Source: Moniliella sp. 'wahieum' (Eukaryota). From it: a DNA stretch of 64,000 bases. The first letter of the stretch is position 1. Each line of letters begins with the position of its first letter. Location of the stretch: assembly GCA_003971905.1 (NCBI GenBank), contig RSEE01000031.1:62001-126000 (forward strand), written 5' to 3'. Positions 1 to 64,000 of the stretch are shown in pieces. The notes under the pieces are model-generated. The model was not told the origin of the DNA and searched no databases. It saw only the letters and a program-made list of their open reading frames with translations. The position numbers and the translations under genes were made by a program.

Positions 1-309
1 CGCTCGAGGTGCTTGCGCACCGACACGGCCTTCTTGATGAGGTGGTAGAGGTCCTCGGGGATCTGGGGCGCCAGGCCTTCCGACTTGAGAATACGCAGGA
101 TCTTGTTACCGGTAACAAAGCGGACCTGGGCAATGCCCTGCGAGTCACGCAGCTGCACGCCAATCTGCGACGGGGTAAGACCCTTACGCGCCAGCTTGAA
201 GATCTGGTTCGCCACCTCCTCCGGGGTGGCCTTGAGCCGAGGGGGGCGAGCGCCTGTAAGGCAGTGCCGAGGACGAAATGCCCTTACCCTTACCGTACAT
301 ACGACCCAT
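1..309 (-). CDS. RPS13: 40S ribosomal protein S13 (uS15), 3' end outside window
   Basis: Minus strand from ATG at 309 reads [23 protein letters not shown], then after an apparent indel near 240 [78 protein letters not shown]. Confidence 0.97.
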
Positions 310-721
310 GGTGCCTGTTCACGCCATTCACGTCAGCTCTCCTGGGTCAATTTGGGTGGAGGGGAGCAAGAGCCCCCCCGCGTGTTAGAGTTGCTACACA
401 CCTAGTTAGTCTTGTGTGGCGTCAACGGTGGTGAGTTGGCGATGGGAGCGGCAGCAGCCGTCCTGCGCTGAATCCAGCCCAAGGCGCACCTGGCTGCGGG
501 AGGGCCGCTGGGCATAGTAGGGTTGGGTTCGAGCGCGGCTGCGGCAAGTGAGAAGTGCGTGGGGTGAAGAAGACTGGCGTGGTGCGAGGGTTGGAAAAAG
601 AAATTCAGACAAGACTCGCCCCGTGCTGGGCCAAGCCCACTGGCTGGCTAGCGTCACGCTCGACTTTCTTCGTCCCCGTTGCCTGCCACCTGCGCTACAC
701 TGCTACCTCACCGCCACCAAG

Positions 722-1451
722 ATGAAGCTCAACTTGCCAACCCGCTACCGGGGCTCAGAAGAGCGTTGAGATCGACGATGACCGCAAGACGCGTATCTTC
801 TGGGAGAAGCGCATGGGTCAGGACGTTGAGATCGACGCGCTCGGGGACGAGTTCAAGGGCTACGTTGTCCGCATTGGCGGCGGCAACGACAAGCAGGGGT
901 TCCCCATGAAGCAGGGTGTGCTGGTTCCCCACCGTGTGCGTCTTCTGCTCAGCGAGGGCCACTCGTGCTACCGCCAGCGGCGCACCGGTGAGCGCCGGCG
1001 CAAGTCGGTCCGTGGCTGCATTGTCGCTGCCGACATTGCTGCGCTGCACCTGGTGATTGTCAAGCAGGGTGAGCAGGAGATTCCTGGCCTGACTGACGAG
1101 GCCAGCATTGTTCCCAAGCGTCTTGGTCCCAAGCGTGCCAACCACATTCGCAAGTTCTTCAAACTTGACGAAGGAGGACGATGTGCGGCAGTACGTTATC
1201 CGTCGCGAGGTGGTGCCCAAGGCGGAGGGCAAGAAGCCCTACACCAGGCTCCCAAGATCCAGCGCCTCATCACCCCTGTGCGCCTGCAGCACAAGCGCCA
1301 CCTCTTCTCGCTTAAGGTGCGCAAGCAGCGTGAGCAGGCTGCCCAGAAGGCCGACTACGAGAAGCTGCTCGCTTCGCGCCAGGCAGACAAGGCGGCTGCG
1401 CACCACGCTCACCGTGTGGCCGTGGCGGCTGCCAAGGCCCAGACGGCCTAA
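722..1451 (+). CDS. RPS6: 40S ribosomal protein S6 (eS6), intronless, with apparent indels
   Basis: MKLN...[40 protein letters not shown]...[16 protein letters not shown]...[16 protein letters not shown]...[10 protein letters not shown]; frameshifts near 733-743, 1161 and 1246; stop TAA at 1449-1451. Confidence 0.97.
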
Positions 1452-1721
1452 GTCGGAGGTTGTTTCGCCACCTTGTTGGCACGCTGCTCGCAGCCTGGAG
1501 GATGAGCGCACAAGTTCGATTCGTCCAAATGGGGTGGCAGCTGGGTTTGTTGCGGTGCTGTACGTGGGCGATGCCCTATCAAAATCAGGCACTTGTATGC
1601 TATGCAATTCCTCTTCGTAGGGCTACCAGATTACAGGATGAAAGTGGGAGGTGAGAAGTGAGAAAAAGTGAGGTAGTCTGGATTTGAGTGAGATGCAAAA
1701 AAAGGGTAGTGCGTCACCGAA

Positions 1722-1944
1722 CTACTCGTCCTCAGAGTCGAAGTGAGCATCATCTCTTCTGGGTCAATTTCATCAGGGTCAAACCCATCGTCTTCCTCTT
1801 GCCACCCGTCCTCCTGTTGGACATAGCCCTCGTCATCGACATCCAGAGTGTAGCCACCATTTTCGATCACTTCTTCAGCGCGTTCCAACTGCTCCTCCAT
1901 GCTTCTTCATCCCAGTCCTCGTCTTCCACCACGATTTGCACCAT
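1722..1944 (-). CDS. small, highly acidic hypothetical protein
   Basis: ATG at 1944 gives MVQIVVEDEDWDEE, joined across probable indels to MEEQLERAEEVIENGGYTLDVDDEGYVQQEDGWQEEDDGFDPDEIDPE and DDAHFDSEDE* (TAG 1722-1724). No family recognised. Confidence 0.5.
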
Positions 1945-2193
1945 CCCACTGGCAAACAACCACCACACCAACCCCAACACCGTACCGCCTAGCCAAATTT
2001 GCGGCGCCGTGCAATCGACCGCGCCTCATCCGTTCGCTCTGCTGTTGTCTGGGGAGCAGGCGTTTTTTTCTCTCCCCCCGTCCAAAGCCGGCAGGAAGGA
2101 GAGGTGGCGCGAACTGTCTCCAGAGTCCCGCGCAGCACGAGGTGGGCCACTGTGCGGCCCCCGCCTCCGGAGAGAGTTGTGCGTGCGAGGGCG

Positions 2194-3369
2194 TCACAGC
2201 CAAGGAGGATGAAGGAATCTCAACATGCATAGGGCAATAGGCCTCACGCCGTGAGCTCCCTCGTCCACCATCCAGAGCTGGGCCTGGACAGTACGCACCA
2301 CTGTGAGAACAGGTCGCAGCTCAGGGCTGCGCAGCAGATTGTCAAAGTAGGAAATGGGCTCGGGTTCTTGTTCAGATGGGACGGTGCCGCACAGGACCTG
2401 TTCGCTGAGCAAAGGGGCAAGCAGTGCGTGCAGTTGCAAGTCGGTTGCTGTACAGGTAGGAGAGGAGTGCAGGTACCCCGTCTGGCTTCCCTGGTAGAAA
2501 GCCGCAATGGTCCGTAGCACACCTTGTGTTCGTTCTTCCACCTTTGGAACAAACAGTCTGCTGAGTGCAGGACAGGCGCAAGGCAAACAGACAAGACGAG
2601 AGACGAAACAAGAACGCACCTTTGCCTGTTGGAATCGGTGCGAGGTGGTAGAGTGTGGGTGGCATCCATGCCTGGCTGGGAGGTAGCCTCGCTGCGGCAG
2701 GCGAGGAGGCAAACACGTGCTTCCCGCCGAAGGGGGAGGTGGGAGCTGGAGCAGCTGCGGCAGCAGCGTCGCGCAGCTACCGTTTCCTCATCTGGGGAAG
2801 GGTGTGAGGCCAAGACGAGGGCTGGGAAAGGAGAGTGCGCAGACGGATCACCTCATTAACGGCGGCAGCTTGTCGTGCGCGGCGTGAGAGCCATCCCTGT
2901 GCACCTGGGCGGGGGCGGGGTTGGTGGTGAGCTTGTAAGCGATCTGGTACGCGGGAGAACACGTTCATTGAACGTTTCGGGGATGGCGTAGAGGGCGTGC
3001 TGGGTGAGGGGCGCGAGCTGGCGCTGGAGGTAGGCGCGCAAGGCGAGGTCGGGGGGCAGAGGCGCAGCCAGGCAGGGAGCAAGCAGGTCGTAGATGGCCC
3101 CGATGCCGCAGACAGGGTGGAGCGACGGTTGGAGCGGAGGGGCGCCGCCGTGCGGTCTTCTCGTGGCAGGCGGCGGAGCTGGCGAGGTGCCAGGTGATTG
3201 CGCCGCCGCGAGGGAAGGCAGCGGCCAGGAGCGAGGCGGCCAGCAGGCTGTCCGGGTCGACCGACACGAGCCAGGGGGCGACGTCCTGCGGGACGTCCTC
3301 CGCGGCAGGTTCGGGGATAAACGCGCGCAGGAAGAGCGTCAGCACTTCCTTCTCGTCGCTGGCGGCCAT
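2194..3369 (-). CDS. Sam37/metaxin-like mitochondrial SAM complex subunit
   Basis: N-terminal WLVSVDPDSLLAASLL resembles the metaxin/Tom37 LPSxDPxCL motif; middle RAYLQRQLAPLTQHALY; C-terminal GYLHSSPTCTATDLQLHALLAPLL resembles the GST-C-like region. Split by frameshifts; end approximate. Confidence 0.6.
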
Positions 3370-3632
3370 GGCGAGGGAGGGTGGGGCCGTCAAGAAGGCG
3401 GGTTTAGCAGGGCGATGAGGTCACTGGTGCAACCTGCGTTCGCCACGGCTGGACGGCAGGCCGTCTCCGAAGGAAATTGCCAATTCCGCCCGGCCACACC
3501 GATGAACGTCAACCGGCCCCCCCCGCGACCGGCCTACCACCATCCGTCCCACTACCCACCGCCGCACGACCACCCCCACCACCGCCCTCGCCCCCCTCCA
3601 CTGCGCTCCCAGCGGGCCACACACTGCCCACC

Positions 3633-5004
3633 ATGCGGGGCCTCTCTCTCCTCATCTCCCTTATGCTGGCGAGCGGGATTGCCAACAGTCTGCTGATGAA
3701 GGCGCAAGACAAGGTCTGTGTGCGCAACTGCCAAGACCCTGATCCTCGCACCCACGTCGAGTATGCCCAGCCAGTGTGGCAGACGCTCATTATGTTCCTC
3801 GGAGAATCGCTCTGTCTCCTCCCATCTTTGCCCAAATCGTGCGCAGCAAACTCCAGCGTCCCGTCCCATCTCCCTCGGCAGCGATGACGTGCCGCCTACG
3901 CCGGCATTGGAGACAGCCGATCCCTCGAGCCACCAAAGGAAGAACCTCTTCTCCATGGCCGTGCTATGGCCCGCTTCTTCCTTCCGGCGATGTGTGATAT
4001 TATTGGCACAACACTTATGAATGTTGGTCTCATCCTAACACCCGTCAGCATTTATCAGTACGTTGGCGCACTCTACTTTTCCTGGCTGGACAGGATGTGC
4101 TAACTGGTAGCAGAATGACCCGTGGTGCCCTGGCTCTGGGTGGGAGTGTTTAGCGTCATCTTTCTTCGCAGGCACTTGCTCTTGTTCCAGTGGCTCTGTC
4201 TTGCGCTTGTCATGCTGGGGTGGGCATTGTAGGGCTGAGTGGATCGCTCCCCCCAGTACAGCAACTGATGGTCCAGGAAGACGAGCTACCCGACTTGGCC
4301 CGGTCGCTTCTCGGTGTCCTCTTGATCCTCTTTGCCCAGATCTTTACCGCATCCCAATTCGTCCTGGAGGAGAAAATCATGGAGCAGCACACGATCGAGC
4401 CCCTGGTGGCCGTCGGGTCCGAGGGTGTATTCGGTAGCTGCACCCTCTTACTTGCCCTGTCCTTGCGCATGTTATCTATGGTTCTACCCCTGCTGGAAGG
4501 GGGGGGATGTTCGACATGGAAACCGGATGGGAAGAGTTGGCCTACACCCCAGCGAGGTGGTATGCAATCGCGATCGCCATCTCCATTGCGCTCTTTAATG
4601 CGTTTGGACTAAACGTCACTCGTGCCATCTCGGCCGCGGCACGGTCCACGATTGATACCTGCCGTACGCTGGGCATTTGGTTTGTGAGTCTCCTTCTCGG
4701 TGTGGGAACAGCTTCATCTGCTTCAAGGCTCTCTCAAGCCGTTGGGTTCGCCTGCCTTGTCACCGGCACCATGATTTTCAATGGTATCTGGAAACCCCCC
4801 AAGTTCCTTCGCCCCACGCCCCCCGTCGTTCTCGTCGCCAAGGCCGTACTCGCTCCCGATCCCGATCCCGATCGCGCTCTCGCTCTCGAGCTCGTACCGA
4901 GCCTTCGGAGCCGTCGCAGACCCCAGCCGCCTGAGCCTAGTAGTTTCCCCTCCTGTCGAGTTCATCATTCTTCTTTCTCAATTGACCAAGTGGTCTTCAG
5001 GTAG
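3633..5004 (+). CDS. SLC35F6-like drug/metabolite (nucleotide-sugar family) transporter
   Basis: MLASGIANSLLMKAQDKVCVRNC...YAQPVWQTLIMFLGESLCLL; GVLLILFAQIFTASQFVLEEKIM; IALFNAFGLNVTRAISAAARSTIDTCRTLGIW; intron at about 4058-4112; end approximate. Confidence 0.85.
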
Positions 5005-5029
5005 TGTGAAACGAATCAGAAATGCAGCG

Positions 5030-6140
5030 ATTGAACGGTGGGAAAAGATCATGCACATGACGAGAAGTACACGCAGATATACGGAAGTGATCCCAGCATG
5101 CCTTCAGCACGAAAGGGCAAGGTGAAACCAGTAATGGGCCATCCCAAAGGAGAAGAACGTATTCAAACCCTGGAGTCGGAAGAGCAAGATCTGGGCACAT
5201 TCGGCCGCAGTGCCCTTCTTCGCAACTAGTAATGGCCTATGTCTTATGTCTCCCAATGAGTCTGTTGGACAGCAGAATTGAATGCGATGGTGTTGCGAAG
5301 GCAGCAGGCGAAACGAGGCCCAGCAGAAGGAGAAGGAAAGAGGAAGATGACGGAGTCTCAGGCACTAGGCTAGTCTCTGGGGCCCAATCGAACACGATCA
5401 AATCCGGACTCACAGCTCGGTCGACTCTCGGGAGAGAAAACCAATTCTCAACATGACTTCGAGATTATTGGCCCTGGGACAAGCTGGCAACAGCAACGGT
5501 ACCGCATTTCAGTTAATAGGGACTCGCAGGATTACTAGCGGTTAAACGTTTTGTACCCGATGGAACCATATAGGCATGGGGATCACCTTTTTAAGCATCC
5601 TGTCGCAAATACAGAATACTAATGACAAACACCACAAAAAGGCATATCTGGTGGAGCTTGGAGATGCGCATTTGACCGTTATAGCATAATCTGGCTGGCA
5701 TCTTTAGTGTCGTCCAGGATATACTAGTGAGAGAGGTTGAGAGGTAGGTATGGGAGTTCTGCTAGACATTGGCGCTAAGCCAATTACCCAATATGCAGCA
5801 ACAGCTGGAGCGCTGGCCAGAGGTCAGGCCGGGTCCCTTCAATTCTAACGCCCGAGAGACTGTGCCGGGGGGGCGGACAAAAAACTCACATCTAGTAATA
5901 CTGTCGCTGGAAGGGGGCTTTGATGCCTAAAAGTGCCGCAGACGAAAGAGAGGTGGGCATATGAATGAAGGGGGGCAGAGGTCAAGTGAGTAGTAAGAGC
6001 GCCGGCAGATGTGTAAGCAAGTTGGGGCAGGCTTCACCCACGTCGGGGGAGACGGTGCGGAACCAAGGAGATGACATTATGGAAGACAGCCCATTCAATC
6101 ATTTTGCCGTTAAATAGCTCGCCCGGGAGAGGGCGATACC
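5030..6140 (+). mobile_element. degenerate Ty3/gypsy (chromovirus-like) pol 3' region with polypurine tract
   Basis: Stop-riddled fragments IYGSDPSMP (5078), GSPF..ILSQI (~5580), KAYLVELGDA (5639), GIFSVVQ (5696) and RWKG (~5905) appear in the order expected for integrase C-terminus, SH3-like domain and chromodomain. The purine tract gggagagggcgatacc directly precedes an LTR at 6141. Confidence 0.55.
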
Positions 6141-6417
6141 TGTCACGAGCGGGAGCGGCCAGGGGGCCCGCCCTGGGGTGTTAAGGGGTACAATCCTTTG
6201 GAGGTCCTAAGGTCGACTCACGGTGGTTACACGCTTGGGCTGGTTGGTGGTTCCGAGCGGAGCTAGGGACAAGGAGATGCCTCTCGGCGTATTATAGCAG
6301 AGGCGGCTGCAGGTGTGGCAAGGCTGCGTAGCGCCGGCTTGGGCGGCAGTAGCGTGTCCGAAGCCTTCGGGCTCGGGGACGGGGAACGGGCAGCGGAGGA
6401 CCCACGCTGCTTCCAAG
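6141..6417 (+). mobile_element. truncated 3' LTR, same family as the solo LTRs at 10298 and 14057
   Basis: Starts TGTCACGAGCGGG...GGCCCGCCCTGGGG...GGGGTACAATC...GGTCGACTCACGGT and aligns by eye to the first ~260 nt of 10298-11146. Confidence 0.85.
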
Positions 6418-8080
6418 TAACCCCCGCAAGATGAACGGTTCGGTTTAGACGTAGCGTTCCCCCTGTCCCACAGTCTTAAGCTCTGTCAATGATATGGATT
6501 CAGAAGGGGAGATAAGGTTACAATATATAAGCGAAAAAACCCTAACATATCGGAGCACTTCAAACTTCAGCGCATGACATACAGAGAGTCCGAAGAGAGT
6601 CCGAGATGGACGACGACGGCGAGACGCTCTTCCGCCAGATGGATCAGGACATGCGCCGGCGTGAGGTCGCCCAAGACCACATGGACCTGGATTAGCTCTG
6701 AGAGCCCAACCCTTTAGCCCGTTACTATGAACATGCCTTCGACAATGAACCTACCTTCGAAAAACAGCCTGCCTTAGCTCCAAACCATTGCCACAGACAC
6801 ATAATCATGCACAACAAGTTCCAAACACAAAAGCGAACAGGACAGGCTGGGGCGAAGCCCCAGCCAACCGGGCCGTAGGCCCGGTGGTCCTCCTCGTATA
6901 TACAAAGCGCCGCGCCCCGATTAATAAGTCACAAAAATTCAACAAGGTAGCTGGTGCTATCGTGTGCTCTCACTCTAGAATATCCCCACACGACGGACAT
7001 GATGTAGTAGCTTTTCCCGCAATCCTATTAGTTCGAACGTCGGCAAACTTGGACGGTTCGTTGGTATGTTGATGAACTTGGTGGGCTTTGGACAGTACGT
7101 TTCTACAGTACCTGTTTATCCGGATCTGGCCGACGAGACCGATCGATGATCGGCAATGAGATCTGAGAGCTGAGAGGCGAAGGAGCAAATGCGTAGCACC
7201 AATTCAAAGGGTCTCCACGTGTAGCTCTTCATATATGTGCGCAAAAGTCAATACTCAGTACTCAGTACTCAATCCAGAAGCGTGTTTTGGTACCTGAGGC
7301 TTCCACTTCAAAGCGCACTTGTCCGTCCTTCCCATCCGCTTACAGCGACGGTGCGACGACAAATAAAGTAGTGCCAGCATCATGATGTGAACGTTGAATA
7401 ATACCTAATAGTATGTGCGAAGCTCTCAGTCAAAATGCGCTATGGGCTCTCAGATCTCACTAGTGGGCCTGTCAGCAGTAGACCTGGAGCCCTGATGATG
7501 ACGATCCTTAAGATGCTGATAGCAGCGGTAGTGGTAGGAGTAGCTTGTCCAACCAATGGAGCCTATGCTGAGACATCAAAACCTTATCTCCCGTGTAGCT
7601 CATGATGTGCATTATGATGTGGACTCACACTAAGAGAGGTCCGTCTGTTGAGTCACAGGGTAGCTCGTGCTTCCGACCAAAAGGTCCCTTCAGCCCCCCC
7701 TCAGGCCTAGGAGCTCCGATGTTAGTTCTCGCTTGTATATATTTGCCTTTTGCTCTCTCCGCAGCAACAGAGGCCCTCTGTTGCCAAAACTGGTTTGTGT
7801 GGGGACTGGATGATGCATGATGTCCTGGTTTGTGGGACCATGAACAAGATGGACATCACAGTGATTAATAACTAGGAGACCGCAGGGCCTATTACGGCCC
7901 GGTTTGGGTGCTGGACTACCGTCGCCACCTTTTTGGTCGCCGTTCCATCATCGCCACCGTAGCTACCGTTGCACCGTTCCATGTTGGCGAGATTTTATCG
8001 CCAATACGCTGGCCTGCGGCTGCACTGAAGGTGCGATGTGACAGGCTGATGTAAAAAGGAGGTCTTTTTCGGAAGAGAAC

Positions 8081-8388
8081 TGTCAATGATATGGTTACAG
8101 AATAGAGATGGATGTACATCATGGAAGTGCATCAGTGCATCAGTGCATCAGTGCATCAGTGCAGGATGATCCTGGTGACCCAAAGATGTCCCAAGTGCAG
8201 TTGTGCAGTGGTAGAGAGAAGACTGGAACTGGGTTGAACACAGATTGAGAATCAGAAGAAGGAGAAGAAGGAAGAGTGACTAGTGACACAAAAGGCCAGA
8301 GGATAGGGATTATTACTGAGGGGGGTGCCCGGATGAGTAAATGGTTAGGATGACCTGGGAGGTTGCTGGCCCATAACCCTGGTCAACA
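8081..8388. mobile_element. possible LTR of a second family (TGTCAA...TCAACA)
   Basis: TG...CA ends; its terminus tgtcaatgatatgg recurs at 6484; a GGTTATGGGCC (copia PBS-like) sequence lies on the minus strand at 8367-8377. No TSD seen. Confidence 0.3.
8126..8163. repeat. 8-bp tandem repeat (AGTGCATC)x~4.7
   Basis: agtgcatcagtgcatcagtgcatcagtgcatcagtgca read directly. Confidence 0.95.
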
Positions 8389-8519
8389 GTGCATCAGTGG
8401 CATGCATCATGTCGTCTAATTACACTAGAACCTCTGCCACACCCTCTTCATCGGCACACGTGCTGCTCCCGGAAAATCACTGCGGAGGGGAAACGGAGGT
8501 CCATGGTCCATCAATAATA

Positions 8520-10215
8520 TCTACCAACATTTCAACGTACGTCGAAAGAACACTCAACGTTCAACGGCCTCAACGGCTGGCCTTGAGCTGTTCAACGAGC
8601 ACGTTCTACGTTTGACGGTCGACGTTCGACGTTGAAGTTCAACGTCGAGAAGTGAGGTGAACGTGTCAACGTTCAACGAAGAACGACCATCGGTCACCCG
8701 TCAGCGCGTCAGCGCTGAACGTTGAACTTCAAACAACGTGGAGCTCAAAGTTCAAGCTGCCTCAGAAGCGCTGAGGCTACTTGGCGCGCAGCGAGCGCTC
8801 ACATCAAGCTTCAAGCGCAAAAAGCTGTCACATGTCACATATCAACGTTCAACGTCAAAAGCACCAAAAAAAGCTTCACAGCAGAGCTGTGGACGTGGAT
8901 GCCTGGGGCAAAACATTAGACGCACATGTGGGGTTCGTCGTTATAACGTGTCGATACAACACCCGTCCGGCGCATAACGCCCGCAGCGTTTCCGTACCAA
9001 CTTCTTAACGCCGTTACGCGTAACGCGTTATCAGCGATTATAGATCGACAATTAATTGCCACCACAGACGAACGCGGTCGAAATTATGTTTCGCGCGCAC
9101 GTTATTTTTTTCTATACAACCCCCACGGCCTCAGGCCTCACATGCCTGACCTCAGTAGGCCTCACATGCCTGACCTCAGGCCTCACATAGGCCACATCGA
9201 TTCGTTATTTGAACACCGAAAAACATGAGGCCCATGTGGGGGCACGGAAAACCCTTTGAGGAATGAAGGCTTGAAGCTTGAAGCCACAAGCGGCCGCTGA
9301 CAAATGACGAAGGGAAGACCGAGGAGGAGTCTTGGGCGATAAGACGAAACGGTAAAGGAAGAGATCAGGGCTAAAAATGTGAGCGTCCGTCCCGTATGTT
9401 GGGCAACCTTCTGTCCAGTCGCAAAACTCTACATAAGAGACAGCTCTAGAGCCATGGCACTAAGTCAGTTAGGAGGAACTTCTGCCCGACAGCAATTTTT
9501 ACAAGCGCTGAAGCCCTGCATGTGACATGTAAAGCCCTGAGATCCTGAGACTTGAGGTCCCTCAGCCTGAGGACTCCGACAGGCGCTCAGGCCTCCTCAA
9601 GCCTCAGGCTGAGGCCAGAGGCTCGTGCCAGTGAGACTCGGTTATTAAAACTTAACCCTATAGTAGCTTTGATCGTATGTAGCTCTCCACTCAAAGATAG
9701 TGTTGAAATTGGGGGGATGTGGTGGAGCGTCGGCAAAACGCGTTACTATTACTAGCGCTTGGCGCTTTTAGGGTTCAGTATGGAGTGCCTGAGGCCTGAG
9801 GCTCAGGCCTAAATACCTGAGTACCTGAGTACTCCGTGTACTGTGGAGTACTGAATTCCGGAACGCCACTTGCAGATGCCACTGTGTGAGCACAGTGAGA
9901 CTCTACCCACTAGGGACTAAGCTCTAAGGCGGGAGAGCGTAAGAAGAGCCTGAGAACTGAGATCCTGAGATGTCAAATCTGAGAGATCTGAGATCTGAGA
10001 GGCCTCAGGTTTCAGGGATGGTCAAAAGGCGATACGGGTAGTATATAGGGTGGCGTTTTGTCAGCAGCCTGTGGGGGTATGTTTCTTTGCGATTTGCATG
10101 ATCTGGGGGGGGGGGGTTGAACATACGTAATGCCGATAAACATTAAACGTTAAACGTTGGATGTATTACGTTGAGTACGTTGAACGTTAAATTGTGCACG
10201 TTAAAAAGTCGAAGC
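8520..10215. repeat. non-coding tract rich in short palindromic words
   Basis: Dense AACGTT, AAGCTT, AGGCCT, AGATCT, AGTACT and ACGCGT words with 7-bp periodicity; no credible ORF. Confidence 0.8.
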
Positions 10216-10297
10216 AGCTGAGCGCTGATGCATGATGGATGATGGATATTGGAGGACAGAGTCGGTAGATCCTGAACTGTCCTGTCAAACTCAGTAC

Positions 10298-11146
10298 TGT
10301 CACGGGCGGGCGCCGCCAGGGGCCCGCCCTGGGGTTTTTTGGGGTACAATCTCTTAGGCGACGGTAGGTCGACTCACGGTAGTTTCGGGATTAGGCTGGT
10401 TGGTGTGTCCGAGCGGAGCTAGGGACGAGGAGAGGCCTTTGGTGGGGCGGCTGCACGTGTGGCAAGGCTGCGTCTGCACCGGCTTGGGCCGTAGTAACGT
10501 GTCTGAAGCCTCCGGGACTTAGGGACGGGAGGAGGCAGAGGGGGACAAACACTGCCTCAACTGAGACTGGGAATCGCCTCGACCGAAGGAGGGCTCGCGC
10601 GATTGGACTGACGAAGGGCTGGAGGACGAGGTCGGAGGAGATGTCGGACGCTAACAAGAGGAGCTGCCTGTACTGGATCAATTGGCTGGAAAACGGGCAG
10701 GAGTCGGACAGGATAGGCGGGAAAGGGACGAAAGTGGAGACGAGAGGATGACGAGAATGGAAGGTGGGGGAAAAGATCCCCATCAACCAGGGGTACAGGC
10801 AGGATCAAAAGGGAAACGGATACAAGAGGGGTGTAGAAAGGAAGACATGTCAAAAGCGGGGTTGGTCGCCGCAGGCGCGACCGAGAAAGGAAAAGGAAAC
10901 GGGGACGGGGCGACAGTCGTCGCCACGGCACTGGAAGCTCGGTGGCCTTATTTAGGCCGGCCGACTTGGACTTGGGCGGGGGGCGACTATTGTCGCACGG
11001 AGCATGACCCTTCGGGCCACGGTACTTAATTTAGCCAACCGTCATCACACTTCGTTGGCCTGCGGTGCACGCTCTACTGGGCATGTGCGGAGCAGGCGGG
11101 CCTTAGCTTGGGTCGGACCATCTTGGGTCCGCCGCAGCCCGTGACA
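10298..11146 (+). mobile_element. solo LTR (849 bp) with 5-bp TSD AGTAC
   Basis: Ends TGTCACGGGC...GCCCGTGACA (10-bp terminal inverted repeat); AGTAC at 10293-10297 and 11147-11151. Confidence 0.93.
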
Positions 11147-11520
11147 AGTACTCTATTCTACCCAGTCCCCTTCGGGGTTGCGGCGTCTCTCGAGAGCAAG
11201 GCAGAAGGGTCTGAGCAGCTATGCGATTTCGTGTACACGGTAGCACGGACCCTGTTGTGCCTATTTTGCCACGGCCGGGTTTCTACTTCTGTTTTTGTAG
11301 CCTCGTCTCTCTCGCCCCCCAGCATTCCTGGGAGTTGGAATGAACGCATCATCGTTCAGCTCCATGTGTATATAGTGTGCACAGTCCCACCAATACCCCC
11401 GTCGGACCGCCTCCATCCGCTCCCCCTTTCTCGGCCCACCTGGCCCCGAGGCTACCTCCCTACTCTCGATCTCGATCTCTCTTTCCACTCTACCTCTTGT
11501 CACACTCATTGTATCACAGC

Positions 11521-12946
11521 ATGGATTCCCTAGGCCACTCTACCCCTTCAGCTCTTTCCATTGCCCTCCCCTCGACCAGCCTCGCCAGAACTGAGCTCTT
11601 TCCTGTCTCCGTCCCATCCTCTTCTGATGGACATGTGATGCCACCCTATGTTTTGCTTCCCTCGCAAGAAACTATGGTCGACCGTTACGCGTCAATGACC
11701 ACAATGGTACGTCAATCGATCTCTCCTTCATCCTTCGCTCAACTTACTGATCCGTTTTCTGCCGGTTGTGTCTATCACAGGAAAAGTTCATGGATCAGGG
11801 GGCATACACCGCGCAGGATGGCACACGTGTGGCTCCATCTTGGGCCAACGGACCAACCACCACATCCGCCCCAGCCATGGCTGTGTTGGAAGGTTCAGCA
11901 ACTTTCCTTCCAACCACTTCACTTCCTCCCATCTCCCCGCCCGGGAGCATAAACCACAATACGTTCCAGCCGCTTCAGCTCCGGTCACGCCCGTCCTATG
12001 CAGCGGACATGATCATTAGTAATGGCGACCAGCCTGCCTTTCCAAATGCACCGAGGGAAGTGATGTCTTCACCTCTAGGCGGATGGACCATACCATTTTC
12101 CCGCTCTTCCTCGGTACCGGATCTCGGCGTCAACGAGTCCGTATCCTGGGTGTCTACTCCATCGACCGAGCGTGGGACAACAGGATCCAAAAGCATTCCC
12201 ATCGCAGGAAGAAGAACCATTTTGTCGATCCGAACCGGGTAGAATGACGACCTTCGCCTCGTCCCCTGAGCAACCAGATTCATTATCCACTCACCTTTGC
12301 GCGGGGTGCGAAAGCGAAGCGAACGAGGCCGAGGACGAAACGCAAGTACAAGTACACGCGCAGTCGGACCGGGTGCTTGGTGTGCCGGAAACGGAAGGTT
12401 AAGTGCCCGCAAGATGGAAGCCCTTGCTCCCTGTGTTCGAGGGGGCCGGGCCTGTGTATATATGGGGGAACGTCACCCTCCTATGGCGATTCCGGCATGG
12501 CCTCGATCTCGTCCTGTTCTCTCCCCCTACCTGAGTCTGTGCCTCACTTGGGCCCCACGGCAACCGAATTCTCGACTGCAGGTTCGGTAAACGGCACTGT
12601 GCCGGACAGGTCGACAATGACGGTGGATTCGATGGCCATGAGTCATTCTCTATCCCCCGAAGGGGAATTGGGAGAGAAGGAATGGAGCACGTGGCCAACA
12701 CCGAATACCAATCTGGAGAGAACAGTGGGTGCATGGCCCACTGCTACCAATCGTGGGGCAGAGCAGGCATGTGCCTCGCTTTTAACGGATCCCTCCATCG
12801 ATCCACTAACGATTCCTGATTTGGGTGAGGTATGGGCGACTAAGAGTGCTGGCCGCTTTACTGCAGCGGAAAACTTCCGCTTATCGCGTGTACCCCCGAC
12901 CGAAATTTGGCTGTGGCAGGAAGCCGACAGCTCCTGTGGAAAGTGA
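11521..12946 (+). CDS. Zn(II)2Cys6 fungal transcription factor
   Basis: RTKRKYKYTRSRTGCLVCRKRKVKCPQDGSPCSLCSRGPGLCIY matches Cx2Cx6Cx6Cx2Cx6C (~12350-12465); ATG 11521; intron at about 11707-11779; frame disruptions near 12240-12295; end approximate. Confidence 0.85.
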
Positions 12947-14056
12947 GGAGTTGTGGGGTCCCCACCTCTTCGCAAAACTGTACTATACACCCTCGCTTCT
13001 TTCGTCTCCTTTCTCATCCTAAACCCTTCTCCCTGTGCAAACCACTACTATCCTCTTTCTTGGAAAGTTGCGCTCGTTTCGTGACCCCAAAGATGCTCTC
13101 GTGAAGAGAAAGTGTGAAACGCCGGAGGATTGTACTCGGCTTCCCTCTTTCAAAGGTCATATCGACTCTCTTTCCCATCTTGTCCTTGTTGTGTTGTCGG
13201 TGCCCTGCTCTCCGTTTAACTGCGGTTTAATATAGTCTACCGCTGCCTGTTGCGCTGTTTTTCCCCTCTCTTACTGTACCCCTTTTTTCTGCCGTGGTTT
13301 ATCGGCGCCTTTTATTCTTTTTGTATGATTTCTTGCTCTCTCTCAGTGTGTTGTCCTTGTCCCTGTCTCTCATGGTACTGCCTCTGTCGTCTAGGGCCCG
13401 TACGTGTCCGTTCGCGTGCATACACGGGCCCAGCCGTACCACGATTATCAACGAGATCGATGATGTTGGTGTATAGCCTTTGCGCTCAATCTTTTGTATG
13501 TTCCTCTCTCGATATCGATCCCTTTTCTGGTTTCACGTTCATAGTGCATACAATATGTTGTGTTATCCTCGCAGAGGAACAAGGAAGGATTATATGAGAA
13601 TGTCAATGCCGATGGTTGGGTGCTTTGGTGGGGCACATGCCTCAAGTGAAGGCCGGAAATAAGTAACAGCGACAGCACGAGTAGCCACTGTGCCCTGGTG
13701 TGTAGTCTATCTGCGATGGGTGCCTCGTTCGGGGAGTTTCGATCGCTTGACTCATTCTGGGCTACTCCTTTGCTGGCTCAACCTCACTCAGTCATATAAA
13801 ACCCATCTCATGCAAACGCGACGATAATAGTCTCGGAACCAAAAGTGATGGAACTATAGGTAGTCTACTAGTGTTGGGGTATAAGGTCGTCATTATCCCC
13901 CGGACCAAATCCTGGGAAGTTGCGGGATGCCCTCCCTCCCATCACCAAATGAAACGGCTTGGTTGTGCTCATCAGAAAAGAGACCCAAGTCCAGCCATCT
14001 TGTCCCTCTTTATTTGGACCCCAGTTCATCAGTCCTACCTGCTTAGTAGGCATCAC

Positions 14057-14890
14057 TGTCACGGGCTGCGGCGGCCACGAGATGGTCCGACCCAAGCTAA
14101 GGCCCGCCTGCTCCGCACATGCCCAGTAGAGCGTGCTCCGCAGGCCAACCGAGTGTGATGATGGTTGGCTAAATTAAGTATCGTGGCCGAAGGGCCATGC
14201 TCCGTGCGACAATAGTCGCCTCCCGCCCAAGTCCAAGTCGGCTGACCTAAATAGGGCCGCCGAGCTTCCAGCGCCGTGTGTCGCCCCGTCCCCGTTTCCT
14301 TTTCCTTTCTCGGTCGTGCCTGGGGCGACCACCCCCGCTTTTGACTTGTCTTCCTTTCTACACCCCCTCTTGTATCCGTTTCCCTTTTGATTTGCCTGTA
14401 CCCCTGGTTGATGGGGATCTTTTCCACCACCTTCCATTCTCGTCATCTCGTCCTTTCCCGCCTATCCTGTCCGACTCCTGCCCGTTTTCCAGCCAATTGG
14501 TCCAGTACAGGCAGCTTCCTTGTTAGCGTCCGATTGCTCCTCCGACCTCGTCCTCCAGCAATTCGTCAGTCCAGTCGCGCGAGCCCTCCTTTGGTCGCGT
14601 CGATTTCCAGTATCCATCCAGTCTCAGTTGAGGCAGTGTTGACCGCCGCCGCCTCCTCCCGTCCCCAAGTCCCGGAGGCTTCAGACACGTTACTACGGCC
14701 CAAGCCGGTGCAGACGCAGCCTTGCCACACGAGCAGCCGCCCCACCAAAGGCCTCTCTTCGTCCGTAGCTCCGCTCGGATTTCCAACTAGCCCAAGCCCG
14801 AAACTACCGTAATGATTCGACCTACCGTCGCCTAAGGGATCGTACCCCAAAACCCCAGGGCGGGCCCCCTGACGGCGCCCGCCCGTGACA
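14057..14890 (-). mobile_element. solo LTR (834 bp), inverted relative to the 10298 copy, 5-bp TSD ATCAC
   Basis: Reverse complement aligns along its length to 10298-11146; TGTCACGGGC...GCCCGTGACA ends; ATCAC at 14052-14056 and 14891-14895. Confidence 0.93.
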
Positions 14891-16665
14891 ATCACCCTTC
14901 TTATCCGCCTGGACGCTCCCTCTACTTCCCAGGTACCCTCGCGGCTATATAAGGCCTCATCCTTCTCGTCGCCTCCTTTGCCTCTCCTCAGAACGACAGC
15001 CTTCATTCCCCCCCCCCCCTTTTCAGCGCACAAGTCCATAGTAGAGAGTCGAGATGTGTCGATGAGACTTGATTTTTTTGACAACAGTAAAGCTTTTGAA
15101 GCTATGGAAATGCTGAGTAAGGAAGACGAAGAGATAGTGAGATAGGATCTCGATGCATGTGGCGAGAGATATGCCAATGTGCCTCATTACTAGTTGGATA
15201 GGGTGTAATCGTATGTGAGTGTTTGGCCGAGATGAAGCGCTTGTCTAAATAGTCACAACGTTTGACGCTATGTTGAACAGCTTTTGGTGAGCGCTAACGT
15301 GTTCAACAATTGATTAGATTGGCTTGGAAGATTCGACAGGTGAAACGTCGTTTATCTTATCTCTGAACAAGCGATGCAAAATCCGGAGTGTATAGTGTCG
15401 GACGCGTGACGGAGACTCAGGACCGAACGTACTGGTTGATGAACGGACACAGCTGCTGTACCATGCTGTTGGTGTTGCTCATTCCCTCCATTCCAACACT
15501 TAAGCGCCTAGAGGGGGTAGGGGTGCAGAGGGGGGGGGGGGGGTGCGGGGTGGCAACGGAACGCTTTTGGCACTGTGAGAGAGGATCGATTATCGATTAT
15601 CGATTACTACCAAAAAGTCTGCCATCAGTGCATCAGTCATGCATGTCACTTGTCACCAACAGCACTCGTGACATCATTCATCATGTGCATCATGCATCAC
15701 TAGTCGCTAGCCACTACGCTTGCCACGAGCCCTGGAGTCCGGATATGGTCCTTGAGGATAATGCAATCGCATTGGTGGGTGGTGGTGGTGGTGGTGGTGG
15801 TAGTGGTCTGGGCCAACCAGCAACGCCTACAGAGGAACATCAAGCTTCAAGCTTCAAGCTTCAAGAGCTGGGCGTCCCCAGGGGCTAAAGCTGCGGAACA
15901 AAAAGGAAAACAGGAGAGAAAACAACGCAACTCCTAGGCTTGAGGAGGAACTGGAGGGTCGTTTAGCCCAAGCGCGAGTCCCGGTGACTCAACGCCCATC
16001 CCTCGGGAGAAGGCTGCCGTTTTGGGCCGGAGACCGCGCCGCCGGAGAAGAAAATAGAGGACACCGCAGCCCCCTGCGAGCAAGTTCACTTGGCTCGCCC
16101 AGCTCATGCGTCCTGCTTCCAGATGCAGTGGGGCGGGGCGGGGCAGCGCAGTCCTAGTCAGCGCGGGGCTTTGGACCAGCCGAATACAGACGCACGGGGG
16201 CAGCCTTGTCTCGCCTGCCCGTGTGCCACCGCAGCACAGGCGGGGCGGAGGCAGCGAGGCGCTGTGTGGGTCCAGCGCTTTCACGTGTGACCGACGTGAT
16301 GTGCACCCTTGTACTCCCCCCCTGCCTGCGACTGCGCGGCAGGGGAAGGATGCGGAAATGAAATTAGCCTACGAGTCCTGAGATCCTGAGACCCCAGGCA
16401 GCCAGGAACAGGCGCACAGGGCACCCCGCCCCACGGGGCCAGTGTCATCCATTCATTCGTTGCACGCCACCGACGGCACCAGACTGCACCCAGCCCTCTC
16501 TTGGCTTGCCCCCCCACCTTGGTGCGACGCTCGGCTGGCTTGGTGTGCCGCGCCAGCGCCAACTGCCCCCCCCCCCCCCCCCCCCTGGGCCTCCTCCCAT
16601 CCGCCTGTCGCGCCCCCTCTGCCCACCCCACCACCACCTCTTTGCGTTTCGCCCGTTCTTTCGCC

Positions 16666-18679
16666 ATGCACGCTCTCAGCCCCGAGCAGCCCGTCGCATC
16701 CCCCGACCCGCTTGCCGAGCTGCCTGAGGGCCATCGGCCCGCCATGGGCATCGACCAGCGCATTGCCCACGACACCCACATCAGCGCTGTCTTTGAGCGC
16801 CAGGTGGCCCTGTTAATGCTGAGATCGAGCGCATCGGCTGGGGAAAGTTCAACTGGTGGCTTCTTGCGCAAGCTTCCTATGGCTGGGCTGCCGACAATGT
16901 CGTCTTTGAATGTGCTGCCCTTACGTTGACTCAGGTGCAGATGGAGTGGAACCTCCAACATCCTGAATTCGCCACTGTCGCTCTCTACGTTGGCAATCTG
17001 GTATGCGGAACGCGTGTGTAGATCGGTCATCGTCGAAAACTAACCATGTCTTTTTTTCGTTTCCAGATCGGCACCTTCTCTGGAGCTTCAGCTCAGTGCG
17101 TCCCCATCCCCCCTTCCCTTAAGGCACACCATCGCTTTTTGTGTCCAGGTGCAAATACCTTCTAACCATATTCTCATTTCGAACCGAAGGATGTCATTGG
17201 CCGCCGCTTGAGTTGGAACAACGTGCTCATCACCTCGATCTTTGGCCTGGCCACAGCTGGTGCTCCCAACTTTGTCGGCTATTCTTCTTTGCTCGCCTGC
17301 GTGGGCCTTGGTGTTGGTGGTGCGTAGAGGCTCCTCACCGCGAAGTGCCAACCTCCCACTGACCCTTTTTCATTTGTCAGGTAACCTCCCTGTGGACGGG
17401 ACCCTATTGCTGGAATTCTTGCCGGGCAAGCACCAGTGGATCATTAACTTTTATCGATTTTTTGGGTGTTGGGGCAAACATTTGCGACACTGATTGGCTG
17501 GGCGTTGGTACTCAGTTCACGTGTGCCCAAACTGGGGCTGCACCCGCGCACAAAACATGGGGTGGAGGTACATGTGGATTGTGTGTGCGGGTGTGTGTCT
17601 ACTGTTCTGGGTGGTGCGCTTTTTTCCTCTACCCATCCCCGAGTCACCTAAATTCTGTTATCGCAAGGGGACGAGGTGTGGGGCGCTGATGTGCTACGAT
17701 TTATCGCTGAAGAGAACAAGACGACGTGTGAGCTAACTCTGAGCGATCTTCGGGCCGCTGGGGAGGGGTGGCGCTGGCTACGCCCACAAGCGAGGACGAG
17801 AAGGACGAAAAGAAGAGTTCGGACGAAGGGTGGGACGGCCGTGACAGGAGTTCAGTGTACTTTGCAGAGGAAGACGCAGCGATGGTTCAACTGACTGGGG
17901 CTCCGTTGCGCAAAGCAGTCGTTGGCAACTGGCGTGACACTCCGTCTCTTCTCGCCCCAGCGCCTTCGCCGTTCTGTCGAGGTCGCAGGCGAGTTTTCGC
18001 GGAACACTTTACGGCACTTTTTGCCACGCCTCGCATGGCGTGGAACACGATTGACATCATGCTTATCTGGACCTTGGTATGTGTGTGTTCATCACTCTGT
18101 GGGGCAGGAGGTACAGGACTGACCTTCTTGCCTGTTTCCGAGTTTAGATCGCGTTCAGCTACTGTCTTTACAATGCCTTGATTGGTCTGTACCTCAAGGC
18201 AGCCGGAGCGAACCAGGGTTCCTACACCATCTCGGGGCAGTACGCCCAGATGGTCGAGATTGCCGTGTGGCATCCCAGGCTCGTTCTTTTCCGCGGCGAT
18301 GGCGGAAATCCCATACGTGGGACGGAAGGGCACCATGGCGTTCTGGACGATGCTGTCTGGAGTACTGCTGTTTGGATTTACGACGGCGCGCACGCCGAGT
18401 GCGACACTGGGGTGGTCAACGTCGCAGTCGTTGGCGCAGAATGCCATGTACGCTGTGCTGTATGCCATGTCGTACGAGCTCTTCCCCACCCCGCACCGCG
18501 GTACAGGGGAGGCGCTGGCGATGGGTGCGCAGCGGCTCGGGGATGTGTTTGCGCCGCTGGTGGCAGTGTACACGACGGACTACACAACCCCGGTGATGGT
18601 GTCGGGTGCACTGTTCTTGGTGGCGTCGGTGCTGATGCTGCTGCTTCCGTACGAGACGCGTGGCCGAACGGCCCTATGA
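16666..18679 (+). CDS. MFS transporter (SV2/SVOP-like sugar-transporter family)
   Basis: AEIERIGWGKFNWWLLAQASYGWAADN; GNLPVDGTLLLEFLPGKHQW; YVGRKGTMAFW; YAVLYAMSYELFPTPHRGTG; LLLPYETRGRTAL*; several introns and indels. Confidence 0.9.
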
Positions 18680-19122
18680 ATGGTTTCCGCGTTGACGACT
18701 CTTAACGATGAAATTTGCTCTCATGCGACGGGGGGGAGGAGGGATGGGGGCAGCGGTGGACATGCAGTTGGTATACTCGATTGACTAGCAGCATTGCTAG
18801 ATTATAGGAGGTGCTGGATTATTATAGGTCTACGGCGCTTGTCTTCCATCTTTTGGGACTGGTAACTTGTGGCCATACTCCCTGCCCTTGTCTACACTCC
18901 GGCAAGGTGACACGGGTTTGTGGTTGGGAAGCGGTCACGTGACCCTGTCCAGTCCAGGCCTGCCCTTCCACAGGCATTGTCGTTGATTGACCGGTGCTGG
19001 CCATCATCCATCGATGATCCGACGTTGTGACGCTCTCGGCTCACCGCCATCGCCACTGCCATCGCCCCCGCTACCCACACCACCGCTACCACCGCCATCG
19101 CGGCCGCTGCCACCGCCTCCCC

Positions 19123-22100
19123 ATGGATGCCCTCCCCTCTGCACCCACCGCAGGAGCGGCCAGCATAGCCACCATCGCACTTCCGTCCCCCACCACCCTC
19201 GTCGACCTGCTCGCCGTCCCCATTGGCACCACCCCCGCCATTCCACGGCCACCTCCCAGCTGGTCGCTGCGCTGAATGCCCTGCCCCCCACCCAGGCCCG
19301 CTCAACACGCATGCATCTGCCGCCATTTCCATCGGCCCCAGCCTGGTGCTTGCGCGCATCGCAGCTTCCTCCGACCCAACCCTCGACCCCCCTCCGCTGG
19401 TGAGACGGCCTCTGCTGACGTATACGCCAACATCCTCCAGCCTTCCTCCCTACTGCGGCCGAGGCCGGGAGGCAGCCCATGCACACATTCACACAGCTGT
19501 TGCAGCAGTGGCCAGCGCCTTTGCTGATGCCCACGCTGCCCATCGAGAAGGGGTGCGCGATCGAAGGGAGGCAAGGGCCTCGCACGAAGCCCGGAAACGA
19601 TGGCGAGCCCAAGTTCGCGCTGCCCGCAAGGTCGCAAAGCCCACTCTGTTCCCGATGCTGAACCCAGTGGATCCGCCTCCCCTTCTCGCCGCTGGCCACA
19701 TCGCAGCACCATCTCTCCCCACACGCTCTCCCCCTTTCCCGCTCCCAACTGCCTCCACCACCCCCACCGCGCACCCACCCACATCCATTGGCCCCCATTC
19801 CGCCCAAGCCGCCACCTTGGTGTCGCTCGCTTGTTCTTGTCGCCCCCCTGGTTCTTCCATTCCGCCGCGATTGTCACGATCACTGGAAGATAATGAGAAG
19901 GCAGCAACAGCGGGACGTGACTCTGCATGGCCGTCCTTGCCCTCACGTTCTCCTTCCCCTCCATTAGGGACCTGCATCTTATTCTCTTTTCCCGCGTCAT
20001 CCAGCTCCTTCACACCTCCACTTCCTTCTGGCATGCCTAGCGCGCAAGAAGCGCTTCTTCCTTTTTGGATGCATGGGCTACTCGCCTGTTGATCGAGCAG
20101 GCGATGCGGCACGCTACTGTGCCTGCCATCCCCTCAGCCGCAGGACCACTCTTGGACGCGGGTGCTGGACTCTATGTGGCAGGCGTGCAAGTCAGCCTCT
20201 CGCCACGAAAGAATGGGTAGCAGTGAAGGTACAGAGGGTGGATACCTCCTTCCGTCTTTCTCCACCCATCTCTGCCGCGCCCATCCTCCTACGGTTCGCT
20301 ACGTTATCATGCCAGACTCGTTTCTGCCCATTGTCTTGGGCATCTCCGCTATGCCATCTCCGCCCTTCCCCCCAATGTTGGCAACCGCCTTCCCTGCCCC
20401 CGAAAAGCTCTTAATCTCTTAACGCGGGCGCGCAATACCTTAGAGGCCCTCCATCTGCGGTTACGGAAGCGAGTCCATCCGTTCTCTACCGATTCGCCTA
20501 CTGCGCAGCTCATGGACCGCGATTGGGCCGAGGGCAACTTTCTCCTTCTGGCGGGCGCGGACGAGAAACCTTTATTTGGCCTGCGTCCCTTGTTTTGGGC
20601 CCTGACGCGACTGCCGCCGAATGTCGCGAAGCGTCGAGCACCAAGTCATCCGCCAAAACGGCTGCTGGTCTGTCACTTGCACTTCCTCCCCCTCGACTCC
20701 AAACTGGGCCCGCAAAGTCTTCCGTGGCATCAGTTACGGAATGGCCCAACAAGCTGCTCGCCTGCTCGATGCTCTCTCTCAAACCGAGGTCCGGCGGGGG
20801 CTCGTGGTGGTCCAGACCCGGTTGATCCACCCAAGCCTTCCCCGCTCGAGCCAGAGCCCAGAACAGGGATGGAACCGAGCCAGAGGGGCCGATCGACTTG
20901 TGGGATCAGGTCTCCCCTCTAACTGAGCTGTTGGATTCTACCACGCGGAGGAGAAGGAGAGTCCAGCGATCGCTCAAGCCTTCGGTTCGACCTACGGCTT
21001 TTCCCCTGCTTCTCTCCCCTGGGCCGTCATGCTGCTGAAGGAAGCACACACAGTACCTACCTCACCACCCCTTGTACTCCCGGTGATCTACTTTCCCATC
21101 CCCGTCCGCACGCTACGGAGTCCGAGACCCGACCCCCTTGGCCCGCCTGCTCCCTCCTATCCCGACCCGTCGACGATTCATGCTCCTGTGGCCGCTACGC
21201 CTTCAGGAGTTTCAATGGCGGACATTCCCACGCCACTTCCCTTTGCCGGTACGCCGGTGCCGGTCGCTGGTGGGCCCAGTAGTCCCCATTCGTTCCACAC
21301 CAAGTACATGGACACAGGGAAGTTTGCCTTGACGCAGCTGAAGAAGAGGAACTCACAGAGGAGACGCCAAAGGATGGGGAGGCCAGTCCCCATCGGTCGA
21401 GGGCTCGGATTCACTCGTTGGCGTGCGTGACAAGGACCTGGACCAATCCTGGCTAGTTCGGATGAATCGACTCCGAGTCGGGTTCCAATGCCTCTCCCCG
21501 CTCCCGCTCGCAAAGCTCGGCCACCAGCTTCTCCCTCCCCCCCGAGCCGGTACGCACGCCCTGGTCCGAGGACGACTTGTCCGGTTGAGCCAGTGGGCCG
21601 AGACAGCGATGCACGTGCTGGACAACAAGGCGAGGCGGACTTGGGTTGGATTGCTACTGCAGAAACACATGCTCCTATCCGAGAGGAAAAGGGGGAAATG
21701 GACGTGCCGAACACTCTGACTTTCCCGTCGGAGCGGGGCTCCATACGGTGCCGATCAACTGGGTCGGCCCGCTCTTGGCTAGCACTTTCCTCTCCGGCAG
21801 AGGGCACTACACCCCACACCCCTCTTGCTGGGAGAAAATGATGACCCCCTATGCTTCCCGAGGACCCTTTGGCTTGGGTTGTCGACCAGCTTGGCCTGAT
21901 TCATCACCCTTTGTTTGGGAATGGCCAATTTGCTCGCTACCATCACCTCTGCCCGCAGCGAATTGGGTCTGAAGAGTGAACGAGCTCCTCTCATTGTTTC
22001 CCCTCCTGAGATCAGGACAGGCTTGCACACTGCCCCAGCCACCCTGACCCTATCGTCGGCAGCGTTACGCTTTTGGCCTACATTGGGACTGGCGCCTTTG

Positions 22101-23962
22101 TCAGGTGCCAAGGAAATCACCTCCCTTATCCTTGTTCCCGATGGGGAAGAGGAGGGTCCTAACAAAAGCCGAGGGAAATATGGTTCTGTGCTGGCCTCGG
22201 AGGACGTTGGAAGCAGTGGAAGCATGGCAACGAGCTTATGAGGTATGTTCTTCCCTCTGATAGAAGCGACAGGAGCAGCGGCGTACTAACCTTAACCTAC
22301 GTTCTCAGAGGATGAACCTGGGCCCCTTTGGGATCGTGCAAGACCCGATTCCTGTCCCGAGCAGCACGGCCGGTCCAGCCGGGTGGCTATCGAATGCGGG
22401 GCAGGTAAGCCAGCTGCTGACACGCGTCATCAATGCGATTCACGCCGATCAAGAGCGGCGGGAGGAACAGGCGCGCCATCCTCCTACGTCTCACTTGGGT
22501 CGTGTGCGAACTCGTCCACAGAACGTGCATCCACTCAGCAAAGCCCGACCGCAACTTACCGCGCATCACTACGTCCTTTGGCTTCCTTGCCTCCGAGCCG
22601 GCATCGATCAAGATGTGGGCACGGCAAGTCGGCGCGCTGGAGGCGAGTGTGCGCGCTCATGTGGGGTCGTGTCCAATTGGGCCAAGGATCGGGCCAATGT
22701 GTCGGTGCGTCTACTTTCACCCACCGCCTCGAGCACAGACGCACTCAATTTGTACGAGGCGCTGGGCGAGCGAGCCTGCGGGACGGAGCAACGGCCAATC
22801 CCTTTCCTGAGCCGATCCATTCGGAAGCGGAAACGGTGCCTGCCACCGGAGCCGCGTTCAGTTTGCTCTCCGCGCAATCTGTGCCTATGGATTTCCGCAT
22901 GCGTTGGCCGTTGGCGTTGGGATCCGGGTGCTGCACATTGCCTATGTCGTGGCGCGGAGCCAGGACAAGGTGTGGGTAGCCAGTGTGGATGGACAAGCCG
23001 GCTTGGGACGCGACCTGTGTGCCTGTGGGAACGACGTGGTGCAAGCCGTATGGGACTATACTGTGAAGATCGCCATGCGTCGTGGAGAACGGCAGGCGAT
23101 GGTGGTACTTGCTGCTCTGGACCCTGTTGCCGCGCGAATACTCAGCCTGGGCAGAAGTGATGCGCACCAGCGCCCTGCTTGGGCGGAGAATGTGCTTCTC
23201 CTTCGCCCGTTCCACTCGGTACCTTTCACAATTCCAGTGGAGCTGAGGGCGTCCTGCCGGGGGGCAAATCGGCAGATCTCGATGCCCCCACCACCCGTTT
23301 TGCCATGACCATCCGCCCGCCACGCCCAGGAGGTAAAAGGGGCAAGCCTTCCGTTTCCGTGTCAACCTACCACGATGTGGAGCATGTCAGTTATGCGTAC
23401 CCTCCCGTGCCGTGCGATGCACTTCCCGCCGTGGGAACCCATGGCGTGGTGGACCGCCTTGCTGGCCACCTACCACCTATCCCATCCCGACGTCGGACGA
23501 TGGAAAGGACAATGCCGGGCACTTCCCTTTTGGACGGATGGCAGTGGGGCAGATCGCTTGTTGCCGCTGTGAAGGAGGAGGAGGCTTCCAAGCCGCGAGC
23601 TACTGCGACAGAGTCGACTGCCGAGGCTGGGGATGCAGCTGTGCTCGGCCTGGGCGAGGAAGCGATGGACACTCGGGAGGATGGGGAGGGTGCGACGGAG
23701 GAGCCGGCCGAGGTCGGGGAAGTTTCCGATACCGATGCTGGACCAGGGAATGCAGCCAGGGCGATGCACTGATACGGAGATGGATGCGGATTTGGGTGCG
23801 AAGCCTATGGGTCAACCGACTGGTGCGGAGACGCTGGACCAACTCTTCTCTCTTGCCTTGGCCTCCCTTCATGGGCTTGTCTCTGCCGCGCGCATTCGGC
23901 TGCACCCGACAGCCGAGCTGCCGTGGCACCTCGAGGTGGTACGTCTCTTGCGCGGACTGTAG
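19123..23962 (+). CDS. MED13: Mediator kinase-module subunit 13 (Med13/Ssn2)
   Basis: ALRFWPTLGLAPLSGAKEITSLIL, LHIAYVVARSQDKVWVASVDGQA, VVQAVWDYTVKIA and the terminal HGLVSAARIR...LPWHLEVV resemble conserved fungal Med13 blocks; intron at about 22243-22307; many frameshifts; start tentative. Confidence 0.75.
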
Positions 23963-24977
23963 GGCAGGGGGGGTCCTGTTATTGTATGCCTGATGCATGT
24001 GCGTTATGGCGTTGTTCGATGGTGTGTTTCTTATGATAAGCAAAGCGCTCTCGTATTGCTGTCTTCTCGCAATCCCATGCACCACGTGCATCATGCGTCA
24101 ATGTGTTGCGTCTTCTTCTCACACAACTATATATTTGCTGTTCGGGGTAATCGGTAATGTTGGAGCGAGCGAGCGAGCGAGCGAGCGCTAATGAGCGAAC
24201 AAGACAGGGAAGCCCCCCACAGTGACAGTATATAGTGACCTAGTGACCGGAGTGACCCTGCGCACGCGAGCAAGATCATCCAAAAATAAAACAGTGTGGT
24301 CCAGCCATAGCTGTTACCTGGCGTGGGAACAGCCTAGTACGCTTGCCCCGCGCCAGTCCTTTTGTCCCCTTCGTTCCTGCTCTCCTCTCGCTCTCCATCC
24401 ATCTCCCCCAGGAGGTGAGTCTCACTCATCCAAGGGACGTTACCGTCTCTTAGATCTTATCAGTTTCATGTGAAACATGGGGTGTTTTGTACCCTTTTTG
24501 TACCCCAGCTGCTCGTCCCAGCTCGCTCGCTCCCGGACAGGAGGAGGGGGGCGGTCGTGCGTCCTTCCTGACTCAGTGCCCCCCCTACGCGCCACAACCA
24601 TATGGGCTTAATGCATCCGCGGTACTTCGCAGCACAGCTGTTCTATACACACGTCGCAAAATGGATCTAACTTTTTTTATGTGACACAACTCGCTCCCGG
24701 CCGAGGCGCACACATGGATGCACTTATCCATGTGGTGGAACACTTCGTCTTAAGATGTCGCACCTCCGCCTTCTCTTCCGATCCTGGTAGTGGAGCGGCT
24801 CTCCGTAACTGCAAGCATTTTGTCGTTGTGCATATGGTTCCTGTCCCTGTCCGTTATATCCTCTCTGCGCCGCACCATCAGTCGCTTCCGCGAGTGTCTT
24901 TATATACCTTTTGAGCAACTGCGGGAGAGAATATTCTCTTTCCCACCATCGCCACCACCCCCTTCACTTCTTTTCTT

Positions 24978-27736
24978 ATGTCCATGTCTTACGGTGACAA
25001 GGAGGATCGGGCCAGGAGCCGTCATTGACGATCAACGGCTCCAGAACCTCTACCCTACGACAAGACCATGAAGCTGCGTTTGACGGCATTGAACGCGACA
25101 TTCGTCACGAAATCACGGATGGTCGTCTGAACGACCCCAACCTTGATCCTGCCTTGTTGCGTGAGGCTGACTGGGCACTGAACAAGGGGGACGAGAAGGC
25201 GGAACTGCGCCTGGAGGATGTAATTGAAGATGATTCTATTTACCCTGAGGTCCGCGCCGCCGTGAGCAATGTCGACGACTACAGCATGAAGGCTAATACC
25301 TTCCGTGCCTGGTTCATGGGCATTGCCTGCACTGTGCTCAGTGGCATCAACATGTACTTCTCAGCTCAAGTATGTTTCCACATTGGTTGCGTGGTTTTAG
25401 GATGAGAGGCGTATGTGTCTGATCTGATTGTGTTACTCTGTACAGTGGCCCCAAATCACATTTCCATCGATTGCAGTGCAACTGTTTGCCTACCCCATTG
25501 GTGTAGCCATGGCCAAATCCCTTACCCGCGCCACTGGCCGCTGGCGACTGGTTCAATCCAGGTCCCTTTAACATTAAAGAGCACACCATGATCTCGGTGA
25601 TGGCCACTGTCGGGGTGGGTTCAGCCTATAGTACCGACATCTTTATCACCCAGCATGCCTTTTACGGTCAACATCTCACAGCAGGGTACATGATCCTACT
25701 TACTCTGTCGACGCAGATGATCGGTTTCTCGTACGCCGGGTGTTGTCGCCAGATCCTTGTTTGGCCCGCGTCGATGATTGGCCAGTGAATCTAATCAACA
25801 CAGCCTTCCTTACCTCGATGCACGAGAACAAAAAGGTTGGTAGCTTCCGTGGCTGGTCTCGGTTCAAGATGTTTTCCGTTGCGGCAGCGTATTTTTTGTG
25901 TGGGAAGTTGTTCCCAACTACCTCTTTACCGGTTTGTCCGTTTTCTTGGCCCGCCTGGATCGCACCCAAGAACAAGGGGGTGAACCTCGTGTTTGGTGGC
26001 ACGGGCGGGATCGGGTTCAACTTTATCTCTCTCGACTGGATGCAGGTCTCCAGTGCCCTTGGCTCGCCCATCTATGTTCCCTGGTTTGCGATCGCCAATA
26101 CGATGTAGGGTATATGCTGATGATTGGCTTGGTTGCTCCCATAATATGGGCCACCAACACTAGGTACACTGGCTACCTCACTTTTAGCAACTCGGGAATC
26201 TACGACCGATTTGGTCAAGAGTATAGTGTCGACTACGTGGTGAACGAGAACCTTGAATTGGACACGGCCAAGTACGAATCCTACTCAAGGAGTACCTGAG
26301 CGCAGTACGTTGTACTCCTTATTCTTCTTCTCTCATGGTATTAGACCCCCCTGTCGCCAAATACTGACGGACCATATGTGATTGGGGGGGAAAAAGACGT
26401 TCCTTATTAGCTACTGCCTCAGCTTTGCTGTCATCACTGCTACATTAAGCCAGGTGGGATTGTACTATTGGAAAGACATTGTGCGGCAATGCCGTCGATC
26501 GCTCCACGAGGAGCCTGACATCCACGCTCGTCTCATGTCGCGGTACAAGAAGTACCGTATTGGTGGTACGCAGCCATCTTTGGCATCTCATTTGGTTTGG
26601 CGATCCCGTCGATTTACGTGTACAAGACACAGCTGCCCATTTGGATGTTTATTGTGGCGTTACTGATGAGTGCCGTGTACACTGTTCCGATTGGCATCAT
26701 CACTGCCATCACGTCCAACACCCCGGGCCTCAACGTGATTAGTGAGTTGATTGTAGGGTATGCTATTCCCGGTCGGCCGGTTGCTATGATGATCTTCAAA
26801 ACGTTTGGCTACATGACCATGGCGCAAGCAGTGACCTTTGTCCAGGACCTCAAGTTGGGTCATTACATGAAGGTACCCCCCGGGACATGTTCTGGGCTCA
26901 GATCGTCTCTACTGTATGGGCTTGCATTGTCCAAGTTGGCGTCACTGCTTTCCTCTTCAAGTCTACCCACAACCTTTGCGGCGCAACCCCAACGAGCCAA
27001 TCCGTCCTGCCCACTTTACCTGCCAGTACCAAAAGACGTTTAGCTCAAGTGCGATCGTGTTCGGTTTGATTGGCCCAGGTACGTGAAGAGATCAGACACA
27101 CCATGTGTGTGGGCCTATAAAGGGCTTGCTGAACCATTGGAGAAACTGACGAGACGTGTGTGGCGGTATGGATTGTTTGTCCCTCCCGAAACAGGCCGTA
27201 CATTTGCTGTGGGGAAAACATATGGGGCGCTCAACATCATGTTCATCATTGGTGCAGTGATTCCGATCCCGACGTGGCTGATTGCCAAAAAGTACCCCAA
27301 CTCGTGGGTGCGTCTGATCAATTGGCCTGTCTTTTTCGGTGCGACGGGCATGATGCCACCGGCAACGGGGATCAACTTTACGTCCTGGTTCATTGTTGGC
27401 TGGTTCTTCCAGTACTTCCTCCGTCGCCACTACTTTGAGTTTTGGAGCGACTATAATTACGTCTTGTCGGCCGGATTTGACGTGGGCAGTTCGTTGGTCT
27501 CGTTTCTGCTGAGCGTGTGTCTCGAGGTGCCCGACACGCCCAAACTCGCTACAGACAATGTGTTTGCCGGCGATAATCTCTGGTGGGGGAACAAGGTGGA
27601 GAGCAACAATTTACAAGGCGCCTCGAGCTCGTCCACAAGCCCGTTCCGCCACTCGGTTTGCTCCTGCGCCCAACGGGAAGTGGCTGCCCAATCCGATCCC
27701 ACCCTCTTCTGGTTCGTCTTGACGGCGGCCGGATGA
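24978..27736 (+). CDS. OPT-family oligopeptide transporter (Isp4/Opt-like)
   Basis: EDDSIYPEVRAAVSNVDD...NTFRAW; NPGPFNIKEH; EEPDIHARLMSRY; PGRPVAMMIFKTFGY; DLKLGHYMKVPP; MPPATGINF; YNYVLSAGFD; ends approximate. Confidence 0.95.
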
Positions 27737-28095
27737 CATCGGATCACACCTTAGATCCTCGTGCCATTTTCTAAACCATTCTTGTGTTCAACTTTTCTCC
27801 TTGTCTCCTTGGCTCTGTACCCTTTTGCTATGGCCCCCATGCTGTTTTGACAGTTCATGCACATACTATAGAGCCTACTACCTCGTGTTGATATTCCTGT
27901 GTTCCAGTATGCATGTGACATTATACTTGTTCTGCTTCCAAGTGCGATGCATGGTGATAGCCCTCGCTGTGCCTTTTTGAAGGGTATGGCCCGGGTGCAG
28001 AAGTGAGCCGCACCCAAAAGGCCCCGTAACACCAGCATATTCATCCCATCCAGCTGAGGAGCAGATGCCTACCCAATGTGAGCAAGGAGGGAGAC

Positions 28096-31000
28096 TCATG
28101 CCCTCCGAAGCACATCCTGTCCCCTGTCCCTCATTTGTAGGGCATGGGACGAGTATGTTGAGCAGCGCGGAGGAAGCGCGTAGAGCGCTTGGCGTTGGTC
28201 ATTTTGAACATGCCTGCGCGGCGGAGAGTACGGAGGGGATGCGGTACCCCTTGGCCATGGCCTTGCGGTACTGACGACGTTGTTTGGCGCGTAGCCAGCG
28301 CTTGCGCAGCTGCTTGGGCGAACACCCGGGTCGTACGCTAGAGTCAACCGGTCGTCCGTTGGCATACCATGTGATGCAGCTGACACGACCAAGCCGCGAA
28401 TATCGGCGGTATCCTGGTGCGGACGTAAGGCCTCGGCTTCCATGCGGGCGCGAATGTCGGCCGGGACACCGGGCGCTGTACCACGTGCTTCGCCCGGGGT
28501 GATGCCGTGCCGTCCCTCGTACTCGTCCTCCTCGAGCTCGGTGAGACGGTACCGTCCCCGCTTCTCCTCCTTTCGTCGTAGTTCGCGGTACACATGGTTA
28601 TCCAGTCGCTGGTGGACAAGTTTGCGCAGCTGGATCGCCACACGCTTGCTCAACTTGGCTTCACTCTGCGTGCACGAGCTTTACTTTGTACCTCGGCCAA
28701 TTGGTCCTCTTTTGAGAGTGAGGCAAAGCGTTCCTTTTCTTCGAGCGCGCGTAGCTTGCGTTCCTCGCGAGTTGGGGCTTGCGTCCCTGCCGGGTGCAAT
28801 TCTCTTGCGCAGCTCCGCATCCACTCGTCCCACGGCTGCATGTCCATCTCGGCACACGACATCCATCCACCCATCGCACGCTTAACGAAGTACTTGGCGA
28901 CCCGATCCAAGTTCTTGTACCCACCTTTCATGTAACCCTGCGGAGTGAAGTCAGCAAGTTTGGTGAGGAAATGAGTAATGATGTTGGTGGGCGGCGGGGG
29001 CGACGGAAACGGAAAAAGCGGCTGTAATCCGGCACGGGCGGTCGATCCAAGTGCAAATCCATCTCCCGGTTCGTACTCCGCATCCATGGTGCCAATTCGG
29101 CCAGCTTGTCGGCCCTTGCTTGCTCGGCGGGAGTAAGCAGGACCTGTTCTTCCGCCTCCTGCTCCGTCGGCACCGCCGCAGGGTCCGCTTGCTGCACCAT
29201 TGCACCTGTCGAACCGGGTTCGGGCGTAGGCGCGAAAGGAGGCTCGAGCGTGACGGTGGTCGTCTGCGTGCGTTTGCAGGTGGGGTGAGGCGGCAAGAGG
29301 GAGGGCGTGGGCGTTATCGATGGAGAAGGGCCCGAAGAAGGGGGCATAGGCTCAGGTACAGGCGCAGGTGCAGGTGCAGGCGAAGAGGGAGACGAGGAGG
29401 GGGGCAAGGTATCCTTGCTGGGAGAAGGGGCTAACTTTGATCCTGCCTGGCAGGGCAGCATCCGTCGCACTAGCATCCTCTTGTGCCGTCGCCGGATGCA
29501 CATCCTCGGCTCCCTGCTCCAGCAAGGGAGCAGTTTGCTTCTTTAATTTGGCTGCTTTCTTGCTCTTGTCCCATTCCAGCTGGGTTTCCATGGCTCTTCC
29601 TCAGGGAGAGCAGGTGCGGATTTGTGTGCATCGGCGAGGTGGCGGGGCAATGGCGTTGAGGGTGCTTGGAGGATACGTTCCAGTTCCTCGGGGGGCGTAG
29701 CGAGGATCTTAAGTCGCTGCCGCTCGCGCCAGGTCCAACTGACGCCGGTATTGTCGTTTTGCTTGAAGAGGATATATTCGGCAACAATTTGCGGGTCCTT
29801 GTTGGGATTAGGGATGGCGCCAACAAGGGTGAGCTTCATGGCCCGATGCAAGGCCATGGTACCGGCCCCAATGTAAGGCACGTTGATGCCGGGTGTATCG
29901 TAGATGTAAACGGGCGGGACTGTGCGTCTCTCATGTTTGATGTGCTCAGGCAACCGATCAAACTTGAGCTGATCCAACACCTTTTTTCGGCCATGCGAAC
30001 CTTCGTGGAACTTGGCGAATCCATATCTCCGTCTCTCTCCGGTCACGCGAACCGGGGTAGAAACTTTCTCAGTGCCACGAATTCGATGGTCTCCGTCATG
30101 GCTTTCGAGCCGTTCACACCCACTCGACGCACAGCGTTGACCAAGGACGATTTTCCACTGTTGGGCATACCAAGTGCGACGGCGCGGATGGCCCATTCGG
30201 GCTCGTTGGCGCCACGAAAGGCACCCTTGGCGGTACGAGGGGTAAACCAGGTACTGACATCACTCGGAATGAGACTCAGTTCGCGCGCGCGGTCCTTCAG
30301 CCATTGCACTACCGGTTTAATATCATCGTTTTTGTGCGTGTCGACAAACATGACTTGACCATAAGCCTTGGGCAAACCGAACGGGTCTGTTTACGCTCGA
30401 TACCTGCCGCAAAGCTTCTTTGAGCCGAGGATCGATCAAGTCGGCGCGGGTGTAGACGACAAGGCGGGCAAAGCAGCGGGAAGCATGGGCTCCAAATCCA
30501 GGTCCTTGAGCGTCCTGGCATGGGGGCGATATTTGAGACGAGCGATTTCATGGTGTCTACGACCGCCTGGAGTGGCAGCTCACCACGGGCGCGGCGGCGT
30601 GCGGACAGCGAGCATGTCTTTTGGATTGGGCAGCTGCAGCATTTTTTCAAACACGGGTTGATACTAGTGAGGGGGATGCGCGGCATCGCGGACCTCAATG
30701 ACGAGGGGCAAACGGCCAGTTTGGGCGCGGGCCTTGGGAGGAGATGGGCATGTTGCGTTCGGGTACCTCTGGTGGCCTGATACCACCCTTTGGTGGCAGC
30801 CGCGACGGTTACCTTGTCGGCGGGGGAAAGGACGAGGCCGTCTTCGTTGTCCTCGTGGTAGTTGGGGTTGACAACCGCATTGGAGTGGCGACGGGGAAGT
30901 CAAAGAACTGGGGGTGCTGGAAGGCAAGGGTGGGGTGTTGGTCCAGGAGCTCGAGCGCGCGGCCAATGTTGGCCTCATGCTCGGTGGAAGGAGAGAGGGC

Positions 31001-31293
31001 TGTTGCGGGCAGAAAGGCAGCCTCGCTGGCGCTGAGCGTGGCACCGGAGCCAGGGGCTTTGGCGGCAGCGGCAGGCTTCGTCTCTGCTTGGCCGACCATG
31101 GCCTCGACAATGTGGAGCTTGGCCTTGCGGCGCGCTCCTTCCTGACAGCACGGAGGGTGGAGGCGAGGCGGGCGGTGGGGGTGGTGGGACGGGGGACGGG
31201 CAAGCCGGCGATGGCAGGCCCAGGCGGGTGGCGGAGGGGGCGGAGATGTGTGGGGCGAGGGAGCAGCCGCCCCAGACGCCAGACGGAGGACAT
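28096..31293 (-). CDS. MTG1: mitochondrial ribosome-assembly GTPase Mtg1 (RbgA/YlqF family) with insertion and C-terminal extension
   Basis: Presequence-like MSSVWRLGRLLPR; W-Y-(P)-GHQ; LVIEVRDA/RIPLTSINP; ALGMPNSGKSSLVNAVR (G1); YIYDTPG (G3); C-terminal GGYKNLDRVAKYFVKR; many frameshifts. Confidence 0.85.
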
Positions 31294-32902
31294 GGCGGTG
31301 GTGAGGGGGGAGGAGGGTGCTTAAACGAGCCGACAGAGCAGGAAAGAGCAAAGCATTTTATTCGGCGAACCACGCCGCCCATTCCGCTGCGCCGCCCCAT
31401 ACGCCAAAGTTGAGAGCAGGCTCGGCAGGCTAACTTGCACCCGAGGCAGCGACGATCATAAGGACGAGATGAACGTTGCTTCCCCTCACCACGCCCCCTC
31501 TCCCTCCCCCCCGCCCATCGACGGCCCGCGCAGGCCCATTTTACAACTCCATCGGCGCTCCTCGCCGCCTACGCTATTTACTGCCTGACGAACACGCATA
31601 TCTTCGCTCCCATCTCACCCACCACCTCAAACGGCAACCCTCCTTTATCTTAGTAGCTTCCAGGGCGGGAGGGCCATCGGTAAAAAATCATCCTGCTCCT
31701 TCTAGAAGACCAACACGGGGCGGGAAAATGAGCCGTATCCGTCCCCGCACCACGACTCCCGCAGCATCCGCAGCACCGCATCTTAGCACTTCCCTGCTCA
31801 AGGGAGCAGGACTGTACGAGAAGTGAGTGTGCTGGGGTGCAGTGGATGGTCAACCCCTGGAATTGGATCAGGTCAAGGTCCGAATCGTGGAAGGGGAGCA
31901 CGAGACGTCTTTTGATGACCAACGTCCAGGTCTTTTACAGAAGTCTTTGGTTCTTGCGTCCTATAACAGCGCGGAAATGGGGGGAAGGTGATGGCGGGGA
32001 TTGAAGGGGTAGCAACTGGTCCATTCTGTCAGGGTTTCCCGCTTGCAGGCGACTTGGCATAGGTCAAGACCTCAATGAGGTCAGTTGTCATGAGCGGACC
32101 CTCCCGGAGTGGAGCCCGATTCATAGTTCAAGGGCGCTTTCCCTTGGAGCAGGACAGGCCACTCATTACTCACGGTTGAGCCCGAACACTACTGCAGATC
32201 TGGAAGGAGCTAGATACGAGGTGAGCCGGCGCTGCCTCTCAATTGGGGTGTAGGTTGCGTATGCGCCAGGACGAGCTAGCAGCGTACCCAGTGTCAGGGA
32301 TGACGTCGATGACGGTCACCAATGAGATCTGACTGGCTGAGCCTGATGAGAGGCGGCCTGAGGCTTGAGGGCGCGGGCCTCCGCCAATCTCGGGGATAGG
32401 GTTGCCGAGTCCCAGGGGTTCAGCGTTAGCGGCTCATTAGCGCTTATATCCGCTCCCCGCAGCTCTTCCCTGGTGTGTACGTATGCGAGATGGTCGGAGC
32501 TAGTCCATGCTGGAGTATATTTATTCTTTGGGGGCACAGAGATTAAAAATAGTTGTGCTCTGCTGTTAATGAACCGCGTGCGTGGCACGTGCTGGCCAAT
32601 TGCAAGTAGGCATGGGCGAAGCCACCCTGGAATAACCCCATGGAAATGGGAGATTCAGCAAGGATGCGGGGTACTCCTGGGGCATCCGCGGTACCTCCCG
32701 TCAATATTCAATGGGCGCGGGGTTCCATTGTAAGTCATGTTCCTGCGGACTGTTGCGGAAGCTGCGAATGAGGCTGCGGAGGCCCGTCCGCGGCATTATT
32801 AAACTAACGATGCTCTATCGACGCATCTCCCTTTTTCCCGAACAAACCGACTTAAGTATCCTCGCTCAAGAGTAAGGTCATCTGAGCTGCGACCACACCA
32901 TC

Positions 32903-34591
32903 ATGTCCGCCGCTCAACAGATCATACGCAACACGGCCTTGCGTGTCGCTGCCATCCCAGAGGGCAATCACTTTACTGCTCTGATCGGCGGCCCTGTACC
33001 GGCCTCCTATCCCACGTTCGTCCGATTCGATGGCAAAACATTCACGTGCGTGGACTCTATTCTCTTTACCAATCTTGAGCATCCTCTTGCCCTCACAAGG
33101 AGAGGAACTGACTAGATTCGCGCTCATCAAGGCGAGGAGAGATAATCCGTCTCTCTCGGCAACTTGCCTATGCGTTTGTCCACCGCCTCCATCTCCACCC
33201 CGGGGACAAGGTTGCTCTCTTAAGCCCCAACTCGGTTTGGGTACCCATCGTTTTCTATGCTTGCTTTCTTGCCCGCATCGTCATCGTTCCTCTCAGTTAC
33301 TCGCTCACGGCCGAGGAACTTGCTCCTCTTCTCGCCGACTCCCAGCCCAAGATTCTGCTGTCAGGTGTTGCCACCCTTGCTACACGCCCAACAGGCCGGT
33401 GGTGACCTGCCGCTTTGGGTTGTGGATGATTCGGATGAGTACACGAGACGAGACATACGCACGCTCCTGACCCAGGAGGAAATGGAAATCCTTCCCCTTT
33501 CCGACCCAATGGAACCAGCTATGATTGGGTACAGTTCAGGAAAACGGGCAAGAGCAAAGGTGCCATATTGACCATCGAAACTTGAACGCCCAGTTGGTAC
33601 AATGCGTTTCCGCTTTCGCTTCTTATTGTCGTCAGGGGGATGTGACCGTGGCGTTTTTACCCCTTGGTCATGCGTTTGGATTGGTCCAGTATGTGCTCTA
33701 TACATTCCATGTGGGCATCACAACCGTCATCCACCCACGCTTTGAACTAGAACGGTTGCTCGACGCGGTACAACGCTGGCGGGTGCGCTACCTCTTTTCC
33801 CCGCCGCCCGTCCTGGTGCTCTTGGCCAAGCATCCAATGGTGGACAACTACGATCTCAGTTCACTAGAAGGCCTACTTGTCGGCGCTGCTCCGCTCAGCG
33901 AAAGTTTAACCACTGCGGTTCAAACCCGTCTTCCTCATATGACGGTATGCCAAGGCGCGGGGATGACAGAGACCACTTCCATTGTGACGCTAAGCATGCC
34001 CGACACGTACACACAAGCACCAGGCTCAGCGGGCAGGGTAGCTCCCTTAACTGAGATCCGCCTCGTCAATGACAAAGGAGAGGATGTCGCCTTTACCCAA
34101 AACCCCGATACAGGACGGAGCTATCCGGGAGAAATTTGGATCCGGGCCCCGATAGTGTTTCTGGTTACCTCAACAACCCTTCTGCCACCAAGGATACGAT
34201 GGAAGGGGATTGGCTCAAGTCAGGCGACGTGGGCGAACATCGCGACGGTTTCATCTGGTATGTTGATCGCCAGAAAGAGCTAATCAAGCACAAAGGGTTC
34301 CAAGTGGCTCCGTCGGAACTCGAAGCGTTGCTTCTTCAGCACCCGGATCTGAGCGACGCAGCGGTAGTGGGGTGTACTCGGGAAGAAGAGGCTACTGAGC
34401 TACCGAGAGCGTTTGTCGTTCCGCGCCACAAGGAGGTGAACGTTAGCGAGGTGAGGGCCTGGGTGGATTCCCGCGTTAGCTCACACAAACGCCTACGGGG
34501 TGGGGGTATATCTTGTTGCCTCGATTCCCAAATCGCCCAGTGGGAAGATCCTGCGACGAATTTGCGAGACCGGCCGCTACCCAAGCTGTGA
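32903..34591 (+). CDS. 4-coumarate:CoA-ligase-like AMP-binding enzyme with PTS1-like end
   Basis: YSSG..GKSKG (AMP-binding, across an indel); FLPLGHAFGL; QGAGMTETT; GEIWIR; WLKSGDVG; VDRQKELIKHKGFQVAPSELE; IPKSPSGKILRR; ends PKL*; intron at about 33046-33114. Confidence 0.92.
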
Positions 34592-34950
34592 TGCATGTGA
34601 TCCGTACCCTTATCTGTTTTCTTATCCAGTGAAGCCTTCGGCTTCGGGTCGAACCTCTGATGGCCCTTCCAGCTTCCTCCGTCCTGTGCCTTCAGCCACC
34701 AACAAACTTTTGAATGATCGATGCTAGTTATTGTAATATGATGATCTGTCTGGTCTTACTTCTCTCACCGGCCTAACCGTCGCTCCTGATAGGACTATCG
34801 AGCGGGAAGATGTGCTAATTGGTCTGGAAGAGCGATCGAAGAAGACCAGGAAAAACGAAACAACAGAAGGTGTATGTGGTGGCGACAGCCGTGATTAAAT
34901 GTTGGGACAGGTCCTGTGTGTTGGTACTGGCGTCGAGGACAGTTGTGGAG

Positions 34951-35020
34951 CACGTGATCGGGTCGACACGTGACGGTACAGTTCAGTCCAAACCCTAAGT
35001 CCGAGTCATCTTAGGGTTAG
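34951..35020. promoter_or_regulatory. two RTCACGTG E-boxes plus an inverted AAACCCTAA/TTAGGGTT pair upstream of RPL36
   Basis: cacgtgat 34951, cacgtgac 34967, aaaccctaag 34990, cttagggttag 35010; about 190-260 nt upstream of the ATG. Confidence 0.6.
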
Positions 35021-35209
35021 AAGAAATTACCGCAGCAGAATGAAGTTAGTGTGGCCGGTTGCCGGCCCGATCACCCATTCCGCCCATCCAGCACAAGGGC
35101 AGTCCGCCATCCTTCCCGGCCGCTCGCCCGTCCGGCCCCGGCGAATCTGCCCCCGTCAAAGCCAACACCCAAGTGCGCTGGTTTCATCCACCACAGCAAG
35201 TCAATCCCC

Positions 35210-35645
35210 ATGGTCCGCAACTCGTCCAACCCCGTGCACAAGGCTACTGTTGAGCGCTCCGGCCTCGCCTGGGGCATTGCCCGTGGCCACAAGACCGAGC
35301 GCCGCGTTGTCCCTGCCCGCCCGGCGGCGATGAAGGGCCACACGTCGCAACGCAACTTGATTGTCAAGTCGGTCATTCGCGAGGTGGCTGGCTTTGCGCC
35401 GTACGAGCGTCGCGCGATGGAGCTCCTTCGTAACTCGAAGGTATGTCCACCGCCTTTTAACTGTCCCCTCTGGCTACTCCTTCCCTGTCCTGCCCTCTCC
35501 GGTTTCATGTACTGACTCGAGTGCGCTCTAGGACAAGCGTGCGCGCAAGTTCATGAAGAAGCGCTTGGGCACCCTTAAGCGCGCCAAGGCTAAGGTCGAG
35601 GCGTTGCAGAACGTGATTGCCGAGCAGCGTCGTGCTGGGCACTAA
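35210..35645 (+). CDS. RPL36: 60S ribosomal protein L36 (eL36), one intron
   Basis: MVRNSS...RSGLAWGIARGHKT...VKSVIREVAGFAPYERRAMELLRNSK, intron 35441-35531 (GTATGT..TACTGAC..TAG), then DKRARKFMKKRLGTLKRAKAKVEALQNVIAEQRRAGH*. Confidence 0.98.
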
Positions 35646-37179
35646 GTGGCTCGTTCCCGTTGTCCTGGTCGAGTTACTTCTCCCATCTAGGCTGTTTGTT
35701 GGCTTGAGCCCAGGTGCCCAAGCATCCTCAAAACCCTCATGGAAATCTATGAGACCCCCCTGCCTATTGGGGGATACAGGCGCTCAAATCCGATGGGGAT
35801 GAGAACAGGTAGGGATGATGTAGTAGACATCGTGATCGGACGAAGAGACTAAAGCCCGCTACCAATTTTCGTCCGGTGGGTCGCTGAGGATGTGATAGCA
35901 CTCGTCCGTCGTTGCTCATCGCTTAACGCTTAATCGTCCCCGGTTAACGCCCTACAGAACCGACAACGAACGAGGCCTGGCCTGCGCTCCGAGTGGACGA
36001 GTAAAATGAGGTTTCCAGTGCGCACTCAAAACCACAATGATCGTAGAGCTGAGTCTCAGCCTTGATATTACAGTGCTTCTCCCCTATAGCCAATGCACTT
36101 GGCGCATTCTAACCAAGGGCGTGGGACGTATTGCAGAATGACGAATGGTATCTAAGCAGAGGCGCTGTTGCGACCGAGAGTTGACTTTCGAGTTTGAACG
36201 CCCTGAGCACCTGATCCTCTCAGTTCACGCCTGTGCGGCGTGGGGTGAATCTGATTAAACGGACCTTTACCACTACAACGGCCTTGGAACCTCTCTTTGT
36301 AACCCAGTCACTGTGTATTGACCACAGCGCCCATGGAATGATTAATGCTCACAGGCCTGGAGTATAGCGGGTATTACTTATCGGTCACTTCCCATGTGGG
36401 GGGAGAACAGACAAAACACAGATGCAGTGACCTGAGTGGTATCTTTGACAAAGAATCCCCATCCCTCATTCAACAAGTCGATATAGCCTACAACTGCTTC
36501 AGGTTGTACTATAAAATCCAGTTACTAGTACTGTCGCTATAGCTACTTCGCGCATTCGTATCACTTGCATTGACACATCATAAGACTGGGATAAAAAAAC
36601 GCTTTGCCTATCGGGGCTCGCTCATCCAGCGTATGCTGTGCTTGCTCGTACCAACCCCCACCCAAGAAGTCAGTGGAGTTGCCAGTGGGACCTTCTGGCA
36701 CCCTCTATTGGGGCTTCAAAATCGGAATGTAGCGCGCGTGGATACTCGCTGGGGCGTCGTTGTGCTAGACGGTAAGGATGTGAGCAATGCCTCGATAAAC
36801 AATCTCCAACGAGACTGCCCAGTAAACTTCCTCCAGCACTCGGCCTTGAACATCGTGTTGGCCGTTTTGGAGGCATTAGCAGTGCCTGCCCGCCGTGATG
36901 AGAAACCAACGGCGGGAAAAGAAAGGCGCAGATTTTGAGTGCGTCTCCATCCGAGTATATGACACTGATGGGCGTTTTTGTCATCTTCCGCTTGCTCCAA
37001 CAACAGTCGAGATGTTGCCGTCACTTCTCGTGTACCACACCTCCTATTACACGACCATGGCCTCCTTTGGACTCTTGCATTCGCAGTATAGCATTGGCAA
37101 AACTTGTAACTCCTGCGTCGTTCGAGCCAGGCAAGCCAGCTGCTAGAGTATTATATGATGGTACCTTTTCCTTGCACGA

Positions 37180-39130
37180 GATGAGATCGATGATCGAGTA
37201 TCGATGATCACGATCATGGGCTTGAAGCTATTATGCTGGCTATGTCTCGGCCCTTGTCAGGGCCTATCGGAACCTGTCGGAGCCTGTCGGAGTCTGTCGG
37301 AGCCAAGGAAAAAATGCATGCTGCCTTGAATTTCGACGGCGGAAACCTACATCGGCGTTAGGAGGATCCCTCATCGATGAGGGGTACCAGGAGACACCAG
37401 GGGACACCAGAGGTTCGGTAACCCTAGGACGCCACACCCAATCGACGGCAGAAACCATATAATCGCCGTTCCTTTTCTTTTCTTCTTTTTCTTAGGGATG
37501 GCGACTCAGCCAACGCTCAGTTTCCGTCGTTAGTGCTTAGTACTTAGTGCAGACCTGTGGGTCCCTTAAGCCTTCCTCACCTGAGGGCCTGAGTATGAGT
37601 ACGAATACCGAGTACTCTACATTGAGTGTACTGAGTACCGAGTCTCAATACTGTGAGAGGTACTGAACGTACTCTGGGATCTGAGTATCGATCATCTCAC
37701 GCGTTTAGCGGTCACCAGGTCACGCGCGCTACGCCAAGTGTGGCGTCTGCTGTAAGTTGCTAGTTACTAGTCACTAGCACTTCGTTGTACCGAATTCTGG
37801 CTGGGAGTTTCGCGTTTTTTTCTTCAAAAAAATCATAATGCATGTGCCAGGCTCGTCAAAAGAATCCTTCAAGCTTACTCAGGTACTCAGGGCCTCAGGC
37901 CTCAGGGCTTGAGCCTCAGGGGCTTGAAGCTTGAGGGCTCAGTGACGGGTTCCATGGTTACACGGTTACGCCGGTTACGCCTGTGGCTACCCCCTCTGTT
38001 ACGCGCCCCACGCCCCGTTAAACGTTAAACTTAAACCCTCGGGGCCTCCGGGCCTCAGAGACCTTAAACCCGTGGCGTGTGAGTACTGACTGAGTGGGGA
38101 AGCGGGGAGGTATGATGGATGATGCATGTCAAGCCTATCGATGATGAGACCACTTTGCCTCGAGTGGTCTGCGCGCGGAGAGTTGGGAAGCTTGTATTGC
38201 AAGTAGAAGCTAGAAGGCAGACCGATTATTGATTGAGTACTTGTTCTATAGTTAAGCTAGTTACCGAGCATCAAAAACGCTTGGTGTGTGTGCTGTGGGA
38301 GTTGCCAAAGCGGGATACGGATACAGGCCCAAGCTCCAAGATCCAAGCTCCAAGCTCTAAGTCCAATCCAATCCCTCAAGCGACATGGTAACTCCTCTGA
38401 TCTGATCGATCTGATCCCCAAAACAAGATGCGCCCCCAAGTCGTAGATAGCGCCGATGTCTGCGATCTGCCACACTCGGGTCACTAGGATCACACATGTC
38501 ACCTGTCGCATGCCACATGTCACATGTCACACGGCTGAGAGGTCCTAGCTAGCTTCAAGTTTCAAGCTCTTCAATCTTCACCGGTCACCGGTTCACCCTT
38601 CCAGCTTCGAGCTTAGTCACGTGTCACGCGTCACGTGCACCCCTTTTCGCGGTCATCACAGTTACTAGTTACAGGCCGTCATGGTCTTATTGGCGCCAAC
38701 GCAATTCGCCCGACGGAAGGATGGAGGGCGAGGCGGGTCGGTTGGTCGATGGATGCTGCAACGAATGATCTGACTATACGCAGGTGAGTACTGAGTCGAT
38801 GATCGATGATCTCGATGATCGATCAAACGTGAAACGTCCGGCTGTATATGGTGCATGGGCGTGAACGTTAAGTACGTTAAAAGCGGGAGACGGATGGACA
38901 TGCTGAAGCTTGAAGCTTGAAGCTTGATTAATGATTCCTCGGTGAAGCGCATGGACACCCGGGACTTCACACGGGACTAGCAACCGAGGCAGGCAGCCTT
39001 GGGCTGGTCAGCAAGTTGCCAGCGCGGCTGACACACTGACGGGTGGGTGGCAGGAGCGCGCAGAACTGAGATACTGGGAACTGAGCGAGGCCTCCTCTGG
39101 CCTGCATGGCTTGAAGCTTGAAGCTTGAGA
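37180..39130. repeat. second non-coding tract rich in palindromic 7-mer words
   Basis: Tandem atcgatg, agtactc, aggcctc, acatgtc, accggtc and aagcttg units. Confidence 0.8.
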
Positions 39131-39628
39131 CGAAATCGGAGAGCTGAGCGCGGAGCGGGCGAGGGCGATGCGGACAGTCGCCTGGGGCCTCGGGAGTGCT
39201 TTGCTCGGCGGCGGCTGGGAGCGATGGAGGGACGGAGGGATGGCGATGATGGCGGCGATGGATGATGCATGGGGCAGTTGCATGTTGGCCCAGAATGCAC
39301 ACTGCCGCCGCTGCGCAGCTCCACCCTGGCTGCTGCAGGCGGCGGGGCTTGCATCTGGCCCCATGTGCCTGCGCCATCACCCACAGCCCGCGCCGCTCAC
39401 CCGTGGCGTGTCACGTGCTGCTCGCACCAGGCCGCAGCGCAGACGCACCGTCCATCCAGGCTGTCTTCCCTGCCTGCTCTGCCACCCAGTGCATAAAGGC
39501 TCTCGGCCGGCGCGCTGCTTTCCTTCCTCTCTGCGACCTTTGACACCACCTCCTCCCGCCCTCGCCCCCGCCGCTACCACCCCCACCACCGTCGTCCCCG
39601 TCACTGCCACGACGTTTTCTCAGCCGCC

Positions 39629-41643
39629 ATGTACGTTCGGTCTCCCTCTGCTTCCCCTGCGGTAGATGTTGTCTCTCTTCCTTCTGCTCATATATGTACG
39701 GGGTGGGTACTGACCATATAATTCCTTCCGTTTGCGCAGGCACTTGTGTACGCTCGCCCTCCCTCCCACACCGTCTCAATTTCCGGTGTGCCCTCTGCCT
39801 TGCTGCTAACCTCTCTTTCTCTCCCCCTCTCCCTCTCCCACCCGCAGACGGAGCGATCGTGTTCAATCAGGACAAATCCACACGGCGTATACCCCTTCTG
39901 GCCGCCTGGGACCTGAGTCCCTTTAGCTGGTTGCACCGGCAGCAGATGCAAGACGAAATGACCACCGTTGCCAAGGTACGTTGCCTCTTGTTTGGGGTCT
40001 GTCTTTGTCTAACGTCTACCTGTATCTGCCCACCTAGGAACTCGCCGAAGAAACCAACCCCAACGACCAAGTCCAGCTCGAAGCCGACGACTTTCTTGCC
40101 CTCTCGTCCGGGCGACCGGTGGAAGATGAGCTGTGTGGGGTGATACTGACGGACCACGAGTACCCGCGCGACGTGGCGATTGCTGTGCTGGACAAGATGC
40201 TGGAGGAAATGGCGGTGCGGGTGCCCAAGGCGCGGTACCAAGGTCTGATTGCGCAGCTGGTGACGCAAAAGCCACAAGACTTCCTACCTGGTCGGGTGGG
40301 CGGAGCGCCCGTGTCGGCCCAGCCAGAAGGGGAGGAAGACTTACTCAGTGCGGCGGGCTGGGGCACGGGGTGCATGCCTCGCCTCGGCGACTCGGACAGC
40401 TTTGACCCGATGCAAGCGGAATTTGACCGTCGTCAGGCCGAAGGGCACCGGGTGGGCATTGATGAGCCCATTTTAGTTGCCGCGCTGGAATTTCCTTCGG
40501 CGCAACAGTACTTGACGCGGTACCAAGACGTGGAATTGGCGCATGCTCTGGCGCGGGAACAGTTTGAGTCACGTACGACGGGTGGGAGGGCGTTTGGGAT
40601 CGCCTCTGGTCGGTCGCCGAACAAGAAACGGTCATTTTTAGCCCGTCGTCGTGCTCGTGCGCCCCGCTCTGGTCCCGAACCTGACGTGCGTCCCATCTCC
40701 TTCCGCACGGCTCAGTACCAATTCGCAATGGCCGCCAACCCGCGACGATGCATGTACTGGCGCCTGCTGTGCCTGAAGACGTGCCCTTGCCACCCGCTCC
40801 TTCTCCTTCCCGCATTCCGCCCGTCAACGCCTTCCCATCTTCTTCTACGACCGGGCCACAAACCGCATCGCCGCGACGGAGCACACTTTCTGGTCCCTCC
40901 CTCGCCCCGCCCGTACCCATGCCGTCCGATGTGAACTTGCGTGCGCGCAGTGCGACGGTTGGGGTCGGCGGGCCCACTCCACCCTCGACGCTGGGCTCGG
41001 CGCTGCAGAACGCGGTGCCAGCGCCGGACGAAACCGAGGGCCCAGGGGGGAGCAGTGTGAAAGCGAGTCTGAGTACGTTGCGTTCGATGAACACTGGGGT
41101 CCTGTTGTCTCCCACGCCCGATTCGGGCGTGACGAGCGAGACGGAGGAAGATAATGTACGTACGCCCACGCCTCTGGCTAGTTTGGGTGCGGTGCGTGCT
41201 GCGCTCGCATCCGCCTCCTCCTCGCCTCGTTCGACCCGGGCACATCGGTTGCACGCTAAAGCGCTAGATCCCTTGGTGCAACCTGAAGAACCGGCGTCGA
41301 TGATTCTGGAACGTCGGGTACCCGTTCCGCCCATGCTGCAAGAGGAAGAGGAAGACGCCGAGGGAGCAAGCCACGGTTTCCCACCCTCCTCCCTTCAACT
41401 GGGAGGAACAAGTACCATACTGCTCCTCCTACGCGGGCTCCGAATACTCCTGTAACTCCGTCTTCCGCCACAACGATGGTCCGTTCCGAGCGCCGCAACT
41501 CGCAACTCTCCACCCTCACCCCCGCGCCACGCTAACGAGCTGCCGGGCCGGCAGGTGCATGGGGCAGTAGCTCGCTTCGGCTCGCTGTGCCCGGTCGCAA
41601 GCGGGCAGCGACCGAGGGGGAGGAGAACTGTGTGGTGATGTAA
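39629..41643 (+). CDS. divergent Ykt6-like longin-domain protein, apparently without SNARE motif, possible C-terminal CaaX
   Basis: Splicing introns 39631-39739, 39748-39847 and 39976-40037 gives MHLYGAIVFNQDK...AAWDLSPFSWLHRQQMQDEMTTVAKELAEET...LCGVILTDHEYPRDVAIAVLDKMLEE...FPSAQQYLTRYQD, which resembles the Ykt6 longin. A low-complexity tail follows, ending GRKRAATEGEENCVVM* at 41643. Confidence 0.7.
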
Positions 41644-42145
41644 GATGCAACGTCCTCTCCCTCGCCTCGCTCCACCGTGGCACAATTGCCCATTGCTTTC
41701 TTTCTCTTGCCTTGTTTCTGCAGTAGGTTGGGCCTTCGTACCCTTCCATGCACACACTCCTTTTCTCTTTTGGATCCCAAGCGCCGATTCTGGCGCTAAA
41801 TTGTGACCCAGTGGTTGTGACCAGCGGTCCGAGCTTCGATTAGCTTGGCCGTTGCTTCACCGTAACCACAAGGGGTCGACTCCTACCGTACTTTTCCTAG
41901 GCTCATACCCTCCTTCGTTGCTTTACTTTTTTTGCCTCCTTATGTGCACCCTGCTCCCTCTTGCCCGACTGGCTTCCAGTTTGTACTTCCATGCGTTGTG
42001 CGCATGTGTACCTCCTATTCCATACTATCACCACCAGGTCTTGTGTTCCCCATAGCAGAATCGATCGTGTCTTGTGCGTCCTGTATCATTCCCACAATTA
42101 CAGTTACACGTACACGCACAGGTACACGTACAGTTGCAGGTACAG

Positions 42146-43649
42146 TTACCGATCGATCTCGCCTGCATGCTGCACAATCCATGCGCGCTTGCGACTGAAC
42201 GCATCGCTGTTGGGAACATCGACAAACAGTTTGCTGAACTGGAAAGTACCTTTCTCGTCCTGTTGTTGTATTGTAGGTTGTAGCCGCGCCGCGTTGGTAC
42301 CAACACCCCCCAGAATCCGTCAGTCTCAGCATCCCACATTTCATAATCGTGTTCATGTTCGTGCTCATGACCGCTTCGCCATGGGGACAACCAACGTACC
42401 TTGCGCAACTCTCCATGCACCTCTCCGCTCGTCCACGTTCCCGCCTCCTGAGGACGTGAGGCAGAGCGAACCACGTCGCCGGCGCCACGAGTGAGACCTA
42501 CAAAGCTAGCCATCGCACCTCCGATCCAGCGTCCCGGGACGTGATACCAACTTTCCGCTGGCGGTGGGGCCAAGAGCGCTTCCTCAGCTTGCCACTGGGC
42601 TAAGGAAGCAGCATGTCGATTGGCCTTGGCTTGGAGGACTTGCAATCGCCGTGCCTCGTCGTCGGTGGTGGCGGCGACATGGTCATCGTACCAGTCCAGG
42701 GTAGTGTCGTACGCATCGAGTAGTTTGTCCTTGGACCAACTCGCAGCTGCATACACGCCGCTCGAGCCTGTTGGAAATACGTCAGATCTTCGTCCTTGTC
42801 ACGAGCATGGACGATGAACCGGATGCGCATCACTTCTTCCCCCGAGGACGGGTCGGTGAGCAACTGGGACGTGACGGACCGCACGCGGTCGGCCAACGGG
42901 AAGCGACGTGTCGGGGGAAAGTTCAGTTTCGGACGTGTAAAAAGTATAAGGTTGAAGCAAGTACGAGTGCACGGTTTTGCTCTGGGTGACCAACTTGCAC
43001 GCATCCTCATACACCACCGTGGGAATTCTTCGCAAACAGTTCCGTCACGATCGCCCACGTTACCAGCGCGGTCAACAACGCGCCCGCTGTAATAAACGTG
43101 AACCGGGACGAATTCATCGCTCCCCGCACGACTTTTTGGCCGGGGAGATATCGGACCAGCTTGGCCGGCGCCCGTCCAGCGGTCCAAGCGCGAAGGCCGT
43201 GTGTGCGGCATATTCGCCCCCGTACCACCCAACATGCCCATACTCATCGGCCCAGCTCCCGTTGCCGAGTTGCTCAATGCAGCCCGGGCCACGTCACGTA
43301 AAATCCGTTCGTCCTTTAACCCTTTGATTACATCCCCACCCGATCGCGACCCCAGCTCCGCTGCCGAACGCAAATCGGCAAGGACCCTGCGCTGCTCCGC
43401 TTCGAGCTGCGCACGCTCCCGACGAGCTTTCTCCGCCCGGTGCGTTCCGTTGAGGGAGACTTGGCGTTGCGGTCGTTGTGGTTTGGTTATGGTTGTGGTG
43501 TTACTGTTGTCGTCGCTGGACAGGACGGCCTGAACGTGGGCAGAGGTGCGAAGGGGACGGGCCAGGAGCGGGGGCAAGGCCGAAACGCCAACGGCGCCCC
43601 TGAGCAGACGTGGCTGCAGATGGACCAGGACAGAGCGGCAGACAAGCAT
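42146..43649 (-). CDS. TIM21: mitochondrial inner-membrane translocase subunit Tim21
   Basis: Presequence MLVCRSVLVHLQPRLLR; TM FITAGALLTALVTWAIVTELFAKNS; VYEDACKLV; VTSQLLTD...MRIRFIVHA; GTWTSGEVHGELRK, intron ~42260-42399, DEKGTFQFSKLFVDVPNS...DR*. Confidence 0.85.
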
Positions 43650-43922
43650 GGTCGCTTGCAATGGCGCCGAGCGGGACAAGATGGGCGAGCGGTGGATCGA
43701 TCCGGCGCTGGCTGTAGCAGCAGCACTTGAAGCTTCACTTGAAGCTTGCAGCTTGACGGCTAAGCCAGGACGCACGACACGACTTGGCGGAAAGCTTCGA
43801 ACACTCTGCGTTAGGTTGGTGCGTGATCTTCACGGGCCAACCAAGGAAATAGCCCCAATTCCGAGCCACTATTCCGCCGTTCGGCTGAGTGTGACCACAA
43901 CTTGGCCCAACCTCTCACGAAA

Positions 43923-43994
43923 GCCTCTTTGGCTCAATGGTAAGGCGTCGCACTCGTAATGCGAAGATTAGTCGTTCGATTCGGCTAGGAGGCA
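43923..43994 (+). tRNA. tRNA-Thr(CGT), intronless
   Basis: Acceptor stem GCCTCTT/AGGAGGC plus discriminator A; D arm TGGCTCAATGGTAAGGC; anticodon arm TCGCA-CTCGTAA-TGCGA; T loop GTTCGATTC; downstream T6 Pol III terminator. Confidence 0.96.
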
Positions 43995-44388
43995 TAATTT
44001 TTTGTACCCCTCTCCTTTCGCTTGCTTTGGCAGGACATGAAACGGTACCGCGGTGTGGTTCGCCGCGGGGGAGCCTACTGATACAGATGATGTTGATAAG
44101 TACCTATGTACCTGCGTCTGCAGTCCGCACAACCAACATCGCACACATCGCACAATCAAACAAACGATAGATCAACTGCAGAACGCAGATAGATCCGGCT
44201 CCTCGGTATGCTAAGCATGTCGCTTACCCACCCACCCGGCCCAGGCTGAGCGCTCAGCCTGAGCGATCAGAGACTCAGCGCTCAGGCTCAGGGCGCTCAG
44301 GGCAGGCTCAGGACAAGCTCAGAGCAACAACTGCCCCCCCCCCCCCAGCAGGGCAAAGGGCTTGGGGCCCGGGTTAGGGCTCACATTT

Positions 44389-46142
44389 TCACTTTTGACC
44401 GCCCTGAGCAGCTGGGCCGCGAGCGCGCGGGGGCGCAATAGGATTGGAACCTGGGAACGGCACGCGCAAATTCCAATTGCGTTCCAAGTGAAGTTGAACG
44501 TCTCGGACCTCCAATCGGTCAGACTTGCGGTGCTTAGCCAAACGACAAGCCAAGCGCGTGGTGGAATCAATAAACTCATCCGCCAATTCCAGTAACAGAT
44601 CTTCCACTTCCCCCTCGAGCGTTTCGCCCGTGCCAAGTCGCCCAACAGAGACTGGATCCGTCGTTTGGACACTAACCGACCATGGGTACGTAACGAACTG
44701 GTCCCGCTCCCATTCCCATTCCCGGTCCCGACCCACTGCCCCCCGCACCTGCACCTGCACCACCTGAACCGGACGGTAAACCCAATGCCAACTCATCATC
44801 CGACGCATCCGCGTCATCATGCAAGGGTACCTTGCCCGCACTCGTACCGCCCGCCGGGAGGCCCAACAAACTTTCCCAGTCGGCAGCGGGCTTATCGGTG
44901 GCCGATGCGGGAGCGGGAGCGGGCGCGCCCGAAGCAGTGGAAGAAGGTAAGATGTTAGGTCGCTGTACGGGGGGGGCAGCGAGCACCGGTCCAGCAGCAG
45001 ACCTTGGTTCAACGTCGGTCTCGCCCCACGCGGGTTGGGGAACGGTTGGGCAGCTGTGGTCTGGGCGGGAGAGACGTGCAACGTGCTTGGGATCGGGGCG
45101 GAGGTGAGGAACGAAGCCGAGTGACCTGATAGGCCTGGCGTAGCTGCACCCGTGTGGACGCTGCGCTTCCCGCTCGCGCAGGAGGGACCGAAGCACGAGG
45201 TGCTGGTGTACCACCCGTACCCGTAGCTGTACCGGTACGCACCCGCACCGGCCAATGCCGATGTAGGCGGGGGCGAGGCAGCTGCACTAGCTGGCGTGCC
45301 GCTGCGAGCGGGCTGGGCCAAGGGTGCTGTGGTGGGCGCGGCAGTAGGGCGCGGGGAAGGAGCGACGGCCGGTGCGGGAGAAGAAGAGGAAGGCGCCGAG
45401 ACAGGGGTGGAGGAAGTAGGTGCCGAAACAGCTGCTGCGCCAGGCGCCGGGGCCGGGGAAGAGGATGTGGTGGTAGAAGCCGAACCAGCACGGTTGGTCA
45501 GTGCAAAGTACTGTTGTTTGGCCTGTTGGAAAATCTGGAGGTTGCGATCAAATCTTTCTTGCACTGGACCCATTGACGCTGGGTATCGGCCAACTGCGTT
45601 TCGGTCGCAGCTTTTTCTCCCGGGGCAGCCTTGGACGGGGACTCGTTGAACTCGTTAAGTTTGGCCTGGAGCGTCGAGCACTGCGTTTTCAATTGAGATC
45701 CCATGCTCTGCAACTTGGTCAGTGTCTCGCCTCGACTTTGAATGCTTCTGGCCAAAGCCTGCTGTTGCGGCGTAGTGGCTTGGCGCAAAGTACGTGCGGC
45801 CGGGGCAGGCGAAGCCGAGGCCGAAGTCGCCGCTGCAGGCGTCGCGGACGCCGGACGCGTCTCGCCCCCAGGAAGCGTAGGCGTGCTGGCGGGTGCAGCA
45901 GCAGTAGCACGGGCACTAGCTTGGGCCGCAGCTACAGCCTGCTGGTTCTGCGGCCGCTGAAGAACCGTAACAAACGTATGAAGTTTCGACGCCACTTCCG
46001 TCGCTGGGATCCGGCCATTCTGCACCTCGGTAATGAACTGGTCGGCGGCGGCCGGGTATTGCCGCCGGAGAAGAGTGAGCGTCTGGTTCACTTGCTCGCT
46101 CTGCCCGGGGAGAAGAGGGGCGGTAGGGGTGGGGTTGTTCAT
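44389..46142 (-). CDS. TAF12: TFIID/SAGA subunit Taf12
   Basis: C-terminal histone fold LEGEVEDLLLELADEFIDSTTRLACRLAKHRKSDRLEVRDVQLHLERNWNLRVP; Q/A/P-rich N-terminus from MNNPTPTAP. Confidence 0.93.
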
Positions 46143-47467
46143 GCTGCGTAGCCAGATGGCGGGGTGGAAGGGCTGGGCGGTGGCGGTGGCGGTGGCAGCG
46201 GCGGGAGAGAGGAGGGCAGAGGCGTAGCGGAGCACGCGTTGGCTGCGGCTGCGATCATTCCGATGGGCCAGCGAGTAAACGTGGCTGATTTGTTTATTCT
46301 TTTCTTTTTCAATTTCTTTCTTGCGCCAGGTGTCATGCATCATGCATGACATGCCACCGGCACCGCCTTTCGCAATGTGGATTGTTGTAGCATGGCCACC
46401 ACCAGCTGCTGCTGCAGCATCCCCACCACCCCCTCGCCCCTCTCCACCCCACGTGCATCCCCACCGCCATCCTGTCTACCCTGCCCGCGTTCCATCCGCA
46501 CAGACAAAGTCCTGTGCCCCCGGTAAAGCCCAGCAGCTGGGCCGACAAAGACAAACACCAACTGGGGCGCCACACCCGCCTACTCCTTGTCCGTATCCGT
46601 CGTAGAACCCCCCCCCCCACCACCGCCATGACCACGCTGCCTTGGCCGGGAATAAGGCCGAGATAAGGAAAGAAAGTGTACGCTGCTCCTTTCTCTCTGC
46701 GCTTGCTAAATAACCATTTCCATGCGTCTCCACCAAACCAGCACCAGTGAATATTGACCCGGCAGCAGTTTCCTTGCCACAGTAGTATAGGGCTCGTAGT
46801 ACCTCATAGGACTTAGAAGCGCTCTGAATGGTGATGATGACCGGTCATGGGTGGTAGTGATTCAAGCGGGCCCCCGTATCTGCCCAAGCACCGTCCATAC
46901 AGGGCTTTAGGGATACGGCTTGCTGCCCCTGCCCCCTCCACCTCTCCAAAGGCTCGCGTCGCCGCTGGGTACTTTCCTTGGACGATCGATGAGACCTGCA
47001 GTCCGCAAGGTGCTGGAGCGAGACGCAATGGAAATGACATTCCACTAATGGGGGTGGTTTTGGTCTAAGATCTAACGTCTATACGCCAACTAACATCCTC
47101 CCCAAAGGCCCTGTAAGATAGGATGCATTATGGGCTGCTGTAGCTACCCCCTAAGGCCTAACTTGTCTAGCTAGCGTCACGCATCACGTGAGCATCACCC
47201 TTCAACTTTCAATATCAACCCTTGCCTGACGCTTACCTACCTCATCCTCTGGCCTGCCTGCCCTTTGAAATTTGTCATTTGAAGTTTCACGTCAAGCTCT
47301 CAGATCTCAAGCTTGAAGGCGATCAGCGGCTGGCGCGGTCCCAGACTTGGGCGTAGGCGTAGGCTGAGGGAGGGACAGCGCAAGGCTAGCTCTGGTCCAC
47401 CATCTGCCATCCGGCCTGATCCGGTCCCATCTGATCTGCCTCTACCTTTGACCAGACACCCAGTCCC

Positions 47468-48371
47468 ATGTTGGGTACGTGACCGTTCCTGCGGGAAGGG
47501 GGGCTGTGCGCTGCGCGCGCGCTCAAGGGGGGGGGGGACGCAATGCCCAGCCCGACCGGACTGACCTTGCTCTCCTGTCCAGTCGTCGGGTTGACAGGCG
47601 GGATTGCGTCGGGGAAATCGACCGTGTCGCGTGTGTTAGCGGAGGAGCATGGGTTCCCGTGGTGGACCTGGACCAAGTAGCGCGACAAGTGGTGCAGCCT
47701 GGCGAACGAACACTGGACAAGCTTGTCGCGCATTTCGGAGCACACATCCTCCTTCCCGATGGACGTTGGACCGTGCCGCATTGGCCCAGACGGCATTTAG
47801 TTCCGACGAAGGTCGTCGTGCGCTGAACCGCATCACGCATGGCGCGATTCGCCGCCGCGCGCTGTGGCGCGTACTACAGCTATGGTGGACCGGCGCCCAA
47901 GTCGTCGTGGTGGACACGCCGCTGCTGATTGAGTCGGGGCTGTGGCGTCTGTGCGGAGAGGCAGTGTTGGTGTATGCGTCGCCTACGGCGCAGCGGGCGC
48001 GGTTGTTAGCGCGGGACGCCAAGCAGGGCAAGACGGGCCCAGCAGCCGAGAAGGATGCAGACAACCGCTTGGCCAGCCAGGCGCCAATGGAGAGCAAACG
48101 AGTGTATGCGGATGTGGTGCTGGACAACTCGGTGGACGCACCAGAGTTTACCGGGGTCGCGCCGGCGGCGTTACGGGCGCAGGTGGATGCGTTGGTGGCA
48201 AGGTGGCGTAGGTCGTATGGCAGGGGCCTGGGCTGGCTGCGCTGGGCGCTGGCATGGGTCGTGCCGCCCGTGGGGCTGGCACTGGCGGTGGCGGCGGTGG
48301 TGCGGCGGAGTGTGTCGGTGTGGAGCAAGCAGCGAGCCCAACGGGCCAACACGGCTGCTCGGCGCGAATAG
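47468..48371 (+). CDS. CAB5: dephospho-CoA kinase
   Basis: 7-nt coding exon ATGTTGG plus intron 47475-47582 gives MLVVGLTGGIASGKSTVS; LDRAAL..F...RRALNRITH; VVVDTPLLIESG; RLASQAP...ADVVLDNS; C-terminal TM. Confidence 0.93.
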
Positions 48372-49829
48372 CCAATGCGCCGGCTGCTGGCTGCCGGCTG
48401 GCAGGCCGACAGAATGCAACGCGAAGAGATGCTATGGAACGGAGCCCATTGGGCTTAGCGGAGTGGGCACCTGGTTTGAAGGAGGACTGTGGGGGGGGGG
48501 GGTCTACGTAGAGCGCGGAGGAGGTGGGGCCTGAGGGCTTATGCATCATGGGAGCAGGTATGAGGCATGAGATCTGAGAGCATTCCAGGTGAGCGCAAGG
48601 GGGGCTAACCTGGAAGAGGAAGGGCAATGGTAACAGCAGTGAAGCTAGTGACTAGTGACTAGGGGGTGTGCCGACCGACACGCAAGAGCGAGTGGGTGCT
48701 GAGCTGAGGCTGAGCTGAGGCTTGGCGGGGCATGGCATACTGAGGATGGCCGACTGCGACTGGCTAGTGAGGATCGAACGCAAGCGCGACTCGTACTGAC
48801 GCGTATCCTGACGGGTTGGAATGTGCTGGGTGAGGCTGACTGGGACGGTGGGTGAGTAGGGTGCTGGCTGCTGGGCATGCTGGGCGGCGGGGGGGCTGTG
48901 TGGGCTGGGGTTGGCCGTTGGCTCAGCATCTGCGGTTCACGTGCTGGTTGAAATTGCATGTTCAGGGGGCAGTCATGGGAGGGGGATGACGTGCATGACG
49001 CGGGACGCTGGCCAGCCAACGTCCAACCGAGCCCAGAGGGCCAGCCACCCTTCCGCTTCCGGCTGGAGCAGCGCCCGCTCCAGCGCTCCAGGCACCCGTC
49101 AGGAAGGGCGTGCTGCCCAGCCGAAGGGCGGCGCAGCGGCAGTGTGTGCCCCGCCGCCCGCACACGGGCACTGGGCGAGGGCGGGACGCACGTGCCAGTG
49201 CTCGCCCTGCCCGCTGCTGGGCGGCTGGACGGCGGCGTGCGCACGCGACCAGCGCCCCCGTGCGGCGCGGCGCCTGGGACGCTGCGACGCCGATCGACGA
49301 TCGCCCCCCGCACGCCCGCACACGCCAGCACCCAGCGCTGCTCTTGCCGATCCTGGCTGCTGGGCGGGCGGGCAGTGTGTGATGGGCGGGGGGCTGGCGC
49401 CGTGGCGCGTGCTGCGTGGGCACGGCGCCCGTGTCTGCCGCACCCGACACACGCCGCTGCAGGCAGACCTCCGGATGCACGCTGCGCTGAGCCAGGCCAG
49501 TGCCTAGTCACACTAGTCACGCGGCCCGCGTCCCGCCGCAGCTGCGCTGTCCTGCCCAACACGGCAGCTGCCCAGTGCCTGTCGCAGCACTCGGCGCGTT
49601 GGGCGTGTCGGTCGCCTGCTTATAATCCTCCCCGCCGCCTGTCTCTTCTGCACTCCACCGCCCACTCCTTCCGTTCCCTCCCTCCATCTTCCTCCTCCTC
49701 CTCCTCCTCCTCCTCCTCCTCCTCCCTCCTCCTCCTCCCCCCCACCCCCACGTTCTTTATCCTCCACCACACTCTTTGTCTCCCCACCACACTCTTGCCT
49801 CCCCCCCAACCACATTCTTTTTCTCCGCC

Positions 49830-52440
49830 ATGTCCTCCCCCTCCCGCCACCCATCCGCCTCCCCTCCTCCGCCTCCGCCCCTGCCCCGCCCTCAGCCACA
49901 CCCCGCGCCGCCCCACCGCGCCCTCGGCGCGAACCGCCGTCTGTCCCCCAACACCTCCCTTGCCTCCCTGGCCAGTGTCACCAGCGCCTCCCACCTGCCT
50001 CCTCTGGCTGGCATTGGCCTCACCCCATGGGCGCGCCGGTCCGATTCCAGTCGTGTGCTCAGCACGCCGGGCATCATGACCATGGGCGGCCTCATCCCCT
50101 CCCCTTCCTTTACGCCCGACATGCAAATTTCCGCCTCGGCACCCACCATGGCCTTTGGGCCGTCGCCGCTACGTTCGCCCAGTGTGCGTGCGCACTCGCG
50201 TGGCCCGCACTCGTCTCCTACTTCCTCCACCCTCCTCTCCACCCTCATCCTGACACCGAGCACTCTTCGCACTCGGCTTCGCAGTCCCACTCGCACTCAC
50301 AGTCGCAGTCGGCTTCGCAGTCGCACCCGCGTGCCCCACCCTCGCGCTCCTCGTGCTCGTCGCGCTCGTCGCAGGGCGCCACGGGGGCGCTTCCTTCGCC
50401 GCGCGAGATGGCGAGCAAGATGCCCGACTCTCCGCGTGCGGACCACCAGCGCCTACCTGGGCTCGGACAACTACTGCACTGCACCCGCACCCGAGCACAC
50501 GGTCGTACCCTACCCTATCGCCGTACGCGCCGCGCGCGCCGCTCACGTTCCCCCTCCGACGCAAGAGTAATCCCGACGACAGCGTGGGTACCGATGCCGA
50601 CGCTGACGCCGATGGTGATCCCGATGCTGATGCTGATGCGGAAGGCGAGATGGACACTTCGGTGAGCCAAGAGCGGGTGTCCAAGCGCGTGCACGCCCAC
50701 GCCCCCGTTCACGAGAATGGGACCGGGACCGAGAATGGGACCGGACCGAGAATGGGACCGAGACCGAGAATGGGACTGAGAATGGGTGGAAGGGAGTGAT
50801 CGGTCGACGGATACGCAGATGGAAGCTGATGCCGACCTGGTCGGGCTGGGGGTGGTACTGGATGCGCATGAAAAGCGCACTTTGGCTTGGCACGTGGGGT
50901 ACCGCGCGCCTCGTCGCCGTTACGTGCGCGACGGACGTTACCCTCGGCGCCTAAGCTGGGCAGCTCGGACCAAGGCCGGTTCGCTAACGTCCTCGATCTC
51001 TACCCGGACGAGGAACGCATGTTCCCGCCGGCGCGTACGCTCAGCTGCACAGCCCAAGCCCAAGCCCAAACCCAAACTCAAGCTCAAACTCAAGCCGCAA
51101 CAGCGGCCCCGACACCAACGCCCACAGCCACACCTGCTGCGGCAGGGGTACCTACCGCGCTTCCTGCACCTTGCTACCCCAGCAACTTGTGGCCCGCTCC
51201 GTCGCCAAGCGCGGGAGTGAGAGCACGAGCACGAGCACGGGGGGGTACCCGCGTATGGCCGGCCTGTCAGGGCTAGGTCTGACATTTGACGACGCGCCCG
51301 ACCTGACGGGGTACGCGTGGCGCGGCGAGGGGGGCAACGGTACTGAGTGGGCCCGCTCCTGGCCCGCTGCACACGACTTGCCCTCGCACTTGTTCCCGTC
51401 GGACGTGGTGGGTAGCGAGGGTGGTGCTGGGTCTGGATCTGGACCTGGGCCTGGGTCTGGGTCTGGGTCTGGGTCTGGGCCTGGCTCGGCATCGGCGTCG
51501 GGTGGTATGGCCACGATGCACCTGATGGACCGGATGCACCTCCATCCGTCGCCCATGACAATGGGCACGTTACCGCTTCCGTCTCCTTCGACGACGATGG
51601 TGGTGATCGACTCGCCGGCTGTGGGATGGTCGTCGCTTCCGGACCCCAGTGGTGGCCCGACACAAGCACAGGCACAGGTATGGGCATGGGGCCAGGCGCG
51701 GCTGGGTCGCTGGTGGGCAGCCCGGCTCGATCGGTGCAGCGTTGGCAGCTGTCAAGCATATGGTGCTTACGCCTACGCCTACTTCGAGCCTGGTACCTCT
51801 ACCTAGTCCGAACCTACCTCTACCCCCACCGGGACCGACGAGCATGAGCATGAACTCGAGCACGAGTCCGCTCACGTCCAAGCCGACGGGATCTTTACGT
51901 GCGCAGTGCCAAGCGCGTTCAGCCGCGTTGGTACGTAGTACGGCGTGTGCGTTCGAAGCGCACGCGCTGGCTGTGCGGACCAACCGTGCAGGTGCAAGTG
52001 CGGGGGGAAACACGGTGCCAAGTCGACGTCCAATCCCGCCACTACGACGGAAAACGGCGCGTTTCGTCCCACTCAACTTCGTTCGAGGGCGGCAGCACGG
52101 ACGAAGTCCAGTCCCCCTGGGGCGTGTTTAACCTCAACCCGAAAAAGCCGGGTGGAAACCCCTTTTCCCACCAGGCATTCGGCCTCCGACGTTGGCTATG
52201 TGCCTGGTTTGGTGGATACCGATGCCGCGGGCGCGAGGGCTAGTTCGTTCACTCACTCCTGCTCCTGCTCCCGATTCGGCGCTACCTTCTGCTTCGCCTG
52301 CCAACGTATCCGTCTCGACCGCCCGAAAAAGACAAAGAAGGTCGTTTCGAGTACTAAGTCCCAGGCCAAACCTACCTTGTCCCTCAAGCCGACGAATCGG
52401 GTGTGACATGTGCCAGGTCCATGGCAAGAAAGTCAACTGA
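49830..52440 (+). CDS. long low-complexity S/P/H-rich hypothetical protein
   Basis: ATG in ccgccATG context after a TATAAT and a (CCT)n leader; overlapping frameshifted ORFs with SHSQ, DA, ENGT, QA/QT and GS repeats; no domain recognised; end uncertain. Confidence 0.45.
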
Positions 52441-52738
52441 AGCTTGAAGCTTGAAGCTTGAAGCTTGAAGCTTGAAGCTTGAAGGCAGGTTGAACAACGT
52501 TGGATGTTGGACGTTGGACGTTGGACGTTGGACGTTGGACGTTGGACGTTGGACGTTGGACGTTGGACGTTGGACGTTGGACGTTGGACGTTGGACGTTG
52601 GACGTTGGACGTTGGACGTTGGACGTTGGACGTTGGACGTTGGACGTTGGACGTTGGACGTTGGACGTTGGACGTTGGACGTTGGACGTTGACGTTGGAC
52701 GTTGGACGTTGGACGTTGGACGTTGGACGTTGGACGTT
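52438..52738. repeat. compound 7-bp minisatellite: (TGAAGCT)x6 then (TTGGACG)x~33
   Basis: Read directly; one 6-nt unit near 52689. Confidence 0.98.
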
Positions 52739-55627
52739 GCGTTGAGGATGTTAGGTTCTGGTATGGTGAGGCCTCGGCCTGAGGAGGGCTGTTGAGTTGA
52801 ACGTTGACGCGGTTGACGTCAACCGTGTCACGGTCACCCTTTGTGCAGTGCCTGTTGTTGTGTGTCGTTTGTCGTTCGTTTCCGGGCTGGGTCTGAAGTC
52901 TCCAGTCCTGGCATTGGCATGGTTGTCGTCGGGTAGGATCCAAGTATATACGTTGTGGGGTTGTGGCGTTCTAGCGTTCTAGCGTTATGAGGTTCGGGGG
53001 TTCTGACCCCTGTGGCCGTTGTAGGAGACGGGCGCAGCCGACCAACCACAACCAACCAAACAGACAGACAGACAACCAAATAAGGATCCACATGCGTCGT
53101 TCTGAGATCTGGTCGGAGCAGGAAGGGGGAGGGACGGAGGGGGGTATAGTTTTACTATTCCCGTATTGAGGCGTAGATGCTGCGTAAGGAAAAAGCATAG
53201 CTGCGTAGATGCGCAGATGCAGATCGAGGTGCCACGGTAGAGTGGTAGAGTAGAGTGTGAATATTGGATCGACCATCGGGCCCAAGCGGAGATGGTACAC
53301 GTTGAAGGATAGCGTGTATGGATGAGATGAGATGGAATGGGATGAGGGGGTCTGGAGCAACAACTTGAAGGCATGATGCTTGCCTAGTGACTGGATCGTG
53401 TCTGGCAGAGAGACTGTACCTGCATGGGCACCGCTGCGGTCGTCAGTCAAGGAGGGGAATGGTTAACGAGGAGGGAGGGGTATAGCAGCGAATTCCAAGC
53501 GGTTTTGTGTTGGTGCACGTTACATTTGGTCTCATGATCGACTCATCGTGCTCATCCTCATCCTCGTTCCCGTTCTCGTGGCTCAGCGCTCATCCTCGTT
53601 CCGTTCCCGCGCCCGTCCCGTTTTCCCCCGCTCCCATTCTCATATCCCACCGGCCACGGGGCAAGGCAAAGGATGACGTATACCGCCAAGCCGCAGGGAG
53701 GGCGTGGGGGGCCTGTACGGGCTATATGGCAAGTCACTCGCAGTGAGTTTTCGCTGTGGTCACTTGGGCTGGAAGTCCTACTCAGTAGTCATGTTAGGTC
53801 GTCGCGATGAGCCTCACCCGCACGCTCAACACATGCCACACCTCATCATCTGATAGACCTCAGCCTCATCGATCATCAGATGAGGTTCATCCGCGCGACA
53901 GACACGAACTACTGTGAACATGGGAGGCCCGGGGGGAGCGGTGGTAGATCGGTTGTGGGGCCATGCCGAGTAGCGGATTCGGTTACACGGGGTACATATG
54001 TGCACCCTCTAGCTGCGTGCGGAAGCGGGGACCGATCATCGATCATCGATCATCGAGTATACCAACTCGATAAGATCTGGATAATTCGCTACTTATCATG
54101 CCAGATGCTTGGCACTCCCGCCCAGGCGGGCGGGGGCGGGGTTTGATCTGGTTTTCAATTGGTGGAGCGAACCGAGGATGGGGGTCGGGGCCCCGACGAA
54201 GACGCGGCCCGCTGTAGCAGTCGGATAAATGTATGGGTACGTGAAGTGGGGAGCGAGGAGCGAGGAGCGCAGTGGAGGGGGGTTCCAGAGAAGTATCTGC
54301 CCATCGTTGTGCCCGTTCGGAGTATGCCGGTGGGGAGACGGGCGGGATGGAGAAGGGAGATGGGAGCGGGGGCTGCGGAAAAAGTGGGTGCGAGTCAAGT
54401 ACGTACTGTTGGGTATTACTGAGTATAGAGAACTTGCCGAGGGAGAGCGACGCCAATGATCGAGATGATCGATGAGGCCGATGAGGACGAGGCCGATCGA
54501 TAAGGCCTATGGCCTTATTAACACCCTACTCCTAGGCCATCACACAGGTCACATGTCATCATCCATCGCGCTGGTACCATATATCTTGGCATGGCGTGGC
54601 GTAACGCGTAACGCCACGGCCTGTCAATGTCACAGGCGAGCCCCTTCTAAATCAACCGCCAGTAGCCGCCCAAGGAGTCATAGTCAAGCGGGTTCTAGGT
54701 ACCATGGGGGTGACCGGTGGCCGTTACCGGTTACCGTTGCCGTTGCTGTTGCCGTTGCCGTTGCCGGGGACGCGGGGACCGGATGGAAAACTCGAGAGGG
54801 GAGTATTGAGTGGTGCGAACGTCGAACATTGAATTGGGGGCCAATTACCTACCGTTACACGATACCTATCAACCACTGGGGCGCGATGGGGCGCGACGGG
54901 GCACGACGGGGCACGACGCAGAGTGACGTCAGTGGCGTCGCGCTTGCGTTGGCCGGATGGACGTTGGGCATAAGGGGTCGGGAGGGGCCGGGGAGACCCG
55001 GAGGCGGCGCGGCGCGGCGATAGAGACGGCGACCGAGACGGAGACGGAGACGTGCTGCGTAGTGCTGCGTAGTGGGTGCGCTGGGCCGCGCCAGGGCAAG
55101 GGCGGCCGAGTGCGAGCAGCTGCGGAGCGGTAGGCGACAGGGGCCAGGTGCACCCACGCCGCAGGCGTCACGCGTCAGGGTGCCTGCCAAGTTGGGTCTC
55201 CGCAGGCCCTGTGCCTGGCAGCCTCAGGCGGCACGCCAGGGCAGGCAGGTGGCCGAGGCGCCGCGGGCACGTGTGCTGTGTGGACGCGTCGCAGTGGGCC
55301 CAGATGCGGAGAAGCGCCCTGGAGCGGGGGGGGAGAGGAGGCTATTCGGCCTTAGGCCTTAGGCCTTGGGCCTTTGGCTGGGCCAGGCCATACGCTGGTC
55401 CACTGCCTGGCACACCTCCGACGCCCTCCGACGCCCTCCCCCCCCCCAACGCCCCTCTGCCCCCCCCTCGGCACGGCGTTTGGGTGCCCGGCAACAACAT
55501 ATAAGACGTCCCCTGGCGTGCACAGACCACACCCAAGTCCTCCCTCTCCCACATCCCTCGTGCGCGCCATTTCCACTTTCCCCATTCCCCTTCCACCCAC
55601 CACCCCCACCCAACCACCCATCCGAAC

Positions 55628-56727
55628 ATGTCCAAGGCCACACCCGAGTTTGACCACGACGCCCCTGTGGCGTCGTTTGAGGAGCACGAGGTGGGCAGTG
55701 AGCCCAGCATGCGCAAACCCGCCAAGCCGAGTATGACCAAGAGTGCCGTTCCGGCCACCCAGGGGGGCGTGATTACGATGCAGCCGGTGCGGGCGGCCGA
55801 GCTGCAACCCAGCTACGCAGCCAAGTTTGATGTGCAAAACGAGCAGATGGGTGCGTATGGCACGTTGGTCAATTGCTGTGGCCAGTGCTGCGCCGTGTTC
55901 CCCGGCGCGATCTGTGGGGTGGGCTACCGCTCGGTCCCGCAGGGTGCGGTGGGCATGGTGACGCGCTTTGGTCGTGTGGTCCGCTCGCTCGATCCGGGTC
56001 TGGCTCAGATCAACCCATGCTCAGAACATGTGGACATTGTGAATGTGCAAATGCGTTTGACGCCGTTGCCTGAGCAACAAGTGTTGACCAAGGACAATGT
56101 GCGCGTGACGATTGAGAGTGTGGTGTACTGGCAAATCAGCAACCCGTATCGCGCCACATATGGAATTACCAATGTGGAAAAAGCGTTGGTTGAGCGGGCG
56201 CACGACGTTGCGCCAAGTCGTTGGCGCACGCACACTCCAAACCGTCATTACCGAACGCGAATCGATCGCAGCGGAGATTGAAGAGATTCTAGAACCCATC
56301 TCGGAAGTGTGGGGCGTTCACACGGAAAGCGTGTTGCTCAAAGATATCATTCTCAGTCGCGAAACCCAGGACTTGCTCTCGTCCGCTGCCACCCAACGCC
56401 GTAGGAGAGAGTAAAGTGATTGCGGCGCGGGCCGAGGTGCAGGCAGCACGACTGATGCGCGAGGCGTCCGACGTGTTGGCCAGCCCGGCGGCATTGCAGT
56501 TGCGGCAACTCGAGGCTCTGCAGAACATGGCCAAGTCGGCCGGGTCCAAGGTGATCTTTGTCCCCATGTCGCTCACCCCAACGGGGGGCGCTGCGATCCA
56601 GGATGAGACGCAGGCTCAAATTGATGCCTCGGCCGGTCCTTCGCGCTTGGTCGCGGCTACCCGACAGGACGGTGCTAATTACTCGATGGGCGATGTGGCG
56701 GCGCTGCAAAAACTGACCGAGGAATAA
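55628..56727 (+). CDS. stomatin / SPFH (band 7) family protein
   Basis: YRSVPQGAVGMVTRFGRVVRSLDPGL...QQVLTKDNVRVTIESVVYWQI; TTLRQVVGARTLQTVITERESIA; IAARAEVQAARLMREASDVLASPAALQLRQLEALQNMAK. Confidence 0.95.
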
Positions 56728-57303
56728 CGTGTTTCGTGTTTCGGTTTCGGCCTTGTGTTTTGATGTTTCGTTTTTTGGGTTCTGCCAACGCACTCGCGCA
56801 TGCATAATGCGCCTATACCGCGTATGAGCAACCAAGTATCTCCCTCCCCACCCTGATGGGCCTTTTCTTCGATAACCATGCTGTGGAAACCCTGATCCCA
56901 GTTGCGATGCAAATAACGACCAGAACAATACATGATTGATGGACGTGACTGTGCGCTCCTAGAAACGGTTATAGAGAATGGCTGTGAGCATGGTCTGTGG
57001 TACCCAGTGGTAGGCCACAAACGATTCACCTTACTCACCGGCTCTTGAAACAACACTCTCTATGTAGGCCAATGCAGGACGAAGAGGGACCGAGTCACAC
57101 GCAGACGTGCAAATCAGGAACAGTAAACGAGGTAGGAGTCAGGATGGATAGCTTTGATGGAGTAGGGAATATATTTGAATGGGAATGGAGAGTGCAGAGT
57201 AGAGAGTGCAGAGGGGGAGGGGGGAGTGGTAGAGGGGTACAGTAAAGTGTGTCGGTGAGATTGGAGATGAGACGACTCGGAGATGAATAATCGATCATCT
57301 CAA

Positions 57304-57744
57304 TTACATCTTGCCGCGCATCGCAACGTAAAAGATCTTGGCTTCATCGGGCGAGTTGAACCAGAGTGGTGCCCCATTCTCAATCACCAGCACGTCACCT
57401 GGCTTGGCGGTAAACTCTTCTCCCGTCTCGAGGTTCTTCACCTCCAGCGTGCCCGACAGAACAATCTCTGCACGACCACAACACGAGAGGAACGAGGTGG
57501 TTAGTACCCGCTTCTTCGCATATGAGGTTGAAGAGAGGAGAGGAGAGGAGAGGACTAGGGAAGGGGACGCACTCTGTTCCTTGTAGGTATAGGTATAGGT
57601 CAGCCCTTTAGGGTCTTTCTTCTGGATGTAAAACCCCGAGGTCAAGTCGTTAAGGTTGGACGAGGCAATGTCGCCCAGAAAGGCGCCGGTGCCAAAGTCG
57701 CCGTACTTGGGCTCGGGTTGCGGGTTGACCTTGAGGAGAGACAT
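57304..57744 (-). CDS. EutQ-like cupin protein, one intron
   Basis: AFLGDIASS...LTSGFY...LTYTYTYKEQ, intron 57468-57572, KIVLSGTLEV...FTAKPGDVLVIENGAPLWF. Confidence 0.85.
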   Translation of the reverse strand: MSLLKVNPQPEPKYGDFGTGAFLGDIASSNLNDLTSGFYIQKKDPKGLTYTYTYKEQSASPSLVLSSPLLSSTSYAKKRVLTTSFLSCCGRAEIVLSGTLEVKNLETGEEFTAKPGDVLVIENGAPLWFNSPDEAKIFYVAMRGKM

Positions 57745-57855
57745 AACGAAAAGGGGACAGGAAAACGGGAAAATAAAAGGAAGCTTGAAACCTGTGGTGG
57801 TAGGTGGTGGGTGGGATGAGGAGACCAAAAAGGTGCTGCCGGTTCGGAGGTGGGG

Positions 57856-57863
57856 TATTTATA
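57856..57863 (-). promoter_or_regulatory. TATA box upstream of the cupin gene
   Basis: TATAAATA on the minus strand about 110 nt upstream of the ATG. Confidence 0.55.
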
Positions 57864-59065
57864 CGCATGCGCTCTGCTACCGAGACGATTGAAGCTTGAA
57901 GCTTCAATGTCGTGCCCAATCTCTATCTTCGATGGCTATAGGTGCAATCGGTACGCATGGCGGCCATGTGGGCGTTAGAGCGGGTGTGCGTAGGCGGAGA
58001 GCTCGGGCTGAGCAACGCCACAATAGCTCTAGAGCCAACAGTGGGTCTCTCTGTCCCCGAGTGAGCTCTGCCTCGGGCTGACTGGGGTGGGACGGACACG
58101 GATCCGTTGCGCTCGCCGCCTCGAGACTAAGCGAGCTCGGCATAGATGATCGATGTAATGAGATCAATGGGATTACGAGACGTTGGATGGGAGCGATTGG
58201 ATGGAGATGGATGGGATGGCTCAGCACAGAGGAGATAGCGGCGGAGGAGACTGGTCGCAGGAGTTAGAAACCAACGGCTACCCCTCCTGCAATGATTGAA
58301 GTTGCCCCTTGCCTTTCTGTGCCTGTGGCCCCGCTACTATGCAGTCCCTTCCACCACATCTAAAGATCTAATCTCTCTCCCATGAAAATCGCAGAGCAAT
58401 TAAGCGCGCATACACTGGCGCTGTGCTTCAGGCCAGGTGACGCGGACCGCTGGTCATCCGTCACCCGTCAAGCTTTAAGCTCCAAGCTTTAAACGTAAAC
58501 AAGTACAGGGTGCACTTGGAGGCATACCGCGCGCTTAAGCCGCAGCAACCATTAATTTTAATCAACGTCCAACATCAACAAACGGATGGATGAGAGATTC
58601 GACTAGGATTACCGATTTCTGATTAGATTCGTATTGCAAACAATCATTAATCATGATTGAAGGCAGAGCGTCGTGTTTTTCCTGATGCTGTTGCTCTTTT
58701 GCGTCGCAAGTATGCACAAGTGTACACCCGACAGCAGGGTGGAAATGGCCCTAACGTGATGCGTAATCGACGTAATCCGTGCTCTGAAATCCCTTGTTTG
58801 TACCCGCTGGGCCAGCCGCGCATACTATCTGCAGGTGGTCCGCAGCGCAGGGCAAAGAAAAAGAAGAACTCAAAGAGAAACGAGCAGTCGGAGTCTGCAC
58901 ACCATCATCAGTGATACTTAGCCGTTTGACAAGTCTCGGTGTCATGTACTGTTGTACGTCCATCAACCACGGTGTGAATCCTCTGCACCCACCTCCCAGC
59001 CCAACCCAACACAAACACATACAGCTTACATCTATCGATCCCAACGACCTCCGTGCTGTGCAGTA

Positions 59066-60300
59066 TTACCTTTTCCTAGTACTCCGTCTTGGCCGTCTGT
59101 GGAAGGACTTGAGGAGGTGCGAGTTCCGCAGCCTACCGACAGGCGTGGAGGCTGTATACCCCTCCGCCATCCCGTCATCATGTCGCGCCCCGTTCCACAG
59201 AGCAGCTACTAGATACGTTATTGCCCCTCCTCCGATAGCGACCACGGCGGATGTCTTCTTCTTGGCGCGCGCGCCCCAGATGTGCATGGCACCGTTCGTT
59301 GCAATCCTCTGGGCCAAGCCTTGCTTGCTCAGCGCCTTGGCGCTCAGTTCAAAGGACTTCCAGCTGATCCTCAAATCCATATGTGCACGTGAGACGCCCC
59401 CGAGATGAAGTACTCTCTCGTTTCGTTCCTCCCTTGGCTGGGCCCTTCTCGTAGTTGCGCATCCTTGCAGTACTTTCTGGCCGTCTTACTCTATCATGCA
59501 CTTCTTGGTGCAGACGTGCTGAATACTGGGCCCATACCTTGACACAGTCCCCGAGCTGGGAACGGCCCAGATCCTTGTCGGTGAGAGATTATATTATACC
59601 CCACCGATCTTGGTCCTTGGCTGTTCAAACTGCGGCAGGGACAGCGTCCGGGCACATCAAAAAGCTCTTCCTCCACAGATCGTCCGCCTCGAATTGATGG
59701 TTCAGCTCGATGATCCCGGCCCTTGTTTTCGGGAGAGCAATTCCCTTCAGGATGAGCGAGTGTGGATGGGCGGTCTCTCATCAATCTTCTCGAACTTGAT
59801 CATGTCGGCGACACAAGCAGCAGAGTTGTTATACGATGGAGTCCATAGCGCCCGCCGCGGCGCGTTCCCAGTTGCATATGCAGCATTGTGGCCCTGGATC
59901 GCGTGATCCACCTGTCTCTCGAGCTTCGCTTGGATCTGGTCGTTGCTTCTCTTCACACCCACTGTAAGCACTGGCAGAAGTTCCTCGGAAGCGCCGGCGC
60001 CAGACGTGCGTCTCCTTTTTCTCTCTCTGCTCCTCTGCGGTGCATCCTTTCTCCTCACCACCGCCCCTCTCATTGTGCCCGTAGCAACCAGTATCCTATC
60101 TCTGCAGCCAGCACATCGCAGTACTCTGCGCCACGGCGCAACATAACCATCTTCTTCCCCTGTTCACCAACTTGTTGCCTGCACCGCCTGCTGCCCGCCT
60201 TCCTCGTCCTGCCCCCATCTCTCGGTCCTCCTCGCCTGGTCCGCATTGCTGCCGTAGTCTCCATTCCCTCTCCCCACGTCCATCAGGTCTCAGGTGTCAT
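59066..60300 (-). other. fragmented hypothetical coding region (orphan gene or degenerate element)
   Basis: Consecutive protein-like minus-strand segments (ELLPVLTVGVKRSNDQIQAKLERQVD..., LTDKDLGRSQLGDCVKVWAQY..., ISWKSFELSAKALSKQ...) separated by frameshifts; no family recognised. Confidence 0.3.
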
Positions 60301-61091
60301 GCACCATACTGTACTGTCCAGTGGCCCACGTTCTCAACGATGACTTGAGCCACCTTCTCTGTAGCGCGCATGCGCGCTGGGGTGCGCGTACGGGCCAAAC
60401 TCCGAAGCGACGGAGTAATGTTACAGGTGTGGAGCGTACGACGATTACGGAAGTAGTTCAAGTGAACCAGACTGAAGAACTATAACTAGCCTCCTGTTGC
60501 AACGTGCCTCCTCCGTCTCCCCTCTACCGTCTGGTCGACTATGTAGTAGTACGCACGAAAGAAGTTGCCTGCAGAACGCGCACGGTCAACCGGGCAAAAA
60601 TAACAAAAACGGAGGTTATCGGAACCGCCCTGAAGGCAGCAGAGATGGGTGCCAGGCAGCGTGATGGATGGCCTGTGTTGGTCCTCGGGAACGGGGCGTT
60701 GGTGGAGGTACGATGCAGAGGTGGGATGCGCGTGGATAAGAAGCTCTCATGGAGATTGACAAGGTCGTCAGTGACATTGACTCGGAGGGCAATGCAATCC
60801 TACCGTACCTTGATAAACTCGTCCTCGAGAGCATGCAAACAATTGACCTCTAACCCTGCTACCGTCCCCGAACATCGAACACCGAACACCTAAAACTACC
60901 AAGCACCTACCCACGGAACCCTTACGTTGTCCAGTTTGCCACTCCCTCTTTTCCTTAGGATTTCCCCCTTCTTCCTCGTGTTTGCTTTTTTCTCTGGGGG
61001 CGGGTGCCTAGTTCGCTTGGTACAGAGTAGAATGATCATTTTCTTCCTATTGCACCTGCACCTGCACCTGCAACGCATCCGCATCTGCATT

Positions 61092-63650
61092 TTAGTCACT
61101 TGCGTCCGGCATCAGGGGCGCCGGGTACATCGAGTCGAGCAGCAAGACCCACATGCTAACGAAGCTGAGGCAAGCCAAAGAAAGCAAGTTACGCTTCACG
61201 GCCACGTCCCAATGGAACACGCGGCGTCCAGTGATGGTCAAGGACTGGGTGTAGGTGCGTGTGCGTGTGCGTTTCGGGGTAGTGCATGCGCGGGTGGTTG
61301 GGGCGAAGCAAGTGAGTCCGAGGGCAACGCCGATGCGGCCGGCATGACGAAGTGCGTCGTGGGCACGAGCGCGGGCGCGCGAGGAGCGTACAGCGCTCGA
61401 CGGTAGGTGCGTCGTACGCTGCAGCGTTGGTGTGGGAGTGGGAATGAGAGTGAGGGTGGGAGTGAGGGTGGGAATGGTGGTGGGAGTGGGGCCATCTAGG
61501 ACGTCCAGTTCGCCGCCTCCGACAACGAGTGAGACGGAGGGAGGAGCGGGGGCCAGGCCGGTCGGAGGGGGCAAGGTGCGCGGACACGGGGAAACCAAGA
61601 GCAAATCCGCCTGCCGATCCACAATGTTACTTGTGATCCAGCGTACCAGGACATCGCATGAGGAGGTAGTCACACTGGCTACTACCCAAGCTGCCAAAGG
61701 CTGCGTTGGCCCGAAAAATTTGTGCAGGTTGATTTGCAACAAGGCGCCGCTGATGGCTTGGAGTGCGACCAGACGCACGAGCGACGGAAGGAGTCCATAG
61801 TACAGTAGCCAGCGACGTAACAGCAGCGTGGTCATTGATAAAGCATGAAACGCCGTTGCCATCGACTGGATTCAACCAACCAACCAACCAAACAAACAAA
61901 CAAACAAACAAACCAAAGCATCAAAAGAAACAAAAAGAACCCGCCCGTCAGTATTCGTCTCTCATTTCGTCGCAACTCAGGAACCAAGCACCAATCTTTC
62001 CACACGTACCCAACCGGAAGCCGCCAAATAGTCCAGTGCGCCCGGGGCAGAGCGGTCGCCGATCCGGCGCAGATCTTGGTTGCGCAACGCGACCATCACG
62101 CATTTCCGCCACAAGTACAACGTCCCCAACAACCCGGGCACCGACGCCAACAGACGCAGTGGGTGCAACACAAAATGTGAACCAGTACATCGTCCCTCCT
62201 CCTCCTCTTCTGCCGCCAGAGCCTCCACCATTTCATCCACCTCGTCCACCTCATCCACTTCATCCACCTCATCCACTTCATCCACTTCCTCCTCCGTCAC
62301 ATTCACCGCGTCTCCCTCCAACGTCGCAGCCTCCCGATCGGGGTGGAGGCCAGGAACCAACTCGTCGTCCGATCCCTCCTCTTCGGGGGTAGACGTCGGA
62401 CCGATCCCTGGCACAGCCTGGTCCGGTACGATGACCGTTGCCCTGGTTCGAGGGGGGCTGTAAGGTGGGGGTGGGGGCGGGGAGGACGTGCGCTCGGGGG
62501 TCGGAAGGATCGGCGGGATCGGCGGGATCGGCGGGATGGGAGGGACCGAAGTGACGGGGGCGCGGAAGGCGTAGTGCCCGGTGCAGCGATCCCCGTTGAC
62601 AGGGCCGAAAGCGTGGAGAGGTTGGAGTGCGGGAACGCCGCAGTGGACGGCGACGAGGCGGGCGGGTATCGTGTACGGGGGTTCGACGTCGTCGCGTGCC
62701 CGAGGCTAAGCGGACAGGGGGGGGAGACAGTTGAACGGGCTGGGTGTTGGAGCGATAGCGGGTGGACCCTCCTGAGTGACCTACAGGGGCCGGGTCCAGC
62801 TCGTCGAGAGACGAAGAGGAAAACGGGTACGGATGGCTCGGTGGATGGGAGAGGTGAGCGTCGGGGAATATACCAGGGCCGAGGCTCGCTGCGACGGAAT
62901 AGCCCGTAGGGGACGTGGACGTGTGCGGACAGAGCGCTGGCTAGAAACGCGTGTCTCTGTGCACATCCCCTAAGGAAGAGGACGTCGGCAGGCTGGATCT
63001 TGACATGGAGGAAAGGGGGACAAAAACGGGAAGACCCCAGTCGGTCTGCCTCTTTGCGCAGCTCGGCCTGTGCCGCGCCGAGGCCGGCCACGATGCGGTG
63101 TCGATGGGAGCGAGGCGGGCGGCTGCTGGCCTGTTCTACCTGCGGGAGGGGGCGACGGGCAGAGCGGGAGGGGTGCGGGAGGGACGAAGAGGAGCTGGAG
63201 GCGGAGGGGGAGGCGATGATGGAGTTGGGCGTGCGAGGAGCAGGAGCAGGAGCAGACGCAGGCGGGTGAATGCGGAGGTGAGAGAAGGAGTGGCGCGAGG
63301 CCAGCAGCGGCGGGGGTGGGGGAAGCGGCCCGGGGGGCGCAGGCTGGGTGGGCGCTGCGACGACGGAGGAGGCGGCGGGGTAGCACGGCGGAGGAGGCGG
63401 GGGGGAGGTCGGAGGCAAGGGACGAGCTGCTGGCGGCGGGGCTGGACACGGGGCCAGCGGGGAAGGAGTGGGCTGCTGTAGGTGGCAGCGTCGAGGTCGA
63501 GGGTGAAGGCGGGCGCGGGGGGGGATGGGGAGGGGGGACGGGGTGTCGGGGGGCGGAGAGGGGGGCATTGGGACGGCATGCGACGGGCGGTGGGGATGGG
63601 GGTGGGGGCGGTGCCGACGCGGCTGGTGCTGCTGCCGAGAGACGAGGCAT
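61092..63650 (-). CDS. EOS1: N-glycosylation protein Eos1 family
   Basis: LHPLRLLASVPGLLGTLY; GALDYLAASGW, intron 61866-62009, SMATAFHALSMTTLLLRRWLLYY..LVRLVALQAI; WITSNI; RVFHWDVAVKR; long P/S-rich N-terminus; start tentative. Confidence 0.82.
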
Positions 63651-64000
63651 GCCTGCTCTCCACGCGCCCCCTCTGTTGTTCTGCCGATGCGGTGCGGCTC
63701 CGTGGCCCAGCCAGCGGCCGGCCAGCCATGTCCCTCCCTCGCCCACGCTGCCCGTCCGCCCCCGCCCGATTCCTGCCACTTTCAATTTTACTTGCCCCCG
63801 GGACTGACTTGGCGCTATACACGTGCTTTGTTTGCTTTATACACCCCGCTGGGGTCCCTCAAGAGGGGCGGTGTGCGTGAACGCGGTAGACCTGGCTCGA
63901 GGCACTGCTGCTGGCCACGCCGAGTGGACGTGTGCCCGCTACACCGAGTGCACAGGAATAGATCTGTCTCCCTTGCCCATTTGATGGGCCCAGCAACTGC

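Follow-up and report, generated by a model that had tools for sequence, protein, structure and literature searches.

Dimeric transcription factors of the bZIP type recognize palindromic TGA..TCA sites. Among transposable elements, the target duplication of Transib is 5 bp long, that of PIF is TTA/TAA within a 9-bp palindromic target, and mariner leaves a footprint of 7 bp, an odd palindrome whose centre is ambiguous. PIF/Harbinger elements are described as producing a 3-bp target duplication (PMC2213677), and mariner-type excision as leaving behind a small duplication and a few bases (PMC4561436). In hAT, Transib, RAG1 and a Mutator-like element (MULE), hairpins on the flanking DNA are opened by host enzymes and end joining seals the site with a footprint, as described in PMC5499845, which also gives 12-bp subterminal repeats for Muta1. 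Abundant intergenic 7-nt direct repeats containing stop triplets, TAACTGA, are described in Beggiatoaceae (PMC4679880).

We analyzed a stretch of 64,000 nucleotides of Moniliella sp. 'wahieum' (the 64-kb window), in which tandem repeats with many different 4-bp palindromic cores share one geometry. The sequence is nuclear and fungal, and its lineage is probably Ustilaginomycotina. All counts on this TNA/palindrome rule refer to this one window, and 718,640 bases (719 kb) of metagenome contigs served as control DNA. The example repeats cited in a preliminary description of the window were all present, each at its given position or at most 2 bases away. Our literature searches found no published description of this grammar, and the rule points to what may be a lineage-specific way of writing new DNA in intergenic regions.

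A period-7 geometry restricted to T-N-A linkers

Exact tandem duplications with a period of 7 and a length of 14 nt or more numbered 52 in the window. A unit composed of a 6-bp palindrome and one further nucleotide was found in 27, as compared with 5.5 expected from the window's own 7-mers and 9.2 (maximum 17) in 300 permutations of the units. The palindromic share rose with copy number, from 9/28 at 14-15 nt to 18/24 at 16 nt or more. The same test on the window revealed no enrichment of palindrome plus spacer at period 5 (30/104 vs 26.5 expected), nor of palindromic units at periods 6 (0/105), 8 (0/10) and 9 (1/9). In the control contigs, palindrome plus 1 nt was found in 13 of 177 other period-7 loci, with evenly distributed outer base pairs. 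We found that the palindrome had the form A-N4-T in 26 of the 27 units, the spacer base being C in 11, G in 9, T in 4 and A in 3, which gives a T-N-A linker rather than TGA/TCA alone. G or C occupied the spacer in 20 of 27 units, an excess over base composition that is not clear. Thus, the linker, first given as usually TGA/TCA, is indeed a sequence-specific T..A triplet, but it allows any N and has a CTGA variant. This second variant, period-8 arrays with the linker CTGA/TCAG, made up 5 of the 10 period-8 loci, with four different cores.

Palindromic N4 occurred in 99 of the 224 TNA-N4-TNA 10-mers in the window (44%), against a background of 6.1%; these 99 fell into 77 clusters and used 14 of the 16 possible cores. 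The control contigs showed a palindromic core in 132/2029 such 10-mers (6.5%), and control linkers within the window showed no enrichment either (ANT 14/146, CNG 17/349, GNC 18/445). In a comparison with 100 block-wise dinucleotide shuffles, of the kind proposed in the preliminary description, palindromic cores with the same N on both sides were 31-fold enriched (75 observed vs 2.4, maximum 8). Palindromic cores with different N numbered 24 (5.5 expected), non-palindromic cores with the same N 57 (34.1 expected), and non-palindromic cores with different N 68 (86.4 expected). The enrichment of palindromic cores over background, in these 10-mers and in the period-7 loci, thus bears out that description, more strongly than first stated, and also its central argument that one geometry with many cores, here 14 of 16 and lacking from the control DNA, indicates a generating process rather than a single satellite family. 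Its statement that units often flip was not upheld: the N of the two linkers around the 99 palindromic cores was the same in 75, complementary (flipped) in 12 and otherwise different in 12, and 10-bp palindromes as a class were not enriched in the window (74 vs 66.5 expected). Between TNA linkers, cores of other lengths showed no excess of palindromes (2 nt, 29/111 with 26 expected; 6 nt, 0/149; 8 nt, 1/88). Pairs of TGA/TCA had their sole peak at a spacing of 7 (101 vs 21 expected), with 57 pairs left after masking of all exact arrays. Core usage correlated with the number of TNA+nn sites left unmodified (Spearman 0.83), a count that may include decayed earlier products, and AATT and TATA cores were absent from the window, as compared to about 4.7 and 3.2 clusters expected. 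The clusters lay mostly in ORF-free DNA, with 48 of 77 within 22% of the window.

The smallest form of the grammar was a direct repeat of 5 nt, TNAnn, whose copies flank two bases that are reverse-complementary to its final nn. With a 2-nt spacer, 120 direct repeats of TNAnn were counted, and in 92 the spacer showed this complementarity, while the corresponding counts were 10/21, 2/33 and 1/46 for spacers of 1, 3 and 4 nt. No such excess was seen for 2-nt spacers in the control repeats ANTnn (0/33), CNGnn (2/29) and GNCnn (2/116). An unbiased survey covered 119 runs of length 12 with an exact period of 7. In 35 of them (about 15 expected) the two middle bases reproduced the neighbouring repeat end in inverted form, and nearly the whole excess consisted of the 18 runs whose repeat has TNA at its other end. 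These smallest forms look like discrete events, each combining a 5-nt direct copy with a 2-nt inverted one.

The ends of short runs were modular. The 115 grammar runs started preferentially at T (22) or in the second core half (31) and ended in the first core half (30) or at A of TNA (23). A simulation of arrays with random phase and random mutation gave a nearly flat distribution, and the observed runs departed from a flat distribution (chi-square, p = 0.0016 for starts and p = 0.0007 for ends). The form TNAnn-n'n'-TNAnn or its mirror image accounted for 18 of the 26 length-12 grammar runs, and none of the length-14 runs was in the register expected of a duplicated pre-existing 7-bp palindrome. 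Many arrays were 15, 16 or 18 nt long, i.e., not 5+7k, so slippage or later decay must act too. The ends of longer arrays kept no fixed register. Arrays were internally homogeneous, and nearby arrays shared the 5-mer around the linker as well as the linker strand.

Repeats following the TNA/palindrome rule and its variants, with positions in the 64-kb window
Position	Feature
7252-7271	(TCA-GTAC) x2.9, unit AGTACT+C
8126-8163	Period-8 variant (TGCA-TCAG) x4.8
8530-8860	Degenerate ACGT/AGCT-core field, TTSAA theme; exact runs 8826-8840 (ACATGT+C) and 8842-8855 (AACGTT+C)
9127-9188	24-nt higher-order repeat holding GGCC-TCA units
9269-9284	(AGCT-TGA) x2.3
9787-9832	(GGCC-TGA) x2.3, then period-8 (GTAC-CTGA) x2.4; CCTGAG common to both
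9945-10001	CTGAG-themed field ending in (GATC-TGA) x2.6
10143-10158	(ACGT-TAA) x2.3, T-W-A linker
15585-15606	(TCGA-TTA) x3.1
15686-15699	(TGCA-TCA) x2
15840-15865	(TCA-AGCT) x3.7; 26 nt = 5+21, T at start, core centre at end
37876-37939	Period-8 array (GTAC-TCAG), (GGCC-TCA) x2.3 and AGCT units, in that order
38016-38030	(ACGT-TAA) x2.1
38329-38366	(AGCT-CCA) x5.6, linker variant TGG/CCA
38493-38640	GTCAC-themed field; cores CATG, CCGG, ACGT and CGCG inside 150 bp
38785-38825	TGA-GTAC-TGA, then (TCGA-TGA) x3.7
38904-38927	(TGA-AGCT) x3.4
39109-39128	(AGCT-TGA) x2.9
43724-43760	Period-12 CACTTGAAGCTT x2 containing flipped 10-mer TGAAGCTTCA
44238-44326	CTSAG field, GCGC cores; flipped 10-mer TGAGCGCTCA at 44247
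46333-46350	TCA-TGCA-TCA-TGCA-TGA, flipped last linker
46838-46847	Flipped 10-mer TGACCGGTCA, isolated
48645-48662	(CTAG-TGA) x2.6
52438-52484	(TGA-AGCT) x6.7, matches 100%; 47 nt = 5+42
52497-52739	(ACGT-TGG) x34.9, largest array, TGG linker variant
54033-54056	(TCGA-TCA) x3.4
54599-54614	(CGCG-TAA) x2.3
54723-54736	(CCGG-TTA) x2
55348-55367	(GGCC-TTA) x2.9
57889-57907	TGA-AGCT-TGA-AGCT-TCA, flipped last linker

Possible origins of the repeats

We tentatively prefer, judging from the sequence, a self-propagating break-and-repair process that would add 7 bp per event and leave units resembling transposon excision footprints, in which a duplicated target is joined by two palindromic bases derived from a hairpin; slippage may add copies. 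A lineage-specific event at T-N-A-n-n sites would convert TNAnn to TNAnn + n'n' + TNAnn, so that two direct copies of 5 nt flank the reverse-complemented final dinucleotide. From this one rule would follow the 7-bp period (5+2), the arbitrary 4-bp palindromic core (nn + n'n'), the 6-bp A...T palindrome and the same N in adjacent linkers. Since each product would hold two new TNAnn sites, the event would create its own targets, and repeated events, with or without ordinary replication slippage, would give homogeneous arrays. The simplest chemistry that we infer would be a staggered break with a 5-nt offset, one end of which passes through a hairpin or turn-around intermediate, gains two palindromic (P-type) nucleotides and is then rejoined. 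Candidate agents include a transposase that duplicates 5 bp of its target and other site-specific nucleases; alternatively, a polymerase may switch templates. Hairpin opening and cut-and-repair had been among the mechanisms first suggested, and they would fit the linkers (75 same-base vs 12 complementary) better than a dimeric binding protein. It is always the nn side that supplies the inverted bases, an asymmetry that is unusual for a symmetric transposase and counts against the break-and-repair process, as do the lack of a transposase in the window, the absent AATT and TATA cores and the array lengths off 5+7k.

Somewhat less likely, in our opinion, are structure-driven microsatellites, in which slipped strands of units of a 6-bp palindrome plus 1 nt would fold (5-bp stem, T-N-A triloop), escape loop repair and expand, with new cores arising by mutation and re-expansion. 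In heteroduplex DNA of yeast, palindromic loops are poorly repaired. All observed units form predicted hairpins, the arrays are homogeneous, the longer ones end in no fixed register, and the linker 5-mer and strand common to neighbouring arrays are what local descent predicts. The climb of the palindromic share from 9/28 to 18/24 also agrees with such expansion, being equally predicted by a pure slippage model. However, the A..T rule seen in 26 of 27 units does not follow from the stability of hairpins: modelled as three units, A..T-outer (-2.76 kcal/mol) and T..A-outer (-2.95 kcal/mol) forms fold equally well, and G/C-outer forms are more stable. Folding also leaves unexplained that periods 5 and 9 were not enriched, that 6-bp palindromic cores between TNA were lacking (0/149), and that the 719 kb of control DNA showed no enrichment. 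Expansion alone cannot yield 77 clusters with 14 cores from about 8 chance matches. The small excess of non-palindromic intermediates (57 vs 34 expected) and the modular ends of short runs likewise argue against expansion as the source.

Arrays of binding sites under selection, read by a lineage-specific protein that would contact T-N-A triplets 7 bp apart or by a dimer on TGA-N4-TCA, seem improbable to us. A specific linker with a free core speaks for such a protein, and a second specific linker, CTGA, occurs with four different cores; the 14-mer TGAGATCTGAGAGC has four copies in the window and a further one in metagenome locus L062, and 48 of the 77 clusters lie in the ORF-free 22% of the window. 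However, an uncontacted spacer need not be a palindrome, yet 44% of the cores are, and the linker base N is unconstrained. A dimer would give complementary linkers, as opposed to the 75 same-base and 12 complementary pairs observed, and 10-bp palindromes overall were not enriched.

As for transposons, no transposase domain was found in the 251 open frames of at least 110 codons in the window, and no element there was flanked by matching TNA or 4-bp duplications. Besides the arrays, low-complexity matches and stretches of 24-40 nt (71-81% identity), the only dispersed repeats were those of an LTR-like family. Its members were the sole transposon-like copies, with 5-bp duplications (AGTAC, ATCAC) that do not fit TNAnn, and they carried no TNA/palindrome arrays. 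The arrays themselves lay on no dispersed repeat family, in agreement with the view that they are not subterminal repeats of one or two transposon families. It is very unlikely that the arrays belong, as subterminal or internal repeats, to one or a few families of transposons or MITEs, or that they are an assembly or sequencing artefact: short subterminal repeats do exist in some transposons, such as the 12-bp repeats of Muta1 (PMC5499845), and LTR-like elements are present in the window, but that sole dispersed family lacks arrays, the array flanks are unrelated to each other, and more than 70 loci with 14 cores, situated between ordinary genes, do not have the look of an artefact.

Comparison with known systems

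The Beggiatoaceae repeats, as described in PMC4679880, have one fixed unit, are bacterial and have a proposed regulatory role, whereas the repeats here have variable palindromic cores and belong to a fungal nucleus. Like bZIP-type sites, the arrays contain triplets that resemble TGA/TCA half-sites and, here and there, a perfect TGA-N4-TCA palindrome, but direct orientation prevails (75 vs 12), and the triplets lie 4 nt apart, the spacer being palindromic but otherwise free in sequence.

In comparison with PIF/Harbinger and Tc1/mariner-Stowaway elements, none of which was found in the window, the arrays have G or C as N in 20 of 27 cases. Since there are 14 different cores, the palindromic bases copy the local flank rather than element ends. 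The duplication behaves as one of 5 nt and not of 3 nt as in PIF/Harbinger.

The arrays resemble heptanucleotide microsatellites and CTG/CAG repeats in their head-to-tail, homogeneous, non-coding units with predicted intrastrand hairpins. Unlike in these, one rule with the outer pair A..T and the linker T-N-A extends over at least 14 cores, and stability does not predict the units present. Heptamer repeats in general are numerous in the control DNA, yet do not follow the TNA/palindrome rule.

The excision footprints of hairpin-forming transposons and the P nucleotides of V(D)J joining share with the repeats a short direct duplication whose copies enclose a few bases complementary, in inverted order, to the neighbouring flank, in a sequence that is arbitrary yet automatically palindromic. 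No hairpin-type element or transposase lies in the window. In contrast to these footprints and P nucleotides, the duplication here always has T-N-A first, the inverted bases derive from one side and in every case number exactly two, and the products are repeated in arrays that reach 35 units.

Period-7 arrays and the geometry of the T-N-A rule

Counted as loci rather than positions, the tandem-repeat and exact-run lists of the window gave 52 loci with exact period-7 tandem duplications of at least 14 nt, in 2-35 copies, all of them microsatellites in the sense of short units repeated head to tail. The unit was a 6-bp palindrome plus one base in 27 of the 52 loci, as compared with 5.5 expected from the window's own 7-mers; permuted units gave an expectation of 9.2 of 52, and the count stayed at 17 or below in all 300 permutations. 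No such enrichment was found in the window at period 5 (30/104, with 26.5 expected), and palindrome-plus-one units made up 0/105 at period 6, 0/10 at period 8 and 1/9 at period 9. The palindrome was of the form A-N4-T in 26 of the 27 palindromic loci, which displayed 11 distinct cores, and the extra base was C in 11, G in 9, T in 4 and A in 3 of the arrays. Such a unit can equally be written as a T-N-A linker followed by a 4-bp palindromic core, with N being G or C in 20/27 arrays. Half of the period-8 loci (5/10) followed the same rule plus one base, with the linker CTGA/TCAG and four different cores.

We examined the TNA-N4-TNA 10-mers, in which a core N4 lies between two linkers. The core was palindromic in 99 of the 224 such 10-mers of the window (44%), as compared with 6.1% in the background of all 4-mers, and in the other symmetric linker families palindromic cores numbered 14/146 (ANT), 17/349 (CNG) and 18/445 (GNC). 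The 99 hits fell into 77 clusters and used 14 of the 16 possible cores. When the window was compared with 100 block-wise dinucleotide shuffles, palindromic cores were observed 75 times with the same N in both linkers (2.4 expected) and 24 times with a different N (5.5 expected), and non-palindromic cores 57 times with the same N (34.1 expected) and 68 times with a different N (86.4 expected). Thus, nearly all of the excess of T-N-A at a spacing of 7 carries a palindromic core. The geometry of the rule is exact. Between TNA linkers, the palindromic share was 29/111 at core length 2 (26 expected), 0/149 at length 6 and 1/88 at length 8, and the spacing of TGA/TCA triplets had its sole peak at 7, with 101 pairs as compared with 21 expected, of which 57 were present after masking of every exact array. 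When repeated copies were masked, A..T 6-bp palindromes (240, with 158-168 expected) and TNA-centred 7-bp odd palindromes (217, with 149-170 expected) were still enriched, and outer pairs other than A..T were not.

The preliminary description of this DNA had proposed that palindromic cores would exceed a dinucleotide-shuffled background, as the same-N class confirms, and all the repeat examples cited in it are present in the window. Its TGA/TCA linkers are indeed the commonest; since TAA and TTA occur too, the rule has to be widened to T-N-A. Its statement that the units often flip was too strong, as flipped units, with complementary N, accounted for 12 of the 99 hits, and 10-bp palindromes as a class were not enriched in the window (74 observed, 66.5 expected). 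Whatever its N, the T-N-A triplet reads as a stop (TGA or TAA) on one of the two strands. The 35-copy (ACGTTGG) array, 243 bp long, is stop-free on the minus strand and opens a frame of 278 codons. The translation of this frame is repetitive and spuriously matches a herpesvirus glycoprotein family of Pfam (PF20678); automatic annotation could mistake this frame for a gene.

Gene content, location and dispersed repeats

The window is eukaryotic nuclear DNA of 51-69% G+C, in which domain matches pointed to frames for the ribosomal proteins S6e, S13 and L36e, a TFIID subunit (TAF12), an OPT transporter, an AMP-binding enzyme, dephospho-CoA kinase, a Band-7 protein and fungal EOS1. The best named relatives of the TAF12 frame in the protein collection searched, from which a close relative of the organism is absent, were in Tilletiaria, Malassezia and Tilletia, at 68-78% identity over the histone-fold part only (~20% of the query). 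Judged by sequence, the source is a fungus, probably of the Ustilaginomycotina. Downstream of TAF12, the short intergenic region contains a tRNA-Thr gene (anticodon CGT), ~170 bp from an array. The window also contains nine homopolymer G/C tracts of 10-20 nt, one pair of which makes up a 20-nt inverted repeat, 95% complementary, around the dephospho-CoA kinase gene region.

As a measure of non-coding DNA that does not depend on the signal, we used DNA free of long stop-free frames. DNA free of frames of at least 110 codons makes up 22% of the window and contains 48 of the 77 clusters; with a threshold of at least 150 codons, the values are 34% and 58 of 77. Because high G+C gives many spurious frames, this measure understates the restriction to non-coding DNA. 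A hand-drawn "intergenic-like" set was picked partly by eye from the signal map, so that its location statistics are circular, whereas the measure free of open frames is independent.

A dispersed-repeat search of the window found only an LTR-like element, the arrays themselves, low-complexity DNA and a few short, weak matches. The LTR-like element (~850 bp, with the termini TGTCACGGGC...GCCCGTGACA) is present in two copies in inverted orientation, 93% identical, each with a separate 5-bp target duplication (AGTAC and ATCAC), and in a third, partial copy. The ~850-bp copies have the appearance of solo long terminal repeats, and between them lies a frame with a fungal Zn(2)-Cys(6) domain. Their alignment contains indels of 1-16 nt, none of which is a 7-bp unit of the rule. 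A further motif, GATGATGCATG / ATGATGGATG, recurs at 71-81% identity over 27-34 nt at four sites, in different intergenic regions. No transposase domain was found in 251 frames of the window, which likewise held no element with matching TNA or 4-bp duplications on its two sides and no terminal-inverted-repeat element matching the duplication length and target preference.

Positions of individual features in the window
Feature	Positions	Remarks
LTR-like element, copy 1	10298-11146	lies within a TCA-GTAC-TC element of the rule
LTR-like element, copy 2	14057-14890	
LTR-like element, third copy	6141 to ~6329	partial
Zn(2)-Cys(6)-domain frame	12248-12943	
GATGATGCATG / ATGATGGATG motif	7807-7840, 10221-10247, 38101-38127, 39259-39292	
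14-mer TGAGATCTGAGAGC	7157, 7446 (-), 47296 (-), 48568	unrelated flanks
Array near the tRNA gene	43724-43747	
tRNA-Thr	43923-43994 (+)	
Frame opened by the (ACGTTGG) array	52137-52970 (-)	
Homopolymer G/C tracts	10105-10116, 15008-15019, 15530-15543, 16566-16585, 44334-44346, 46608-46618, 47527-47537, 48491-48502, 55438-55447	
Inverted repeat	46601-46620 and 48489-48508	

Arrays in metagenome DNA

A metagenome scan for three or more copies of TGAAGCT, the commonest unit, returned at least 121 stretches, so this array is widespread; the G+C of the contigs carrying it was 0.30-0.67 among the matches listed. The TGAAGCT array is common in nature, and the general rule is not. For use as control DNA, one duplicate locus (L048) and all AAGCTT-unit arrays were dropped, leaving 120 loci with 718,640 bases among the matches listed. 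In these control loci listed, a palindrome plus one base was found in 13 of 177 other period-7 duplications (7.3%), with the outer pairs A..T in 4, C..G in 4, G..C in 3 and T..A in 2. With AGCT cores dropped, the core was palindromic in 132 of 2029 TNA-N4-TNA 10-mers of the control loci listed (6.5%), as compared with 77 of 202 in the window treated likewise. Judged by the two control shares, the rule is not a general property of heptamer repeats. The four A..T cases sit in three of the loci listed, L062, L034 and L100, where the rule is weak; no sequence kinship of these loci to the window was found, and the nine longest frames of L062 gave no Pfam match. None of the metagenome loci listed resembles the window, save for a weak protein-level match to one locus, L009. 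The 14-mer TGAGATCTGAGAGC, present four times in the window, occurs once in L062 (at 4863), a locus unrelated to the window.

Smallest forms of the repeat and their possible origin

The ends of the repeats were surveyed in all maximal runs of exact period 7 that fit the rule and span 10 nt or more (115 in number), the seven positions of the unit being labelled T, N, A, c1, c2, c3, c4. At these positions, in this order, 22, 10, 15, 15, 10, 31 and 12 runs started, and 19, 12, 23, 9, 30, 14 and 8 ended, so that starts concentrate at T and c3, and ends at c2 and A. Simulated arrays with random phase and mutation showed nearly flat ends, the sole exception being a bump from mutations in N. Among the runs of length 12, 18/26 had the form TNAnn-n'n'-TNAnn, where n'n' is the reverse complement of the last two nucleotides, or its mirror image; those of length 13 were mostly the same form plus one chance base, and none of length 14 lay in the register expected from duplication of a pre-existing 7-bp palindrome. 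The arrays of the 27 longer loci ended without a clear register (6/27 start at T and 6/27 end at A, counted by eye). A rule-free survey agreed with the TNAnn-n'n'-TNAnn form: the 2-nt middle was the inverted end of the adjacent repeat in 35 of 119 runs of length 12 (~15 expected), with TNA at the far end of the repeat in 18 of these 35. When TNAnn was directly repeated across a 2-nt spacer, the spacer was the reverse complement of the last two nucleotides in 92 of 120 cases (both strands; chance, 1 in 16), and inverted spacers numbered 10/21, 2/33 and 1/46 at spacings of 1, 3 and 4 nt, respectively. The control repeats ANTnn, CNGnn and GNCnn had an inverted 2-nt spacer in 0/33, 2/29 and 2/116 cases. 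Core usage followed how often plain TNA+nn sites occur (Spearman 0.83, on a plain-site count that may include old products), the cores AATT and TATA were never found in the window (4.7 and 3.2 clusters expected), and neighbouring arrays had the five bases around the linker in common and differed in the central two.

The most economical generative rule is an event in which TNAnn becomes TNAnn-n'n'-TNAnn. Such an event would require no palindrome beforehand; the core would be arbitrary in sequence and automatically palindromic, the period would be set at 5+2 = 7, and N would be preserved. Because the event doubles its own target, arrays could grow by repetition, and the five linker bases shared by neighbouring arrays fit local re-seeding. 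We hold this event model tentatively, at somewhat under an even chance; against it, no agent was found within the window, and many array lengths differ from 5+7k. An undescribed, lineage-specific enzyme activity recognising T-N-A, with each event writing a self-retargeting 7-bp increment (a 5-bp direct and a 2-bp inverted copy), is a possible but doubtful source; candidates would be a nuclease, a transposase (active or domesticated) or a repair polymerase that switches templates. If this were true, a large share of intergenic DNA would be made de novo by self-propagating mutation rather than by drift, transposon insertion or ordinary slippage.

An alternative is hairpin-assisted slippage alone, with which it agrees equally well that the palindromic share climbs as copy number increases, from 9/28 to 18/24. 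However, the mean folding energies of three-unit strands (DNA parameters) were -2.76 kcal/mol for A..T, -2.95 for T..A, -4.9 for C..G and -4.6 for G..C, and all but one of the 27 observed units were A..T, although T..A units fold no worse and units with G/C outer pairs fold better. Six-base cores would also fold better, yet none was found between TNA linkers. On these energies, hairpin free energy was rejected as the cause of the A..T rule. In hairpin-driven expandable repeats the most stable folds are those that occur, in contrast to the arrays of the window. Slippage by itself is somewhat less probable than the event model. That the arrays are binding sites for a protein is quite improbable. 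A dimeric transcription-factor site, such as the TGA-N4-TCA binder of the preliminary description, needs inverted half-sites and a free spacer, whereas the linker base was the same in 75 hits and complementary in 12; the spacer was palindromic in 44%, and an uncontacted spacer has no reason to be so. Last, parts of a transposon family, or an artefact, are very improbable origins: confinement to one or two transposon families did not hold, the LTR-like element being the only dispersed one; a single dispersed family (MITE, REP-like or satellite) was rejected on the unrelated array flanks and 14 different cores; and the 3-bp TWA duplication of PIF/Harbinger was rejected since no TNA-flanked element was found, N is mostly G/C and the repeat behaves as 5 nt. 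The remaining probability belongs to an explanation outside those considered, and the T-N-A requirement is explained by no model considered.

Full-text searches of the published literature did not find a description of the rule. The nearest published items, in the excerpts available, were bacterial TAACTGA repeats (PMC4679880) and Fusarium mitochondrial (A)n-(T)n palindromes (PMC7218506); the excerpts of PMC3152781 and PMC7218506 are unrelated to the rule. If the event is discrete, it would be a readable mutational signature, with non-coding DNA generated from a 5-base seed alone, and comparison of genomes with and without the signature would give a direct handle on the responsible enzyme. The signature would explain the intergenic richness in restriction-site-like palindromes and stop triplets, and would have consequences in these fungi for how repeats are annotated, markers designed and promoters analysed. 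Should slippage turn out to be the driving force, the strict rule of T-N-A plus 4 bp is still a sequence dependence of repeat instability not foreseen by current hairpin models.

A direct duplication enclosing a few inverted flank bases is the mark of breaks that pass through a hairpin, hairpins are usually opened with a 2-nt offset, and the target duplications of Transib are 5 bp. The window resembles such hairpin-type excision footprints both in the direct duplication of target-flanking bases (120 TNAnn repeats; same-N class, 75 as compared with 2.4 expected) and in the inverted flank bases, or P nucleotides, between the copies (92/120 spacers). The inverted bases, however, invariably derive from the nn side, an asymmetry that a symmetric transposase would not predict. 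According to the excerpted text of one source, hairpins arise on flanking DNA in the case of hAT, Transib, RAG1 and a Mutator-like element; host enzymes open these hairpins, and end joining seals them with footprints (PMC5499845). The present finding is related to structured microsatellites and to footprint-like scars, and the possibility that it is the sign of a new mutational process is a real one.
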